DNA from: Minisyncoccia bacterium
GTDB lineage: Bacteria; Patescibacteriota; Minisyncoccia; SW-4-49-11
Direction of reading: 5' to 3'
DNA length: 50,891 nt
NCBI GenBank assembly: GCA_044341565.1
Contig: JBIIRM010000006.1
Location: 1-50,891, forward strand
Positions 1-50,891 of this stretch are shown here, piece by piece. The notes under the pieces were generated by a model. That model saw nothing but the letters and a program-made list of their open reading frames with translations. It made no database searches and was not told the DNA's origin. Both the position numbers and the translations under genes were made by a program. The number at the start of each line of letters is the position of its first letter. Position 1 is the first letter of the stretch.

Positions 1-107
1 TTATTTGGGTTTATGGCTATCAATACTATTGCTGCCAATATCCCTATTGCAGCTATTACCAGAAGTACCTCTAATAATGTAAAACCTTTTTGTTTTTCTC
101 CTCTCAT
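1..107 (-). CDS. type IV pilin / pseudopilin-like protein, N-terminal part only (gene runs off left edge)
   Basis: Minus-strand ATG at 107. It translates to MRGEKQKGFTLLEVLLVIAAIGILAAIVLIAINPN, a prepilin-type cleavage/methylation motif (KGFTLLE) plus a hydrophobic helix. Absent from the ORF track because it is truncated. Confidence 0.7.
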   Translation of the reverse strand, partial: MRGEKQKGFTLLEVLLVIAAIGILAAIVLIAINPN

Positions 108-138
108 AAGAGTTGTTTTTTACTTTTTTCTTATCCCT

Positions 139-166
139 ATTATAGCATATCAGAATATTCTTTCAA
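139..166 (-). promoter_or_regulatory. putative sigma70-type promoter of the pilin gene
   Basis: On the minus strand: TTGAAA (161-166), 16-nt spacer, TATAAT (139-144), about 30 nt upstream of the ATG at 107. Confidence 0.4.
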
Positions 167-567
167 AAAGGTATTAAAATTAAAAATAAAATACTCTTCC
201 CTCTCCTTCTTAACTCTGTTAGTGTAAAGGGGGGTAAGAGTATTATATTTTGCTCTATTTCTGACAACCTCGTGGTATATATAGAGATTGCCAGAAAATA
301 GATATTCTTTTCTAATCTTTGGCTAACGCCTTTTTATTTTTGCCAAAGGTGCGTATTGTTTTGGGACTTTGTTTTTATATTACTTAAACGATTTTGTATT
401 TGAGTTTTTGTTTATGATTGTAAAGATTAGAGCAAGAATTCAATCACAAGTATATATATAACTAAGGACCAATATGTACCAATACTTGTGATTGTATGAT
501 TACTCTATACCTCACTCTTGTATTCTATCAGGTTAATTATATACAGACTAGAGGACTTATCCACAAT

Positions 568-1770
568 TTATTTTATTTGATTCAAAAGATATTTCATTGA
601 ACTCTGAGATGAGGCTATGACAATATAGTTTTCCACACTTGACACATCTGCTGAGTCGGTTGGAGAGGTGTAATTATAATAATAACTAGTAAATGTTTTA
701 CCTGAATTATTAGTCATAGATACCTTTGTAATATCTGGTTTATTCACAATACGGGAGGCTGAGCTTAGTGAGAATGCCATTAAATCACGAGGTATTGCAG
801 TTGACCAATTATCCACAAGAGTATTTGCTGTTTGTCCTGTCTTCAATTGAATTGCAGCTGTTAACTTATATATACCTTCTTCATTATATCCATATAGCCA
901 ATATTCAGCTACATTATCTGTAATAACTGAGGGGATATTCAATCCAAAAGCTGTAGATATATCAACCAAAGAAACTTTTTTACTATCTTTAGTCAAATTC
1001 AATTCTATAAATGGAGCTTTTTGTCCATTAAGACTTGTAATGATCGTTTTACGTATTGGCTCAATATCATTAAATTCTATATCACTTTTTGTAATACCTG
1101 TGAATAATGGTTTAGCAGCAATTGTTGGGGTTGGGGTGGTGGTTGGAGTTGGGGTGGTGGTTGGGGTGGTGGTTGGAGTTGCGGGAGTTGATCGAGTAGT
1201 ATACACATATACCCCTGAACCAATAAGGCCTAATAACACAATAACCACAATTCCTGTAATAATAGATTTTGATGATGATTTTGGTGATTTAGTAGCAGTA
1301 TCTTCTGGGCCGGTAAAATCTGGGATATTGCTAAGTGGTGGAATGGTAGAAGCATTCGAATCAACTTTTGCTGTATCGCTTAATGGTAAATCTACAGATG
1401 TATCCAAAGCTGAAAATCCAGATTTTAATTCTGGCTTTGCTACTGAAAGATTAGGAGCAGCTATATCTTTATTAATATCAACTGTAGTAGATGTACTCGT
1501 ATCAATATTACTCCAAGAATAACTTAGGTCTTGGGGATTTAATGGTTTTGATTGTGGAATATCTTGCTTTGAGTCATTAATATCTAAGGTAGATAAAGTT
1601 CCTTTATTAGATGTAGGTTCTGGCGTTACGGGACTTTCAAGATCAGGTCTTGCTTGTACAAAATTACCAGCCTGCTGTAACCGGTCTTGTGGATTAGTAT
1701 TATTCAAATCTAAATCTGTTTTGAGAGTTCTTAATGTTCCTGGAATTGTGTTTTGATTTTGATCGGCCAT
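568..1770 (-). CDS. hypothetical single-pass membrane protein with disordered N-terminus and Pro/Thr linker
   Basis: 400-aa ORF with one TM helix (IITGIVVIVLLGLIGSGVYVY) followed by TPATPTTTPTTTPTPTTTPTPT and a C-terminal globular part. No family recognised. Confidence 0.7.
   Translation of the reverse strand: MADQNQNTIPGTLRTLKTDLDLNNTNPQDRLQQAGNFVQARPDLESPVTPEPTSNKGTLSTLDINDSKQDIPQSKPLNPQDLSYSWSNIDTSTSTTVDINKDIAAPNLSVAKPELKSGFSALDTSVDLPLSDTAKVDSNASTIPPLSNIPDFTGPEDTATKSPKSSSKSIITGIVVIVLLGLIGSGVYVYTTRSTPATPTTTPTTTPTPTTTPTPTIAAKPLFTGITKSDIEFNDIEPIRKTIITSLNGQKAPFIELNLTKDSKKVSLVDISTAFGLNIPSVITDNVAEYWLYGYNEEGIYKLTAAIQLKTGQTANTLVDNWSTAIPRDLMAFSLSSASRIVNKPDITKVSMTNNSGKTFTSYYYNYTSPTDSADVSSVENYIVIASSQSSMKYLLNQIK
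1124..1186 (-). repeat. in-frame tandem repeat encoding the Pro/Thr linker
   Basis: The plus strand reads ggttgg(a/g)gttggggtggtggttgg repeated, which encodes (TPT/TTP)n on the minus strand. Confidence 0.8.
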
Positions 1771-1791
1771 AATTTTGTATTTATCAGTTTA

Positions 1792-3852
1792 TTATTCAGT
1801 ATAAGGAATAAGGCTTATCTTTCCCTCTGCATCTACTTTTTTAATTTTTACTCGTATATCCTGATGTAATTCTAACACATCTTCCACATTATTAACATGC
1901 TCTTTAGATAATTCTGAAATGTGGATAAGCCCATCTATTCCTGGTTTTATTGAAACAAAAGCTCCAAATGGCATAATTTTCACCACTTTCCCATCAAATA
2001 TTTCTCCTTCTTGCGGTTCATATACCAAATCTTCTATCCACTCTTTGGCTCGGGTAACCTGAGCTGCATCCTGACCCGTAATAAACACCTGCCCATCATC
2101 TTCTATATCAATTTTTACCCCTGTCTCATCAATAATACCATTGATGATTTTACCTCCTGTTCCAATAACTTCTCCAATTTTCTTTGGATTAATTACAAAA
2201 GTTTCAATTTTAGGAGCATATTCTGAAACCTCATTACGAGCTTCTGAAATAACACCTTTGAGGGTGTCAAGAATAGTGAATCGAGCTATTTTAGCTTTCT
2301 CCAAAGCCTCTTCTATCATAGCCAATGACATACCTTGCCCTTTAATATCCATTTGTATAGCATTCACTCCATTTCGTGTTCCTGCTACTTTGAAATCCAT
2401 TTCACCAAAATGATCTTCTGGTCCCTGAATATCCGTTAAAATTTTATATTTACCATTTTGCTCTACAATACCCATAGCAATTCCCGCTACAGGTTCTATA
2501 ATAGGAACTCCTGCTGCGAGGAGTGCCAAGGTTGAAGAACATACACTTGCCATAGAAGATGATCCATTAGACCCTAACACCTCTGTTACAATACGAATAG
2601 TATAAGGAAAATCAGCTACATTAGGTAATACTCCTTCGAGAGCCTTCTCAGCCAAAGCCCCATGCCCTATTTCTCGTCGTCCAGGTCCACGAAGTTGCCT
2701 AACCTCTCCTACAGAAAAAGGAGGGAAATTATAATGATGCATAAATCGCTTTTTGATTTCATCTTTCATCTCATCAATAATTTGAGCCTCCCCCGGAGAA
2801 CCCAAAGTCAAAATAGATAATGTTTGTGTAGTTCCACGATTGAATAATCCAGACCCATGTACTCGAGGCAATATATCAATTTCTCCACTTAATGCTCTGA
2901 GCTGATCTATAGATCTTCCATCGGGACGTTTTTCTTGCTCAATAATATTTTGCTTAAATATAGCATCTAATTCTTGATCTAGAACATGTTCTACCAAATC
3001 TCTATGGTCAGGATAAGCCTGATTGAGTTCAGTTAGCAATATATGATGAGCTTGTTTGGTAGAAGGAGTATCCCCATACAAAGCAGAGTCTAATTTCCCT
3101 TGCACAAGAGACTTAATCCCCTCTATAATCTCATTATTCGATTCTGAGACAGAAACCTCTCTTTTGGACTTACCAATCTCAGCAATAATAGTATTCTGGA
3201 AATCTATTATTTTTTTAATTTCTGGAGTCACTACTTCAAAAGCTTTTAATATAGTCTCTTCGGGAATTTGCTTTCCTCCAAACTCCATCATTACCAATCT
3301 CTCATCAGCATTAAGGGTAATAATAGTATCAAAATCTCCTTCTTCTCTCTCATCAAATGAAGGATTAACAATAATCTCTCCATTTTGCTGCCCTACTCTG
3401 AGAGCCGTAACTGGACCATTCCAAGGGATATCTGATATAGATAAAGCTAGAGACGCCCCCAATAAAGCAACTGTATCAGGATCATTCCTCTCATCCAGAG
3501 ACAATGTCGTTACAATAACTTGTATCTCATTACGAATTGATTCATCAAAAAAAGGTCTTATAGCGCGATCAACTAGACGGCCAGTCAATATAGACTCATC
3601 ACTAGGGCGACCTTCACGCTTTACAAAACGACTTCCCTTGATTTTACCATTGGCATAAAATTTTTCCTGATAATCAACAAAAAGGGGTAAATAATTAGAG
3701 CTTACTGGCTTACCCGACATTACAACAGTTACTAATACTGTCGTCTCTCCTAGAGAAACCAAAACAGAACCATCGGCTTGATTAGCTAATTTACCCGTTT
3801 CTACTTTTAGTATTTGTCCAGCTATTTGTGTTTGATAGGTTTTAAAACTCAT
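1792..3852 (-). CDS. pnp: polynucleotide phosphorylase
   Basis: 686 aa with two RNase PH-like halves, a KH domain and a C-terminal S1 domain (GKVVKIMPFGAFVSI). Lies directly downstream of rpsO, the classic arrangement. Confidence 0.95.
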   Translation of the reverse strand: MSFKTYQTQIAGQILKVETGKLANQADGSVLVSLGETTVLVTVVMSGKPVSSNYLPLFVDYQEKFYANGKIKGSRFVKREGRPSDESILTGRLVDRAIRPFFDESIRNEIQVIVTTLSLDERNDPDTVALLGASLALSISDIPWNGPVTALRVGQQNGEIIVNPSFDEREEGDFDTIITLNADERLVMMEFGGKQIPEETILKAFEVVTPEIKKIIDFQNTIIAEIGKSKREVSVSESNNEIIEGIKSLVQGKLDSALYGDTPSTKQAHHILLTELNQAYPDHRDLVEHVLDQELDAIFKQNIIEQEKRPDGRSIDQLRALSGEIDILPRVHGSGLFNRGTTQTLSILTLGSPGEAQIIDEMKDEIKKRFMHHYNFPPFSVGEVRQLRGPGRREIGHGALAEKALEGVLPNVADFPYTIRIVTEVLGSNGSSSMASVCSSTLALLAAGVPIIEPVAGIAMGIVEQNGKYKILTDIQGPEDHFGEMDFKVAGTRNGVNAIQMDIKGQGMSLAMIEEALEKAKIARFTILDTLKGVISEARNEVSEYAPKIETFVINPKKIGEVIGTGGKIINGIIDETGVKIDIEDDGQVFITGQDAAQVTRAKEWIEDLVYEPQEGEIFDGKVVKIMPFGAFVSIKPGIDGLIHISELSKEHVNNVEDVLELHQDIRVKIKKVDAEGKISLIPYTE

Positions 3853-3867
3853 AGATATAGGGTGAGC

Positions 3868-4134
3868 TTATGCTCGAAGCCCAAGTTCTTTGACAATTGT
3901 CTCAAAGGCCTTAGGATCAGTTTTTTTAAGATAAGATAATAGTTTCTTTCTTTGAGAAACAAGATGAATAAGTCCTCTTCGTGAATGAAAATCTTTTCGA
4001 TTTACCTTTAAATGCTCAGTTAAATATACAATTCTCTCTGTAATTAAAGCGATTTGTACAGAAGAAGAACCATTGTCATCTTTATGACTTTGGAATTTTT
4101 CAATAATTTGCTCTTTTGAGGCTGCATTTAACAT
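3868..4134 (-). CDS. rpsO: 30S ribosomal protein S15
   Basis: Contains HLKVNRKDFHSRRGLIHLVSQRKKLLSYL. The ORF-track start is GTG at 4143. ATG at 4134 gives the usual 88 aa. Confidence 0.93.
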   Translation of the reverse strand: MLNAASKEQIIEKFQSHKDDNGSSSVQIALITERIVYLTEHLKVNRKDFHSRRGLIHLVSQRKKLLSYLKKTDPKAFETIVKELGLRA

Positions 4135-4223
4135 AATTAGCACGCATTAAACTTAGTATTTACCTATATAATAGCATAGTTTTACTCTTATTGCAAGAGT
4201 TGGGTGATGTAAATATGCATTAT

Positions 4224-4346
4224 GTAGGGGAGACCTTTCAGTCGCCTATGCTTAAAAACCATTGTCTATTTTGGGTGACTGAGAGGTCGCCCCCTACGGG
4301 AATGACAAAATATATAAACTAAAAACTCCCCGAGGGGAGTTTTTAG
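4224..4346 (+). ncRNA. candidate small RNA: 23-bp imperfect hairpin followed by an intrinsic terminator
   Basis: Arms at 4224-4246 (GTAGGGGAGACCTTTCAGTCGCC) and 4273-4297 (GGTGACTGAGAGGTCGCCCCCTAC), then the terminator at 4321-4344. Two arm positions are G-U wobbles on the plus strand but A-C mismatches on the minus strand. Possible TTGCAA (4191-4196), 17-nt spacer, TATGCA (4214-4219) upstream. No family recognised. Confidence 0.4.
4321..4344. terminator. bidirectional intrinsic terminator
   Basis: AAAAACTCCCC-GA-GGGGAGTTTTT is a perfect stem with A and T tracts on both sides, 18 nt past the stop of the SLT gene. Confidence 0.85.
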
Positions 4347-4361
4347 TACTGTGATCTAATA

Positions 4362-4904
4362 TTATTTAGACCACTTAGACTTGCTGGCATTCCATGCTCC
4401 AATACCTCCACGAGAGATTTTGAAAGCCATGGCTTCAACATTAGTCTTAGCGTCAAACGGGGTTACCCATTCGCGACCCATTTGTCTTAAAGTTCCAGCC
4501 CAAGTTCCTCGAATAAACTGTCCACAACCAGAAGCCGTAGAGCTCTTATTCTTAGCAAGAGCATTTCCACCAGACTCAGCTCGAATAATTCGAGTCATAA
4601 GATCGGCATCAACACCATATTTTTGGGCCATCTCAGGTACATAGTCGAAACATGAACCCTGAGCAGGAATATTGTTTAACTCTGCTTCAACAGAAGCAAA
4701 GAAAGATTTTTGGGTCTGTACAGTTACTTGTTTTGCATTAACCTTTACGGGTTTTGGAGTAATAACCGTTTCAGTTGAATTAACTCCATGTAAAACAGAG
4801 ATTTGAGACTCGTCATACGAGCTGTCAATGACAGTTTGTTGATTAACAGGAACAACTCCTGTGGAACCAACAATCAAGGCCATTGCAATATATAATGTAT
4901 CCAT
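4362..4904 (-). CDS. membrane-anchored lytic transglycosylase (SLT/GH23-like)
   Basis: N-terminal TM helix. AESGGN and ASGCGQFIRGTW resemble the catalytic Glu-Ser and GLMQ-type motifs. The ORF-track start is TTG at 4916, and the first ATG is at 4904. Confidence 0.7.
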   Translation of the reverse strand: MDTLYIAMALIVGSTGVVPVNQQTVIDSSYDESQISVLHGVNSTETVITPKPVKVNAKQVTVQTQKSFFASVEAELNNIPAQGSCFDYVPEMAQKYGVDADLMTRIIRAESGGNALAKNKSSTASGCGQFIRGTWAGTLRQMGREWVTPFDAKTNVEAMAFKISRGGIGAWNASKSKWSK

Positions 4905-5049
4905 TAAAGAGGACAACCAATATCTTCTCTCAAAACTCTAATCAGAAACAGGGTAAACATAGATAAATCTAGTCTTATCTTTGAGAGACGGACAAAATTA
5001 TAGCACATAATTGACAAAAAGTCAATACATATAGTAGAATAGTACCATT

Positions 5050-5133
5050 GCCGAGATGGTGGAATTGGTAGACACGCATGCCTTAGGAGCATGTGCTTAT
5101 AGCGTGGGGGTTCAAGTCCTCTTCTCGGCACCA
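5050..5133 (+). tRNA. tRNA-Leu (anticodon TAG), CCA encoded
   Basis: Hand-folded: acceptor GCCGAGA/TCTCGGC, anticodon loop CTTAGGA, long variable arm, T-loop TTCAAGT, and A-CCA at the 3' end. Confidence 0.9.
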
Positions 5134-5215
5134 ACCAATCTTTGAATTTTAAAATACTACTATACATCCAATACGTAGTAGTGGTATTACTACTCTTAAA
5201 ATAAAAGCCTATTTA

Positions 5216-5395
5216 TTATCTTGCTCCTTTATAGCTTTGATAATTTTTTTTATTATTTTCTTCATCTTGAGCACGAATTACTCCTGGGATATACCCAAAT
5301 AAACACAAAATGATATTTAATAGTACTGATCCTAATTCACCTCTAATTAATAAGGCTATTGGGGGACAAATAATACATAGGAATGTATCATACAT
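5216..5395 (-). CDS. Pmp3/YqaE (UPF0057) family small membrane proteolipid
   Basis: 59-aa ORF below the ORF-track cutoff: MYDTFLCIICPPIALLIRGELGSVLLNIILCLFGYIPGVIRAQDEENNKKNYQSYKGAR. The PP..L....G......N..L.L.GYIPG.I pattern is typical of the family. Confidence 0.7.
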   Translation of the reverse strand: MYDTFLCIICPPIALLIRGELGSVLLNIILCLFGYIPGVIRAQDEENNKKNYQSYKGAR

Positions 5396-5524
5396 GTTTA
5401 ATTAATTAATACCATTATATTAACATATTCAATTTACATAGGTCAAAGACTCAATCTTTATATTTATCTTGCTTTTTTATCAAAATTTCTTTATACTAAG
5501 TATAATATTGTAGAAAATACTGAT

Positions 5525-6250
5525 ATGAGTAAAAAATTGATTCAGGTAGATAGTGTTACCAAATATTTTAATCTTCAAAGTAAGAATACTAGCCGCTCTG
5601 GAGGACAAATGGATGGTTTTCAATCTTTCAAAAATACTATTAATCCTGTACTTAAGGATATAAGTTTAGATATTAATCAAGGTGAATGGATTGGTATTAT
5701 TGGTAAAAATGGAAGTGGTAAAAGTACTTTTTTAAAACTTTTAGCTGGAATACATAGTCCTGATCAAGGTAATATTAATGTAGAAGGTTCTATATTACCT
5801 TTTTTTGGGCCTGATGAAATATTACATCCAGAAGGAAGAGTCGAGGATGCGGTATTAGTAAAAGCTCTTCAAGTTGGCCTTCCTCGTGAAGATGCAGCTA
5901 AAATCTATAATAATATCGTGAATTTCTCTGAACTCCATGATTATACCTCACAAAAAATTAAATTCCTCTCCACAGGGATGAAAACCCGATTAATTCTTGG
6001 ACTTATTTTAAATATTAATGCTGATATTTATCTTTTTGATGAAATTCCCGCTACTACAGATGCAGCTTTTCAGGTAAAAGTAAATAATCGATTACAAAGA
6101 TTGAAGAAAATGGGTAAAACAGCTCTTATTGTAAGCCATAATATGGATGAGATTCAACAACATTGTAATAAATGTATATTGCTACACAAGGGGGAATTAA
6201 TCGCCTATGATGATACTTTAACAATTTTGAAATTATATAATCAAATGTAA
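5525..6250 (+). CDS. ABC transporter ATP-binding protein, TagH/Wzt-like
   Basis: Walker A GKNGSGKST, signature LSTGMKTRL, Walker B IYLFDE, H-loop VSHN. No permease gene is adjacent. Confidence 0.8.
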   Translation: MSKKLIQVDSVTKYFNLQSKNTSRSGGQMDGFQSFKNTINPVLKDISLDINQGEWIGIIGKNGSGKSTFLKLLAGIHSPDQGNINVEGSILPFFGPDEILHPEGRVEDAVLVKALQVGLPREDAAKIYNNIVNFSELHDYTSQKIKFLSTGMKTRLILGLILNINADIYLFDEIPATTDAAFQVKVNNRLQRLKKMGKTALIVSHNMDEIQQHCNKCILLHKGELIAYDDTLTILKLYNQM

Positions 6251-6257
6251 TCAGGGT

Positions 6258-6710
6258 TTAATCCTGTAATAATTTATCGATTTCGTGACGAAATCCTTTA
6301 ATAGTACGGAAATCTCGATAAATAGATGCAAATCGAATATAGGCTACCTCATCGAATACTTTGAGATGTTTTAATACCGTATCTCCAATTTGTTTGGTTG
6401 GAAGTTCTTTTGGATCTTTTGTGAATAAATCTACTTCAATTTTGAGAATTAAATCTCGTATTTTATCTTGGGTAAAGGGGCGCTTATGTAGGGAAATAGA
6501 TACTGCTTTTAATAATTTTTCACTACTATATCGCTCTTTGATTCCTGATTTTTTAACTACCATAACATCAAGAACTTCCCTCGTCTCAGCGGTGGTAAAG
6601 CGATAATTACATTGTTCACAAATACGACGACGCCTTACAATAAGACCATTCCGAGAAATACGGGAATCCACAATACGAGTGTCTACATGTGAACATTGGG
6701 GACATTTCAT
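6258..6710 (-). CDS. nrdR: transcriptional repressor NrdR
   Basis: MKCPQCSHVDTRIVDSR...CEQCNYRFTTAE zinc ribbon plus ATP-cone; 150 aa. Confidence 0.93.
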   Translation of the reverse strand: MKCPQCSHVDTRIVDSRISRNGLIVRRRRICEQCNYRFTTAETREVLDVMVVKKSGIKERYSSEKLLKAVSISLHKRPFTQDKIRDLILKIEVDLFTKDPKELPTKQIGDTVLKHLKVFDEVAYIRFASIYRDFRTIKGFRHEIDKLLQD

Positions 6711-7228
6711 TTTTTCTTTGAACTAGATTTTTTGACAGAAGGCTTGAGGAATGGGAGGAATAATAATGGTGATATAGTCCAAAATACCTGAAATGACTCT
6801 TTACTAAATAATGATTGTTCTATGGTATTAAGAATAGATTTGTCTTGAGTTTTGATGACGCTTAATATATTAACCAACAAAAGCCCAGCGACAGATACTC
6901 CAAACAATAAATTAAGACCTAGATTTTTCTTGGATATAGATAAACCACCACCAAGAGCAGATATTTGCAACCCCCAATTTACTACCAGAGATAATACTAT
7001 GAATAATACCGCGTCTCCTGGGAAACTCCCTATTTTGGGAATATCCCAAGGGAATACTGATACTACTACCTGTCCAATATAGAGAGCAAGGGCTAAAATA
7101 AAAATATCTTTTACCCCTTTTTGATAAATATAAATGGAAAGCCCAATAATTAATACAATACTAATCACAAAGTCACCGGATAATGAGCTGAATGTTACTT
7201 TACCAAATAGAGGTTCCAATGCGTCCAT
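6707..7228 (-). CDS. integral membrane protein (possibly CvpA-like)
   Basis: 173 aa with about 4 TM helices and a lysine-rich tail. Overlaps nrdR by 4 nt (ATGA), so it is probably co-transcribed. Confidence 0.6.
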   Translation of the reverse strand: MDALEPLFGKVTFSSLSGDFVISIVLIIGLSIYIYQKGVKDIFILALALYIGQVVVSVFPWDIPKIGSFPGDAVLFIVLSLVVNWGLQISALGGGLSISKKNLGLNLLFGVSVAGLLLVNILSVIKTQDKSILNTIEQSLFSKESFQVFWTISPLLFLPFLKPSVKKSSSKKK

Positions 7229-7261
7229 ATTTTTATATACTTAAACTTTAATTTAAGTATA

Positions 7262-8353
7262 TCATATTCCCTCAGATTGCAAATCTTTTAATAATTGTTG
7301 TGCTCGGCGAGATATATGTTTTGGAGTGGTTATTCTTACTGTTACAAACATATCTCCATTACCACGGCCCTGTAAATGTGGCATACCCCTATCACGAATA
7401 CGGAATATTTCTCCTGATTGCGTAGATTTTGGAATCTTTAAATTCAATTCTCCTGCTAAAGTATCAATATCTACATCTCCACCTAATGCCGCTGTGGTAT
7501 ATATAATATCTTGGATTAAATAAATATCATCTCCACGCCTTTCGAATTGCTTATGCTTTTTTACTCGAATATGAATATAAATATTTCCAGCCTTACCCCC
7601 AGCAGCCGCTTCTCCAGCTCCTCGCATTTCTAAAGTTTGACCATCGGATATTCCTTCTGGCACTGCAATTTCAATAGATTTCTTTTGTCTCTTGACACCT
7701 TTTCCCTGACAGCTTTTACAAATAGATTCTGGAATTTCACCTCTACCCTGACAAGTACTACAAGTTTCTCTTTGAGCAAAATTTCCAAGCATAGTCCGAA
7801 CTTGTCTCTCCACAAAACCTTGCCCCTTACATTCGGTACATTGCTTCATCTTTTTATTCTGAGCTCCTGTTCCCTCACAAGAATCACAAGCTATATTCAA
7901 ATCTAATTCCACTGATTTAGAAATACCACTATATGCCTCCTCCAAACTAATTTCCACCTCTAATTGTATATCTCGTCCTTTATTCTGTGCTTGAGAGCGA
8001 CCTCGTCCTCCTCCACCAAATACATCAGAGAATACATCCTCAAATCCACCACCAAAAGGAAATCCAGATTGTCCAAATAAATCCTCAAAAGAAAATCCCT
8101 GAGCATTACCATATCCTCCAAAACCACCTGCTCCACCAGCCTGCTGATAATTGGAACCAAATTGATTATATTGTTGACGCTTTTGAGGGTCGCTTAATGT
8201 TTGATACGCCTCATTTACTTCTTTAAATTTAGCCTCATTTCCACCCTTTTTATCTGGATGATAGGTATGTGCTAATTTGCGATATGCCTTTTTGATATCA
8301 GAATCACTAGCATCCTTAGACACTCCCAAAATTTCATAATAATCTTTTGCCAT
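7262..8353 (-). CDS. dnaJ: molecular chaperone DnaJ
   Basis: J domain with HPD (TYHPDKK), a G/F-rich linker, and four CxxCxGxG repeats ([32 protein letters not shown]). Confidence 0.95.
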
Positions 8354-8414
8354 TAATATAATTATTAATTACTCTTGAATAGTATATCGTATTAGCAATA
8401 ATCTGTGAAGAGTG

Positions 8415-9359
8415 CTAAAGACGATATCTTTCCTTATTAAGACTTTTAAGATAAAGATTTAATATATTCCTTTCCAAAGACTGTCTATGAATATACATAA
8501 TAGCCCATCTAATTCCTACTTGATAGAATCCCACAAAAGGAGCAAGGGTTAAGTATACCGCAAAAGATACAATAGCACCCCAAATTGGACCACTCATCCA
8601 AGGTTCGAGGAATTTATTAGCATAACTAACAAAAGCTTGTGAAATAGGGGTGTCTGGACTAAGAAGAATACCAAATTTTTCTGATAATCCAGATACTTGT
8701 TTTTTTACTTCTTGATCTTGATTAGTAACATTTGCTCCTAATGACTGTTCTTTAATTTGACCTTCCACATAATTACCCACTGAACCCTCTATATTTAAAC
8801 CGGGGGCAACCTGTTTCAAAAGAGGGCTCCAAGCCTCAACCTGACCGGCTATAAAGGATTCATCTAGCACAATTCCATTAGGATTAGTTTTGAGTGTATT
8901 TCCATAAATTAATACTGCAGTTATTATCATAAGCCATATAATAATTGGTCTGGTATGGGGCATAATAATAGTTTTTACCTTAAAGTGAATATGATCTCTT
9001 TCACTTTCCTCAATATTATGAAAAGCGGATGAAATAATTCCAGCTCCAATCAGAATTGTGGCCAAAATAATAAATTTGGTGATCAAATCAAAAGCTAAAA
9101 TAGGAATAAGGAGCACCAGAGAATGCCCTATAATTAATCTCTTTATATGACTATTATATTCTTTTAAATGCTTGTTTTCTACTTTAATACTAGCATACCA
9201 GGCTAAGAAGCTAACATATGTGATACCAAAAATTGAGGCTAGGGCAATTCCCCAAATTATTGATATTACTCCAATAACAGCTGCAAAAACACTGCTGATA
9301 GTCCATATAAATAGAAGAATAATAATTCCTTCCAAATATAAAGCCTTACTTTCATTCAT
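8415..9359 (-). CDS. hypothetical polytopic membrane protein
   Basis: Several TM helices and no family recognised. The ORF-track start at 9404 overlaps the mutL end. The internal ATG at 9359 (MNESKALYLEG) is more likely. Confidence 0.6.
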   Translation of the reverse strand: MNESKALYLEGIIILLFIWTISSVFAAVIGVISIIWGIALASIFGITYVSFLAWYASIKVENKHLKEYNSHIKRLIIGHSLVLLIPILAFDLITKFIILATILIGAGIISSAFHNIEESERDHIHFKVKTIIMPHTRPIIIWLMIITAVLIYGNTLKTNPNGIVLDESFIAGQVEAWSPLLKQVAPGLNIEGSVGNYVEGQIKEQSLGANVTNQDQEVKKQVSGLSEKFGILLSPDTPISQAFVSYANKFLEPWMSGPIWGAIVSFAVYLTLAPFVGFYQVGIRWAIMYIHRQSLERNILNLYLKSLNKERYRL

Positions 9360-9376
9360 ATGTATATGTATTAATT

Positions 9377-11149
9377 TTATCTTGAAAATTGTTTTTCGAA
9401 CCAATCTTTATCTAATTGTACCATAGTTGGGCGCCCATGACAGCATGCAAATCCAAAATCTGTCTTAGCTGCATCCTGAATTAAGGCTTCTATTTCAGGT
9501 TTTGTCATACCATATCCAGCTTTAATGGCTGATTTACAGGCTATTGTCTTTAATAATTCCACTCTTAATTCTTTGATATCTATAGTATTCCCCCGCTCTT
9601 GAATAAGGGCAATAAGCCCGGCAATATGTTCTTCCGCTTTTTGGGTTTTGGCAAGGAATACTGGTATTGCTCGAATAATAATTTCAGCAGATCCAAAATC
9701 ATCCACCTCAAAACCTGGTAATTGAGATAATACTTCAATAGTAGTATCTTTTTCTGATTGAGGTAGATTATGTGCAATAGGGAATAATAATTGTTGCGAA
9801 GTTATTGGGGCATCTTGATTCATTAATTGCTCGAGAATAACTTTTTCATGTACTGCATGTTGATCCAGAATCATAATTCCTTGCTGATTGGGATATACAA
9901 TATAGGTGTCAAAAATATGAAGATATTGAGGTTTTAGGGTGTCGGCTTCTAATAATTCTCTAAAGTTTGGCTGTAGCTTTTCAAAAGAATATTGATTAGG
10001 TATGCTCTGCTGTTTATGGCTATACTGAGCAATATGGGTTTCTGATATATGAGAAGTCTCTGTTCTCTCTTTGAGGTGATAGCCTTCAAAACCTGTATTA
10101 GAAGAGGTTTTTGGAATATAGTTTGTATTGCTCGGAGTATTAAAGGCTGAGGATTGAGGTTTTAATACCACTTCAAATGCTGATGTTTGCAAAGTATCCC
10201 TTACAATATATTTTAGAGTTTGGAATATAGCCCTCTCATTAATAAATTTAACTTCGGTTTTACGAGGATGTACATTTACATCCACTTCATCTGAGGGAAT
10301 AGATAATGAGACAAAAGCAAAAGGATAATGCCCAACTTCTAACATAGTATCAAAACCTTGCTGTATGGCCTTGGTGAGTAATGGCTGTGTAATGGGTCTA
10401 TTATTCACAAAAATATGATATTGGGGGGATTTTTTGGAAATACGAGGATGTCCAATAAAACCGCTTGCCTGTATATTATGTTGTTGAGAATCAAGGGGAA
10501 GTAAATATTTTGATTCTTGTATTTTCAAGATTGCTATCACTCGAGATAAAGCATCACTTGAATTAACATTGATAATTTCTCTCTTTTGAGAAGTATATAT
10601 AAAAGCAACTTCAGGATGTACTAAGGCAATTTCTTCAATAATACGAGTAATATGAGCAAGTTCTGTATTATGTGTTTTGAGAAATTTTTTGCGAGCTGGA
10701 ATAGAATAAAAAAGATTACGAACTATTATAGTTGTACCCGTATTATGTTTGGCAATTGGTTTAATTTCTCCGGTATGAGGATTATATTGATATCCCGTCT
10801 CTTCTGTAGCCGTACGAGCAATAAGTTCAACCTGTGCTACAGCCTGAATACTAGATAAAGCTTCCCCCCGAAATCCCATAGTAGATAATTTTTGTAAATC
10901 TTCTATGGTTTGAATTTTGCTGGTAGCATGTCTTTGAAATACTTTATCAAAATCAGCCTTTTCAATACCTATACCATTATCTTTAATACTAATTTCCGTC
11001 AGTCCGGCATCTAATATATCAATACTAATCTCAGTTGCTCCTGCATCTAGGGAATTCTCAATTAATTCTTTTACAATAGAGGCTGGTCTCTCTACAACTT
11101 CTCCTGCTGCAATTTGATTAATTATGTGTTTGGGTAATAATTGTATCAT
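9377..11149 (-). CDS. mutL: DNA mismatch repair endonuclease MutL
   Basis: GHKL N-terminus (IAAGEVVERPASIVKELIENSLDAG). C-terminal endonuclease motifs DQHAVHEKVILE, ACKSAIKAG and CCHGRPT. Confidence 0.95.
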   Translation of the reverse strand: MIQLLPKHIINQIAAGEVVERPASIVKELIENSLDAGATEISIDILDAGLTEISIKDNGIGIEKADFDKVFQRHATSKIQTIEDLQKLSTMGFRGEALSSIQAVAQVELIARTATEETGYQYNPHTGEIKPIAKHNTGTTIIVRNLFYSIPARKKFLKTHNTELAHITRIIEEIALVHPEVAFIYTSQKREIINVNSSDALSRVIAILKIQESKYLLPLDSQQHNIQASGFIGHPRISKKSPQYHIFVNNRPITQPLLTKAIQQGFDTMLEVGHYPFAFVSLSIPSDEVDVNVHPRKTEVKFINERAIFQTLKYIVRDTLQTSAFEVVLKPQSSAFNTPSNTNYIPKTSSNTGFEGYHLKERTETSHISETHIAQYSHKQQSIPNQYSFEKLQPNFRELLEADTLKPQYLHIFDTYIVYPNQQGIMILDQHAVHEKVILEQLMNQDAPITSQQLLFPIAHNLPQSEKDTTIEVLSQLPGFEVDDFGSAEIIIRAIPVFLAKTQKAEEHIAGLIALIQERGNTIDIKELRVELLKTIACKSAIKAGYGMTKPEIEALIQDAAKTDFGFACCHGRPTMVQLDKDWFEKQFSR

Positions 11150-13695
11150 AATGAATTTTTCTCTTGTAATTGTGCCAAAATACTCAAAGCATCTAAAGGG
11201 GTTATGTCATTGAGATTATAGGAATGAATATCTTGTAATAATGATTTATATTTTTCTATATCTGGGTGTAGGGCTATTATTGGATTATTCGGGGTGCTCG
11301 GCAAAAAAGATATTTGGGATTTCTTTTGCTCATATTGAGCTAAAGCTTTCTTTGCTAATTCTAACACATCAGAGGGAAATCCTGCTAACTGGGCTATTGC
11401 AATTCCATAACTTTTATCAGCCCCACCCTTTTCAATACTATGGAGGAACACAATATCTCCATTTGATTCTTGAATTTTTACCTGATAATTAACCACGCCC
11501 TTAAATTCACTTTCCAGCCCCAATAATTCATGATAATGTGTCGCAAATAAAGTTCTGGCTCTAATAGTATTATGAATATATTCAATAAGCCCTCTTGCTA
11601 TACTCATTCCATCATAGGTAGAAGTACCTCTTCCCACTTCATCCAGAATAATCAAACTTGAGGCCGTTGCATTATGCAAAATATTTGCAACTTCCAACAT
11701 TTCTACCATAAAGGTACTTTGTCCCTCTCCCATATTATCCGAAGCTCCAACTCGCGTAAATATTCTATCCACAATACCAATATGAGCTTTATCGGCCGGA
11801 ACATAATAACCCATTTGAGCCAATAATACCATTAATGCAATTTGCCTAATATAGGTAGATTTACCACCCATATTAGGACCTGTGATTAACATCAGCGAAT
11901 GATTAGGTTCAGTCAATTCACAATTATTCGGAATATATTCTGATACAATTTGCTCTAATACCGGATGGCGGCCAGATTCTATTATAATATCTTTGTCATC
12001 ATGTATTTGGGGGCAAATATAATGCCACTGAGTAGCAAGTTCAGCGCCTGATTGAATACAGTCAATATAGGCAATAGTCTCTGACAATGTATATACTTCA
12101 TTTACATATTGCAAAATCAATTGTCGAAGCTCCTCAAATATTATTTGCTCTTGGGCCAAGAGATCAGCCTCTGAGGCTAATATTTTTTCTTCGAATTCTT
12201 TTAATTCAGGGGTAATATATCGCTCCGCATTAGCAAGAGTCTGTTTTTTAATATAATCATCAGGGAGACTAATTTGTTTATAGGCATTACTGATTTCAAT
12301 ATAATATCCAAATACTTTATTATATTTTACTTTAAGAGAATTAATTCCTGATCTTTGTTGCTCGCGAGCTTGAAAATCTAATAACCAGTCCTTGCCTCCC
12401 TGACTCAAGTCAAGAAGAGAGTCAATATCATCTCGGTAGCTTCTTGCGACAAAGCCTCCATCTCGAGCTAAAAGTGGTACCGTCTCCTGTAAAGCCTTGC
12501 TAAGTTCCTCTCTTAGAGGCTGTAATTCTCGTATGGCCTTACTCGCTAATTGAGTGTAATCCTCGATGTCTATACTCAATATCTCCTCAATATAATTAAG
12601 GCTTTGATTTAAGAGTAGCATATCTCTTGGACCCCCCACATTACTTGAAAGTCTCGCCAATAATCTCTCAGTATCTGCAATAGAAACCAATACTTCTCTT
12701 ACTTCTTGTCTTTTGGTATTGTTCTCAACATAACCCGAGATATGGCTTTGCCTTAATTCAATATACTGTATATCAAGAAGAGGATTGAGTATCCATTGAC
12801 GCAACAATCGTATACCGAGTGCAGTCTTGGTATAATTAATAGCCTGATAAAAACTTTTGGCCTTATTACTTGCCCGATTTATTTGGAATAATTCTAAATT
12901 TTGTATTGTCTGAGCATCTAATTGCATATATTGAGATTGTCTCATTTCTTGTAATCGAGTAATATGCCGTAAATCCTCTTGTTGTGTATAGACAAGATAA
13001 GATAGTAGAGCTCCTGCGGGTATAAGACTATTATCCTCAGCATCAAATCCAAAACCAGACATATTACTAATAGCAAAATGCTTAGTCAATACTTCCTCGG
13101 CTCTTGCTAATTGAAAATTCCAACGCGACTCTGATACTACTTTTATCCCTAAATCCTGTACCAAATTTATAATATCTGTATTATTTGGAATAATTACTTC
13201 TTTTACTTGCCGAGATTTTAATATATCTCTAATATCAGTTTCGTTAAATTGACCTGTTTCAAATAATCCCGTACCCAAATCAGCAAAGGCTACAAAAAAA
13301 CCCTTTTTATCCTTATAAATACTTGCAATATACCGTGACTCCGCGGATTCACCTTCTAGCAAAGCCGTACCTGGAGTAATAACTTTTACTACTTTACGGG
13401 GTACTAAACCCTTAATCTCTGAGGCATTGCCCTGTTGTTCACATATAGCTATTGAATATCCTGCACGAATCAGCTTTTTGATATATTGCGCTGAGGAGTG
13501 ATATGGCACTCCACACATAGGAATATTCCCATCTATAGTATTCTTACGCGAAGTTAATACCAAATCAAGGATAGGAGCTACTAATTTAGCATCTTCTCCA
13601 AACATTTCATAAAAATCCCCTAGACGAAAGAACAAAATATCATTAGGATATGCCTGTTTTAATTCATAGAATTGAGTCATCATCGGAGAAGGCAT
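11146..13695 (-). CDS. mutS: DNA mismatch repair protein MutS
   Basis: Contains FFRLGDFYEMF, Walker A GPNMGGKST and DEVGRGTSTYDG. Overlaps mutL by 4 nt. Confidence 0.96.
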   Translation of the reverse strand: MPSPMMTQFYELKQAYPNDILFFRLGDFYEMFGEDAKLVAPILDLVLTSRKNTIDGNIPMCGVPYHSSAQYIKKLIRAGYSIAICEQQGNASEIKGLVPRKVVKVITPGTALLEGESAESRYIASIYKDKKGFFVAFADLGTGLFETGQFNETDIRDILKSRQVKEVIIPNNTDIINLVQDLGIKVVSESRWNFQLARAEEVLTKHFAISNMSGFGFDAEDNSLIPAGALLSYLVYTQQEDLRHITRLQEMRQSQYMQLDAQTIQNLELFQINRASNKAKSFYQAINYTKTALGIRLLRQWILNPLLDIQYIELRQSHISGYVENNTKRQEVREVLVSIADTERLLARLSSNVGGPRDMLLLNQSLNYIEEILSIDIEDYTQLASKAIRELQPLREELSKALQETVPLLARDGGFVARSYRDDIDSLLDLSQGGKDWLLDFQAREQQRSGINSLKVKYNKVFGYYIEISNAYKQISLPDDYIKKQTLANAERYITPELKEFEEKILASEADLLAQEQIIFEELRQLILQYVNEVYTLSETIAYIDCIQSGAELATQWHYICPQIHDDKDIIIESGRHPVLEQIVSEYIPNNCELTEPNHSLMLITGPNMGGKSTYIRQIALMVLLAQMGYYVPADKAHIGIVDRIFTRVGASDNMGEGQSTFMVEMLEVANILHNATASSLIILDEVGRGTSTYDGMSIARGLIEYIHNTIRARTLFATHYHELLGLESEFKGVVNYQVKIQESNGDIVFLHSIEKGGADKSYGIAIAQLAGFPSDVLELAKKALAQYEQKKSQISFLPSTPNNPIIALHPDIEKYKSLLQDIHSYNLNDITPLDALSILAQLQEKNSL

Positions 13696-13756
13696 AACTT
13701 GCAGTCATTATCTTTATTATAAATCTATTATATCAAATAATCTCAAAGCCTCTAAA

Positions 13757-13783
13757 TAAAAAGCCCCATTCCTGGGGATTTTT
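13757..13783 (-). terminator. intrinsic terminator closing the tRNA-Leu(TAA) transcription unit
   Basis: The minus strand reads AAAAATCCCCA-GGAA-TGGGGCTTTTTATTT. Confidence 0.7.
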
Positions 13784-13817
13784 ATCAATTAGCACATGCT
13801 CAAGGACTATTACTATA

Positions 13818-13840
13818 ATTGGTACTAGGAGAGGGACTCG
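13818..13840 (-). repeat. exact 23-nt copy of the tRNA-Leu(TAA) 3' end (T-loop half, T-stem, acceptor, CCA and 2 nt)
   Basis: attggtactaggagagggactcg is identical to 13973-13995. A looser match extends to 13804 versus 13960 (GGACTATT...). Confidence 0.95.
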
Positions 13841-13972
13841 GTCACAAGTAATTTCCCTGACGGTAAATTCTCGCGACCCCGTCTCGCCGTGTTCGCCTTG
13901 CGCTTAGCGCAAACTCACACATGGCTCCGACCTTCGAGTCCTGCAGGAATAGTCCAAACGGACTATTCCACT
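13841..13972 (-). ncRNA. GC-rich structured segment between the two repeat copies (unclassified RNA or integration relic)
   Basis: Far more GC-rich than its surroundings. Minus-strand helices include GGAATAGTCC-GTTT-GGACTATTCC, TTGCGC-TAA-GCGCAA and CGAGAC-GGG-GTCGCG. A closing helix pairs GGACTC..GGTC with GACC-GAGTCC. There is no terminator between it and the tRNA. Confidence 0.4.
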
Positions 13973-13974
13973 AT

Positions 13975-14062
13975 TGGTACTAGGAGAGGGACTCGAACCC
14001 TCACAGTGTTTAATCACCGACGGATTTTAAGTCCGTTGCGTCTACCATTCCGCCACCCTAGC
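13975..14062 (-). tRNA. tRNA-Leu (anticodon TAA), CCA encoded
   Basis: Hand-folded: acceptor GCTAGGG/TCCTAGT (two G-U pairs), D-arm GCG-GAATGGTAGA-CGC, anticodon loop CTTAAAA, long variable arm, T-arm GAGGG-TTCGAGT-CCCTC. Confidence 0.88.
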
Positions 14063-14109
14063 AGTGTTCAATTATTGTACATTATTTCTGATTGCTTGGC
14101 AAGATAAGC

Positions 14110-15243
14110 CTATCTTATTGCATCGTAACGCTCTAATCTCCCAGATTGCTTTGTAAGAACGGTTTGCCATAATTGGAGATATCCAGATCGAAAACTACCC
14201 GCACAACTAAGAAGATAATATTCCCATATACGATAAAACTTTTCTCCATATTTCTCCTTTAGATCTGGCCAGGATTGTTTAAAATTATCATACCAAGCCA
14301 TAAGTGTTGGGTCATAATCAAGCCCGATATTATGTATGTCTTGTACTGTTAATATGTTTTCCCATGCACCTGACAATTGTTGTATTGAGGGTAATTGCCC
14401 CCCTGGAAATATATACTTATTCATCCAAGCTTCAGGTATTGTGGTGGAGACACTATCCCCAATTGTATGCAATAAAGCCAATCCATCATCTTTTAAATTA
14501 CGATTTACACATTGCATATATTCTCTATAATTCTTATATCCTACATGCTCTATCATTCCAACAGATACGATACGGTCAAATGGCTCAGTTGCAAAGTCTC
14601 GATAATCACTAAATACAATCTCCACTGGCAACTCTTCAAGTATTTTCTCAGCAAATATCTTTTGCTCTTTAGAAATAGTAATTCCAACTCCTACAACCCC
14701 ATAATGTTCGCTTGCAAATTTTAGAAAACCACCCCAACCACAGCCAATATCTAATATTCGCATTCCTTTTTCTAATTTCAATTTACGACAAATTAAATCC
14801 AATTTATCCTCTTGAGCCTGATTGAGAGTTTTAGTATTTTTCCAATACCCACAAGTATATTGCATATAAGGGTCTAAGATAGCCTGATATAAGTCATTTC
14901 CTATATCATAATGCTCTTCTGCAACTTGTTTACTCTTAGTTTTATCTTGTAAATTTAATACCTTACTTTTTAATACATACAAACGATTTTTCCAATTTGC
15001 ATCAAGCACCTGAGACAAAGCCTCCAATACGCGGTATTTTCTAACACGAAACAGAAGCTCATCTAAAGCAATAGTGTCCCACCACTCATCCACATACCCT
15101 TCTCCCACCCCCAAAGAACCATCTCTCAGTATTCGATTCCAGATATCTGGATTTTTAACTTGAAAATCCCAAGACCTATCTCCATTAATTTGTATATCGC
15201 CTAAAGCTAATGCTTTTTTAAAAATATTCTCAACCCGATTCAT
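14110..15243 (-). CDS. cfa: cyclopropane-fatty-acyl-phospholipid synthase family SAM-dependent methyltransferase
   Basis: SAM motif ILDIGCGWGGF, with length and C-terminal pattern typical of the CFA synthase family. Confidence 0.85.
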   Translation of the reverse strand: MNRVENIFKKALALGDIQINGDRSWDFQVKNPDIWNRILRDGSLGVGEGYVDEWWDTIALDELLFRVRKYRVLEALSQVLDANWKNRLYVLKSKVLNLQDKTKSKQVAEEHYDIGNDLYQAILDPYMQYTCGYWKNTKTLNQAQEDKLDLICRKLKLEKGMRILDIGCGWGGFLKFASEHYGVVGVGITISKEQKIFAEKILEELPVEIVFSDYRDFATEPFDRIVSVGMIEHVGYKNYREYMQCVNRNLKDDGLALLHTIGDSVSTTIPEAWMNKYIFPGGQLPSIQQLSGAWENILTVQDIHNIGLDYDPTLMAWYDNFKQSWPDLKEKYGEKFYRIWEYYLLSCAGSFRSGYLQLWQTVLTKQSGRLERYDAIR

Positions 15244-15339
15244 AATGAAATATATTAATTCATATGAGAGTAGGGCATAACCCTAAAGGACTCTTATCAT
15301 CATATTACTCCTATCATTTTTATTTTGCAATACATAGAA

Positions 15340-15355
15340 TGTTCCACATGAAACA
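15340..15355. promoter_or_regulatory. parS-like site with one mismatch
   Basis: TGTTCCACATGAAACA versus the canonical TGTTNCACGTGAAACA, with central G changed to A. Lies 2 nt past the yraN stop. Confidence 0.6.
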
Positions 15356-15357
15356 TT

Positions 15358-15744
15358 CTAGTCAAGACCTTCAAGTATATTGGGATAAAAGCGAATATAG
15401 CTTTTACGATGACAATTATCCACAATACAGCCAATTGCATCGATAGTGATATCCATATTCTCTAATTTCTTCTTCTGCACATAGATTTGAGCCCCCTTTT
15501 TGAGATGTTTAATCTTGCGTGGAGTAATATTATATATCGGAAATTCGAGGTTTTCCACAACTTTTCCACACTTATACACAGTTTTAACTTCTATAATATG
15601 TAAAACCTTATTTTTACTCGCAATAATATCAAGTTCAGATAATTTACCAAGTCGCACATTCTGATCGATAATTTCAAATCCTTTGGATAATAAAAATTTT
15701 ATTGCCAATCTCTCCCCAAGGCTACCTTTATTTTTTGTATCCAT
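15358..15744 (-). CDS. yraN: YraN family (UPF0102) endonuclease-like protein
   Basis: Contains GERLAIKFLLSKGFEIIDQNVR...SELDIIASKNKVLHIIEVKT. The first ATG is at 15744; the ORF-track start is GTG at 15750. Confidence 0.85.
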   Translation of the reverse strand: MDTKNKGSLGERLAIKFLLSKGFEIIDQNVRLGKLSELDIIASKNKVLHIIEVKTVYKCGKVVENLEFPIYNITPRKIKHLKKGAQIYVQKKKLENMDITIDAIGCIVDNCHRKSYIRFYPNILEGLD

Positions 15745-16987
15745 AAACACTAGTATAATACTCTAATATCATAATGACAATAAGCAGCCCCAACCCCATA
15801 AGTCCAATTTCACTCCAAAGCAAAAGCACAATATTATGTACAGGCTCATATTGCCATAACTCTCTTCCCCCACTTGGGAGATTAGCAACATATTGCCCCA
15901 AACCAACACCCCAAAACCAATTATTCATAATCATTTGCCAAGCATCTACTATATAATTAATCCTTTTAGATATTGTTGCGATAATTTGGGGATAAGGGAT
16001 AATGAGAGTAATTAATAGTATTCCCAAAGCACCCACTCTCAATACTATTCTTCCTATACTTCGGATATTATTTTGAAATTGTTCCACGTGGAACAATTGA
16101 GAATTTCTTACTACTGTCAAATATATAATATCTAGTATAAGAGCAAGTATAAAAGCAGTTTTAGAGAATGTTAATAGAATAAGTATATGCAGAAACCAAA
16201 CACTTACTCGAATAAACCATTGGGGAAATTGTATACTTTTCCCATATCCAAGATATAATCCCGTAAGTATAGTAATAGTAAATGCCTGCATAGATGTGAG
16301 TAGATAATGATCCACAAATCCAATAACTAGAAGAATACAAGCATATAATAGTAATGATTGTTTTCGAGTAAATATAGGAGCATATATGATAAGCAGGGCC
16401 ACAAGACCGGCAAAAGCCAAGATATTAGGGTGAGGGAAAGTTCCATATGCCCGAATAAATACATCTCCATTGATGATAGTTTTGGATATTCCTGCTAAAA
16501 GTAGGGATAGGGCCGGCTCGACAACCAGTGGTAAATTAAGACTCTTTTGTAATATACTTTGAGTAATAGCAATTATTGTCTGCCCAAGCATTCCAATAAT
16601 AAAACCCTGAGCAATAAAGGCCAAGGATTTACCCCAATTTTGTAATTGAGATATATACCAGACAATACTTATACCCAAATAGAATCTAAGTCCATAAGTC
16701 CAGCTTATAAGCGGATATTCGGTAAATAATCCTCGCAAAATAAGAACAAAAAAGAGGATTACCCACAACTTATCCACAATATTATTATAACTAAATGGAA
16801 GTTTTTTGGTTATATATATCAAATACCCCCATATCAAAAAAAGTAGTATATCTAGACTATATAGATATATGCTAAAATAGGGAGAATTAACTCCCTGTAG
16901 TGGATAAGCTATAAGAGTTGTGCGTATTAAAAAGGGAACACTAATTCCTATTAATCCCAATACTATTGATATACTTTTATTCTTCAT
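15728..16987 (-). CDS. O-antigen ligase-like (Wzy_C) polytopic membrane protein
   Basis: About 10-12 TM helices and a WFWGVGLGQY motif near the C-terminus. Confidence 0.75.
   Translation of the reverse strand: MKNKSISIVLGLIGISVPFLIRTTLIAYPLQGVNSPYFSIYLYSLDILLFLIWGYLIYITKKLPFSYNNIVDKLWVILFFVLILRGLFTEYPLISWTYGLRFYLGISIVWYISQLQNWGKSLAFIAQGFIIGMLGQTIIAITQSILQKSLNLPLVVEPALSLLLAGISKTIINGDVFIRAYGTFPHPNILAFAGLVALLIIYAPIFTRKQSLLLYACILLVIGFVDHYLLTSMQAFTITILTGLYLGYGKSIQFPQWFIRVSVWFLHILILLTFSKTAFILALILDIIYLTVVRNSQLFHVEQFQNNIRSIGRIVLRVGALGILLITLIIPYPQIIATISKRINYIVDAWQMIMNNWFWGVGLGQYVANLPSGGRELWQYEPVHNIVLLLWSEIGLMGLGLLIVIMILEYYTSVYGYKK
16080..16095. promoter_or_regulatory. parS site (perfect palindrome)
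   Basis: TGTTCCACGTGGAACA, inside the Wzy_C-like CDS (it encodes FHVEQF). Confidence 0.8.
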
Positions 16988-16996
16988 TTCTTTTCT

Positions 16997-17124
16997 TTAT
17001 CCATATTCAGAGTTTCAGTATTCAAGAACAATATATTATGCTATTATAATCATATCATATACAAATATATGGATAACTTGTATAAAACATATACTTATAC
17101 CCAGGTTATCCACAATTATCCATA
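16997..17124. promoter_or_regulatory. cluster of DnaA-box-like 9-mers in a divergent intergenic region
   Basis: TTATCCATA at 16997-17005, TTATCCATA on the minus strand at 17068-17076, TTATACCCA at 17095-17103, perfect TTATCCACA at 17106-17114, and TTATCCATA at 17116-17124. Confidence 0.6.
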
Positions 17125-17134
17125 GCTGAGACGC

Positions 17135-18121
17135 ATGTCATTCAAAAATATTGTCGTTATTGGAGGGGGAACAGGAAGTTTTACCGTATTATCGGGACTT
17201 AAAGTTTTTAATAATCTTAATCTTCAAGCCATTGTTACTATGGCTGATAATGGTGGTTCTACAGGGAAGCTCAGAGACGAGTTAGGAGTTCTCCCTCCGG
17301 GAGATGCACGCCAATGTCTAGTTGCTTTAGCTGAATCTCCTGAAATTTTACGAGAATTATTCAATTATCGATTTAACTCGGGAGAATTATCTGGACATAA
17401 TTTTGGAAATTTATTTTTATCTGCTCTTGAAAAAGTAACAGGGAGTTTTGAAGAGGCTATTAAAACTGCAAGCAGTATATTGTCTATTCGTGGACAAGTA
17501 ATACCCGTAACCACAGAGAATGTTCATTTATCCCTAACTCTTGGGAATGGAGATATTTTATTAGGAGAAGATTGTGTTTCTTCATCTGAAATTCTTTCCC
17601 AGCATACCGTAAAACATATTGAATTAACTCCTGAAACAGAAATTAACCCTAAAGCCTATGATGCTATTATGAAGGCTGATAGCGTGATTATTGGGCCAGG
17701 CAATTTTTATTGTAGTTTAGCTCCTAATATGATTGTACCCGGTATGAAAGAAGCCTTGACCAAGACCTCGGCTCAAATTATCTATAATATAAATTTAATG
17801 TCAAAAGTTGGACATTCTAATAATTGGTCAGTAGAAGATCACATTAATGAATTACATCGATTTATTGGGGCAGAAGTTATAGATATTGCCCTATATAACA
17901 CGACTCAACCCAATAAAGAATTAGTAGAGAAATATAAAGAAGAAGGAGAGCCTGTTGTGAGAGACTCTAAATTAGCTAAGCTCGGTAAAACCACCCTTAT
18001 TGGAGAGGATCTCATTGCGGACACTATATTTATCAATCCCAATAAAAAAGACCCTGTAAGGCGCACTTTAATCCGTCATGATCCTTTAAAGTTAGCTGAG
18101 GCTTTGTATCGGATCATTTAA
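17135..18121 (+). CDS. yvcK: YvcK/CofD-like gluconeogenesis factor family protein (UPF0052)
   Basis: Contains GGGTGSFTVLSGLK, ADNGGSTGKLRDELGVLPPGDARQCLVAL. Confidence 0.9.
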   Translation: MSFKNIVVIGGGTGSFTVLSGLKVFNNLNLQAIVTMADNGGSTGKLRDELGVLPPGDARQCLVALAESPEILRELFNYRFNSGELSGHNFGNLFLSALEKVTGSFEEAIKTASSILSIRGQVIPVTTENVHLSLTLGNGDILLGEDCVSSSEILSQHTVKHIELTPETEINPKAYDAIMKADSVIIGPGNFYCSLAPNMIVPGMKEALTKTSAQIIYNINLMSKVGHSNNWSVEDHINELHRFIGAEVIDIALYNTTQPNKELVEKYKEEGEPVVRDSKLAKLGKTTLIGEDLIADTIFINPNKKDPVRRTLIRHDPLKLAEALYRII

Positions 18122-18175
18122 TATTGTATTTTTGAGATTTTTATGCTATTTTGAAAGAGTTATTTTTCAAGTTTC

Positions 18176-18361
18176 ATGAAAAAGCATACATTTCGTACAT
18201 TGAGAGGTTTCAAAACATCAGTTTTAGAGCCTCTGGCAGCTTTTAAAGCATTCTCAGGAGAAATATATCGTCCAATCATTGTTTTGGGCTATGAGCTTCT
18301 CAAAGCCCAACTTCTAAAGTGTATCCAAGCAAAGAAAAGATACCATCTTAAACGGAGATAA
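18176..18361 (+). CDS. hypothetical small basic protein (may be noncoding)
   Basis: 61-aa ATG ORF with no recognisable family. It contains a strong hairpin at 18204-18233 and is followed by a bidirectional terminator. Confidence 0.3.
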   Translation: MKKHTFRTLRGFKTSVLEPLAAFKAFSGEIYRPIIVLGYELLKAQLLKCIQAKKRYHLKRR

Positions 18362-18378
18362 TCCCTAGCCACCAAATC

Positions 18379-18409
18379 AAAAGGAGAGCTGATATCAGCC
18401 CTCCTTTTT
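18379..18409. terminator. bidirectional intrinsic terminator between convergent units
   Basis: AAAAGGAGAGCTG-ATAT-CAGCCCTCCTTTTT, 14 nt from the typA stop. Confidence 0.85.
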
Positions 18410-18422
18410 CATTTACTTTGAT

Positions 18423-20228
18423 TTACCTATTTGATCTTTTGCGTTCATTAGCGTCTAATACTCTTTTTCGAATTCTCAGGCTTTCTGGAGTAACCTCTAA
18501 GAGTTCATCATCAGCTAAATATTCAATACTAGCCTCAAGAGACATATCTTTTGGTGGAGCTATAAATACTCCATCATCAGACCCAGAAGCTCGCATATTG
18601 GTAAGTTTTTTTGCCTTTACTGGATTGATTTCTACATCTTGCTCACGATTAGATTCTCCAAGAACCATACCAGGATACACTTCAGTACCATCAGTCACAA
18701 AGAAAGTCCCTCTATCTGAAGCTCCATCTAGAGCATATTTAGTAATTTTCCCAAGTTCTAGAGATACAATAGATCCTGTTGATCGTCCCTTACCACTAGA
18801 TACTCTAGGTCCATATTCAAGGAATGAACTATTCATAATTACCGTTCCCTTAGAAAGGGTCAAAAGAATACTTCGAAGACCAATCAAATTCTGTGTAGTA
18901 ATCTTATATTCAATATGAGACTCATTATGATCATTGATTTCCATATTCACAAGTTCTCCTTGTCGCTTATTGACCGCTTCAATAATTTTTCCACTATATT
19001 CTTCTGGTACATCCAAGCTTAATAACTCATAAGGCTCTTCTATAGCTCCATTATTCTCTCGGAGAATTACTTGAGGTCGTCCCACTGAGAATTCATATCC
19101 TTCTCGTCGCATAGTTTCAATCAAAACAGCTAAATGAAGCTCTCCCCGTCCTGCTACCAAAAATCTATCTGGACTTGCAGTATCTTCAATATTCAAACTA
19201 ATATTCGTCTCTTGCTCTTTATATAATCTATCTCGAATCATACGAGAAGTAGAGTATTTTCCTTCTTTTCCTGAAAATGGGCTATCATTAATAGCAAACA
19301 TCATCTGAAGCGTTGGGCTTTCTACCTCAATAGGAGCTATTTGTACTGGATTTTGTGCATCAGCAATAGTATCTCCAATTTCAATACCAGATATTCCCGC
19401 AATAACTGCAATGTCTCCAGCAATTAATTCATCTGTATCGATTAATTCCATACCACTATATCGAAGTAAGCTGGTAATGGTATTTTTGGTCTGATTACCA
19501 GCCTTATCAATACGTACTACTGACATACCTTTTACAATTTTCCCGGCATCAATACGCCCCACAGCCATAGTTCCTTTGAATTTATCAAATTGCAGGTTGA
19601 GAGTAAGCATTCTAAATGAATCCTCAATAGGAGAAGTTGGAGCTGGAATTTCATTTACAATAACCTCGAATAATTCAGTCAAATCCTTATCTGTTTGATC
19701 AATTTCGAGGGACGCAGAGCCATTGATAGCAGAAGCATATACAATAGGGAAATCTAATTGTTTATCATTCGCATTAAGCGTCACGAATAAATCAAAAGTC
19801 TTATCCACTACAGAGTCAGGACTAGCATCAGGTCTATCAATTTTATTAATTACCACCACTACTCGAAGCCCCAAAGCTAAAGCTTTTTTGAGCACAAATT
19901 TGGTTTGTGGCATCGGCCCCTCTTTGGAGTCTACCAATAATAGAGCCCCATCAGCCATTTTGAGCACTCGTTCTACCTCTCCTCCAAAATCAGCATGGCC
20001 AGGAGTATCAATAAGATTAATAGTATAATCCTTATAGCTAACAGAGGCGTTCTTGGCTCTAATAGTAATACCTTTTTCCCGCTCCAAATCCATAGAATCC
20101 ATAACACGCTCCTGCACAGCCTGATTTTCACGAAAAATCTGAGTCTGATGCAAAATAGCATCCATCAATGTAGTTTTACCATGATCAACATGGGCAATAA
20201 TGGCAAGATTACGTATATGGGAATTCAT
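18423..20228 (-). CDS. typA: translational GTPase TypA/BipA
   Basis: Contains AIIAHVDHGKTTL, DTPGHADFGGEVER and NKIDR, with the BipA-type C-terminal domain. The first ATG is at 20228; the ORF-track start is TTG at 20234. Confidence 0.95.
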   Translation of the reverse strand: MNSHIRNLAIIAHVDHGKTTLMDAILHQTQIFRENQAVQERVMDSMDLEREKGITIRAKNASVSYKDYTINLIDTPGHADFGGEVERVLKMADGALLLVDSKEGPMPQTKFVLKKALALGLRVVVVINKIDRPDASPDSVVDKTFDLFVTLNANDKQLDFPIVYASAINGSASLEIDQTDKDLTELFEVIVNEIPAPTSPIEDSFRMLTLNLQFDKFKGTMAVGRIDAGKIVKGMSVVRIDKAGNQTKNTITSLLRYSGMELIDTDELIAGDIAVIAGISGIEIGDTIADAQNPVQIAPIEVESPTLQMMFAINDSPFSGKEGKYSTSRMIRDRLYKEQETNISLNIEDTASPDRFLVAGRGELHLAVLIETMRREGYEFSVGRPQVILRENNGAIEEPYELLSLDVPEEYSGKIIEAVNKRQGELVNMEINDHNESHIEYKITTQNLIGLRSILLTLSKGTVIMNSSFLEYGPRVSSGKGRSTGSIVSLELGKITKYALDGASDRGTFFVTDGTEVYPGMVLGESNREQDVEINPVKAKKLTNMRASGSDDGVFIAPPKDMSLEASIEYLADDELLEVTPESLRIRKRVLDANERKRSNR

Positions 20229-20341
20229 AAACAATACAAAAATAAGTAATATATAGGTTGTTTTTGTTTATTCTACCTAATATCTGATAAAAATGCAAAT
20301 CTATAACAATATATTATTAGTTTTTATATAAATGTTATTTC

Positions 20342-20370
20342 TTGACATTTGTAATAATTAGATGTACACT
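20342..20370 (+). promoter_or_regulatory. putative promoter of a short transcription unit
   Basis: TTGACA (20342-20347), 17-nt spacer, TACACT (20365-20370). Confidence 0.45.
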
Positions 20371-20376
20371 ATAATT

Positions 20377-20445
20377 CTGCTTAAGCAAAGGCAATACAAG
20401 TCAATATCATATGTACATATCAAAAGGAGCGTTGAGCTCCTTTTG
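20377..20445 (+). ncRNA. candidate ~70-nt sRNA or transcription attenuator
   Basis: Predicted start about 7 nt after the -10 element. It ends in the intrinsic terminator AAAAGGAGC-GTTGA-GCTCCTTTT (20422-20444). It lies between divergent typA and the MsrQ-like gene, where no terminator would be expected. Confidence 0.4.
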
Positions 20446-20457
20446 TCGTATAGTCAA

Positions 20458-20473
20458 TGTTCCACGTGGAACA
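20458..20473. promoter_or_regulatory. parS site (perfect palindrome)
   Basis: TGTTCCACGTGGAACA in an intergenic region, 13 nt after the terminator at 20422-20444. Confidence 0.8.
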
Positions 20474-20535
20474 TTTTCTCGACAAGCACATTATATGGGA
20501 GTATACTAAATTTAATATACCTAATCTAAAATTAT

Positions 20536-21105
20536 ATGAAATATTTTCACAAAATCATCATTTGGATCGCCTATATAAGTCCTATTATATTTATCCCCTT
20601 AGCCACACTTTCTCCTGCCTTAAGATCAGATTATGGGAAGAAATTTGGTACTATAGCCCTATTATTATTCGTGACAACCCTTATACCAAGTATTATTCAA
20701 CGATTTGGACTTGCGAAGCAATTTAGTTTAATCATCAAGCTCATATTACCAGTTCGGAGGCAAATTGGTATATTGATGTTTATGGCAGCTTTTACCCACT
20801 ATCTTGCAATGAAAGTAATTCCAGTAATTCAGTATAAATTACCAGTATATCTCCCTCTCTATCAGGCATTTGGAGTATTGGCAATGATTCTCACCCTTCT
20901 GATGTTCCTCACCTCTAATAATTGGGCTACGCAAAAGCTCAAAGCCAATTGGAAAAGGCTCCATAGAGTCACCTATATTGTGGGATGGCTGATTTTTGGA
21001 CATGTAATATTACAAGATGTATCCTGGCAAAGTATTACTATTGGCGTAGTAATGGTATTAGAAGTTGCTTCCCTTATCAAAGCTAGGGTTAATGTGTTAG
21101 CGTAA
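20536..21105 (+). CDS. ferric-reductase-like transmembrane protein (MsrQ/YedZ-like heme b subunit)
   Basis: 189 aa, polytopic, with conserved His-containing segments (FTHYLAMK, WKRLHRVTYIVGWLIFGHVIL). Confidence 0.65.
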   Translation: MKYFHKIIIWIAYISPIIFIPLATLSPALRSDYGKKFGTIALLLFVTTLIPSIIQRFGLAKQFSLIIKLILPVRRQIGILMFMAAFTHYLAMKVIPVIQYKLPVYLPLYQAFGVLAMILTLLMFLTSNNWATQKLKANWKRLHRVTYIVGWLIFGHVILQDVSWQSITIGVVMVLEVASLIKARVNVLA

Positions 21106-21118
21106 AATCCTCAAAAAC

Positions 21119-21147
21119 AAAAAAGGGGGCTATAATCCCTCTTTTTT
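21119..21147. terminator. bidirectional intrinsic terminator
   Basis: AAAAAAGGGGG-CTATAAT-CCCTCTTTTTT, between the MsrQ-like gene and tRNA-Ala. Confidence 0.75.
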
Positions 21148-21157
21148 GTTTACTTAG

Positions 21158-21230
21158 TGGACCTGACTGGGATCGAACCAGCCACCTCCTCGGTGCAAGC
21201 GAGGCGCTCTACCAAATGAGCTACAGGCCC
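21158..21230 (-). tRNA. tRNA-Ala (anticodon TGC), CCA not encoded
   Basis: Sequence GGGCCTGTAGCTCATTTGGTAGAGCGCCTCGCTTGCACCGAGGAGGTGGCTGGTTCGATCCCAGTCAGGTCCA. It has the G3-U70 identity pair. A TTGCAT, 17-nt spacer, TATACT promoter lies upstream. Confidence 0.92.
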
Positions 21231-21283
21231 TAATTACAGATTAGAGTATATCAGATTGTGATTATCTATGCAAGAGATAGGGA

Positions 21284-22192
21284 TTAAGTTAGTTTCTCAT
21301 GAGTAAAATCCAATAAATCAAAGTTATTTTCTTGAATATATTCTGGTGTCACTGTATACAATACTGGTGCGAAATTTGTCGTAACATATTCTGTAGACTG
21401 TATTTCACCATTTATTCTACACTCCTTCAAAATTTCATTATATCGAAAATATATATCACCTCTTTTTACAAAACAATGATTTTTTTCGATAATATGGTAT
21501 TTTTCTGGGATTCTTTTTGTTGTTAAAACCTGCCCCTTAAGATGAGTGTCTGTAAGCCATATTTTTAATTGAAGAGGTTGATTTGATGTGTTTTCTAACT
21601 TAAGATCAATAAAATTATATAATATCGTTGCACCGCCACCAAAAGGTAGTGTTCTACCGGAATCAGGGAAAACGTCCATGGAATGATGATATCTCTCTAT
21701 AGTTTTCATTGATGTATGTAAAAATATCCAGTATAAAAAATTAGAGAGTTGACATAACCCTCCACCTAAACCTGGAATAACCGCCCCGTTTGCAAGTAAC
21801 ATTCCATCCACATATCCTTTGTCATAGGTAGGTTTACCAATTAATTTCCATAAGGAGAATATTTTTCCAGGTTCAATAACTACTCCATCTAAATGCTTAA
21901 TTGCCTGTTTGAGATTAGTTATCTTTTGTTCTTGTAACTCAATATCACTGTCTCCTAATTTTCTTCTTAAAACAGATTGATGTCGAGCTACTATCATAGG
22001 GAAGTATTCTGTTGACTGATAGCATCGTATTTTAGGGTCCAAAATATTAGATACAGTACGAGATGTATGTCTCACAAATAAAATTGGTTTTTGAATAAAA
22101 GGATATTGTTTTGATAATGCAGTTCTCTTTGGCGACTCATATTCTGTTAATAATTTTTGTACCTTACTCCACAGATATCCTTGCTCCTTCAT
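21284..22192 (-). CDS. VanW family protein
   Basis: GGGLCQLSNFLYW motif and the overall VanW-like pattern; 302 aa. Confidence 0.75.
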   Translation of the reverse strand: MKEQGYLWSKVQKLLTEYESPKRTALSKQYPFIQKPILFVRHTSRTVSNILDPKIRCYQSTEYFPMIVARHQSVLRRKLGDSDIELQEQKITNLKQAIKHLDGVVIEPGKIFSLWKLIGKPTYDKGYVDGMLLANGAVIPGLGGGLCQLSNFLYWIFLHTSMKTIERYHHSMDVFPDSGRTLPFGGGATILYNFIDLKLENTSNQPLQLKIWLTDTHLKGQVLTTKRIPEKYHIIEKNHCFVKRGDIYFRYNEILKECRINGEIQSTEYVTTNFAPVLYTVTPEYIQENNFDLLDFTHEKLT

Positions 22193-22252
22193 ATAATGAA
22201 TATAATTTATACTATTATATTATATACTACATCACCAGTATACTTATCCCCA

Positions 22253-22669
22253 TTATTCATGTTCTGCAGCATCAGCTTCAGCTTTAGTCATATGTACTGT
22301 GCCAAATGGATGTTCAGGGCCTGCATAGATAGAATAGAGTTGTAATGGCTCTGATCCAGTATTCACGATATTATGATACATTTCCGCTGGCACATGAACG
22401 GAATACCCATCTTCAATATCTTCAACAAAGGTCAATTCGTCCAATTTTTGCCCCATATAGACTTTTCCTTGCCCTTTATCTACTCTAATGAACTGTTCAA
22501 TATCATGATGGGCTTCAAGACCAATTTCTCCCCCTACAGGGATGGACATCACGGTGACTTGCATATTGTTTCCAGTCCAAATTGTTTGTCGATAAGCAGT
22601 ATTAGCTATTACTAATTCTTCTAAATTAAATACTGCTGGTTGTTTTCCTTTATCTTCTAATTGAGTCAT
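22253..22669 (-). CDS. cupin domain protein
   Basis: 138 aa with a cupin-type His/Glu pattern (GLEAHHDIEQFIRVDKGQG ... VHVPAEMYHNIVN). Confidence 0.75.
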   Translation of the reverse strand: MTQLEDKGKQPAVFNLEELVIANTAYRQTIWTGNNMQVTVMSIPVGGEIGLEAHHDIEQFIRVDKGQGKVYMGQKLDELTFVEDIEDGYSVHVPAEMYHNIVNTGSEPLQLYSIYAGPEHPFGTVHMTKAEADAAEHE

Positions 22670-22750
22670 AGTGATTGTATTATATATATTCTTAATAATA
22701 GAGCTTGTCTATAGATACAAAAAAGGGAGTAAAGCTTCCTCTCTTTATTT

Positions 22751-22858
22751 CTGGCGGGGACAACCAAAATGTAAACATTTTCCATAACCCCTCGGTTTTG
22801 GTATTCCCGCCACGGGGAAATCCCGTTTCCCGACCCCTTCCCTCGGCCGTCCCTAAAT
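22751..22858. other. GC-rich structured segment starting with a copy of the tRNA-Asp 3' end (unclassified RNA or integration relic)
   Basis: TGGCGGGGAC at 22752-22761 repeats 22888-22897. A 17-bp imperfect hairpin pairs 22752-22769 with 22796-22812, and there is a GGGAAA-N5-TTTCCC hairpin. CCGAGGG occurs twice. The strand is undetermined. Confidence 0.4.
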
Positions 22859-22859
22859 G

Positions 22860-22884
22860 AAAAAGAGGAGTATAACTCCTTTTT
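22860..22884. terminator. bidirectional intrinsic terminator immediately after tRNA-Asp
   Basis: AAAAGAGGAG-TATAA-CTCCTTTTT. Confidence 0.8.
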
Positions 22885-22887
22885 CAG

Positions 22888-22964
22888 TGGCGGGGACGGC
22901 CGGGCTCGAACCGGTGACCTTCTGCGTGACAGGCAGACGCTCTAACCAACTGAGCTACGCCCCC
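22888..22964 (-). tRNA. tRNA-Asp (anticodon GTC), CCA encoded
   Basis: Sequence GGGGGCGTAGCTCAGTTGGTTAGAGCGTCTGCCTGTCACGCAGAAGGTCACCGGTTCGAGCCCGGCCGTCCCCGCCA. Confidence 0.92.
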
Positions 22965-23015
22965 ATAATTGTTGTAGTATATCAGTAATCTGATGCTTCC
23001 GCAAGAGCAATACTA

Positions 23016-23090
23016 TGGGGTGGCCAACGGGAATCGGACCCGTAATGTCGGAACCACAACCCGAAGTTTTACCATTAAACTATGGCCACC
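23016..23090 (-). tRNA. tRNA-His (anticodon GTG) with encoded G-1 and CCA
   Basis: Sequence G-GTGGCCATAGTTTAATGGTAAAACTTCGGGTTGTGGTTCCGACATTACGGGTCCGATTCCCGTTGGCCAC-C-CCA. Confidence 0.9.
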
Positions 23091-23163
23091 ACATAATATT
23101 CCTCCTGACTTTGGAAGTCTAGGATATTCTATCAAAAACTCACTCCAATTGCAACTATACCCC

Positions 23164-24495
23164 CTACTTATTTTGTAATATTACTTTTAATACCTCTTCT
23201 TTATTAGAAGTGAGCGTAAATAACTTCAAATCTTCTGGCTTAATAGTGCGATATTCCTGGGCAAATACTTTATCAATATAATCAACCAGTGGCCCCCAGA
23301 ACTCTGTGTCAAAGAGTATAAGCGGAGTTTTATCTACTTTATGTGTTTGTACGAGAGTTAATACCTCAAATAATTGATGTAGAGTTCCAAGCCCCCCCGG
23401 ACAGAATAGATATTGATTAGTAGGGCCTGTTAAAATAAATTGTCGAGTAAAAGGAAATCTAAAATGAATAGAATCACTCACATAATTGTTCATAGTCTTT
23501 CCATCTTGATGCAAAAGAGTTGCAAAAGCTGGTTTTCCGGCTTCTGAAGAGGCTTTATTACCTGCCTCAGCTATACCGAAGCCTCCTCCAGTGAGAATAC
23601 TAAAATCATGTTTTATAAGCTCCTGCGCAATGGTATAAGTATCCTGATAATAATGGCTGTCTGGGGATACTTTATTGCTCCCGAGAATAGTAACATTTTG
23701 AGGTAAAGATTCCAAGAATTCAAGTCCTTCCACTAATTCCGCCATAATACGAAATATACGCCAATTCACACTAGCAATAGCAGTAGTATTAGATGAAATT
23801 GCCAATATATTAGGGTGATCCTCGGTTTTACGAATAATTTCAAAGGCTTCTTCTGCTGTTTCTACCACATGTATCATTTCTAAATCCTCAGCCTTTATAG
23901 CTCCCAGAATAGAATGACAAGTATCTCGTAAGAATTGCATCAGCGGAGTCCAGAATGCTTTACCTACTAGAATAACAGGAACTCTTTGAGTAAAACCAAG
24001 AGCTATTTCATTTAATACCTGAAATAACTCATCTAAAGTCCCATATCCTCCAGGAAAATACACAAAAGCCTGAGAAGGGCTTGTAAGCATTACTTTACGA
24101 GTAAAGAAATAGCTAAAATTAACTGAGTCAGTAACATAAGGATTAATACGCTGCTCCATAGGAAGTTCAATCCCAAGGCCAATAGAATCTCCCTTTACTT
24201 GAAAAGCTCCTCGATTGGCAGCCTCCATAATACCAGGTCCACCCCCAGTAATCACGGTATAATTATTGAGTCCCAATAATTCCCCGAGTTTACGAGCTTT
24301 TATATAATATTGATCATCTTCATGAGTACGAGCTGAGCCAAATATGGTAACTTCATTTTTGTATTTTGCCATCAAATCATAGCCCTCTACAAATTCAGCC
24401 ATTACCTTGAATAATTTCCAAGAATCTGTTTGTGCCAGCTTATACGGAGCTCCTACTGTATCTTGAATAGTTTTGAGTTTTTCGGTATATGACAT
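23164..24495 (-). CDS. tandem LOG / TIGR00730-family (Rossmann nucleotide-binding) protein
   Basis: Two LOG-like halves. The first has GGGPGIMEAANRGA and PGGYGTLDELFQ. The second has GGGFGIAEAGNKA and PGGLGTLHQLFE, so the catalytic E is replaced by Q. Confidence 0.8.
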   Translation of the reverse strand: MSYTEKLKTIQDTVGAPYKLAQTDSWKLFKVMAEFVEGYDLMAKYKNEVTIFGSARTHEDDQYYIKARKLGELLGLNNYTVITGGGPGIMEAANRGAFQVKGDSIGLGIELPMEQRINPYVTDSVNFSYFFTRKVMLTSPSQAFVYFPGGYGTLDELFQVLNEIALGFTQRVPVILVGKAFWTPLMQFLRDTCHSILGAIKAEDLEMIHVVETAEEAFEIIRKTEDHPNILAISSNTTAIASVNWRIFRIMAELVEGLEFLESLPQNVTILGSNKVSPDSHYYQDTYTIAQELIKHDFSILTGGGFGIAEAGNKASSEAGKPAFATLLHQDGKTMNNYVSDSIHFRFPFTRQFILTGPTNQYLFCPGGLGTLHQLFEVLTLVQTHKVDKTPLILFDTEFWGPLVDYIDKVFAQEYRTIKPEDLKLFTLTSNKEEVLKVILQNK

Positions 24496-24556
24496 AATTT
24501 TATTTTTAGAGATATGAACGGTGTCTCCAATCTTATTTTTTCATCCTATTCCGCAG

Positions 24557-24630
24557 TGTCTCCGATTGGGATTGAACCAATAACCTACAGCTTAGAAGGC
24601 TGTTGCTCTATCCAATTGAGCTACGGAGAC
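24557..24630 (-). tRNA. tRNA-Arg (anticodon TCT), CCA not encoded
   Basis: Sequence GTCTCCGTAGCTCAATTGGATAGAGCAACAGCCTTCTAAGCTGTAGGTTATTGGTTCAATCCCAATCGGAGACA. A TTGTAA, 17-nt spacer, TATAAT promoter lies upstream. Confidence 0.9.
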
Positions 24631-24697
24631 GCTATATAAGAGCATTATAGCAAATATTATACAGTTTTACAAATGAAAAAGCCCACTTCCCAAATTT

Positions 24698-26701
24698 CTA
24701 CCACTCTGGATCATAATCAGTATAGGTGAGTGACAATTGTTCCAAAAGATGATCTGGTATCTCCGTAATAAATCGCGAAGAAGGATTAGATTGAATTTGT
24801 CCAAATATACGCCTAAGCTGAGTATATGTCATATATAGTTTATCTTTGGCTCTGGTAATACCGACATAGCAAAGTCTACGCTCTTCTTCTAATTCTTTAT
24901 GCGAGATGAGACTTCGAGAATGGGGTAGTATACCTTCCTCCATACCAATCATGAATACTACCGGGAATTCGAGCCCCTTAGCTGCATGATATGTCATCAA
25001 AGTTACTGCCTGAGAGGCCTTCATCCCATCTATATCTGATAATAGGGCTGTTTCCTGTAAGAATTCATATAAAGCCTCCTCCACGGGAAGATTATCAAAT
25101 TTCTGTGTTACCGTGAATAATTCCTCAATATATTCCATTCTAGCTTCATTTTCTTTGCTTTTTTCCCAATGACTAGTATATTGGGTGATTTTCAAGATAT
25201 CTGCTACTAGTTGAGATAATGTATACTTATCTCTCTCAAAAGCCCCTCTAAGCTCAAAAATTTGCTCGCAGAAGACTATTATTCCTTTTCGGGCTCCTCC
25301 AGTTATCTTGAGAGAATATTTGTCCGTATGGGTCAATAATTCGAGTAAATCAATATTTTGCTCATTTTCATTGCTCTCAGAATAGGCGTGTAGGATTTTG
25401 TCTATGCTTGCCTTACCAACTGATCGCTTTGGGACATTGATAATGCGCCGAAATGAAGCCGTATCATTAGTATTATATAAGAATTTAAGATAGGCTAAAA
25501 GATCTTTAATTTCAGCTCTTTCATAGAATTTGGTACCTCCTACAATTTGGTAGGGGATTCTTAGCTGCAAAAAGGCTTCTTCTAAAGCTCGAGATTGAGC
25601 ATTAGTACGATACAAACAAGCAAATCCTGATAAAGTATATTTGCCGATACCTGCTAAATCTTTAATAGTACGCGCCACGAATAAACTTTCTTGATATTCA
25701 TTCTCTGCCTCAACCAAATGAATTAATTCTCCTGATTCTTTCTCTGTCCAGAGATTTTTATCCTTTTTTTGGGTATTCTTATCTATAACCTGATTAGCAG
25801 CATCAAGAATAATTTGGGTAGAGCGATAATTCTGCTCTAATAAAACCACCTTGGTATCTTGATAATCTTTTTCGAAATTGAGAATATTTTTATAATCCGC
25901 TCCTCGCCAAGAATAAATTGCCTGAAAATCATCCCCCACTACACAAAGATTTTTATACTTATGCGCCAATAATTTGACCAATTCATATTGAGCCTGATTG
26001 GTATCCTGATACTCATCAATCATAATATAGCGATATCTATCCTGATATCGAGCTAATACATCTGCAAATTCTTTGAATAATATTACCGTATTCATAATAA
26101 TATCATCAAAATCCATAGCATTGTTCTTCCGTAATTGCTTCTGATATTCTTGATATAATTCAATAGCCAATTCCTCGAGGGGAGTAGTGGGATTATAATC
26201 AGCGAATTGGCTGGCAGTAATCAGATTATTCTTAGCCTTAGAGATAATATATTGTATAGAAGCGGGTTTAACTTGATCTTTGGGTATATCTCGTTTTTTG
26301 AGTAAATCCTTGATAATATTTTGGCTATCTGTGGTATCATAAATCAAAAATGACTTATCATAACCTAAAGCCTCAGCCTCACGGTGAAGAATATTCAGAC
26401 AAACAGAGTGAAAAGTCCCTACCATAGGCATAGCGGGAACATTTTCTCCAAAAGAAGTCTCGAGCAAATGTTTGACTCGCTCTTTCATCTCTTTGGCCGC
26501 CTTATTGGTAAAGGTTACCGCCAATATACTATATGGGGATATTCCTTGAGCAATCATATAGGCAATACGCTTGGTAAGAGTGGAGGTTTTACCTGAACCA
26601 GCTCCAGCCAATACCAAAACAGGACCTTCTATGGTCTCAGCCGCTTCTAATTGTTTATCATTAAGTCCTTGAAGAATAGGATGAATTTTGTCTTTTGGCA
26701 T
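24698..26701 (-). CDS. uvrD: ATP-dependent DNA helicase UvrD/PcrA
   Basis: Contains AGAGSGKTS, DEYQDTN, QNYRST, TYHAAKGLEF and CYVGITRA. Confidence 0.95.
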   Translation of the reverse strand: MPKDKIHPILQGLNDKQLEAAETIEGPVLVLAGAGSGKTSTLTKRIAYMIAQGISPYSILAVTFTNKAAKEMKERVKHLLETSFGENVPAMPMVGTFHSVCLNILHREAEALGYDKSFLIYDTTDSQNIIKDLLKKRDIPKDQVKPASIQYIISKAKNNLITASQFADYNPTTPLEELAIELYQEYQKQLRKNNAMDFDDIIMNTVILFKEFADVLARYQDRYRYIMIDEYQDTNQAQYELVKLLAHKYKNLCVVGDDFQAIYSWRGADYKNILNFEKDYQDTKVVLLEQNYRSTQIILDAANQVIDKNTQKKDKNLWTEKESGELIHLVEAENEYQESLFVARTIKDLAGIGKYTLSGFACLYRTNAQSRALEEAFLQLRIPYQIVGGTKFYERAEIKDLLAYLKFLYNTNDTASFRRIINVPKRSVGKASIDKILHAYSESNENEQNIDLLELLTHTDKYSLKITGGARKGIIVFCEQIFELRGAFERDKYTLSQLVADILKITQYTSHWEKSKENEARMEYIEELFTVTQKFDNLPVEEALYEFLQETALLSDIDGMKASQAVTLMTYHAAKGLEFPVVFMIGMEEGILPHSRSLISHKELEEERRLCYVGITRAKDKLYMTYTQLRRIFGQIQSNPSSRFITEIPDHLLEQLSLTYTDYDPEW

Positions 26702-26741
26702 TATATATCAATATTATATTTTCTCTTTTTACGGATAATTG

Positions 26742-26815
26742 TGGAGGCTCCAAGCAGACTCGCACTGCTGTAGAGGGTTTTGCAGACCCGTGCCTAACTT
26801 CTCGGCCATGGAGCC
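26742..26815 (-). tRNA. tRNA-Cys (anticodon GCA), CCA encoded
   Basis: Sequence GGCTCCATGGCCGAGAAGTTAGGCACGGGTCTGCAAAACCCTCTACAGCAGTGCGAGTCTGCTTGGAGCCTCCA, with discriminator U. Confidence 0.85.
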
Positions 26816-26865
26816 AATTACGGCTTTTAGTATAGCATATATTCAGTTTTTAGGGAAATGATATG

Positions 26866-26898
26866 AGAAAGAAAAAGCCCACCATCCGAAGACGGGGG
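26866..26898 (-). terminator. intrinsic terminator of the GC-rich 75-aa ORF
   Basis: The minus strand reads CCCCCGTC-TTCG-GATGGTGGG (one bulge) followed by CTTTTTCTTTCTC. Confidence 0.6.
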
Positions 26899-26922
26899 TT
26901 TGGGGGAGCTGGCAGTGTAGCG

Positions 26923-27150
26923 CTAGACTTCTCGAGGCATATCCTTGAGGATACGCTCGCGGGAAGCTAGAGCTCCTGTTCTTAACCTTTCCAGAGAGTC
27001 AAGGGTATCTGGAGCCAACCCCCTCAAGAAATCTATTGCGTATGAACTCAATTCCTCGGAGGGAATTGCTCCCAGTGGCGCATAAATGTCGACCATATCA
27101 ATGATCTCTAAAGCCTCGAGGGCTGCATTGATAGGGTTGAGGTTGGACAT
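26923..27150 (-). CDS. hypothetical protein, compositionally atypical (GC3-rich) orphan ORF
   Basis: 75 aa. Codons are strongly C/G-ending (tcc aac ctc aac cct atc ... ctc gag), unlike the neighbours. It has its own promoter and terminator. No family recognised. Confidence 0.6.
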   Translation of the reverse strand: MSNLNPINAALEALEIIDMVDIYAPLGAIPSEELSSYAIDFLRGLAPDTLDSLERLRTGALASRERILKDMPREV

Positions 27151-27176
27151 AGAATAACCAGAATTACGACTTTAAA

Positions 27177-27205
27177 AATATATCATATTTTTCTAATTTT
27201 GTCAA
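27177..27205 (-). promoter_or_regulatory. promoter of the GC-rich 75-aa ORF
   Basis: On the minus strand: TTGACA (27200-27205), 17-nt spacer, TGATATATT extended -10 (hexamer at 27177-27182). Confidence 0.6.
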
Positions 27206-27274
27206 CCCAAAACAACATATTTATTTTTACCTTAGAATGTGTTATAATAGCTCTACATATACTATCTATTCCCT

Positions 27275-27865
27275 ATGCTTAAGCGAAAATCCTCATCTTA
27301 TACTTTTGAACCTATTGAGGAGGGAACTTTACCATTTGATGCCAATGCTAAACGCAATATTACCGATCAACTTGCTTGGGCGAAGAGAGAGGATATACTC
27401 GAGACTATTAATGAAAACAAAATCCCTATATCTCTCTTACTTGTGAATATTGAGAGAGACAACAATATTGGCAATATTATAAGGTCAGCCAATACCTTTG
27501 GGGTAGAGGAGGTGCTTATTTATGGACGCAAGAAATTTGACCGCCGAACTAGTGTTGGAGCTGAATTTTTTATGCAATTTCGGCATATTCGCTTTATAGA
27601 GGAATTAGAGCCTCTCAAACAAGAGTTTGATATTATGCTCGGATTAGAGCAAACTCCTGATTCAGTAGAATTACATTCTTATCAATGGCCTCAAAATACT
27701 AAAATACTCATCGCCATTGGTCATGAGGGTACAGGTCTCCCACCAGAAGTGTTGAGTTTATGTGATCAAACCCTTGAGATAGAACAATACGGCACTACTA
27801 GATCCCTGAATGTATCTGTCGCTACAGGGATTATACTATATGATTATAGAGTGAAAAACCTTTAG
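27275..27865 (+). CDS. SpoU/TrmH family RNA 2'-O-methyltransferase
   Basis: Contains NIGNIIRSANTFGV, IAIGHEGTGLPPEVL and SLNVSVATGIILYD. Confidence 0.85.
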   Translation: MLKRKSSSYTFEPIEEGTLPFDANAKRNITDQLAWAKREDILETINENKIPISLLLVNIERDNNIGNIIRSANTFGVEEVLIYGRKKFDRRTSVGAEFFMQFRHIRFIEELEPLKQEFDIMLGLEQTPDSVELHSYQWPQNTKILIAIGHEGTGLPPEVLSLCDQTLEIEQYGTTRSLNVSVATGIILYDYRVKNL

Positions 27866-27926
27866 TTATAAAACTTGATACCCACTATTAAAACTGGGGT
27901 TTTTATTATATTTCAAATTAATAGAA

Positions 27927-27947
27927 ACCGACTGTATGGCAGTCGGA
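27927..27947 (-). terminator. intrinsic terminator of the 54-aa ORF
   Basis: CCGACTG-N5-CAGTCGG, followed on the minus strand by TTTCTATTAATTT. Confidence 0.55.
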
Positions 27948-27966
27948 GGGTTAAAAGTAAATATAA

Positions 27967-28131
27967 TTAAAAAGATGGAGGAGGGATAGGCATACCCCAC
28001 AGAGCCATAAGACTCTCATGACGGACAAGAGCATATCTTGCCTCAGAATTATTTTTTTGGTCATTATATTTTTTTCTCAAAATATTTAACCCATAAGCAA
28101 AGTGCTGAGCAACAGGATGATTAGCATCCAT
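27967..28131 (-). CDS. hypothetical small protein (54 aa), not in ORF track
   Basis: Sequence MDANHPVAQHFAYGLNILRKKYNDQKNNSEARYALVRHESLMALWGMPIPPPSF. Preceded by TTGATA, 17-nt spacer, TGGTATAGT, and by GGAGGG 4 nt before the ATG. Followed by a terminator. Confidence 0.5.
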   Translation of the reverse strand: MDANHPVAQHFAYGLNILRKKYNDQKNNSEARYALVRHESLMALWGMPIPPPSF

Positions 28132-28210
28132 AATACCCTCCAAAGAGCAAATTGTAAAAAAACTATACCATAAATCTTAAATTTTATCAAAAATTATTAG
28201 CTTTTTTAGC

Positions 28211-28549
28211 TTATTCACTTAATTCATCCAATAACTTATCCAGTTCATAAGCCTCGAGAGCCTCGGTATCTATCTCAAATCGGAGTTCCGGGGAGCGACC
28301 TCTTGAGAGTATATCAGCGAGGAAATATTCATATTCTTTATGCGTCTTACGAAGCTTTTGTAATACAGTACCTTGTTTGTCATTCGGGAAAACTGTCACC
28401 TTGATATCTGCCACTTGCAAATCTGCACTCACAATTACTCTTGATACCGTAACTAGAATACCAGGATCTACATCTAATTCTCGGAGTAGCAATAGGGATA
28501 ATTGCTCCTGTATTAATTGTTGATACCGAATTAAATGCCTATCCGCCAT
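28211..28549 (-). CDS. rbfA: ribosome-binding factor A
   Basis: 112 aa with the RbfA pattern (LIQEQLSLLLLRELDVDPGILVTVSRVIVSADLQVADIKV). Lies downstream of infB. Confidence 0.88.
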   Translation of the reverse strand: MADRHLIRYQQLIQEQLSLLLLRELDVDPGILVTVSRVIVSADLQVADIKVTVFPNDKQGTVLQKLRKTHKEYEYFLADILSRGRSPELRFEIDTEALEAYELDKLLDELSE

Positions 28550-28552
28550 AGA

Positions 28553-30049
28553 TTATTTTTTAATCTGCTCATAGACATAGAGAATATCTCCTGTTACTGG
28601 AGTTGTTTTCTTGAAAGATACTGAGAGCACCATTCCACATTCATTACCCTCTGATACATCAGATACATCTTGTTTATCTTGTTGAAGATTGGATAATTTT
28701 CCTTGTACAATAACCTTACCTTCTGAGTTTTCAATTTCAATTAATCCATTGCGTACCATACGCCCAGTTTGTACAATACCTCCCAAAATAAGGCTTTTCT
28801 TATCTTCCTTGAATACTTTCAATACTTTAAGTTCTCCTAAATCGATTCTGGTAACTTTTGGTCCCTCTAATTGAGTGATTTGATCTCGAATTTCATCAAT
28901 TAATTCATAAATAAGCCGATAATATTTGATAGCTACATCCTTGAGTTCAGCTAATTCTTTAATTTTCTTATCTTGTTTAATACCAAATCCTAATATTACC
29001 GCTTGTTGTACTTTTGCTTGAGCAATATCATTAGCAGTAATATCTCCTACTTCTCGTCCTACAATGGTAATTTTAATATCCAGTTGCACAATTTGCCCAA
29101 GAGCATATTCTATAGCATCCAGAGACCCAATAGAATCGGCTTTAATAATAAGATTAAGAGTTTTCTCTTTTTCAAGAAGAGATTGAATAACAGGATTATT
29201 GGCCGGAGGTATTTTGGCAGATTCAATCAAAGCCATAGCATCATTTTCTGAGGCGACTACACGGAATTCATCTCCCGCTGATGCCACGCCTTTTAACCCT
29301 AATATACGAGCAGGCTGTGCTGGTAAAGCCTCTTTTATCATAGCTCCTGCATCATTGGTCATACGGCGGATTTTGCCATATACCGTATTCCCGACCAATA
29401 CCACATCTCCTAATTTTAATTTTCCATTTAATACTACAATATCAGATAATGGTCCTGCTTTAGAATCAAGGAATGACTCCAAAATAAATCCATCGGTTGC
29501 AGCGGGGTTATAATTAGCTTTTAATTCCTCCACTTCTGCTACAAGAGCTATCATTTCGAGAAGTTCTGGAATACCTTCACCACTAACTGAAGATACATTT
29601 TGTACAATGGTTTGTCCTCCCCATTCTTCAGGAGTAAGCTCTAATTCAGCTAAATCAGCTTTGATCTTATCTAATACAAGATTTTGTTTATCAATTTTAG
29701 TAATAGCTACAATAATAGGTAATTGAGTACTTTTAGCAAGTTCAATAGCCTCAAGAGTTTGAGGTTTCACACCCTCGTCTCCCGCAATAACAATAATAAT
29801 AATATCAGCTGTTCTAATTCCACGACTTCGAATAGATTTAAAAGCTTCATGACCAGGAGTATCAATAAAAGTAATAGTAGCATCCTTATGAGATACCTGA
29901 TAAGACCCAATATGTTGGGTAATACCCCCAGCTTCACCTGCAGTTACATTAGCCTTACGAATATAATCGAGAAGACTAGTTTTCCCATGATCAATATGTC
30001 CCATAATGGTGACTATTGGAGGGCGAGGCTGAATAGTTGAATCTGACAT
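28553..30049 (-). CDS. infB: translation initiation factor IF-2 (short form lacking the long N-terminal region)
   Basis: Contains RPPIVTIMGHIDHGKTSLLD, DTPGHEAF and TKIDK, plus the C-terminal beta-barrel domains. Confidence 0.95.
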   Translation of the reverse strand: MSDSTIQPRPPIVTIMGHIDHGKTSLLDYIRKANVTAGEAGGITQHIGSYQVSHKDATITFIDTPGHEAFKSIRSRGIRTADIIIIVIAGDEGVKPQTLEAIELAKSTQLPIIVAITKIDKQNLVLDKIKADLAELELTPEEWGGQTIVQNVSSVSGEGIPELLEMIALVAEVEELKANYNPAATDGFILESFLDSKAGPLSDIVVLNGKLKLGDVVLVGNTVYGKIRRMTNDAGAMIKEALPAQPARILGLKGVASAGDEFRVVASENDAMALIESAKIPPANNPVIQSLLEKEKTLNLIIKADSIGSLDAIEYALGQIVQLDIKITIVGREVGDITANDIAQAKVQQAVILGFGIKQDKKIKELAELKDVAIKYYRLIYELIDEIRDQITQLEGPKVTRIDLGELKVLKVFKEDKKSLILGGIVQTGRMVRNGLIEIENSEGKVIVQGKLSNLQQDKQDVSDVSEGNECGMVLSVSFKKTTPVTGDILYVYEQIKK

Positions 30050-30054
30050 AATAT

Positions 30055-30537
30055 CTAAAGTTTATTGATGAGTGGAGTATTAATAGCTGAGGCAAGTACT
30101 GCAGTTTCCTCTTCACTGAGAGTTTGAGCTGAGCGACCTTTTTCTATAGCTTTGGCATAAGAGCGACCTCCTTGCTCTCGAGTTGCAATATAAGTAAGTA
30201 ATATACCTGAGTTTTCATTATTCAAGAGGGCGGCAGTAAAACTCGTATCACCACCCATATCCGCAAAGGGATTAAATCGTTTAATCGCAACTTTATGCAC
30301 AGTATAATTAAGAATTGTACTATGGGATTGCAATTCTGTAAAGATTTTATCAAGCTGTTTATCAATAGTTTGGAATTTTTGAGAATATGATTCCAATAAT
30401 TGATCCACATTGTCTATAGTCTCAGATTGAAATACCCCCTTAATCTTATTCTGTAAAAATCGAACTCTCCAAAAGCTATATGCAGCTAAGGCAAGAGAAG
30501 CAATGCTCAGAATAATGAAAAAGATGTTCAATACCAT
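30055..30537 (-). CDS. DUF4446-like membrane-anchored protein
   Basis: N-terminal TM helix, then RFNPFADMGGDTSFTAALLNNENSGILLTYIATREQGGRSYAKAIEKGRS..LSEEE. The likely start is ATG at 30537, whereas the ORF-track start is at 30603. Confidence 0.7.
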   Translation of the reverse strand: MVLNIFFIILSIASLALAAYSFWRVRFLQNKIKGVFQSETIDNVDQLLESYSQKFQTIDKQLDKIFTELQSHSTILNYTVHKVAIKRFNPFADMGGDTSFTAALLNNENSGILLTYIATREQGGRSYAKAIEKGRSAQTLSEEETAVLASAINTPLINKL

Positions 30538-30608
30538 AACCTTGATAAATACTATTAATACCTTTATAATACAACTATTCAAGCCTTTTGACAAGCTTAT
30601 CAAGCATT

Positions 30609-31409
30609 ATGACACAATCCCAAATTATATCCTTATTAAAAGAATATCAGATAAAACCCTTAGAGTCTTTATCCCAGAATTTTTTTATTGAAAAAGATTT
30701 ACTTATCAAAATTATTAATAAAATCAATATAAGCCCTGATTCTACTTTATTAGAAATAGGTCCAGGGCTTGGCTCACTCACTGAATTATTGATACAACAA
30801 AAGGTTCCCGTCATCGCGGTAGAACTCGATAAAACCTTTGCTTCTATATTACCCAGCATACTCAAAAACCCAGCCAATCTCACCGTATATCATCAAGATA
30901 TACTCAAATCCCAAGATATTATAGATACCATCAAGACACCATATGTGGTTATTGCTAATATACCCTATCATATTACGGGAGCCATAATTCGATTACTTGT
31001 AGATAGAGATAATCCTGCAGATAGCATTAATCTCCTTATTCAAAAAGAAGTGGCTAATAATCTTCTGTCCCATGAGAAATCCTTATTTCAACTCAGTGTC
31101 AATATATATGCTGATGTCAAACTGTTATCCCACATCGCTAAAGAATGTTTTTACCCAAAGCCAAAAGTAGATTCTAGCTTTATACAGCTTATACCCCATA
31201 ATCGCTATGCCGAGTATAATAGAGAAGAGATCATACAATTCGCCAAATTAGCCTTCCGACAAAAGCGAAAGAAAATTTCCTCCTCTCTCAAGCCCAAACT
31301 CACACAATCAATAGGGGAGTGCTCCCAAAATATTCAAGAGCTCCTCTCTCTACGACCCGAGAATCTCACTATAAATAATTGGATAGATCTGTATCAGGGA
31401 TTAAAATAA
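30609..31409 (+). CDS. rsmA: 16S rRNA (adenine1518/1519-N6)-dimethyltransferase RsmA/KsgA
   Basis: Contains SLSQNFFIEKDLL and LEIGPGLGSLTELL. The first ATG is at 30609; the ORF-track start is TTG at 30588. Confidence 0.9.
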   Translation: MTQSQIISLLKEYQIKPLESLSQNFFIEKDLLIKIINKINISPDSTLLEIGPGLGSLTELLIQQKVPVIAVELDKTFASILPSILKNPANLTVYHQDILKSQDIIDTIKTPYVVIANIPYHITGAIIRLLVDRDNPADSINLLIQKEVANNLLSHEKSLFQLSVNIYADVKLLSHIAKECFYPKPKVDSSFIQLIPHNRYAEYNREEIIQFAKLAFRQKRKKISSSLKPKLTQSIGECSQNIQELLSLRPENLTINNWIDLYQGLK

Positions 31410-31412
31410 ATA

Positions 31413-31432
31413 ACCCTGCCTTGTGACAGGGT
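31413..31432 (-). terminator. hairpin terminator between convergent rsmA and the 75-aa ORF
   Basis: ACCCTG-N8-CAGGGT, followed on the minus strand by TATTTATTTTA. Confidence 0.55.
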
Positions 31433-31454
31433 ATTGAGATGAAATGTAAATTCT

Positions 31455-31682
31455 CTATATTCGATCTATGTCTGCCTCCAAAAGAATCACCATTCTCTTT
31501 AACTCAGCAACCTCCTCTCTTAGATGGGATAAATGCTTTCTCCTTAAATCTGGGAGAATGGGTAGTTTTTTGTCTAAAGAGATTTGGAGATTAGATGAAA
31601 TTCTCCCTATAGCCGCAATATTACCTCGAAGAGTGGTGAGAAGATTCATGGATTTTGATACCTTGCGAGTCAATAGTAGCAT
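31455..31682 (-). CDS. hypothetical helical protein
   Basis: 75-aa ORF with a terminator downstream. A same-size antisense ORF also exists, so the strand choice is tentative. Confidence 0.4.
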   Translation of the reverse strand: MLLLTRKVSKSMNLLTTLRGNIAAIGRISSNLQISLDKKLPILPDLRRKHLSHLREEVAELKRMVILLEADIDRI

Positions 31683-31723
31683 ATTTTGATTATGTATTCA
31701 AAATAAAAACCTCTTTCTTATTC

Positions 31724-31752
31724 TTTGCAAAACTATTGCCATATGATATACT
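31724..31752 (+). promoter_or_regulatory. promoter giving a leaderless or near-leaderless mRNA for the VirB4-like locus
   Basis: TTTGCA (31724-31729), 17-nt spacer, TGATATACT (hexamer at 31747-31752). Only 6 nt separate the -10 element from the ATG at 31759. Confidence 0.55.
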
Positions 31753-31758
31753 CACTAT

Positions 31759-32436
31759 ATGGCTAATAAAAAATCAAACATTAAAAATAAGCCGGAGACT
31801 AGTACGCAAAAGTACTTATCTATCGACACTATTCAAGACAGCGTGGTGATTCTCAAAGATGGGGGATTGAGGGCTGTTTTGATGACTTCTTCTATTAATT
31901 TTGACCTCAAATCTTCTGATGAGCAGGACGCAATTATTTATGCCTATCAGAATTTTATTAATTCTCTTGACTTCCCTCTTCAAATACAGGTAAGCTCCAG
32001 GGTTTTGAATATTAATGGATATCTCAACTATCTTTCTGAGTTTCAACAAACCCAGCAAAATGATTTATTACGTCTTCAAATTGGAGAATATTCTCAATTT
32101 ATTCAGGAATTGGTGGCGGATGCTAATATTGTAAACAAAACCTTTTATGTAGTTATTCCTTTTGATCCGGTTGAGATAAAAGAAGGTCTTTTTGATAAAC
32201 TCAGCAATGCGCTTAATCCCAAAATTGCAGTCCGTTATAATAAACAGGAGTTTGAGAAGTACAAAACTCAGCTTTGGCAAAGAGTAAATGGAGTTATGTA
32301 TGGACTTAAGAGGGCTGGGATCTATATGACTCCTCTCAATACACAGGAATTAATTGAATTATATTATTCATTTTATAATCCTGATTCCAGACCAACTGAA
32401 TCTCTTCATGATTTGGCTGAATTAGATATTACTTAG
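31759..32436 (+). CDS. VirB4/TraC-family N-terminal-domain-like protein (separate ORF)
   Basis: The pattern IQDSVVILKDGGLRAVLMTSSINFDLKSSDEQDAIIYAYQNFINSLDFPLQIQV resembles the extreme N-terminus of Gram-positive-type VirB4 ATPases. The stop is TAG, 3 nt before the next ATG. Confidence 0.6.
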   Translation: MANKKSNIKNKPETSTQKYLSIDTIQDSVVILKDGGLRAVLMTSSINFDLKSSDEQDAIIYAYQNFINSLDFPLQIQVSSRVLNINGYLNYLSEFQQTQQNDLLRLQIGEYSQFIQELVADANIVNKTFYVVIPFDPVEIKEGLFDKLSNALNPKIAVRYNKQEFEKYKTQLWQRVNGVMYGLKRAGIYMTPLNTQELIELYYSFYNPDSRPTESLHDLAELDIT

Positions 32437-32439
32437 TAT

Positions 32440-34269
32440 ATGGCAAAGAAACAAGCACAAACCACTCCAGAAATTGCTGATTTCCTCAAAGGGCAAAATA
32501 CTCTTCGAGATCTTTTGGCACCTGCAAGTATTTTAGTAGATCCTAAATATATTCAAATTGGTTCTCAATTTGCTCGTACTATTTTTGTGATGACATATCC
32601 TCGATTCCTGGTAACCGGATGGTTTAGCCCACTTATTACCCTAGATTATGTCTTGGATATTTCTATGTTCCTATATCCTATGGATAGTGGGGTTATCTTG
32701 AAGAATCTGAGAACCCAAGTTACCCGCTTTCAGGCTCAAATTAGTATTGCTCAGGAAAAAGGTCTCGTACGCGACCCTATGGTGGAAACGGCTTATCAGG
32801 ATGCTGAGAATCTTAGAGATCAATTACAGCAGGGGACTGAGAGATTTTTCCGCTTTGGACTGTATATTACCGTTTATGCAGATAGCCTACCACAATTAGA
32901 AAAAAATATTGCTCAAATAGACAGTATGCTTCAGACCAAAATGGTATATTCTAAGCCTTGTTTATTCCAAACTGAACAGGGATTCCAATCTACTATTCCT
33001 CTTCTCAAAGATGATTTAGCTATTGCCAATAATCTTAATACATCTCCGCTATCTACTACATTTCCCTTTATTTCTGCCAGTATTTCCTCTAATAAAGGGA
33101 TTCTGTATGGAATTAATCGCCATAATAATAGTCTTATTCTCTTTGATAGATTTTCTATGGAAAATGCCAATGAGGTTATTTTTGCAAAATCAGGAGCAGG
33201 AAAAAGCTATCTGGCTAAGCTTGAAATCTTGAGACATCTTATGCTCAATGTTGATGTTCTTGTGATTGACCCTGAGAATGAATATTCTTATCTTACCGAG
33301 GCCGTAGGCGGAACCTTTATTAAAATATCCCTCAATTCAAATCAGCATATTAATCCTTTTGATTTACCCACACCTCGAGATGATGAGAATCCCGCTGATT
33401 TACTCAAATCTAATATTGCAGATTTATTAAGTATGCTCAAGCTTATGCTTCAAGGGGAGAATGAAAGAGACAAATTTCTTGCTGAAGAAGAGGCGGTATT
33501 AGATAGAGCTTTGTATGAGACATATGCTAGCAAAGATATTAGTCTTGAGTCACCAAATTATGAAAATAAAGATATTCCTACTCTTTCTGACTTAGAGAAT
33601 ATTCTTAATAATATGGAGGGGGGAGAAAGTCTCGCTATTCGACTATCCAAATATACTACTGGGAGCTTTAGTGGTTTTGTGAATGAACCTACCAATATTA
33701 ATTTTGCTAATCAATTAGTAGTATTCAATACTCGAGATATGGAGGATGCACTTCAACCTTTAGCTATGTTTGTCGTAACTCAATATATTTGGAAAGAGAT
33801 TAGAAGAACTCTCAAAAAGCGTATTCTTGTAGTAGATGAGGCCTGGGTTATGATGAAGGATAAGGCTGTAGCATCTTTTCTTTTCTCACTTGCCAAAAGA
33901 GCCCGTAAATATTATCTTGGGCTTACCACTATTACTCAGGATATTGCTGATTTCCTCGCCTCAGAATATGGAAAAGCTATTCTGACCAACTCATCAATAC
34001 AAATTCTCTTGAAACAATCTCCAGCCTCTATAGATATTATTAAAGATACCTTTTATCTTACTGAAGAAGAAAAATTCCTTCTTCTAGAGTCAGATGTGGG
34101 AGAGGGGATATTCTTTGCAGGACTTAAACATGCGGCTATTAAGGTGGTAGCATCATATGGAGAAGATCAGATTATAACCTCGGACCCTGAACAATTACTC
34201 AAGATTCAGGCCGCCAAAGCTCAAGTTACTGACGAAGCTAACTCAGACCCATTCTCATTAAACTTATAA
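32440..34269 (+). CDS. VirB4/TrbE-like type IV secretion ATPase
   Basis: Walker A AKSGAGKSYLAK, then VIDPENEY, and Walker B ILVVDEAW. The preceding region (TIFVMTYPRFLVTGWFSPL) is typical of the VirB4 middle domain. Confidence 0.85.
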   Translation: MAKKQAQTTPEIADFLKGQNTLRDLLAPASILVDPKYIQIGSQFARTIFVMTYPRFLVTGWFSPLITLDYVLDISMFLYPMDSGVILKNLRTQVTRFQAQISIAQEKGLVRDPMVETAYQDAENLRDQLQQGTERFFRFGLYITVYADSLPQLEKNIAQIDSMLQTKMVYSKPCLFQTEQGFQSTIPLLKDDLAIANNLNTSPLSTTFPFISASISSNKGILYGINRHNNSLILFDRFSMENANEVIFAKSGAGKSYLAKLEILRHLMLNVDVLVIDPENEYSYLTEAVGGTFIKISLNSNQHINPFDLPTPRDDENPADLLKSNIADLLSMLKLMLQGENERDKFLAEEEAVLDRALYETYASKDISLESPNYENKDIPTLSDLENILNNMEGGESLAIRLSKYTTGSFSGFVNEPTNINFANQLVVFNTRDMEDALQPLAMFVVTQYIWKEIRRTLKKRILVVDEAWVMMKDKAVASFLFSLAKRARKYYLGLTTITQDIADFLASEYGKAILTNSSIQILLKQSPASIDIIKDTFYLTEEEKFLLLESDVGEGIFFAGLKHAAIKVVASYGEDQIITSDPEQLLKIQAAKAQVTDEANSDPFSLNL

Positions 34270-34275
34270 AATTAT

Positions 34276-35397
34276 ATGCAATTCTTTAAGAACAAAATAG
34301 TACTAATCCTCACAATTGGGGTTATACCTCTTATTATCATTAGTATACTCACTTTTGGGTATATTGGTAATCGTAATACCGAAAAAGTAACTGATACCAC
34401 TAAGACTGAAGAGAAACAAGTAGATACTACTCGTCTTGCTACCAAAATTTCAGACAAAGCTATTGTCAACGCTACTATTGATACCAGTAATAGTATAAAA
34501 TATTATTCTCTCGATAAGGGGCAAACTTTTCAAATTCCCGCTAGTGGGGGAGATGCCAAGCTATTGGATGAAACGAGTTTAATTGGTATAACTTCCGTGC
34601 AGTGGGCCCCCACAGCTCCTTATGTATTAACCCAGATCAAAGATAGAGTATATACCTTTAATTATAGTACTCGCAAATCTTTTGCCTTTCCTATTGATGT
34701 GATATCTGGTCAATTCCTATCAGATAATCGAGTATTCTATACCTTTAAAAATAATGCTGTGGGAGGAGATGCTGCTGTTGATCTCTCAGTTAGTAATCCT
34801 GATGGGTCAGATTGGAAAAAAATTATTACCCTTACCTCTAGTGCTGTATTTCTAAAAGGTATCCCTTTTCAGAATAGTATAAGCCAAACCCTTATCCCAA
34901 GCAGCTATAGAGCCTCTGCTCTCAGAATTATAGATATTAGTACTGGGGAAGCAAAATCTGTATTAGAGGAAAAAAATGGTCTTAATGTATCTTGGTCTCC
35001 TGATGGAGAAAGAGGAATTATCTCTTATACCACTGAGCGAGGAGGATCTACTTTGGGATTATCTGTAATCAATAAGGCTGGTATTGAAATTGCGAAAATT
35101 GAAAAGGCAGGGACAATAGCTGAGAAAATTGCTTGGAGCCCAGATAGTAAAACCGCCTATTTTACCAAGGCAGAAGTTGCTAATACCAAAATACTTCCTG
35201 ATGATTATTATAGCTCTAATCTTGGGGACTTTAATGAAAGTTTATACAAAGTAGATATTGCAACAGCCACAACCTCACAATTATCCGCGAATATCGGAAA
35301 TGTAGATTCTAAAGATTTATTCCTCAATGAAGCTGGAACAGAATTATTCTTTACCAATCGTAAAGATAATAATTTATATAAAGTACCTCTTAATTAA
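34276..35397 (+). CDS. membrane-anchored TolB-like (PD40/WD40-like beta-propeller) protein
   Basis: N-terminal TM helix and repeated WSPDG / WSPDS motifs. Confidence 0.7.
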   Translation: MQFFKNKIVLILTIGVIPLIIISILTFGYIGNRNTEKVTDTTKTEEKQVDTTRLATKISDKAIVNATIDTSNSIKYYSLDKGQTFQIPASGGDAKLLDETSLIGITSVQWAPTAPYVLTQIKDRVYTFNYSTRKSFAFPIDVISGQFLSDNRVFYTFKNNAVGGDAAVDLSVSNPDGSDWKKIITLTSSAVFLKGIPFQNSISQTLIPSSYRASALRIIDISTGEAKSVLEEKNGLNVSWSPDGERGIISYTTERGGSTLGLSVINKAGIEIAKIEKAGTIAEKIAWSPDSKTAYFTKAEVANTKILPDDYYSSNLGDFNESLYKVDIATATTSQLSANIGNVDSKDLFLNEAGTELFFTNRKDNNLYKVPLN

Positions 35398-35420
35398 TCG
35401 CTTGATAATAGCATAAGTAT

Positions 35421-35681
35421 ATGCTATTATCTCTAGTATCTGTACCTTATACAATGACTAGTCCAATCTATCGTTTCCACAGATATTATTTTGGAATATT
35501 AGTAGGAACTTTTTGTATTGGATTTGGAATAATTTGTTTGTTCAAAGCACCTTTGACTATATTTAACCCATACTTGTATCTAGGAATAGTCCTTTCTGGT
35601 ACAGGTGCCATACTTATTAAAAGACCCCCTAAATCGAGAGGTTCCTATCGACCACAAAAGTATACACCACCCCAAGTCTAG
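35421..35681 (+). CDS. hypothetical small membrane protein
   Basis: 86 aa with two predicted TM helices and a basic tail. Confidence 0.5.
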   Translation: MLLSLVSVPYTMTSPIYRFHRYYFGILVGTFCIGFGIICLFKAPLTIFNPYLYLGIVLSGTGAILIKRPPKSRGSYRPQKYTPPQV

Positions 35682-35689
35682 CTCGTGAG

Positions 35690-36913
35690 CTAGACTTTTT
35701 TCTTTTCTCGAATTACTCCATACAAGATCACAAGGAATAATAGAGACAGATCATTTTTCCAAAAAGGCGTGTCCAATAGCCCATACAAATATATAGAGAT
35801 AAGGCTGAGGTTGAGCCAATACAAGTCCCATTTACCATCGCGAATAGTCCCAATAAGACGAGATATAGTAAATCTCAGTATAGCAATAAGCCATATAATA
35901 CCTCCAATACCAAGATGTAGCCAAAAAGCAAAATAGAGATTATGAGGTTCAGGAACTAGCCATTCATAAGGAGGGAAATATTTCTTTGGAATTGTCTCAG
36001 TATATACTCTCTGAAAATCAACAAGTCCAATACCAAGAATAGGGGACTGAGCTATCATAGTGGTTGCGGTATCCCAAATTTGAGCCCTAGTCGTAATAGA
36101 ATTACGATTATCCATATCGAGTAGGGTTTTGAATTTAGGCGTATTCATTTGCCAAATTCCAAATAATACTAACCCCAATATTCCCAAAGCTAGAATACTC
36201 GGTTTTATTAATGGTTTTGATGTCTTTCTATTATTCTTAAGGCGCAATACGAATCGAGTTATTCCCCATATCATAAATACCCCTGCTAAGGCAAAAATTC
36301 CCGCATATGATTGAGTTATAATAATTCCTATAAATAATATCGTACCGATAGTATATCGTAATTCTACGGGTAAATTCTTACGAGATAGAGTAAGTACAAG
36401 TATAGGGACAAGATACATTGCAATATAATTAGAGAATCCCCCCTGAGCCACAGCAGAATCCAATCCAAAAGCATACAGGGCAGTGGGACGGAAACTAGAA
36501 TTAAAGCCAACTATTACCACTTGCACTATAGATATAATAGCGACAACAACTCCAGAACCAATAATTCCCCTCAAGAATACCCGATAGGCATCTGTTTTCA
36601 CCTGAGATATAATCCAAATCAATAGTATTGGTAATACAAAATACGCCTTCCAAACACCTAAACTTCCTCTCAAATCCTGACTAATGAGAACCCCAATACT
36701 AGCCAATAAGAGAAGACTCCCAAATATCACAAATTCTCTGCTGCGATATGTCTCTAATTTCGTAAAAGAAGCCCAGTTTTTGTATTGTAATAGGAATACA
36801 AAAGCCACAAAAACAATACCCATTTCTAGTATATTCGTTGGTATTCCCAAAATAGGAAATCGTATCACATAAAATGGGATAATAAGCCCTAGTATAAAAA
36901 GTAATTTGTTCAT
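35690..36913 (-). CDS. O-antigen ligase-like (Wzy_C) polytopic membrane protein
   Basis: Polytopic, with an SPILGIGLVDFQRVY motif. Confidence 0.75.
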   Translation of the reverse strand: MNKLLFILGLIIPFYVIRFPILGIPTNILEMGIVFVAFVFLLQYKNWASFTKLETYRSREFVIFGSLLLLASIGVLISQDLRGSLGVWKAYFVLPILLIWIISQVKTDAYRVFLRGIIGSGVVVAIISIVQVVIVGFNSSFRPTALYAFGLDSAVAQGGFSNYIAMYLVPILVLTLSRKNLPVELRYTIGTILFIGIIITQSYAGIFALAGVFMIWGITRFVLRLKNNRKTSKPLIKPSILALGILGLVLFGIWQMNTPKFKTLLDMDNRNSITTRAQIWDTATTMIAQSPILGIGLVDFQRVYTETIPKKYFPPYEWLVPEPHNLYFAFWLHLGIGGIIWLIAILRFTISRLIGTIRDGKWDLYWLNLSLISIYLYGLLDTPFWKNDLSLLFLVILYGVIREKKKV

Positions 36914-38088
36914 ACTAATAAGAATAATATAAAGATTAATATATGAGGGAAGAATATACTATTCACAAACATAGAATGGGCCAAAATTAATCCCCAAGAA
37001 CCAATAATAGCCACACCCCAAGTTCTATGCAATCCTCCTAAACCAAGTCTCTTCCAAGCCCGAACTAGAGAGGCCAATACAATAGCTAAGAATAACCCGA
37101 GTCCAATAATTCCACCCGTGAGCCAAAGAGTAAGTATACTACTATCTCGACCCGAAGCAGAATTCAGTTCAGATGGAACCGTAGTTTGGTATTTAATCGT
37201 ATTATACCCAATACCAAATAAAGGACTCCTGTCTATATCACTGAGAGTTTCTCGCCAAGACTGGAGACGCAGAGAAGCTGTCACATCGAGATTAATAGCC
37301 CCTTGAATACGAGTTTGTAAACGCGGACTATTAATCACAATTAAGGATAATATAATGACAATAATTACAAAGGTTTTGCGAGAAATAAGTAAAGTCACCA
37401 GAGTAACTCCAATAAGAAAGGCCAGAAGCGCACTACGAGAATAAGTTAATACCAAAGCTCCGAGTACAATACCTAATCCGGTAATCCATATCAGCAATTG
37501 CCCAATAATAACCTTATTCCATTTTTTTATCTCCTGCAATACTACCAATATACGAGATAATATAATCACAAGAGCAAGCCCAAGAAATCCTCCCAGGAAA
37601 TTAGGATCATACCAAGTAGACAGTAGCCGCCCCTGATGAGGATCCCAACCAAATTGAGCCATAAAAGAAAAGTCTGGGAAAAGGATAAGCTGTATAAATC
37701 CTAATATAGATAACACCACACTAGATACAAAAACCATATACCATAGCTGATTATCTACTCGCTCAGCATTATTATTACGATAATCCACCAGAGGTAATAT
37801 CAGAGCCATATATGCCGCTAATCGGACCCAATATAACAGAGAACCTATTTCCCCACCCACAGCTGGGATAAAACTCAAATGTAAGAATAGAGAACCTAAG
37901 AGATATAAGAGCCAAATCGCAATCAGCACAATAGGTACCGAAAAAGGGAAATCCTTCTGCTTATCTCGAGATACCCACCAATATACCAGATAAATCGGTA
38001 CTAATATATCCGTCAAAACCCCCAAATCACCAATACGGGTAATTTGCCCTGTGATAACGCTAGCTATTAATATCCAATATCCTATCAT
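36910..38088 (-). CDS. O-antigen ligase-like (Wzy_C) polytopic membrane protein
   Basis: Polytopic, with an SPLFGIGYNTIKY motif. Has a 4-nt overlap with the downstream paralog. Confidence 0.75.
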   Translation of the reverse strand: MIGYWILIASVITGQITRIGDLGVLTDILVPIYLVYWWVSRDKQKDFPFSVPIVLIAIWLLYLLGSLFLHLSFIPAVGGEIGSLLYWVRLAAYMALILPLVDYRNNNAERVDNQLWYMVFVSSVVLSILGFIQLILFPDFSFMAQFGWDPHQGRLLSTWYDPNFLGGFLGLALVIILSRILVVLQEIKKWNKVIIGQLLIWITGLGIVLGALVLTYSRSALLAFLIGVTLVTLLISRKTFVIIVIILSLIVINSPRLQTRIQGAINLDVTASLRLQSWRETLSDIDRSPLFGIGYNTIKYQTTVPSELNSASGRDSSILTLWLTGGIIGLGLFLAIVLASLVRAWKRLGLGGLHRTWGVAIIGSWGLILAHSMFVNSIFFPHILIFILFLLV

Positions 38089-38201
38089 ATATTCAGATTA
38101 TATAGCTTCATTATACTCTTTTGTCCAGAATTGTGCTATATGTAAGTGTTTTTTATTCTATAATTATGATATACTATATAAACATAATTAATTATTTCAA
38201 T

Positions 38202-38525
38202 ATGTCTAAAATACCTAAATTCATACTATTTACCCTTATAGGTCTTGGGGTATTTCTTATTATAGGATTTGTTGGAGGAGCTATAGCATTTAATACCCTT
38301 ATTAAGCCGAATATTGCTAATCTTTCTGAACCTGTCGCTAATATATCTGCTCCTATTATTGAAGAAGGAGAACAAATTGCACAAGAAGGAATAGAGCAGG
38401 GAAAACAAGAATCCCAGAATATTATTTCCGAAATTATTCAAGCTAATATGGCTGCAGTTCGAGAACAAATTATCTCTACCTTTACTATTGGAGGAGGAGA
38501 AGGAGAGTCTGAAGGAGGAGAATAA
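38202..38525 (+). CDS. hypothetical membrane-anchored protein with acidic Gly/Glu tail
   Basis: ATG at 38202 (MSKIPKFILFTLIGLGVFLIIGF...GGGEGESEGGE). The ORF-track start is TTG at 38121. Confidence 0.55.
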   Translation: MSKIPKFILFTLIGLGVFLIIGFVGGAIAFNTLIKPNIANLSEPVANISAPIIEEGEQIAQEGIEQGKQESQNIISEIIQANMAAVREQIISTFTIGGGEGESEGGE

Positions 38526-38564
38526 TATATTATCCTACACTACTATTGTGTTTGTTATTAATTA

Positions 38565-38593
38565 TTGACAAAATAATATATTTGTGATATAAT
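38565..38593 (+). promoter_or_regulatory. promoter of GC-rich ORF 38622-38831
   Basis: TTGACA (38565-38570), 17-nt spacer, TGATATAAT (hexamer at 38588-38593). The upstream module TTTGTTATTAATTATTGACAAAATAAT is repeated at 38958-38985. Confidence 0.65.
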
Positions 38594-38621
38594 TATATTA
38601 GATTTGATCCTTTTTAGAACC

Positions 38622-38831
38622 ATGTCTAATACCGTCTCTCCTCTCACCATTCAAGGTAAGGAGATTCAAGTTGGCTCACAGTTCTGGGATGGCCGTATCG
38701 GGTATATAGTCACCTTTATCACAAAAGGTGACTCAATTGCCTTCTCAAGGCTCGATGGTTTACCCCAAACCGCCATGCCCTTCAGTTGGTTCAGGAAATG
38801 GCTAGAACCTCCCGCCAAAAATCCTTCATGA
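38622..38831 (+). CDS. hypothetical protein, compositionally atypical (GC3-rich) orphan ORF
   Basis: 69 aa (MSNTVSPLTIQGKEIQVGSQFWDGRIGYIV...) with C/G-ending codons and a TGA stop. It has its own promoter and terminator. Confidence 0.6.
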   Translation: MSNTVSPLTIQGKEIQVGSQFWDGRIGYIVTFITKGDSIAFSRLDGLPQTAMPFSWFRKWLEPPAKNPS

Positions 38832-38838
38832 GTCCCAA

Positions 38839-38865
38839 AGCTCCGCATCAAGTGGGGCTTTTTTG
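38839..38865 (+). terminator. intrinsic terminator
   Basis: AGCTCCGC-ATCAA-GTGGGGCT followed by TTTTTT. Confidence 0.7.
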
Positions 38866-38866
38866 T

Positions 38867-38953
38867 TTCAATCTAAAACCTCATCAATAATCCCAAATGT
38901 ATTGGCATTAGGAGGAGATTCCAATAATCACTATACCATTTGGTTATATATTT
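38867..38953. repeat. degenerate copy of the ldcA / GT2 convergent gene junction (direct repeat A)
   Basis: The core at 38888-38953 matches 40721-40786 at 63 of 66 nt. On the minus strand it still reads KYITKWYSDYWNLLLMPIHLGLLMRF*, a relic of the GT2 C-terminus. Confidence 0.9.
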
Positions 38954-38969
38954 AAACTTTTGTTATTTA

Positions 38970-38998
38970 TTGACAAAAGTAATTTATTATGGTAATGT
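38970..38998 (+). promoter_or_regulatory. promoter of GC-rich ORF 39064-39618
   Basis: TTGACA (38970-38975), 17-nt spacer, TGGTAATGT (hexamer at 38993-38998). Confidence 0.6.
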
Positions 38999-39063
38999 GT
39001 TTTTGTAAAAATGTACTCCTGTATTATTTTTACAACCTGTTCATTTCACATTTAGAGTTTGTA

Positions 39064-39618
39064 ATGGCTCAAGCAACCCTACTTTTTCAGGCAACCCTGT
39101 ATCCCGAGGCTCCCTTGGGTGATCAGATCATTCCAGCGGTTCCTGGAGAGTTTTATGCATACTCCTCCTACTTCACCGAGGAGAAGTCTGTCTACACTCT
39201 TCTGAAGTGCAAGTCCAACAAATGCCGCAAGGTTGCGGATATGCACTTGCTGGGGAGTGATGTGAATCTGATCTTCACATTCCACCCATTCCAGCTGTAC
39301 TCCATCAAAGGTGCGGTTGATGCTGGGCTGATCAACACCTCTTTCAATACCAGCACCCTCGATGACACCTGGGTCGCCCCCGCCAATATCTCTGCGGAGG
39401 ACTTCTACAATATCTGGCAAGATCATGATGAAACCTCCCTCAAAACCCACTGCCTCAAGGCCTTGGGAAATCCCGAAAACCGGATGTCGGCTCTTTCGAT
39501 CAAACACAATGATGTCATTGCGATGATGACTGGAAGTGGAAAATATGGCATGTTCGTGATCAAAGAACTTCGTTCTGAGGTCATCTTGATCGATGCCTGC
39601 CACATTTTGCTCCAATAA
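39064..39618 (+). CDS. hypothetical protein, compositionally atypical (GC3-rich) orphan ORF
   Basis: 184 aa from ATG at 39064 (MAQATLLFQATLYPEAPLGDQ...). It shows a strong third-position C/G bias (tac tcc tcc tac ttc acc gag gag aag). The first 60 nt contain 32 G+C, versus 22 of 60 at the start of dnaA. It has its own promoter and terminator. The ORF-track start at 38989 lies inside the -10 element. Confidence 0.7.
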   Translation: MAQATLLFQATLYPEAPLGDQIIPAVPGEFYAYSSYFTEEKSVYTLLKCKSNKCRKVADMHLLGSDVNLIFTFHPFQLYSIKGAVDAGLINTSFNTSTLDDTWVAPANISAEDFYNIWQDHDETSLKTHCLKALGNPENRMSALSIKHNDVIAMMTGSGKYGMFVIKELRSEVILIDACHILLQ

Positions 39619-39640
39619 TCCATCAGCTGATCTCTGTTCC

Positions 39641-39667
39641 GCCACCAAGTCTCTTGGTGGCCTTTTT
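39641..39667 (+). terminator. intrinsic terminator
   Basis: GCCACCAAG-TCT-CTTGGTGGC followed by CTTTTT. Confidence 0.85.
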
Positions 39668-39733
39668 ATAAATAATCTAACTATATACATATCCCTTATA
39701 TACTTGTATACTAGTAATAATAATTTAATCTTT

Positions 39734-40723
39734 ATGAATACAATTATACCAAGTCGTCTCAAGCAAGGAGATAAAATAATGATTATATCTCCAGCTGATT
39801 CTTTATTTTTCTTAACTCCAGAGATGCAAAATATTGCCCAAAAGCGATTTCAAAACCTAGGTTTAGAATTAGTTTTTAGTAAAAATGCATATGAAGTTGA
39901 TGAGTTTGATTCTTCTTCTATTAAATTAAGGGTAGAAGATTTACATCAGGCTTTCCTAGACACTAGTATTAAAGGTATTTTTGCCTCTTATGGGGGTTAT
40001 AATAGTAATCAACTCCTACGATATGTTGATTGGGAAATTATTAGAAATAATCCCAAGATTTTTGTTGGTTACTCAGATATTACAGCTTTACAAAATGCTA
40101 TTTTTGCTAAGACAGGACTTATTACATATTCAGGTCCATTATATTCTAATTTCTCTCAAAAATTATATTTTGAATATACTTTAGACTATATTGAAAAATC
40201 TTTATTCCATACTGAAGAATATTCTGTATTACCAAGTGAATCTTGGAGTGATGATAATTGGTATAAAAATCAAGATAATCGTGATTTAATTCCTAATAAT
40301 GGGTGGTTACCTATTAATAAGGGTGAAGCTGAGGGTAGAATTCTTGGAGGAAATCTTTGTACATTTAATCTTCTACAAGGTACTGAGTATTTTCCAGACA
40401 TTACTAATTCCATTCTATTCCTTGAGGATGACTCTGAGGCATCTCTTGGTTTATTTGAAAGAGATTTACAATCTCTCATTCATTTACCAAATTTTAATAC
40501 TGTCAAAGGTATTGTTATTGGAAGATTTCAAAAGGAAAGCAAGGTAGCGGATGATTTACTTATTAAAGTAATTAAATCTAAACGAGAACTATATACTATT
40601 CCTATTATTGCAAATGTAGATTTTGGTCACACTGATCCTAAAATTACTTTCCCTATTGGAGGTAGAGCTAACCTTATTGTGAATGATTCTCAATCTAACC
40701 TAAAACTTTCCTCTCAACAATAA
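39734..40723 (+). CDS. ldcA: LD-carboxypeptidase (peptidase S66, LdcA/MccF family)
   Basis: Contains LKQGDKIMIISPADS, the nucleophile motif VGYSDITAL, and DFGHTDPKITFPIG. The likely start is ATG at 39734, whereas the ORF-track start at 39593 lies inside the previous gene. Confidence 0.85.
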   Translation: MNTIIPSRLKQGDKIMIISPADSLFFLTPEMQNIAQKRFQNLGLELVFSKNAYEVDEFDSSSIKLRVEDLHQAFLDTSIKGIFASYGGYNSNQLLRYVDWEIIRNNPKIFVGYSDITALQNAIFAKTGLITYSGPLYSNFSQKLYFEYTLDYIEKSLFHTEEYSVLPSESWSDDNWYKNQDNRDLIPNNGWLPINKGEAEGRILGGNLCTFNLLQGTEYFPDITNSILFLEDDSEASLGLFERDLQSLIHLPNFNTVKGIVIGRFQKESKVADDLLIKVIKSKRELYTIPIIANVDFGHTDPKITFPIGGRANLIVNDSQSNLKLSSQQ

Positions 40724-40786
40724 TCCCAAATGTATGGGCATTAGGAGGAGATTCCAATAATCACTATACCATTTGGCGATATATTT
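40687..40786. repeat. direct repeat B: the functional ldcA / GT2 convergent junction
   Basis: Covers the last codons of ldcA and the last ~29 codons of the GT2 gene. Matches 38867-38953. Confidence 0.9.
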
Positions 40787-41491
40787 CCTCTGGGCGATAT
40801 AATATCTCTCCTTGGTTTTACGAATATTGCTCTCTGATCCGCCTTCTTGATGCCAGACGGTTATTTGTTGTGTCCATTCTATATCCCTCCCTATTTGTTT
40901 AGCTCGCCGGCATAAATCTATATCTTCATAATACATAAAAAATTTCTCATCAAAGCCTCCAAGTTCCCTAAACAAGGCGGTCTCTATACAGAGTGATCCT
41001 CCACTTACCCAATCGGTGGATATAGTCTGTTCGGTGGGTGTTTGCCAGGATTTTTTAGCTGTATTGGTGATTATGCTCTGTGGTGTGGGGAAAACTCCAT
41101 ACTGATACTCTTGTATTCTCGTATTATTATCCACGAGAGCCAGTCCAATTATCCCGGTATTTTTACCAATTGTGGATATCATGTGGATATCTCCTTGTAT
41201 TCTAGTATCTGGGTTAATAATACATAGCCAATCTCCTATCGCAATATTCGCTCCTAGATTAACTCCTGATCCAAATCCATTATTGGTATCAGAATACACA
41301 ATATGTATTTTTTCTGTGGATAAGTCTTGGAGGCTATCTAGATTCTCTCCTGAATTATTATCAACTAATATTATCTCATATTCTCCTGTGATGGATGAGA
41401 TTATAGCTTTTATACAGTCTGCTAGATAATGCTTAGTCTTATATGAAACTATAATGAAGGATATCGTTTTATTCTTGAATATTGATGGCAT
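40700..41491 (-). CDS. family 2 glycosyltransferase
   Basis: Contains FIIVSYKTKHYLADCIKAI and IILVDNNSGE. Overlaps the ldcA 3' end by 24 nt. Confidence 0.85.
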   Translation of the reverse strand: MPSIFKNKTISFIIVSYKTKHYLADCIKAIISSITGEYEIILVDNNSGENLDSLQDLSTEKIHIVYSDTNNGFGSGVNLGANIAIGDWLCIINPDTRIQGDIHMISTIGKNTGIIGLALVDNNTRIQEYQYGVFPTPQSIITNTAKKSWQTPTEQTISTDWVSGGSLCIETALFRELGGFDEKFFMYYEDIDLCRRAKQIGRDIEWTQQITVWHQEGGSESNIRKTKERYYIAQRKYIAKWYSDYWNLLLMPIHLGLLLRGKF

Positions 41492-42905
41492 AATACTGTT
41501 TTATTCGATTAATTCCAAGGGGAAGAAGAGTAAGTCCAAATACTAATACAGCTATTATACTTTGGAAGAAAATATTAATATTTAAGTCTCTCATAAAGTA
41601 TAATACTATTCCCATTATTGCAGTGGCGACAAGTGTCAGTATATGTATCCATTGGAATCGTGGGAACCATTTCACATATCGCCTCACAAGATAAATATAG
41701 CTAATAAGTACTAGTCCCTCTGTTATAGCAGTTGCTGCTGCTGCACCAAAATAGGAATAGCGGGGTATAAGATAAATATTAAGTCCTACATTAAAGAAAG
41801 CTCCAATTATTGCAATATACATACTTTTATTCTGGAATTCGGCTCCTATCAAAATATGTCCCATAAGATTACCAAGGAATATAAAGCCTATTCCTACAAA
41901 TAATACTTGTAATGTGGCGGTAGCGGGGAGGAATTCAGATCCTGCGATAAGTTCCAGTATTTTACCAGATAATAGTATTCCTCCTACCGTTAATGGTATT
42001 GCTATAGTAAGAAGAATATTAAAAGCTTGCTGGAATACATGTTTGAATCTCTCTCTATCCTGTTTATAATATTTAGCAAAGAGGGGTAATAATAATCCCA
42101 TAAACATTCCTGGAAGAGCAATTAAAACCTCAAGAATTTTGTAGGCAGCTCCATATAATCCTACGGCACTTTGATCTTTCATTATAGATAACATAATGAC
42201 ATCTATTCGATAATAGATGAGATTAAAAGTAATAATAATAAAGAGGGGAAAGGCTTTTTTGAATATATATTTCCAATAAGGCCAATCAATATCTAATTTG
42301 AGAGGATAATATTTATAAGTGGCGGATATAACAAAAATAGCCTGAGCAATTCCTGCTATGCTATATATTACCATTACCCAGAATAAATTCACCGTACCGA
42401 GTAGGGTAAGGAGAATAACTCCTAATGTAAGGGTTATTCGAGCAATAAAATCTCCTATGGTTATTTTATCTGTGCGGAGTTTAGTCTGAAATACTCCTAC
42501 CAAAACCTGAGATAATGATGACCCTATTGTTCCTATAGCTCCCAGAGCCACTAGCCATTTTACTTCAGTAGAATAAGAGGGGATAAGCCATACGGCAAAA
42601 GAGGCAAATATCCCAATTATAGATATTGCCATTACGAGCCGAGCGGTGAACAAATTATTGATAATATTACCAGCTTCTTCCTCATCTTTACCGGCAATTT
42701 CGGTAGTAAGAAGTGCATTAAATCCATATTCAGCGATTACGCTCGCTATAATAAGATAACTCGTAATAGTAATATAGGCTCCAAATCCTTCTACTCCTAA
42801 TGTGGTAGTGAGTATACGTATAGAAATAAGCCCGACAGCTATCATCACAAATTTACCTAAAATTTGTATAATGCTATTCAGGGCTAATTTCTTATTAAGT
42901 GTCAT
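41469..42905 (-). CDS. polysaccharide/oligosaccharide flippase (Wzx, MOP superfamily)
   Basis: 478 aa with about 12-14 TM helices and a typical Wzx-like layout. Overlaps the GT2 start by 23 nt. Confidence 0.75.
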   Translation of the reverse strand: MTLNKKLALNSIIQILGKFVMIAVGLISIRILTTTLGVEGFGAYITITSYLIIASVIAEYGFNALLTTEIAGKDEEEAGNIINNLFTARLVMAISIIGIFASFAVWLIPSYSTEVKWLVALGAIGTIGSSLSQVLVGVFQTKLRTDKITIGDFIARITLTLGVILLTLLGTVNLFWVMVIYSIAGIAQAIFVISATYKYYPLKLDIDWPYWKYIFKKAFPLFIIITFNLIYYRIDVIMLSIMKDQSAVGLYGAAYKILEVLIALPGMFMGLLLPLFAKYYKQDRERFKHVFQQAFNILLTIAIPLTVGGILLSGKILELIAGSEFLPATATLQVLFVGIGFIFLGNLMGHILIGAEFQNKSMYIAIIGAFFNVGLNIYLIPRYSYFGAAAATAITEGLVLISYIYLVRRYVKWFPRFQWIHILTLVATAIMGIVLYFMRDLNINIFFQSIIAVLVFGLTLLPLGINRIKQYYAINIQE

Positions 42906-42914
42906 AGATGAGTA

Positions 42915-43673
42915 TTATTTTACCCCCTCTGCTTTATCAACTTGTCTTATAAGGAAAAATTCTTGTACTATTGTGAATACGGTTGTAGTAATCCAATATA
43001 GACTCATAGATGCTGGGAGTGAATAGGCAAATACTGTTACAAGAACTGGCATTAAAAATAACATTTGTTTATTGAGTATTGTAGCAAAATCTGGTGCTTC
43101 TGGCTTATCTGATTTTTTCTTTTTCTTATCCTTAACTTTTTTCGGCTGTGTTCGCTTCATAATAAGTCGAATCTGATAATACTGTGAAATTCCCACTAAA
43201 AGAGCAAGTATAATATTGTTTGGCTCAGCTATATTTAAAGAAAAGAATGACATATTATTAAACCCATTTTCTGGCAAAGTTACAAAAGAATAAAGCGCAG
43301 GATAGGTTTCAGGCTTGAATAAATTGAGAGATACCTGATAAATAGCAATAAGTATAGGAAGTTGCACTAATAACAATACTATTCCTGCAAATGGATTAAC
43401 ATTATGCTCTTTATAAGCTTTCATAAGCTCTTCAGAGAGCTTTTGTTTATCATCTTTATACTTTACCTGTAATTCTTTGATTATAGGTTGTATAATGGTG
43501 ATTTCTCGCTGGCTTTTTATACTAGCTCGATATAAAGGTATCATTAATACTCTTACAATAAGGGTGGTAAGTATAATTGCTAAACCAAGATTAGCTCCTG
43601 GTATAATATCATAGAAGAATACCATTGAGTTAAATAATGGTCGATATAATAATTCATTGAATAGCCATCCCAT
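42915..43673 (-). CDS. yidC: membrane protein insertase YidC (short form)
   Basis: 252 aa with a YidC/Oxa1 core pattern and a lysine-rich loop. Position is rpmH-rnpA-yidC. Confidence 0.88.
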   Translation of the reverse strand: MGWLFNELLYRPLFNSMVFFYDIIPGANLGLAIILTTLIVRVLMIPLYRASIKSQREITIIQPIIKELQVKYKDDKQKLSEELMKAYKEHNVNPFAGIVLLLVQLPILIAIYQVSLNLFKPETYPALYSFVTLPENGFNNMSFFSLNIAEPNNIILALLVGISQYYQIRLIMKRTQPKKVKDKKKKKSDKPEAPDFATILNKQMLFLMPVLVTVFAYSLPASMSLYWITTTVFTIVQEFFLIRQVDKAEGVK

Positions 43674-43682
43674 ACAGATTGT

Positions 43683-44003
43683 TTAGATTAAGGTATTAAT
43701 ATATTGAGTTAATTGCTCAAATACTTGAGTTTTGTTCTCTTGTTTTGGGCGATTGCGAACTAGTACAAGTATATCATAATGTCTAGTTTTTGTATCAATT
43801 TGCTTGCGAAATAATTCTCTTATTTGCCTTTTGAATCTATTTCGATTCACGGCAAGGGGTATATGTTTTTTGGAAATAATAATACCTAATCGAGTAATAT
43901 CTGTGTTCCTCTTGCGGGTATATATCTGAAATATATCAAGATATTGAGGCTTAATCTCAGCAAATATAGAGGCTATATCTGATGATTCATGCAGCCGCTC
44001 CAT
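43683..44003 (-). CDS. rnpA: ribonuclease P protein component
   Basis: 106 aa, basic, with an RNR-type motif (AVNRNRFKRQIRE). Lies downstream of rpmH. Confidence 0.88.
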   Translation of the reverse strand: MERLHESSDIASIFAEIKPQYLDIFQIYTRKRNTDITRLGIIISKKHIPLAVNRNRFKRQIRELFRKQIDTKTRHYDILVLVRNRPKQENKTQVFEQLTQYINTLI

Positions 44004-44025
44004 TGTGTTTTTTATATAAAGTAAA

Positions 44026-44160
44026 TTAGACGGATAATTTTGCTCGTCCTCTTGCTCGGCGTCGATTAATTAAAGCTCGTCCCGACTTTGTTGCCATACG
44101 AGACAAAAAGCCATGTCGACGATTTCTTTTACGATTCTTACTTGCTGCTCCTTTGATCAT
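44026..44160 (-). CDS. rpmH: 50S ribosomal protein L34
   Basis: 44 aa, below the ORF-track cutoff: [44 protein letters not shown]. Confidence 0.92.
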
Positions 44161-44383
44161 ATATATAACGATAGACTTGTTGAATATTATAGCTTATTAT
44201 TAAGAGAAAGTCAAGATATAATACCGTATTGTTGAGGGAGGGTTATTTTTGAAAGTGAATTCAAAGTGAATTATAGCTTATACTCAATCTTTAATGGGGA
44301 TATCTTTGCAAAAATCCTGCAATAGCGTATAATAAAATCAACTTATCCACAGATTATCAACATCATCAATTTAGACGATTGCA
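44161..44383. promoter_or_regulatory. dnaA upstream region with DnaA boxes and the dnaA promoter
   Basis: Perfect TTATCCACA at 44343-44351 and TTATCAACA at 44354-44362. Tandem AAAGTGAATT x2 around 44251-44272. TTTGCA, 17-nt spacer, TATAAT upstream of the boxes. Confidence 0.7.
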
Positions 44384-45826
44384 ATGGACGAGAAACAAAG
44401 AGTTTGGAACTCAGTATTAGGTGAGATAGAACTCAATATCAGTAAACCTCAGTTTAATACGTGGATCAAAAATACTTATCCCATAAGTATGGATGATAAA
44501 GAAATTGTAATTTGCGTACCAAGCGCCTTTACACGGGATTGGTTGGAAAATAAATTCAATGTTACTATCCTAAATTCTATTCAAAAGATTACCGGTTCTA
44601 TAAAACGGGTAAAATATGTAGTTCAGAATACACAAAAACAATCTCCTAAAGCTATTCAATCTGTTATTAACCTCAAAGATAAAGAATTAAAGGAGAAAAA
44701 ATCTCAAATAGAGGAGAAACAGAATACAGAAAATACTAATCCCAATTATCAGTATGCTGAGCCTACTATTATCCCAGCCAAGCCAAGTGGAACTGCTCTC
44801 TTAAAAGATAATTATACTTTTGAGAATTTTATTGTGGGATCCTCCAATGAACTTGCTCATGCTGCCGCTCAATCAGTTGCCAATGAGCCTGGAACTCGTT
44901 ATAATCCTTTATTTATTTATGGGGGTGTGGGGTTAGGGAAAACGCATCTTATTCAAGCTATTGCTAATAGTCTCAATAAAAAGAATAAGAATATTCTATA
45001 TGTTACCTCAGATGTATTCATCTCAGACTTGATGACTTCTCTCAAAAATGGACGTATGGAAGATTTTAAGGCTCGGCATAGAGCTGTTGATCTCTTGATT
45101 ATTGATGATATTCAATTTATTGGGGGTAAAGAAGCTACTCAATATGAGGTTTTCAACACCTTTAATGAGTTATATGCTCATAATAAGCAAATTGTATTCA
45201 CCAGTGACCGGCCACCAAGTGCTATCAAGACATTGAATGATAGATTAAAATCTCGATTCGAAGGAGGTATGATTGTGGATGTAGCTATTCCTGAATTTGA
45301 AACTCGTGTGGCTATTCTTAAAAGCAAATGTATTCAAAAAAGTTTTCATCTTGATGATGATATTATTTATGTTATTGCTGAGCGAATACGAAGTAATGTG
45401 CGTGAATTAGAGGGGGCTCTCAATAAAATTATTGGACGAGTACAACTACTTGGTACTAAAGTTACTCCTGAATTAGTAGATAAGTTAATTGAAGGAGGGC
45501 AAATTCATTCTCAGCGTATTGTGAATAGTGATATGATTCTCGATACCGTAGCTGAGCATTTCCATATTACCAAAGAAGATATATTATCTAAAAGTCGTAA
45601 AAAAGATATCGCAATACCGCGTCAAATTGCCATGTACTTAATTCGAGAGGAATTAAAGCTAACTTTTCCTAATATTGGAGAATTATTAGGGGGAAAAGAT
45701 CATAGTACGGTTATGCATGCTTGGAATAAGGTAAAAAAGGATATTGTAACCAATTATAGCCTAGAGCAAGATATAACATTATTAAAAAATAAATTATATA
45801 ATGAGGAGAATCCTGCATCTTCTTAA
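44384..45826 (+). CDS. dnaA: chromosomal replication initiator DnaA
   Basis: Walker A GGVGLGKTHL, then LLIIDDIQF, and the C-terminal DNA-binding domain (IAIPRQIAMYL...GGKDHSTVMHA). Confidence 0.97.
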   Translation: MDEKQRVWNSVLGEIELNISKPQFNTWIKNTYPISMDDKEIVICVPSAFTRDWLENKFNVTILNSIQKITGSIKRVKYVVQNTQKQSPKAIQSVINLKDKELKEKKSQIEEKQNTENTNPNYQYAEPTIIPAKPSGTALLKDNYTFENFIVGSSNELAHAAAQSVANEPGTRYNPLFIYGGVGLGKTHLIQAIANSLNKKNKNILYVTSDVFISDLMTSLKNGRMEDFKARHRAVDLLIIDDIQFIGGKEATQYEVFNTFNELYAHNKQIVFTSDRPPSAIKTLNDRLKSRFEGGMIVDVAIPEFETRVAILKSKCIQKSFHLDDDIIYVIAERIRSNVRELEGALNKIIGRVQLLGTKVTPELVDKLIEGGQIHSQRIVNSDMILDTVAEHFHITKEDILSKSRKKDIAIPRQIAMYLIREELKLTFPNIGELLGGKDHSTVMHAWNKVKKDIVTNYSLEQDITLLKNKLYNEENPASS

Positions 45827-45841
45827 TTATATAAAAGTAAA

Positions 45842-46156
45842 TGTGTATAAGCTGTGTATAACTTATATACAATCCCTCTATTTCTGTGAATAATATTGTG
45901 TATAAATAGAACTTAATCCACAGAGATTTTCTACACATAATCTTATCCCCAAAGTTTACAGATACTTATCCCAAATGATATCCCCACTTGACACCCAGTA
46001 TTTATGCTATCAAAAACCAGTTTTAAGCTTTTCCACACATACTACTATCTACTATTATACTTTATATAAATAAAGGACAAGAACACAAATAAACTAGAAA
46101 AAAGAAATTATTCAAGGTATAATATATATATAGAAATGAAATAAGATAGAGAAGAT
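45842..46156. promoter_or_regulatory. oriC candidate: DnaA-box array plus AT-rich unwinding region
   Basis: TGTGTATAA (the reverse of TTATACACA) at 45842, 45853 and 45897. TGTGAATAA at 45885, TAATCCACA at 45914, TTATCCCCA at 45943, TTATCCCAA at 45966, ATATCCCCA at 45978 and TTTTCCACA at 46029. A very AT-rich stretch follows at 46040-46150. Confidence 0.8.
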
Positions 46157-47266
46157 ATGAAATTCACCTGTTTGCAAGAGAATCTTTTAAAAGGACTAAG
46201 TATAGCTCGGCAGAGTTCTTCTCGGGCTACAACTTTACCTGTTTTACAAACGTTTTTATTACAAGGAGATAAAGGGTCTCTCACAATTAGCTCTACAAAT
46301 TTAGAAATTGGAATACGGGTACATATTAGAGGAAAAGAAGAAGCAGAAGGAGCTATTTGTATTCCACAAGATACATTACTTGCCTATATTCGAAATTTAC
46401 CACAAGATAAATTAGATTTGACGGTAGTAGATGATAAACTCACTATAGAACAAGGAAAGGATATTACTGCTGAATTCAAAGGTATTATTGCAGATGAATT
46501 TCCTCAACTTCCCCAAATAGAAGCAGATAAACAATTAATAGTTGGGAGTATAGAATTAAAGCAAGCTCTCAAAACAGTATATGGAGCTTTACCTAAAAAT
46601 GATTTTCGCCCTGAAATATCCGGAGTATATATTGCAAAAAAAGATCAGCAATTAATTTTTGTAGGAACTGATGGATTTCGACTTAGTGAAAAGAGAATTA
46701 CATTATCAAGTCCTGCTGAAGAGAATTTTTCTCTTATTATTCCAAGTAAAACAGTAGCAGAAATTATTCGGGTATTAGATTCCCTAGAAGAAAGTGAAGT
46801 AACATTACAATTTGGAGCTTCTCAAATACATATTGTCGCTGATAATGTTGAAATTGTTTCAAAACTTATTGAAGGGAATTTCCCCCAATATGAAGGACTT
46901 ATTCCCCAAATATTTCAAACTGTTGTTGATGTAGATAGTCAGGAATTAGTACAGGCTATAAAATTAGCTTCAGTATTCTCTCAGAATACCGTACATGATG
47001 TCAAATTAACGATACAAGATGATAGTACTTTGAGTATTAGTTCTTCTGATTCTCAAGTTGGAGCTAATAAAACCAAATTACCAGTACATAGTACGGGCGG
47101 AACTGGTCTGGCTATTGCATTTAATTATAATTATCTTTTAGATGGTATACAATTATTTGGTGATAAGCCAATACAATTCAATGTCAATGATACGGATTCT
47201 CCGGTTATTCTCAAAAGTCCCGATATTCCAGATTTCTTTTATCTTATAATGCCAATTCGAGATTAA
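46157..47266 (+). CDS. dnaN: DNA polymerase III beta sliding clamp
   Basis: 369 aa with a three-domain clamp pattern. Lies directly downstream of dnaA. Confidence 0.93.
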   Translation: MKFTCLQENLLKGLSIARQSSSRATTLPVLQTFLLQGDKGSLTISSTNLEIGIRVHIRGKEEAEGAICIPQDTLLAYIRNLPQDKLDLTVVDDKLTIEQGKDITAEFKGIIADEFPQLPQIEADKQLIVGSIELKQALKTVYGALPKNDFRPEISGVYIAKKDQQLIFVGTDGFRLSEKRITLSSPAEENFSLIIPSKTVAEIIRVLDSLEESEVTLQFGASQIHIVADNVEIVSKLIEGNFPQYEGLIPQIFQTVVDVDSQELVQAIKLASVFSQNTVHDVKLTIQDDSTLSISSSDSQVGANKTKLPVHSTGGTGLAIAFNYNYLLDGIQLFGDKPIQFNVNDTDSPVILKSPDIPDFFYLIMPIRD

Positions 47267-47270
47267 ATAT

Positions 47271-48791
47271 ATGTTATCCCGAGTACAATCAGCAGCAACT
47301 CTAGGACTAAATGGGCAAAGAATAGAGATTGAAGTTGATATGACTCAGGGATTACCGGGTATTACTATAGTTGGATTACCTGATACCGCTATCAATGAAG
47401 CTAAAGAGCGTATGCGCTTAGGGCTTAAAAATAGTGGAATTGTTTTACCCCAAAAACGATTTGTACTTAATTTAGCCCCAGCTGAGGTAAAGAAAATTGG
47501 AACAGCCTATGATTTACCAATGGCTGTCGCTATATTAAAGGCTTTAGAAATAATTCAATTCCCAGAAAAGGAATATATTATTCTTGGGGAAATGGGATTA
47601 GATGGCTCAATACGAGGAGTACAAGGTATATTACCCATTGCAATATATGCTAAACAACAACAGATACCCTATATTATTATTCCAGCAGATAATGCCAAAG
47701 AAGCTTCTCTTGTCGAAGGAATTACTATTTTAGCAATTAATCATATTCAGGAATTAATTGATCATTTTGATACTAAAGTACATACACAAATCCAAGCCAC
47801 CCCTCCCTATAATTTTGTACCCCAACCTCATACATCTGATATTGATATGTCTTATATACGAGGACAAAAACTTGCTAAAAGAGCTTTAGAAATTGCAGCC
47901 TCGGGAGCACATAATATATTAATGACAGGTCCTCCAGGAGCCGGTAAAACATTATTATCTCGAACCATACCGACTATATTACCAATAATGGATCGTGAAG
48001 AAGTATTAGAAGTTTCACAATTATATAGTATTGCAGGAAATCTGAGTTCAGATAATCCACTAATAATTAGCAGGCCCTTTCGAGCACCACATCATACCGC
48101 ATCGTCCATTTCTTTAATCGGAGGCGGGAGTTTTCCTAAACCAGGTGAAATTAGTCTTGCTCATCGTGGAGTGCTCTATATGGATGAATTTCCGGAGTTT
48201 CCCCGATTAGTATTAGAAAGTTTACGGCAACCATTAGAGGATAGAGTTGTGACAATATCCAGGGCACAAGGATCTCTCACATTTCCTGCTGACTTTATGC
48301 TAATTGCTAGTCAAAATCCTTGTCCTTGTGGGTATCTTACCGATAATGATAGAGAATGTATTTGTTCTCAAGCTCAAATTGTACGCTATCAGCAAAAAAT
48401 ATCCGAACCATTACTGGATAGAATAGATATGATTATTCAGGTAGAAAAAGTCAAAACAGAAGAATTAATACAACCCTCAGAAGTATTAGAAGAATCATCA
48501 GAATCAATTCGTAATAGAGTAGAAAAAGCTCGCGCAATACAAAAAGAACGATTTCAACATATGGGAATTAAAACCAATAGTGAAATGAATATAAAACAAA
48601 TTCAAGAAATTTGTATATTAGATAAAGCTTCACAACATCTTCTTACCCAAGCTGTTACGAAAATGAATTTATCAGCCAGAGCCTATAATAGAATTCTCAA
48701 ATTATCTCGAACTATTGCGGATATTGCTCATTCAGAGAATATACAAATAACTCATATTGCAGAAGCCTTACAATATCGCGAAAAAATATAA
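47271..48791 (+). CDS. comM: YifB/ComM family Mg-chelatase-like AAA+ ATPase
   Basis: Lon-protease-like N-terminus, Walker A GPPGAGKT, GVLYMDEF, and the C-terminal ChlI-like region. Confidence 0.9.
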   Translation: MLSRVQSAATLGLNGQRIEIEVDMTQGLPGITIVGLPDTAINEAKERMRLGLKNSGIVLPQKRFVLNLAPAEVKKIGTAYDLPMAVAILKALEIIQFPEKEYIILGEMGLDGSIRGVQGILPIAIYAKQQQIPYIIIPADNAKEASLVEGITILAINHIQELIDHFDTKVHTQIQATPPYNFVPQPHTSDIDMSYIRGQKLAKRALEIAASGAHNILMTGPPGAGKTLLSRTIPTILPIMDREEVLEVSQLYSIAGNLSSDNPLIISRPFRAPHHTASSISLIGGGSFPKPGEISLAHRGVLYMDEFPEFPRLVLESLRQPLEDRVVTISRAQGSLTFPADFMLIASQNPCPCGYLTDNDRECICSQAQIVRYQQKISEPLLDRIDMIIQVEKVKTEELIQPSEVLEESSESIRNRVEKARAIQKERFQHMGIKTNSEMNIKQIQEICILDKASQHLLTQAVTKMNLSARAYNRILKLSRTIADIAHSENIQITHIAEALQYREKI

Positions 48792-49145
48792 TTAAAAACT
48801 TAAATTCTCAGAGTATTTACCAATAAGAGGAAGATCTTTTTCTTCTCCAGATAAGGCATTAATAATTCCAATAATAAATAAAATAAGAGAAAGAATACCA
48901 CCCAAAAAAGCAATTAACCAACCTAATATAGGAATAATCCCAAAAATACTTAGAGTAAAACTAAGAGCAGCAGCAAAAATTAATAAAGCGAGAGATTGTT
49001 TCATATGAAACTTTACAAAAGGAGAATCTTTTTCTACGGTAAAATATCCAATAATAAAGAGAAGATAACTAATAGCAGCAATATTCTTTTGCCTATCAGT
49101 TGGAACTACGGTTACTTTTTTAGAGGTCTTCGTTTCTTCACTCAT
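48792..49145 (-). CDS. DUF4870-like small membrane protein
   Basis: Contains NIAAISYLLFIIGYF...VKFHMKQSLALLIF, with 3 TM helices. Confidence 0.65.
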   Translation of the reverse strand: MSEETKTSKKVTVVPTDRQKNIAAISYLLFIIGYFTVEKDSPFVKFHMKQSLALLIFAAALSFTLSIFGIIPILGWLIAFLGGILSLILFIIGIINALSGEEKDLPLIGKYSENLSF

Positions 49146-49211
49146 AATAGTAATATTAATATATACGTTTAGTATATTCCTAATAGTACTATTTGTATAG
49201 GGGAATAAAAA

Positions 49212-50348
49212 TTATCGAGCTAAAGGATTACGAGCTCCTCTTACTTCAAAGTGAAGATGACATCCTGTTGAGTTACCAGTTGTCCCCATAGCTCCAAGAT
49301 ATTGACCTTTGGTGACAGTTGTACCAACTTGCAAAGCTCTACTACTAAGATGGCCATAAAGAGTTACTACTCCATTAGGATGAGTGATTTTAATATGATT
49401 TCCATATCCACCATTCCATCCATCTTGAGATGTGGTAATAGTTCCATCAGCAGAAGCATAAATAGGTGTTCCACAAGAATTACTAATATCTACACCATTA
49501 TTAGAGTGAATTCTTCCGTAATTATTTCCTGTTGTAGGGAATGCAAAATACCCATCATTGCTAGGAAGATTAGCTGATTGTACATTGGTAGCAGGAATTG
49601 ATTTTTTTGTAGCAACTTTCTTGGGTTGTACAGGCTCAGCCGTAGGGAAAGGTTTTTCCTCATTAGGAACAACTGCATTTGGGATAATAATGGTAGTTCC
49701 AAGAGCTAAATTATCTCCAATATTATTATAATCTCGTATAGTTTGCTCAGAAACATTATACCTTGAAGCTAAATCAGCTAAAGATTGTCCCTCTTTTAAT
49801 TCAACCTCAACACCATTTTCTGGAAGAATATCTAAATTAGTATTAATAGCAGGATTTTGTTTTAAGTCTTTAATATCATTTGCAATAGCGACAGTTTCGG
49901 ATGAAATACCAAATTTTTGTGCAATACTATCAATAGTATCACCTTGCTGCACCACATACCCTCTAACTACAGGAGTAGAGGCCTCCTTTGTATATCCTTC
50001 AGGTGCATTAAGACCATTGATAATATTAGTATCAACAACAGGAATATCAGTATTAGACTCTTCATCACTTGGAAGTCCAAGAATTCCATTTCCTTGAAGA
50101 ACACCAACAGATCCAAGAGATGCATCAAGGGGACCTCCTAAATTATTATTAGCAAGAAGAGTTGACCCAAGAGGAAGCTTTCCTGCATAGGCTATATTAC
50201 TGAATACAACTAATCCTACTACGAGGGTAAGAATAATCCAACTTATTTTATCTTGGCTATGCCTTGTGGCATTTTTTATGAATCGTGTCACCTGGTTTTT
50301 GGATAATTGAAAAACAGACGTACTAATAGGATTCTTAACTAAATACAA
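49212..50348 (-). CDS. LysM-domain M23 family peptidoglycan metalloendopeptidase
   Basis: Two LysM repeats (YVVQQGDTIDSIAQKFGIS and VELKEGQSLADLASRYNVS). M23 motifs GVDI and HLHFEVR. The ORF-track start is TTG, so the true start is uncertain. Confidence 0.88.
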   Translation of the reverse strand: MYLVKNPISTSVFQLSKNQVTRFIKNATRHSQDKISWIILTLVVGLVVFSNIAYAGKLPLGSTLLANNNLGGPLDASLGSVGVLQGNGILGLPSDEESNTDIPVVDTNIINGLNAPEGYTKEASTPVVRGYVVQQGDTIDSIAQKFGISSETVAIANDIKDLKQNPAINTNLDILPENGVEVELKEGQSLADLASRYNVSEQTIRDYNNIGDNLALGTTIIIPNAVVPNEEKPFPTAEPVQPKKVATKKSIPATNVQSANLPSNDGYFAFPTTGNNYGRIHSNNGVDISNSCGTPIYASADGTITTSQDGWNGGYGNHIKITHPNGVVTLYGHLSSRALQVGTTVTKGQYLGAMGTTGNSTGCHLHFEVRGARNPLAR

Positions 50349-50525
50349 GGAATTCGAACTTCAAAACGGAATAAACAGACTAATGTCTTGATTCAAAATC
50401 AACCTTGTCTAATGATTTTAGATTCAAAAATAGTATATAATAAATAGGTAAATTTGTCAATAAAAATACTATATTTTGGCTTATCTATAACAAATTATCT
50501 ACTCTAATATTATATATATGATACA

Positions 50526-50891
50526 ATGAATAAAGAAATATATAACTGTATGATAGAAAAAGAAGAAAAGCAGCAGGAAAAATTAGTTCAAAATGAATCG
50601 ATGGGATCGGAACTACAACAGCTAATAGCTATCTTATGGTGTAAACATAAGATTATTGTTATTAGTAGTATTATACTTATAACTTCATTCTTTATACCCT
50701 ATATATCCTTATTAATATGGTTAATTGTACTTCCTTTATGGATATGGGGTATTCGTAATATACCGTATATAAAAAAGAAAAATAAAGATAGGCCAAAATT
50801 AAGAAGATTATTATCAATAAGTATACTATTTATTAGTATTTATGCTTTATTTAGTATTGCTGCAATTGCCTATTCTAATAGTATTATTCCA
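50526..50891 (+). CDS. hypothetical membrane protein, 5' part (runs off right edge)
   Basis: The frame is open from ATG at 50526 to the window end (MNKEIYNCMIEKEEKQQEKL...), with three hydrophobic helices. Confidence 0.45.
   Translation, partial: MNKEIYNCMIEKEEKQQEKLVQNESMGSELQQLIAILWCKHKIIVISSIILITSFFIPYISLLIWLIVLPLWIWGIRNIPYIKKKNKDRPKLRRLLSISILFISIYALFSIAAIAYSNSIIP

Follow-up and report, generated by a model that had tools for sequence, protein, structure and literature searches.

The window analysed here is the 50,891-nt stretch at positions 1 to 50,891 of contig JBIIRM010000006.1 (assembly GCA_044341565.1) of a Minisyncoccia bacterium with a small, AT-rich Parcubacteria genome (G+C 0.352). 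The longest and strongest GC-rich stretches of the window are, together with the tRNAs, a non-coding insert at tRNA-Leu (0.54), the core of another at tRNA-Asp (0.54), and three ORFs, ORF75 (0.49), ORF69 (0.47) and ORF184 (0.49). An earlier note had described five sites with the same layout, GC-rich foreign inserts bracketed by direct repeats of local host sequence. Repeats were recovered at sites 1, 2, 3 and 5, but the sites are not one family, as sites 1-3 hold non-coding elements and sites 4 and 5 protein cassettes. Likewise, the enrichment in G+C held for the five stretches listed above, but the site 3 insert (0.31) and ldcA (0.30) are AT-rich. Occupancy of the sites was compared across 12 related genomes (relatives designated by L numbers), the related DNA sampled amounting to only ~250 kb.

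At site 1, the tRNA-Leu(TAA) gene (13975..14062, minus strand), called by ARAGORN and Rfam, is preceded by a promoter-like site (14102-14074, promoter scan). Its 3' part, from C56 of the T-loop to 2 nt past CCA (13973..13995, minus strand), recurs with 23/23 identical positions at 13818..13840 (minus strand); this second copy is a tRNA-Leu 3' end that was displaced or duplicated, and after it comes a loose version of the first half of a hairpin. This hairpin, GGAATAGTCC-GTTT-GGACTATTCC, is located directly after the tRNA gene (13946..13969, minus strand); it lacks a T-run in the window, is terminator-like in relatives and is present in L084, L088 and L090. Our repeat search thus returned the same 23-nt exact repeat, 155 nt apart and extending loosely to ~37 nt, that had been noticed earlier. 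Between the two copies lies the Leu-type trailer element (13841..13941, minus strand; fold z = -3.8), which folds as a three-way junction closed by a stem of GGACTCG with CGAGTCC of the second repeat copy. Comparison of the window with L085 and L088 gave four substitutions in its stems, each of them compensatory, and the element is 88-90% identical to those of L085 and L088, compared to ~70% for the flanking genes. The tRNA and the element form a unit with one promoter and one intrinsic terminator (13764..13777, minus strand, terminator scan). The element is probably cotranscribed with tRNA-Leu in the window; it could be retained as a structured RNA trailer, which might have a function of its own. 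The site is full in the window, L085, L088 (1.6 tandem units) and L089, shortened in L083, and empty in L084 and L087.

At site 2, the last 10 nt of the tRNA-Asp gene (22888..22964, minus strand), GTCCCCGCCA (22888-22897), recur at 22752..22761 (minus strand), as proposed earlier, and TCCCCGCCA is kept there in relatives. This repeat spans only the last 9-10 nt of the gene and does not begin in the T-loop, which counts against a crossover in the T-loop. The Asp-type trailer element (22762..22853, minus strand), with a conserved core at 22777-22844, is flanked by two terminator hairpins (22866-22880 and 22724-22740). The core contains a hairpin, CGGGAAAC-GNRA-GTTTCCCG, that covaries, and the 5' end of the element, GGGACGGCCG, complements the 3' strand of tRNA-Asp. 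The element is 81-89% identical in L001, L084 and L085, and covariance model R1 scored 74.5 bits on the window element and retrieved 11 full copies in clade loci. The site is full in the window and these three relatives, shortened in L083, interrupted in L090 and empty in L087.

Site 3 (24521..24563, minus strand) consists of two copies of GGAGACAC, the tRNA-Arg 3' end itself (24556-24563) and a further one (24521-24528), separated by an AT-rich remnant of 27 nt (24529-24555). We compared the recurrence of tRNA 3' ends up to 250 nt downstream with shuffles. The repeats of tRNA-Leu (p<0.0005) and tRNA-Asp (p ~0.003) were beyond chance, and the remaining four tRNAs of the window had no comparable 3'-end repeat. 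The tRNA-Arg repeat claimed earlier measured 8 nt and was marginal taken alone (p ~0.05). It is rescued because L098 and L099, the closest relatives, have a single GGAGACAC copy and no 27-nt insert, and because a full element is found in L104 (with a 50-nt exact repeat), L001 and L090. Shortened forms occur in L083 and L085, and the window retains a 35-nt remnant (the 27-nt insert and the second 8-nt repeat). Site 3 is the most decayed version of the tRNA-Arg trailer element that L001, L090 and L104 carry. The repeats in L001 and L090 are ~80% identical and are common to divergent lineages; therefore, this insertion is old, and the patchy occupancy could largely reflect loss rather than gain.

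A fourth tRNA site, at tRNA-Ala, is cleanly occupied in L001 by an insertion with a 21-nt repeat, between the tRNA and an overlapping start codon. Only L001 is full at this site; L091 retains a remnant, and seven others, the window among them, are empty, for a presence in 2/10 lineages. Alignment to relatives, a check put forward in the earlier note, recovered empty sites that keep one repeat copy at all four tRNAs: Leu (L084, L087), Asp (L087), Arg (L098, L099) and Ala (the seven others). Flanking repeats range from 21 to ~85 nt, are lineage-specific in sequence, and begin at T-loop positions 56-58 in 3/4 tRNAs. Just 3' of their tRNA genes, sites 1-3 carry clade-specific non-coding elements, rich in G+C and in hairpins, as copies or remnants. 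Every element terminates in a repeat of the 3' part of its own tRNA, and among the 12 related genomes they are present, shortened, tandemly amplified or absent. The modules are clade-restricted, being absent from ~1.4 Mb of unrelated loci.

We envision trailer elements as non-autonomous units of ~100-150 nt, clade-specific, hairpin-rich and located immediately 3' of a tRNA gene. They would most likely arrive when recombination takes place across the 3' segment of the tRNA, the crossover lying in the T-loop. The incoming unit would supply a replacement tRNA end, leaving the original end as the distal repeat, and unequal recombination between the two repeats could then amplify the unit or delete it to a single repeat. 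An integrase acting in trans, or host homologous recombination on a circularised unit (Campbell type), could drive the process. Arguing against this reading, repeats as short as 21-23 nt barely reach the minimum length for RecA-dependent crossover, and neither a circular or excised junction nor a candidate recombinase was seen. Alternatively, the tRNA-linked inserts could be resident, vertically inherited 3'-trailer sRNAs that acquired tRNA-like ends by local tandem duplication and differ through deletions or unequal crossovers, with nothing mobile. The single promoter and terminator of the tRNA-Leu unit fit this reading, as do the fold kept by compensatory changes in the Leu element and the Asp-type hairpin, the tandem units of L088, the diverged tRNA-Arg arrangement common to L001, L090 and L104, and the lack of a recombinase domain in the scanned ORFs. 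However, the Asp-type core is also found 3' of tRNA-Arg and tRNA-Ala in relatives, each time with the cognate tRNA 3' end, and its copies carry a cognate complementary 5' segment at each of the three tRNAs. It also lies, in both orientations, within mosaic repeats far from tRNAs. Therefore, some copying to new sites is unavoidable. The clean tRNA-Ala insertion and the lack of any Rfam match, rtT included, also speak against purely resident sRNAs, and we regard this reading as possible yet rather unlikely. Nevertheless, the high identity of the non-coding elements across lineages could be due to purifying selection acting on a functional RNA instead of transfer. The earlier proposal that GC-rich means foreign is weakened at the Asp and Leu inserts, which are conserved across lineages, with compensatory changes in the latter; RNA or DNA structure explains their G+C equally well.

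At site 4, the ORF75 cassette (26923..27150, minus strand) lies between spoU and tRNA-Cys in a slot that is conserved, with its own TTGACA promoter (27205-27200) and a terminator sequence (~26875-26912) read directly from the DNA. ORF75 homologues are syntenic, in this same slot, in every relative with ORF75, which counts against mobility; the slot contains a different ORF in L090 and a mere remnant in L001. The flanking repeat of ~25 nt covering the tRNA-Cys promoter and leader was not upheld. Its similarity score (24) was equalled or exceeded by those of unrelated promoter pairs of the window (26 for tRNA-Arg vs tRNA-Cys and 26 for ORF69 vs ORF75), and we rejected a duplication here in favor of promoter consensus. 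TTATTGACAAAA promoters recur at many clade genes. That all the repeats are chance or consensus similarity in AT-rich intergenic DNA, with G+C peaks marking structured or highly expressed genes, would agree with these promoters, with the site 4 score and with the short repeat of site 3. It is highly improbable overall, as sites 1, 2 and 5 are far beyond chance, site 3 is empty in L098/L099 and full in L104, and the repeats recur in independent assemblies (JGI, NCBI, ENA, Logan). This reading is refuted for sites 1, 2, 3 and 5 and holds for the site 4 repeat only.

Sliding identity revealed a tract at 26713..27413 with 97-100% identity to L098 and L099, against 88-93% in the surrounding sequence (99% vs ~91% overall). 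It spans the spoU 5' end, the ORF75 cassette and tRNA-Cys. ORF75 has only 2 synonymous differences, compared to a divergence of 8.7% for pcrA. Such a discontinuity appears to mark a recent recombination exchange, and ORF75 would have been exchanged between lineages by homologous recombination via the conserved flanks.

Site 5 lies in a hypervariable island (38121..40694) between Wzy-like genes and a GT2 glycosyltransferase gene (40700..41491, minus strand; Pfam and homologues), its host anchor. In L107, whose flanks are 90% identical, 3.7 kb of unrelated genes stand in place of the island. The ORF69 cassette (38622..38831, plus strand) belongs to a small family of homologues of 69-110 aa. ORF184 (39064..39618, plus strand) represents a hypothetical-protein family found only in Paceibacteria that is GC-rich in every host (gene G+C 0.54, GC3 0.65; hosts 0.34-0.42). 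Its AlphaFold model (pLDDT 87) matched DUF4466 best in the PDB (TM 0.56). As the earlier note had it, ORF69, ORF184 and ORF75 each have their own promoter and terminator, read directly from the DNA. ORF184 is followed by ldcA (39734..40723, plus strand; Pfam Peptidase_S66), which encodes an LD-carboxypeptidase and is the second gene of a discrete 1.83-kb module within the island. The long repeat noticed at this junction consists of R1 (38880..38953), which duplicates the GT2 3' end in non-functional form and has a degenerate ldcA 3' end on its left, and R2 (40713..40786), the functional GT2 3' end, which overlaps the ldcA stop codon. The two are 95% identical over 74 nt (~100 nt more loosely) and 1833 nt apart, and R1 shares 92-95% identity with the ends of GT2 in L107 and L108.

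The module is 88-98% identical to that of L082, compared to 70-77% for GT2. The GT2 junction is empty of the module, with one repeat copy, in L107-L109, where other cargo follows GT2. The end of R1 abuts the left boundary of the module exactly, and this boundary (38948-38954) is common to L081 and L082, which is what the junction of a Campbell-type circle, as suggested previously, would look like. The module could have entered as a 1.83-kb circle that carried the GT2 3' end and integrated by a single crossover. ORF184, ldcA and GT2 are syntenic in relatives that are only ~85% identical, and R1 and R2 are 95% identical; therefore, R1 and the module are not simply of the same age, and the similarity of R1 to R2 calls for gene conversion or a recent re-integration.

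No integrase, transposase or other recombinase domain was found by Pfam/NCBIfam in most window ORFs of at least 100 aa, in agreement with the earlier reading. For four others, at 41.5-45.8 kb, the identities (a polysaccharide-synthesis membrane protein, YidC, RnpA and DnaA) come from synteny with L107 alone. In the flanks of relatives, the 10 of 28 non-syntenic ORFs scanned had no recombinase domain, and most others had precomputed Pfam calls without one. Second copies of adjacent host sequence bound most of the short elements and cassettes, and related strains have gained, lost and exchanged these units. We give about even credence to two related processes, non-autonomous att- or Campbell-type inserts at tRNA trailers and exchange of GC-rich cassettes by homologous recombination. 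The cassettes would be self-contained promoter-ORF-terminator units drawn from a shared Paceibacteria accessory gene pool.

Direct repeats of the tRNA 3' part from the T-loop are the classic attL/attR signature, reportedly described by Williams in 2002. The repeats beginning in the T-loop match it, and the sites could be scars of integrase-bearing prophages or genomic islands that were later deleted to their att sites. We consider such scars distinctly unlikely, as phage or ICE genes are absent from all four tRNA sites in 12 relatives, and random decay would not yield one conserved structured core of ~70-100 nt at different tRNAs. Furthermore, neither the non-coding cores nor ORF184 matched IMG/VR, INPHARED or PLSDB, and the ORF75 and ORF69 families had no match in IMG/VR. 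The suggestion of an undescribed family is borne out by the lack of matches in Rfam and in phage and plasmid collections, but the architecture itself has known analogues. Resident trailer sRNAs would be likened to the E. coli tyrT-rtT repeats, with tRNA-like 3' ends arising by tandem duplication, and island scars to CIMEs, the well-known integrase-less remnants flanked by att sites (PMC5704250).

The window has a G+C content of 35% and belongs to a Parcubacteria/Paceibacteria (CPR) genome, with a PcrA 89% identical to that of the "Candidatus Parcubacteria" MAG L001. It carries the housekeeping genes mutS, mutL, typA, a short infB, pcrA and dnaA/dnaN, as well as seven tRNAs and a VirB4-like conjugal ATPase (32440-34269) lying amid unannotated ORFs. 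The product of the short infB gene, IF-2 (28553-30049), has 498 aa, its N-terminal region being missing. Related sequences were gathered by a GTDB scan anchored on PcrA (L001), by a metagenome scan anchored on TypA (loci L083-L092), and as the contigs of ORF184, ORF75 and GT2 homologues (L081, L082, L095-L109). Nucleotide identity to the window is 100% for L100, ~92% for L098, L099 and L083, and 70-80% for L001 and L084-L090.

The earlier note had proposed five GC-rich inserts bracketed by copies of the local host sequence. Its core idea, discrete and polymorphic inserts bounded by host copies with no recombinase in cis, stood at tRNA-Leu(TAA), tRNA-Asp, tRNA-Arg and the ORF184-ldcA module beside the GT2 gene, and failed at tRNA-Cys/ORF75. 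The five sites do not form one family, as the elements at the first three tRNAs differ from the gene cassettes. At tRNA-Leu, a 23-nt exact repeat of the tRNA 3' end (13973-13995 and 13818-13840) was matched by no shuffle of the downstream 250 nt, and the 10-nt repeat at tRNA-Asp gave p ~0.003 in a shuffle test. The repeat at tRNA-Arg, proposed at 11 nt, came to just 8 nt (p ~0.05); yet comparison with relatives shows this weakest of the sites to be the most decayed member of a real tRNA-Arg series. The same shuffle test revealed no such 3'-end repeat at the four remaining tRNAs of the window. These three sites share one architecture, that of tRNA trailer elements, which are GC-rich, hairpin-rich, non-coding units located 3' of tRNAs.

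At tRNA-Leu, the same structured element of ~105 nt occupies the window, L085, L088 and L089. L083 has a truncated copy broken by another repeat, L090 has different content at the element position, and L084 and L087 have one tRNA end and lack the element. The repeat consists of lineage-specific host sequence and varies in length: the window has 23 nt (loosely 37), and L085 an exact 53 nt that take in the spacer and half of the tRNA terminator hairpin; L088 carries 1.6 tandem units. The tRNA-Asp element is 81-89% conserved in L001, L084 and L085, truncated in L083, interrupted in L090 and missing from L087. At tRNA-Arg, the full element is flanked by ~85-nt repeats in L001 and L090 and by a 50-nt exact repeat in L104; it is truncated at GGGAAGGGGTCGG in L083 and L085, and reduced in the window to a 27-nt remnant between two copies of GGAGACAC. 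L084 has the spacer alone, and L098 and L099 have nothing inserted. Empty sites with a single repeat copy are thereby seen at tRNA-Leu (L084, L087), tRNA-Asp (L087) and tRNA-Arg (L098, L099), and also at tRNA-Ala (seven loci). The tRNA-Leu promoter adjoins an accessory cyclopropane-fatty-acid synthase gene (14110-15243) of host-like G+C, which the window, L084 and L087 carry and L083, L085, L088, L089 and L090 lack; the spacer that replaces it measures ~190 nt in L085 and ~50-100 nt in the other four.

The core of the tRNA-Asp element, GGGAAGGGGTCGGGAAAC-GNRA-GTTTCCCG...GAAGGAAGG...GGAAACCGTGGGTTT, was also found 3' of tRNA-Arg (L001, L090, L104) and of tRNA-Ala (L001), followed every time by the cognate tRNA's own 3' end. 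The tRNA-Ala copy of L001 is a clean insertion with a 21-nt repeat, ATCCCAGTCAGGTCCACAGTA, lying after the tRNA and ahead of the following gene's start codon; a remnant persists at this site in L091, and the seven empty loci include the window. In clade loci, a covariance model of the Asp-type core (model R1) detected 11 full copies, the window having one at 22777-22844; other Paceibacteria loci gave no match. Homology between the Leu-type and Asp-type cores was considered and rejected, the Leu type being missed by this model.

Away from tRNAs, the Asp-type core is embedded in either orientation in larger GC-rich mosaic repeats (L086, L088, L083), which have further modules in common that recur in this clade only, nested and in both orientations. 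A mini copy of one of these modules lies in the window at 4219-4300, as a mini inverted-repeat element with 23-nt arms, GTAGGGGAGACCTTTCAGTCGCC and GGGTGACTGAGAGGTCGCCCCCTAC, around 27 nt. In L086, L088, L090, L001 and L104, the same arms flank 100-350 nt of GC-rich mosaic in a MITE-like arrangement. A scan of IMG/VR identified a hairpin module, TGTCCTCC..GGAGGAGG, in two viral contigs, and left both element cores, the 23-nt inverted-arm module and the three ORF families unmatched, bar a chance match inside a P-loop gene. The hairpin module TGTCCTCCYTTGGRGGAGGTG...GGAGGAGGA of the mosaic repeats lies at 919-939 of L110 and 5824-5844 of L111, two IMG/VR contigs with a G+C content of 0.43-0.48, between convergent genes and followed by a T-run, in a terminator-like setting. 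L110 and L111 may be phages of this clade. Separately, L083 (8666-9750) and L090 (11807-13307) harbor GC-rich inserts of ~1-1.5 kb with one conserved segment in common, located by the typA upstream region in one relative and downstream of typA in the other; neither position is occupied in the window.

The boundaries of the tRNA-linked repeats recur at particular positions. The repeat starts in the T-loop in three of the four tRNAs, at C56 (Leu), G57/A58 (Arg) and A58 (Ala), tRNA-Asp alone differing in that the repeat is confined to its last 9-10 nt. Starts at T-loop positions 56-58 in tRNA-Leu, tRNA-Arg and tRNA-Ala would be unlikely if boundaries fell randomly along the tRNA, and a repeat start in the T-loop is a known signature of att sites in tRNA-integrating elements. 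Furthermore, a segment of 9-11 nt ahead of each trailer core is complementary to the T-arm or 3' strand of the cognate tRNA: GATCGAACCAG for Ala, GGATCGAAC for Arg, GGGACTYGAA for Leu and GGGACGGCCG for Asp. These segments lie at 13935-13941 and 22844-22853 in the window and at 13094-13105 and 17258-17270 in L001. In the Leu element, the complementary segment pairs with the distal repeat copy and carries a C to T change exactly where the tRNA (T-loop variant) has G to A. Such segments might act as a guide, bind a recombinase as a second, inverted site, or contribute to an RNA fold.

All four stem substitutions in the Leu element among three lineages are compensatory (fold z = -3.8), and covariation is also seen in the main hairpin of the Asp-type core, where one pair has been inserted on both sides. 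These substitution patterns indicate that the trailer elements are under structural selection. A closing stem pairing the 5' end of the Asp-type element with the repeat copy had no covariation support and is not claimed. In the window, tRNA-Leu and its element have a single promoter and a single terminator, and the Asp element is flanked by two terminators. The repeats of the tyrT-rtT locus are cotranscribed and yield a small structured RNA, and the main rival explanation takes the trailer elements to be rtT-like trailer RNA genes, inherited vertically and repeatedly lost. Vertical inheritance of such genes accounts for both co-transcription and covariation; however, it leaves unexplained why the same core stands at three tRNAs with cognate ends and why it is found within mosaic repeats, and we regard it as rather unlikely.

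The inserts had also been described as GC-rich and free of any recombinase. With the tRNAs, they are indeed the longest and strongest GC-rich stretches, the exceptions being the 27-nt insert at tRNA-Arg and ldcA, both of them AT-rich. Domain scans of window ORFs, four of which (41.5-45.8 kb) were placed by synteny with L107 alone, turned up no recombinase, nor did scans of 10 non-syntenic ORFs of relatives. Classical islands could have left the trailer sites as scars, which we judge very improbable, since island genes are gone from all of these sites and what persists is in each case the one structured core. Searches of Rfam at gathering and E-value thresholds returned only tRNAs in the window and 11 related loci, and the two trailer elements had no match among INPHARED phages. 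Covariance-model searches gave no match, and motifs did not fit, for tmRNA, SRP RNA, 6S RNA, RNase P RNA, YrlA-like RNAs, group II intron domain V or an intron-bearing tRNA; integron attC sites were considered and dropped. An assembly artefact was dismissed, the same layouts being present in independent assemblies.

The GC-rich ORFs belong to gene families of their own. ORF184 is a member of a family of hypothetical proteins seen only in Paceibacteria-type genomes, whose genes are found in unrelated surroundings; each gene has a promoter of its own, and the terminators are similar. The G+C content of ORF184-family genes is 0.54 (GC3 0.65) in hosts of 0.34-0.42. ORF75 and ORF69 define small families too, and ORF75 orthologues hold a G+C content of 0.49. 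Since the bias is kept across hosts, it is a trait of the gene families rather than of one recent import. ORF75, ORF69 and ORF184 matched nothing in Pfam or PHROGs, and ORF184 matched nothing in INPHARED phages or PLSDB plasmids. The predicted structure of ORF184 (pLDDT 87) has a DUF4466 protein as its best PDB neighbour (TM 0.56) and weak HmuY/BfrB-like matches; the model is confident yet uninformative on function.

Beside GT2, the repeat bracketing ORF184 and ldcA was recovered as 74 nt with 95% identity (38880-38953 and 40713-40786). These two copies of the GT2 3' end, R1 and R2, lie within a variable island: in L107, 3.7 kb of unrelated genes replace the segment from the Wzy-like genes to GT2 (38121-40694) between flanks that are 90% identical, and L108 and L109 also carry other cargo after GT2. 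The synteny ORF184-ldcA-GT2 is kept in L081 and L082. Identity of the ORF184-ldcA module to the window reaches 88-98% in L082 and ~86% in L081, and falls to 70-77% in GT2, with the break at the ldcA 3' end. The left boundary of the module (38948-38954) is identical in all three lineages, and in the window the end of R1, a dead copy of a GT2 3' end with a degenerate ldcA end, abuts it. L081 has the module beside GT2 and no recognisable R1 copy; the L082 contig stops 44 nt upstream of the module promoter, so that the R1 comparison covers the window and L081. The arrangement R1 - module - R2 - GT2 is the one expected from single-crossover integration of a 1833-nt circle that carried the module together with the 3' end of GT2; two islands accreted at one att-like site would produce it as well. 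R1 and R2 are 95% identical and orthologous modules differ by 8-15%; thus, the duplication is recent or homogenised. With dnaN at 46157-47266 (Pfam), and rnpA-yidC and dnaA placed at 42.9-45.8 kb by position and L107 synteny, the GT2 island lies near the presumed replication origin.

The repeat said to bracket ORF75 at tRNA-Cys could not be upheld. The ORF75 promoter and leader score no higher against the tRNA-Cys promoter than unrelated promoter pairs of the same window do, and there is therefore no genuine bracketing repeat. Members of the ORF75 family occupy one slot in every contig found, spoU / ORF / tRNA-Cys / pcrA. The slot keeps its promoter and terminator but differs in what it holds: L083 and L104 have a longer homologue, L090 has an unrelated GC-rich ORF, and L001 has a remnant alone. 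A tract of ~700 nt (26713-27413) that includes the ORF75 cassette is 97-100% identical to L098 and L099 against a background of 88-93%; ORF75 itself shows two differences, both synonymous, and pcrA has diverged by 8.7%. This identity profile points to a recent exchange by homologous recombination, not a repeat-bounded insertion. A further variable slot, between rbfA and spoU (27866-28210), holds an Ltp-lipoprotein gene in L098, a 108-aa ORF in L099 and a 54-aa ORF in L101 and L103. Downstream of tRNA-Leu, differing small ORFs were observed in L085 (11390-12100), L088 (6660-7440) and L090 (16262-17340), all preceded by the same conserved promoter/5'-UTR module, ATAGACAAA...TATGATAT...CTCTAGAKAGATCTAGAGTCAAATTTCCACCC, and with a conserved terminator in common, which looks like cassette replacement between fixed expression signals.

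Entry of trailer elements by recombination at the tRNA 3' end, combined with the exchange of small cassettes, is the best joint explanation of these observations, and we put its chances at about even. Non-autonomous tRNA-trailer elements would enter by recombination across the tRNA 3' segment, recombination between the flanking repeats would then amplify or delete them, and small gene cassettes would be exchanged by homologous or Campbell-type recombination. A bolder proposal, which we hold to be improbable, is that the tRNA-linked units are undescribed, ultra-small (~100-150 nt), non-autonomous tRNA-homing insertion elements of Paceibacteria. Such elements would carry a cognate-complementary guide or inverted recombinase site and a replacement tRNA 3' end, and program their own insertion at the T-loop, catalysed in trans; the same system, or natural transformation and RecA, would shuffle the GC-rich cassettes. 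What most deserves follow-up is the complementarity to the cognate tRNA, together with the very small size of the elements.

The tiny genomes of CPR/Patescibacteria are regarded as poor in classical mobile elements, which raises the question of how these bacteria gain and lose genes. In this one Parcubacteria clade, variation is concentrated in small tRNA-adjacent slots and one island near the replication origin. The moving units are very small: some are a structured element of ~100 nt, others one or two genes equipped with a promoter and a terminator. Copies of host sequence, and not recombinase genes of their own, mark their boundaries. If the mechanism were confirmed, T-loop integration with a recombinase in trans, or without one, would represent the tRNA-island paradigm in a minimal form. 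The trailer elements may also be tRNA-trailer RNAs, representing two conserved structured families that are not in Rfam.

A literature search for a described CPR tRNA-repeat element returned nothing specific, and the closest parallels come from other systems. Like tRNA islands and CIMEs (cis-mobilizable elements; PMC5704250), trailer elements have direct repeats of the tRNA 3' part, leave the tRNA intact, lack integration genes, and show single-copy empty sites and tandem accretion; as in CIMEs, repeats stand on both sides and no genes lie inside. In contrast to these islands, they are non-coding units of ~100-150 nt with a conserved structured core, their repeats often run 30-65 nt past the tRNA into lineage-specific spacer, and a 9-11 nt stretch with complementarity to the cognate tRNA stands ahead of the core. 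They share tRNA 3'-part repeats and single-copy empty sites with tRNA-targeting integrative elements, whose repeats begin in the anticodon loop or T-loop and which have an integrase gene beside the att site, whereas trailer elements, being non-coding and 100-150 nt long, have none. CIMEs descend from a related ICE or IME whose cognate integrase mobilises them, and no such parental ICE or IME, nor a prophage, was found in ~250 kb of related loci.

In tyrT-rtT (PMC3318445), as here, the head-to-tail repeats downstream of a tRNA are made of a unit that includes the 3' segment of that tRNA; the repeat unit lies in the transcription unit of the window tRNA-Leu, and the 1.6 units of L088 fit this layout. 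Unlike rtT, to which they have no sequence or Rfam similarity, the trailer elements occur at four or more tRNAs with two unrelated cores, and their occupancy is polymorphic among close relatives. REP/BIME, BOX and Correia/MITE-type mosaics are likewise GC-rich, non-autonomous, clade-specific hairpin modules that are nested and occur in either orientation. However, the tRNA-linked copies lack terminal inverted repeats and a short fixed target duplication, having instead direct repeats of 10-85 nt; only the separate element at 4219-4300 has inverted arms. No RAYT-type transposase was seen in the window or the flanks of related loci.

Compared with integron gene cassettes (attC, intI/attI), the cassettes come with promoters and intrinsic terminators of their own, and neither an integrase nor any Rfam or Pfam signal accompanies them. 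The GT2 site resembles Campbell-type integration in its order R1 - insert - R2 - host gene, in the coincidence of the R1 end with the left boundary of the insert, as at a circle closure point, and in a repeat of 74-100 nt, long enough for homologous recombination; Campbell-type integration involves a circular molecule carrying a host segment, which here would be a putative intermediate. Prochlorococcus tycheposons reportedly display partial-tRNA repeat arrays at island hot spots. In Dehalococcoides, repeated integration at the 3' end of ssrA, the tmRNA gene, is described as leaving arrays of partial-gene repeats that separate cargo modules (PMC3146451). Some modules in these two systems also reportedly lack an integrase of their own, and the islands are kilobases long with integrases in at least some modules, whereas a module here is a single structured RNA-like element or comprises one to two small genes.
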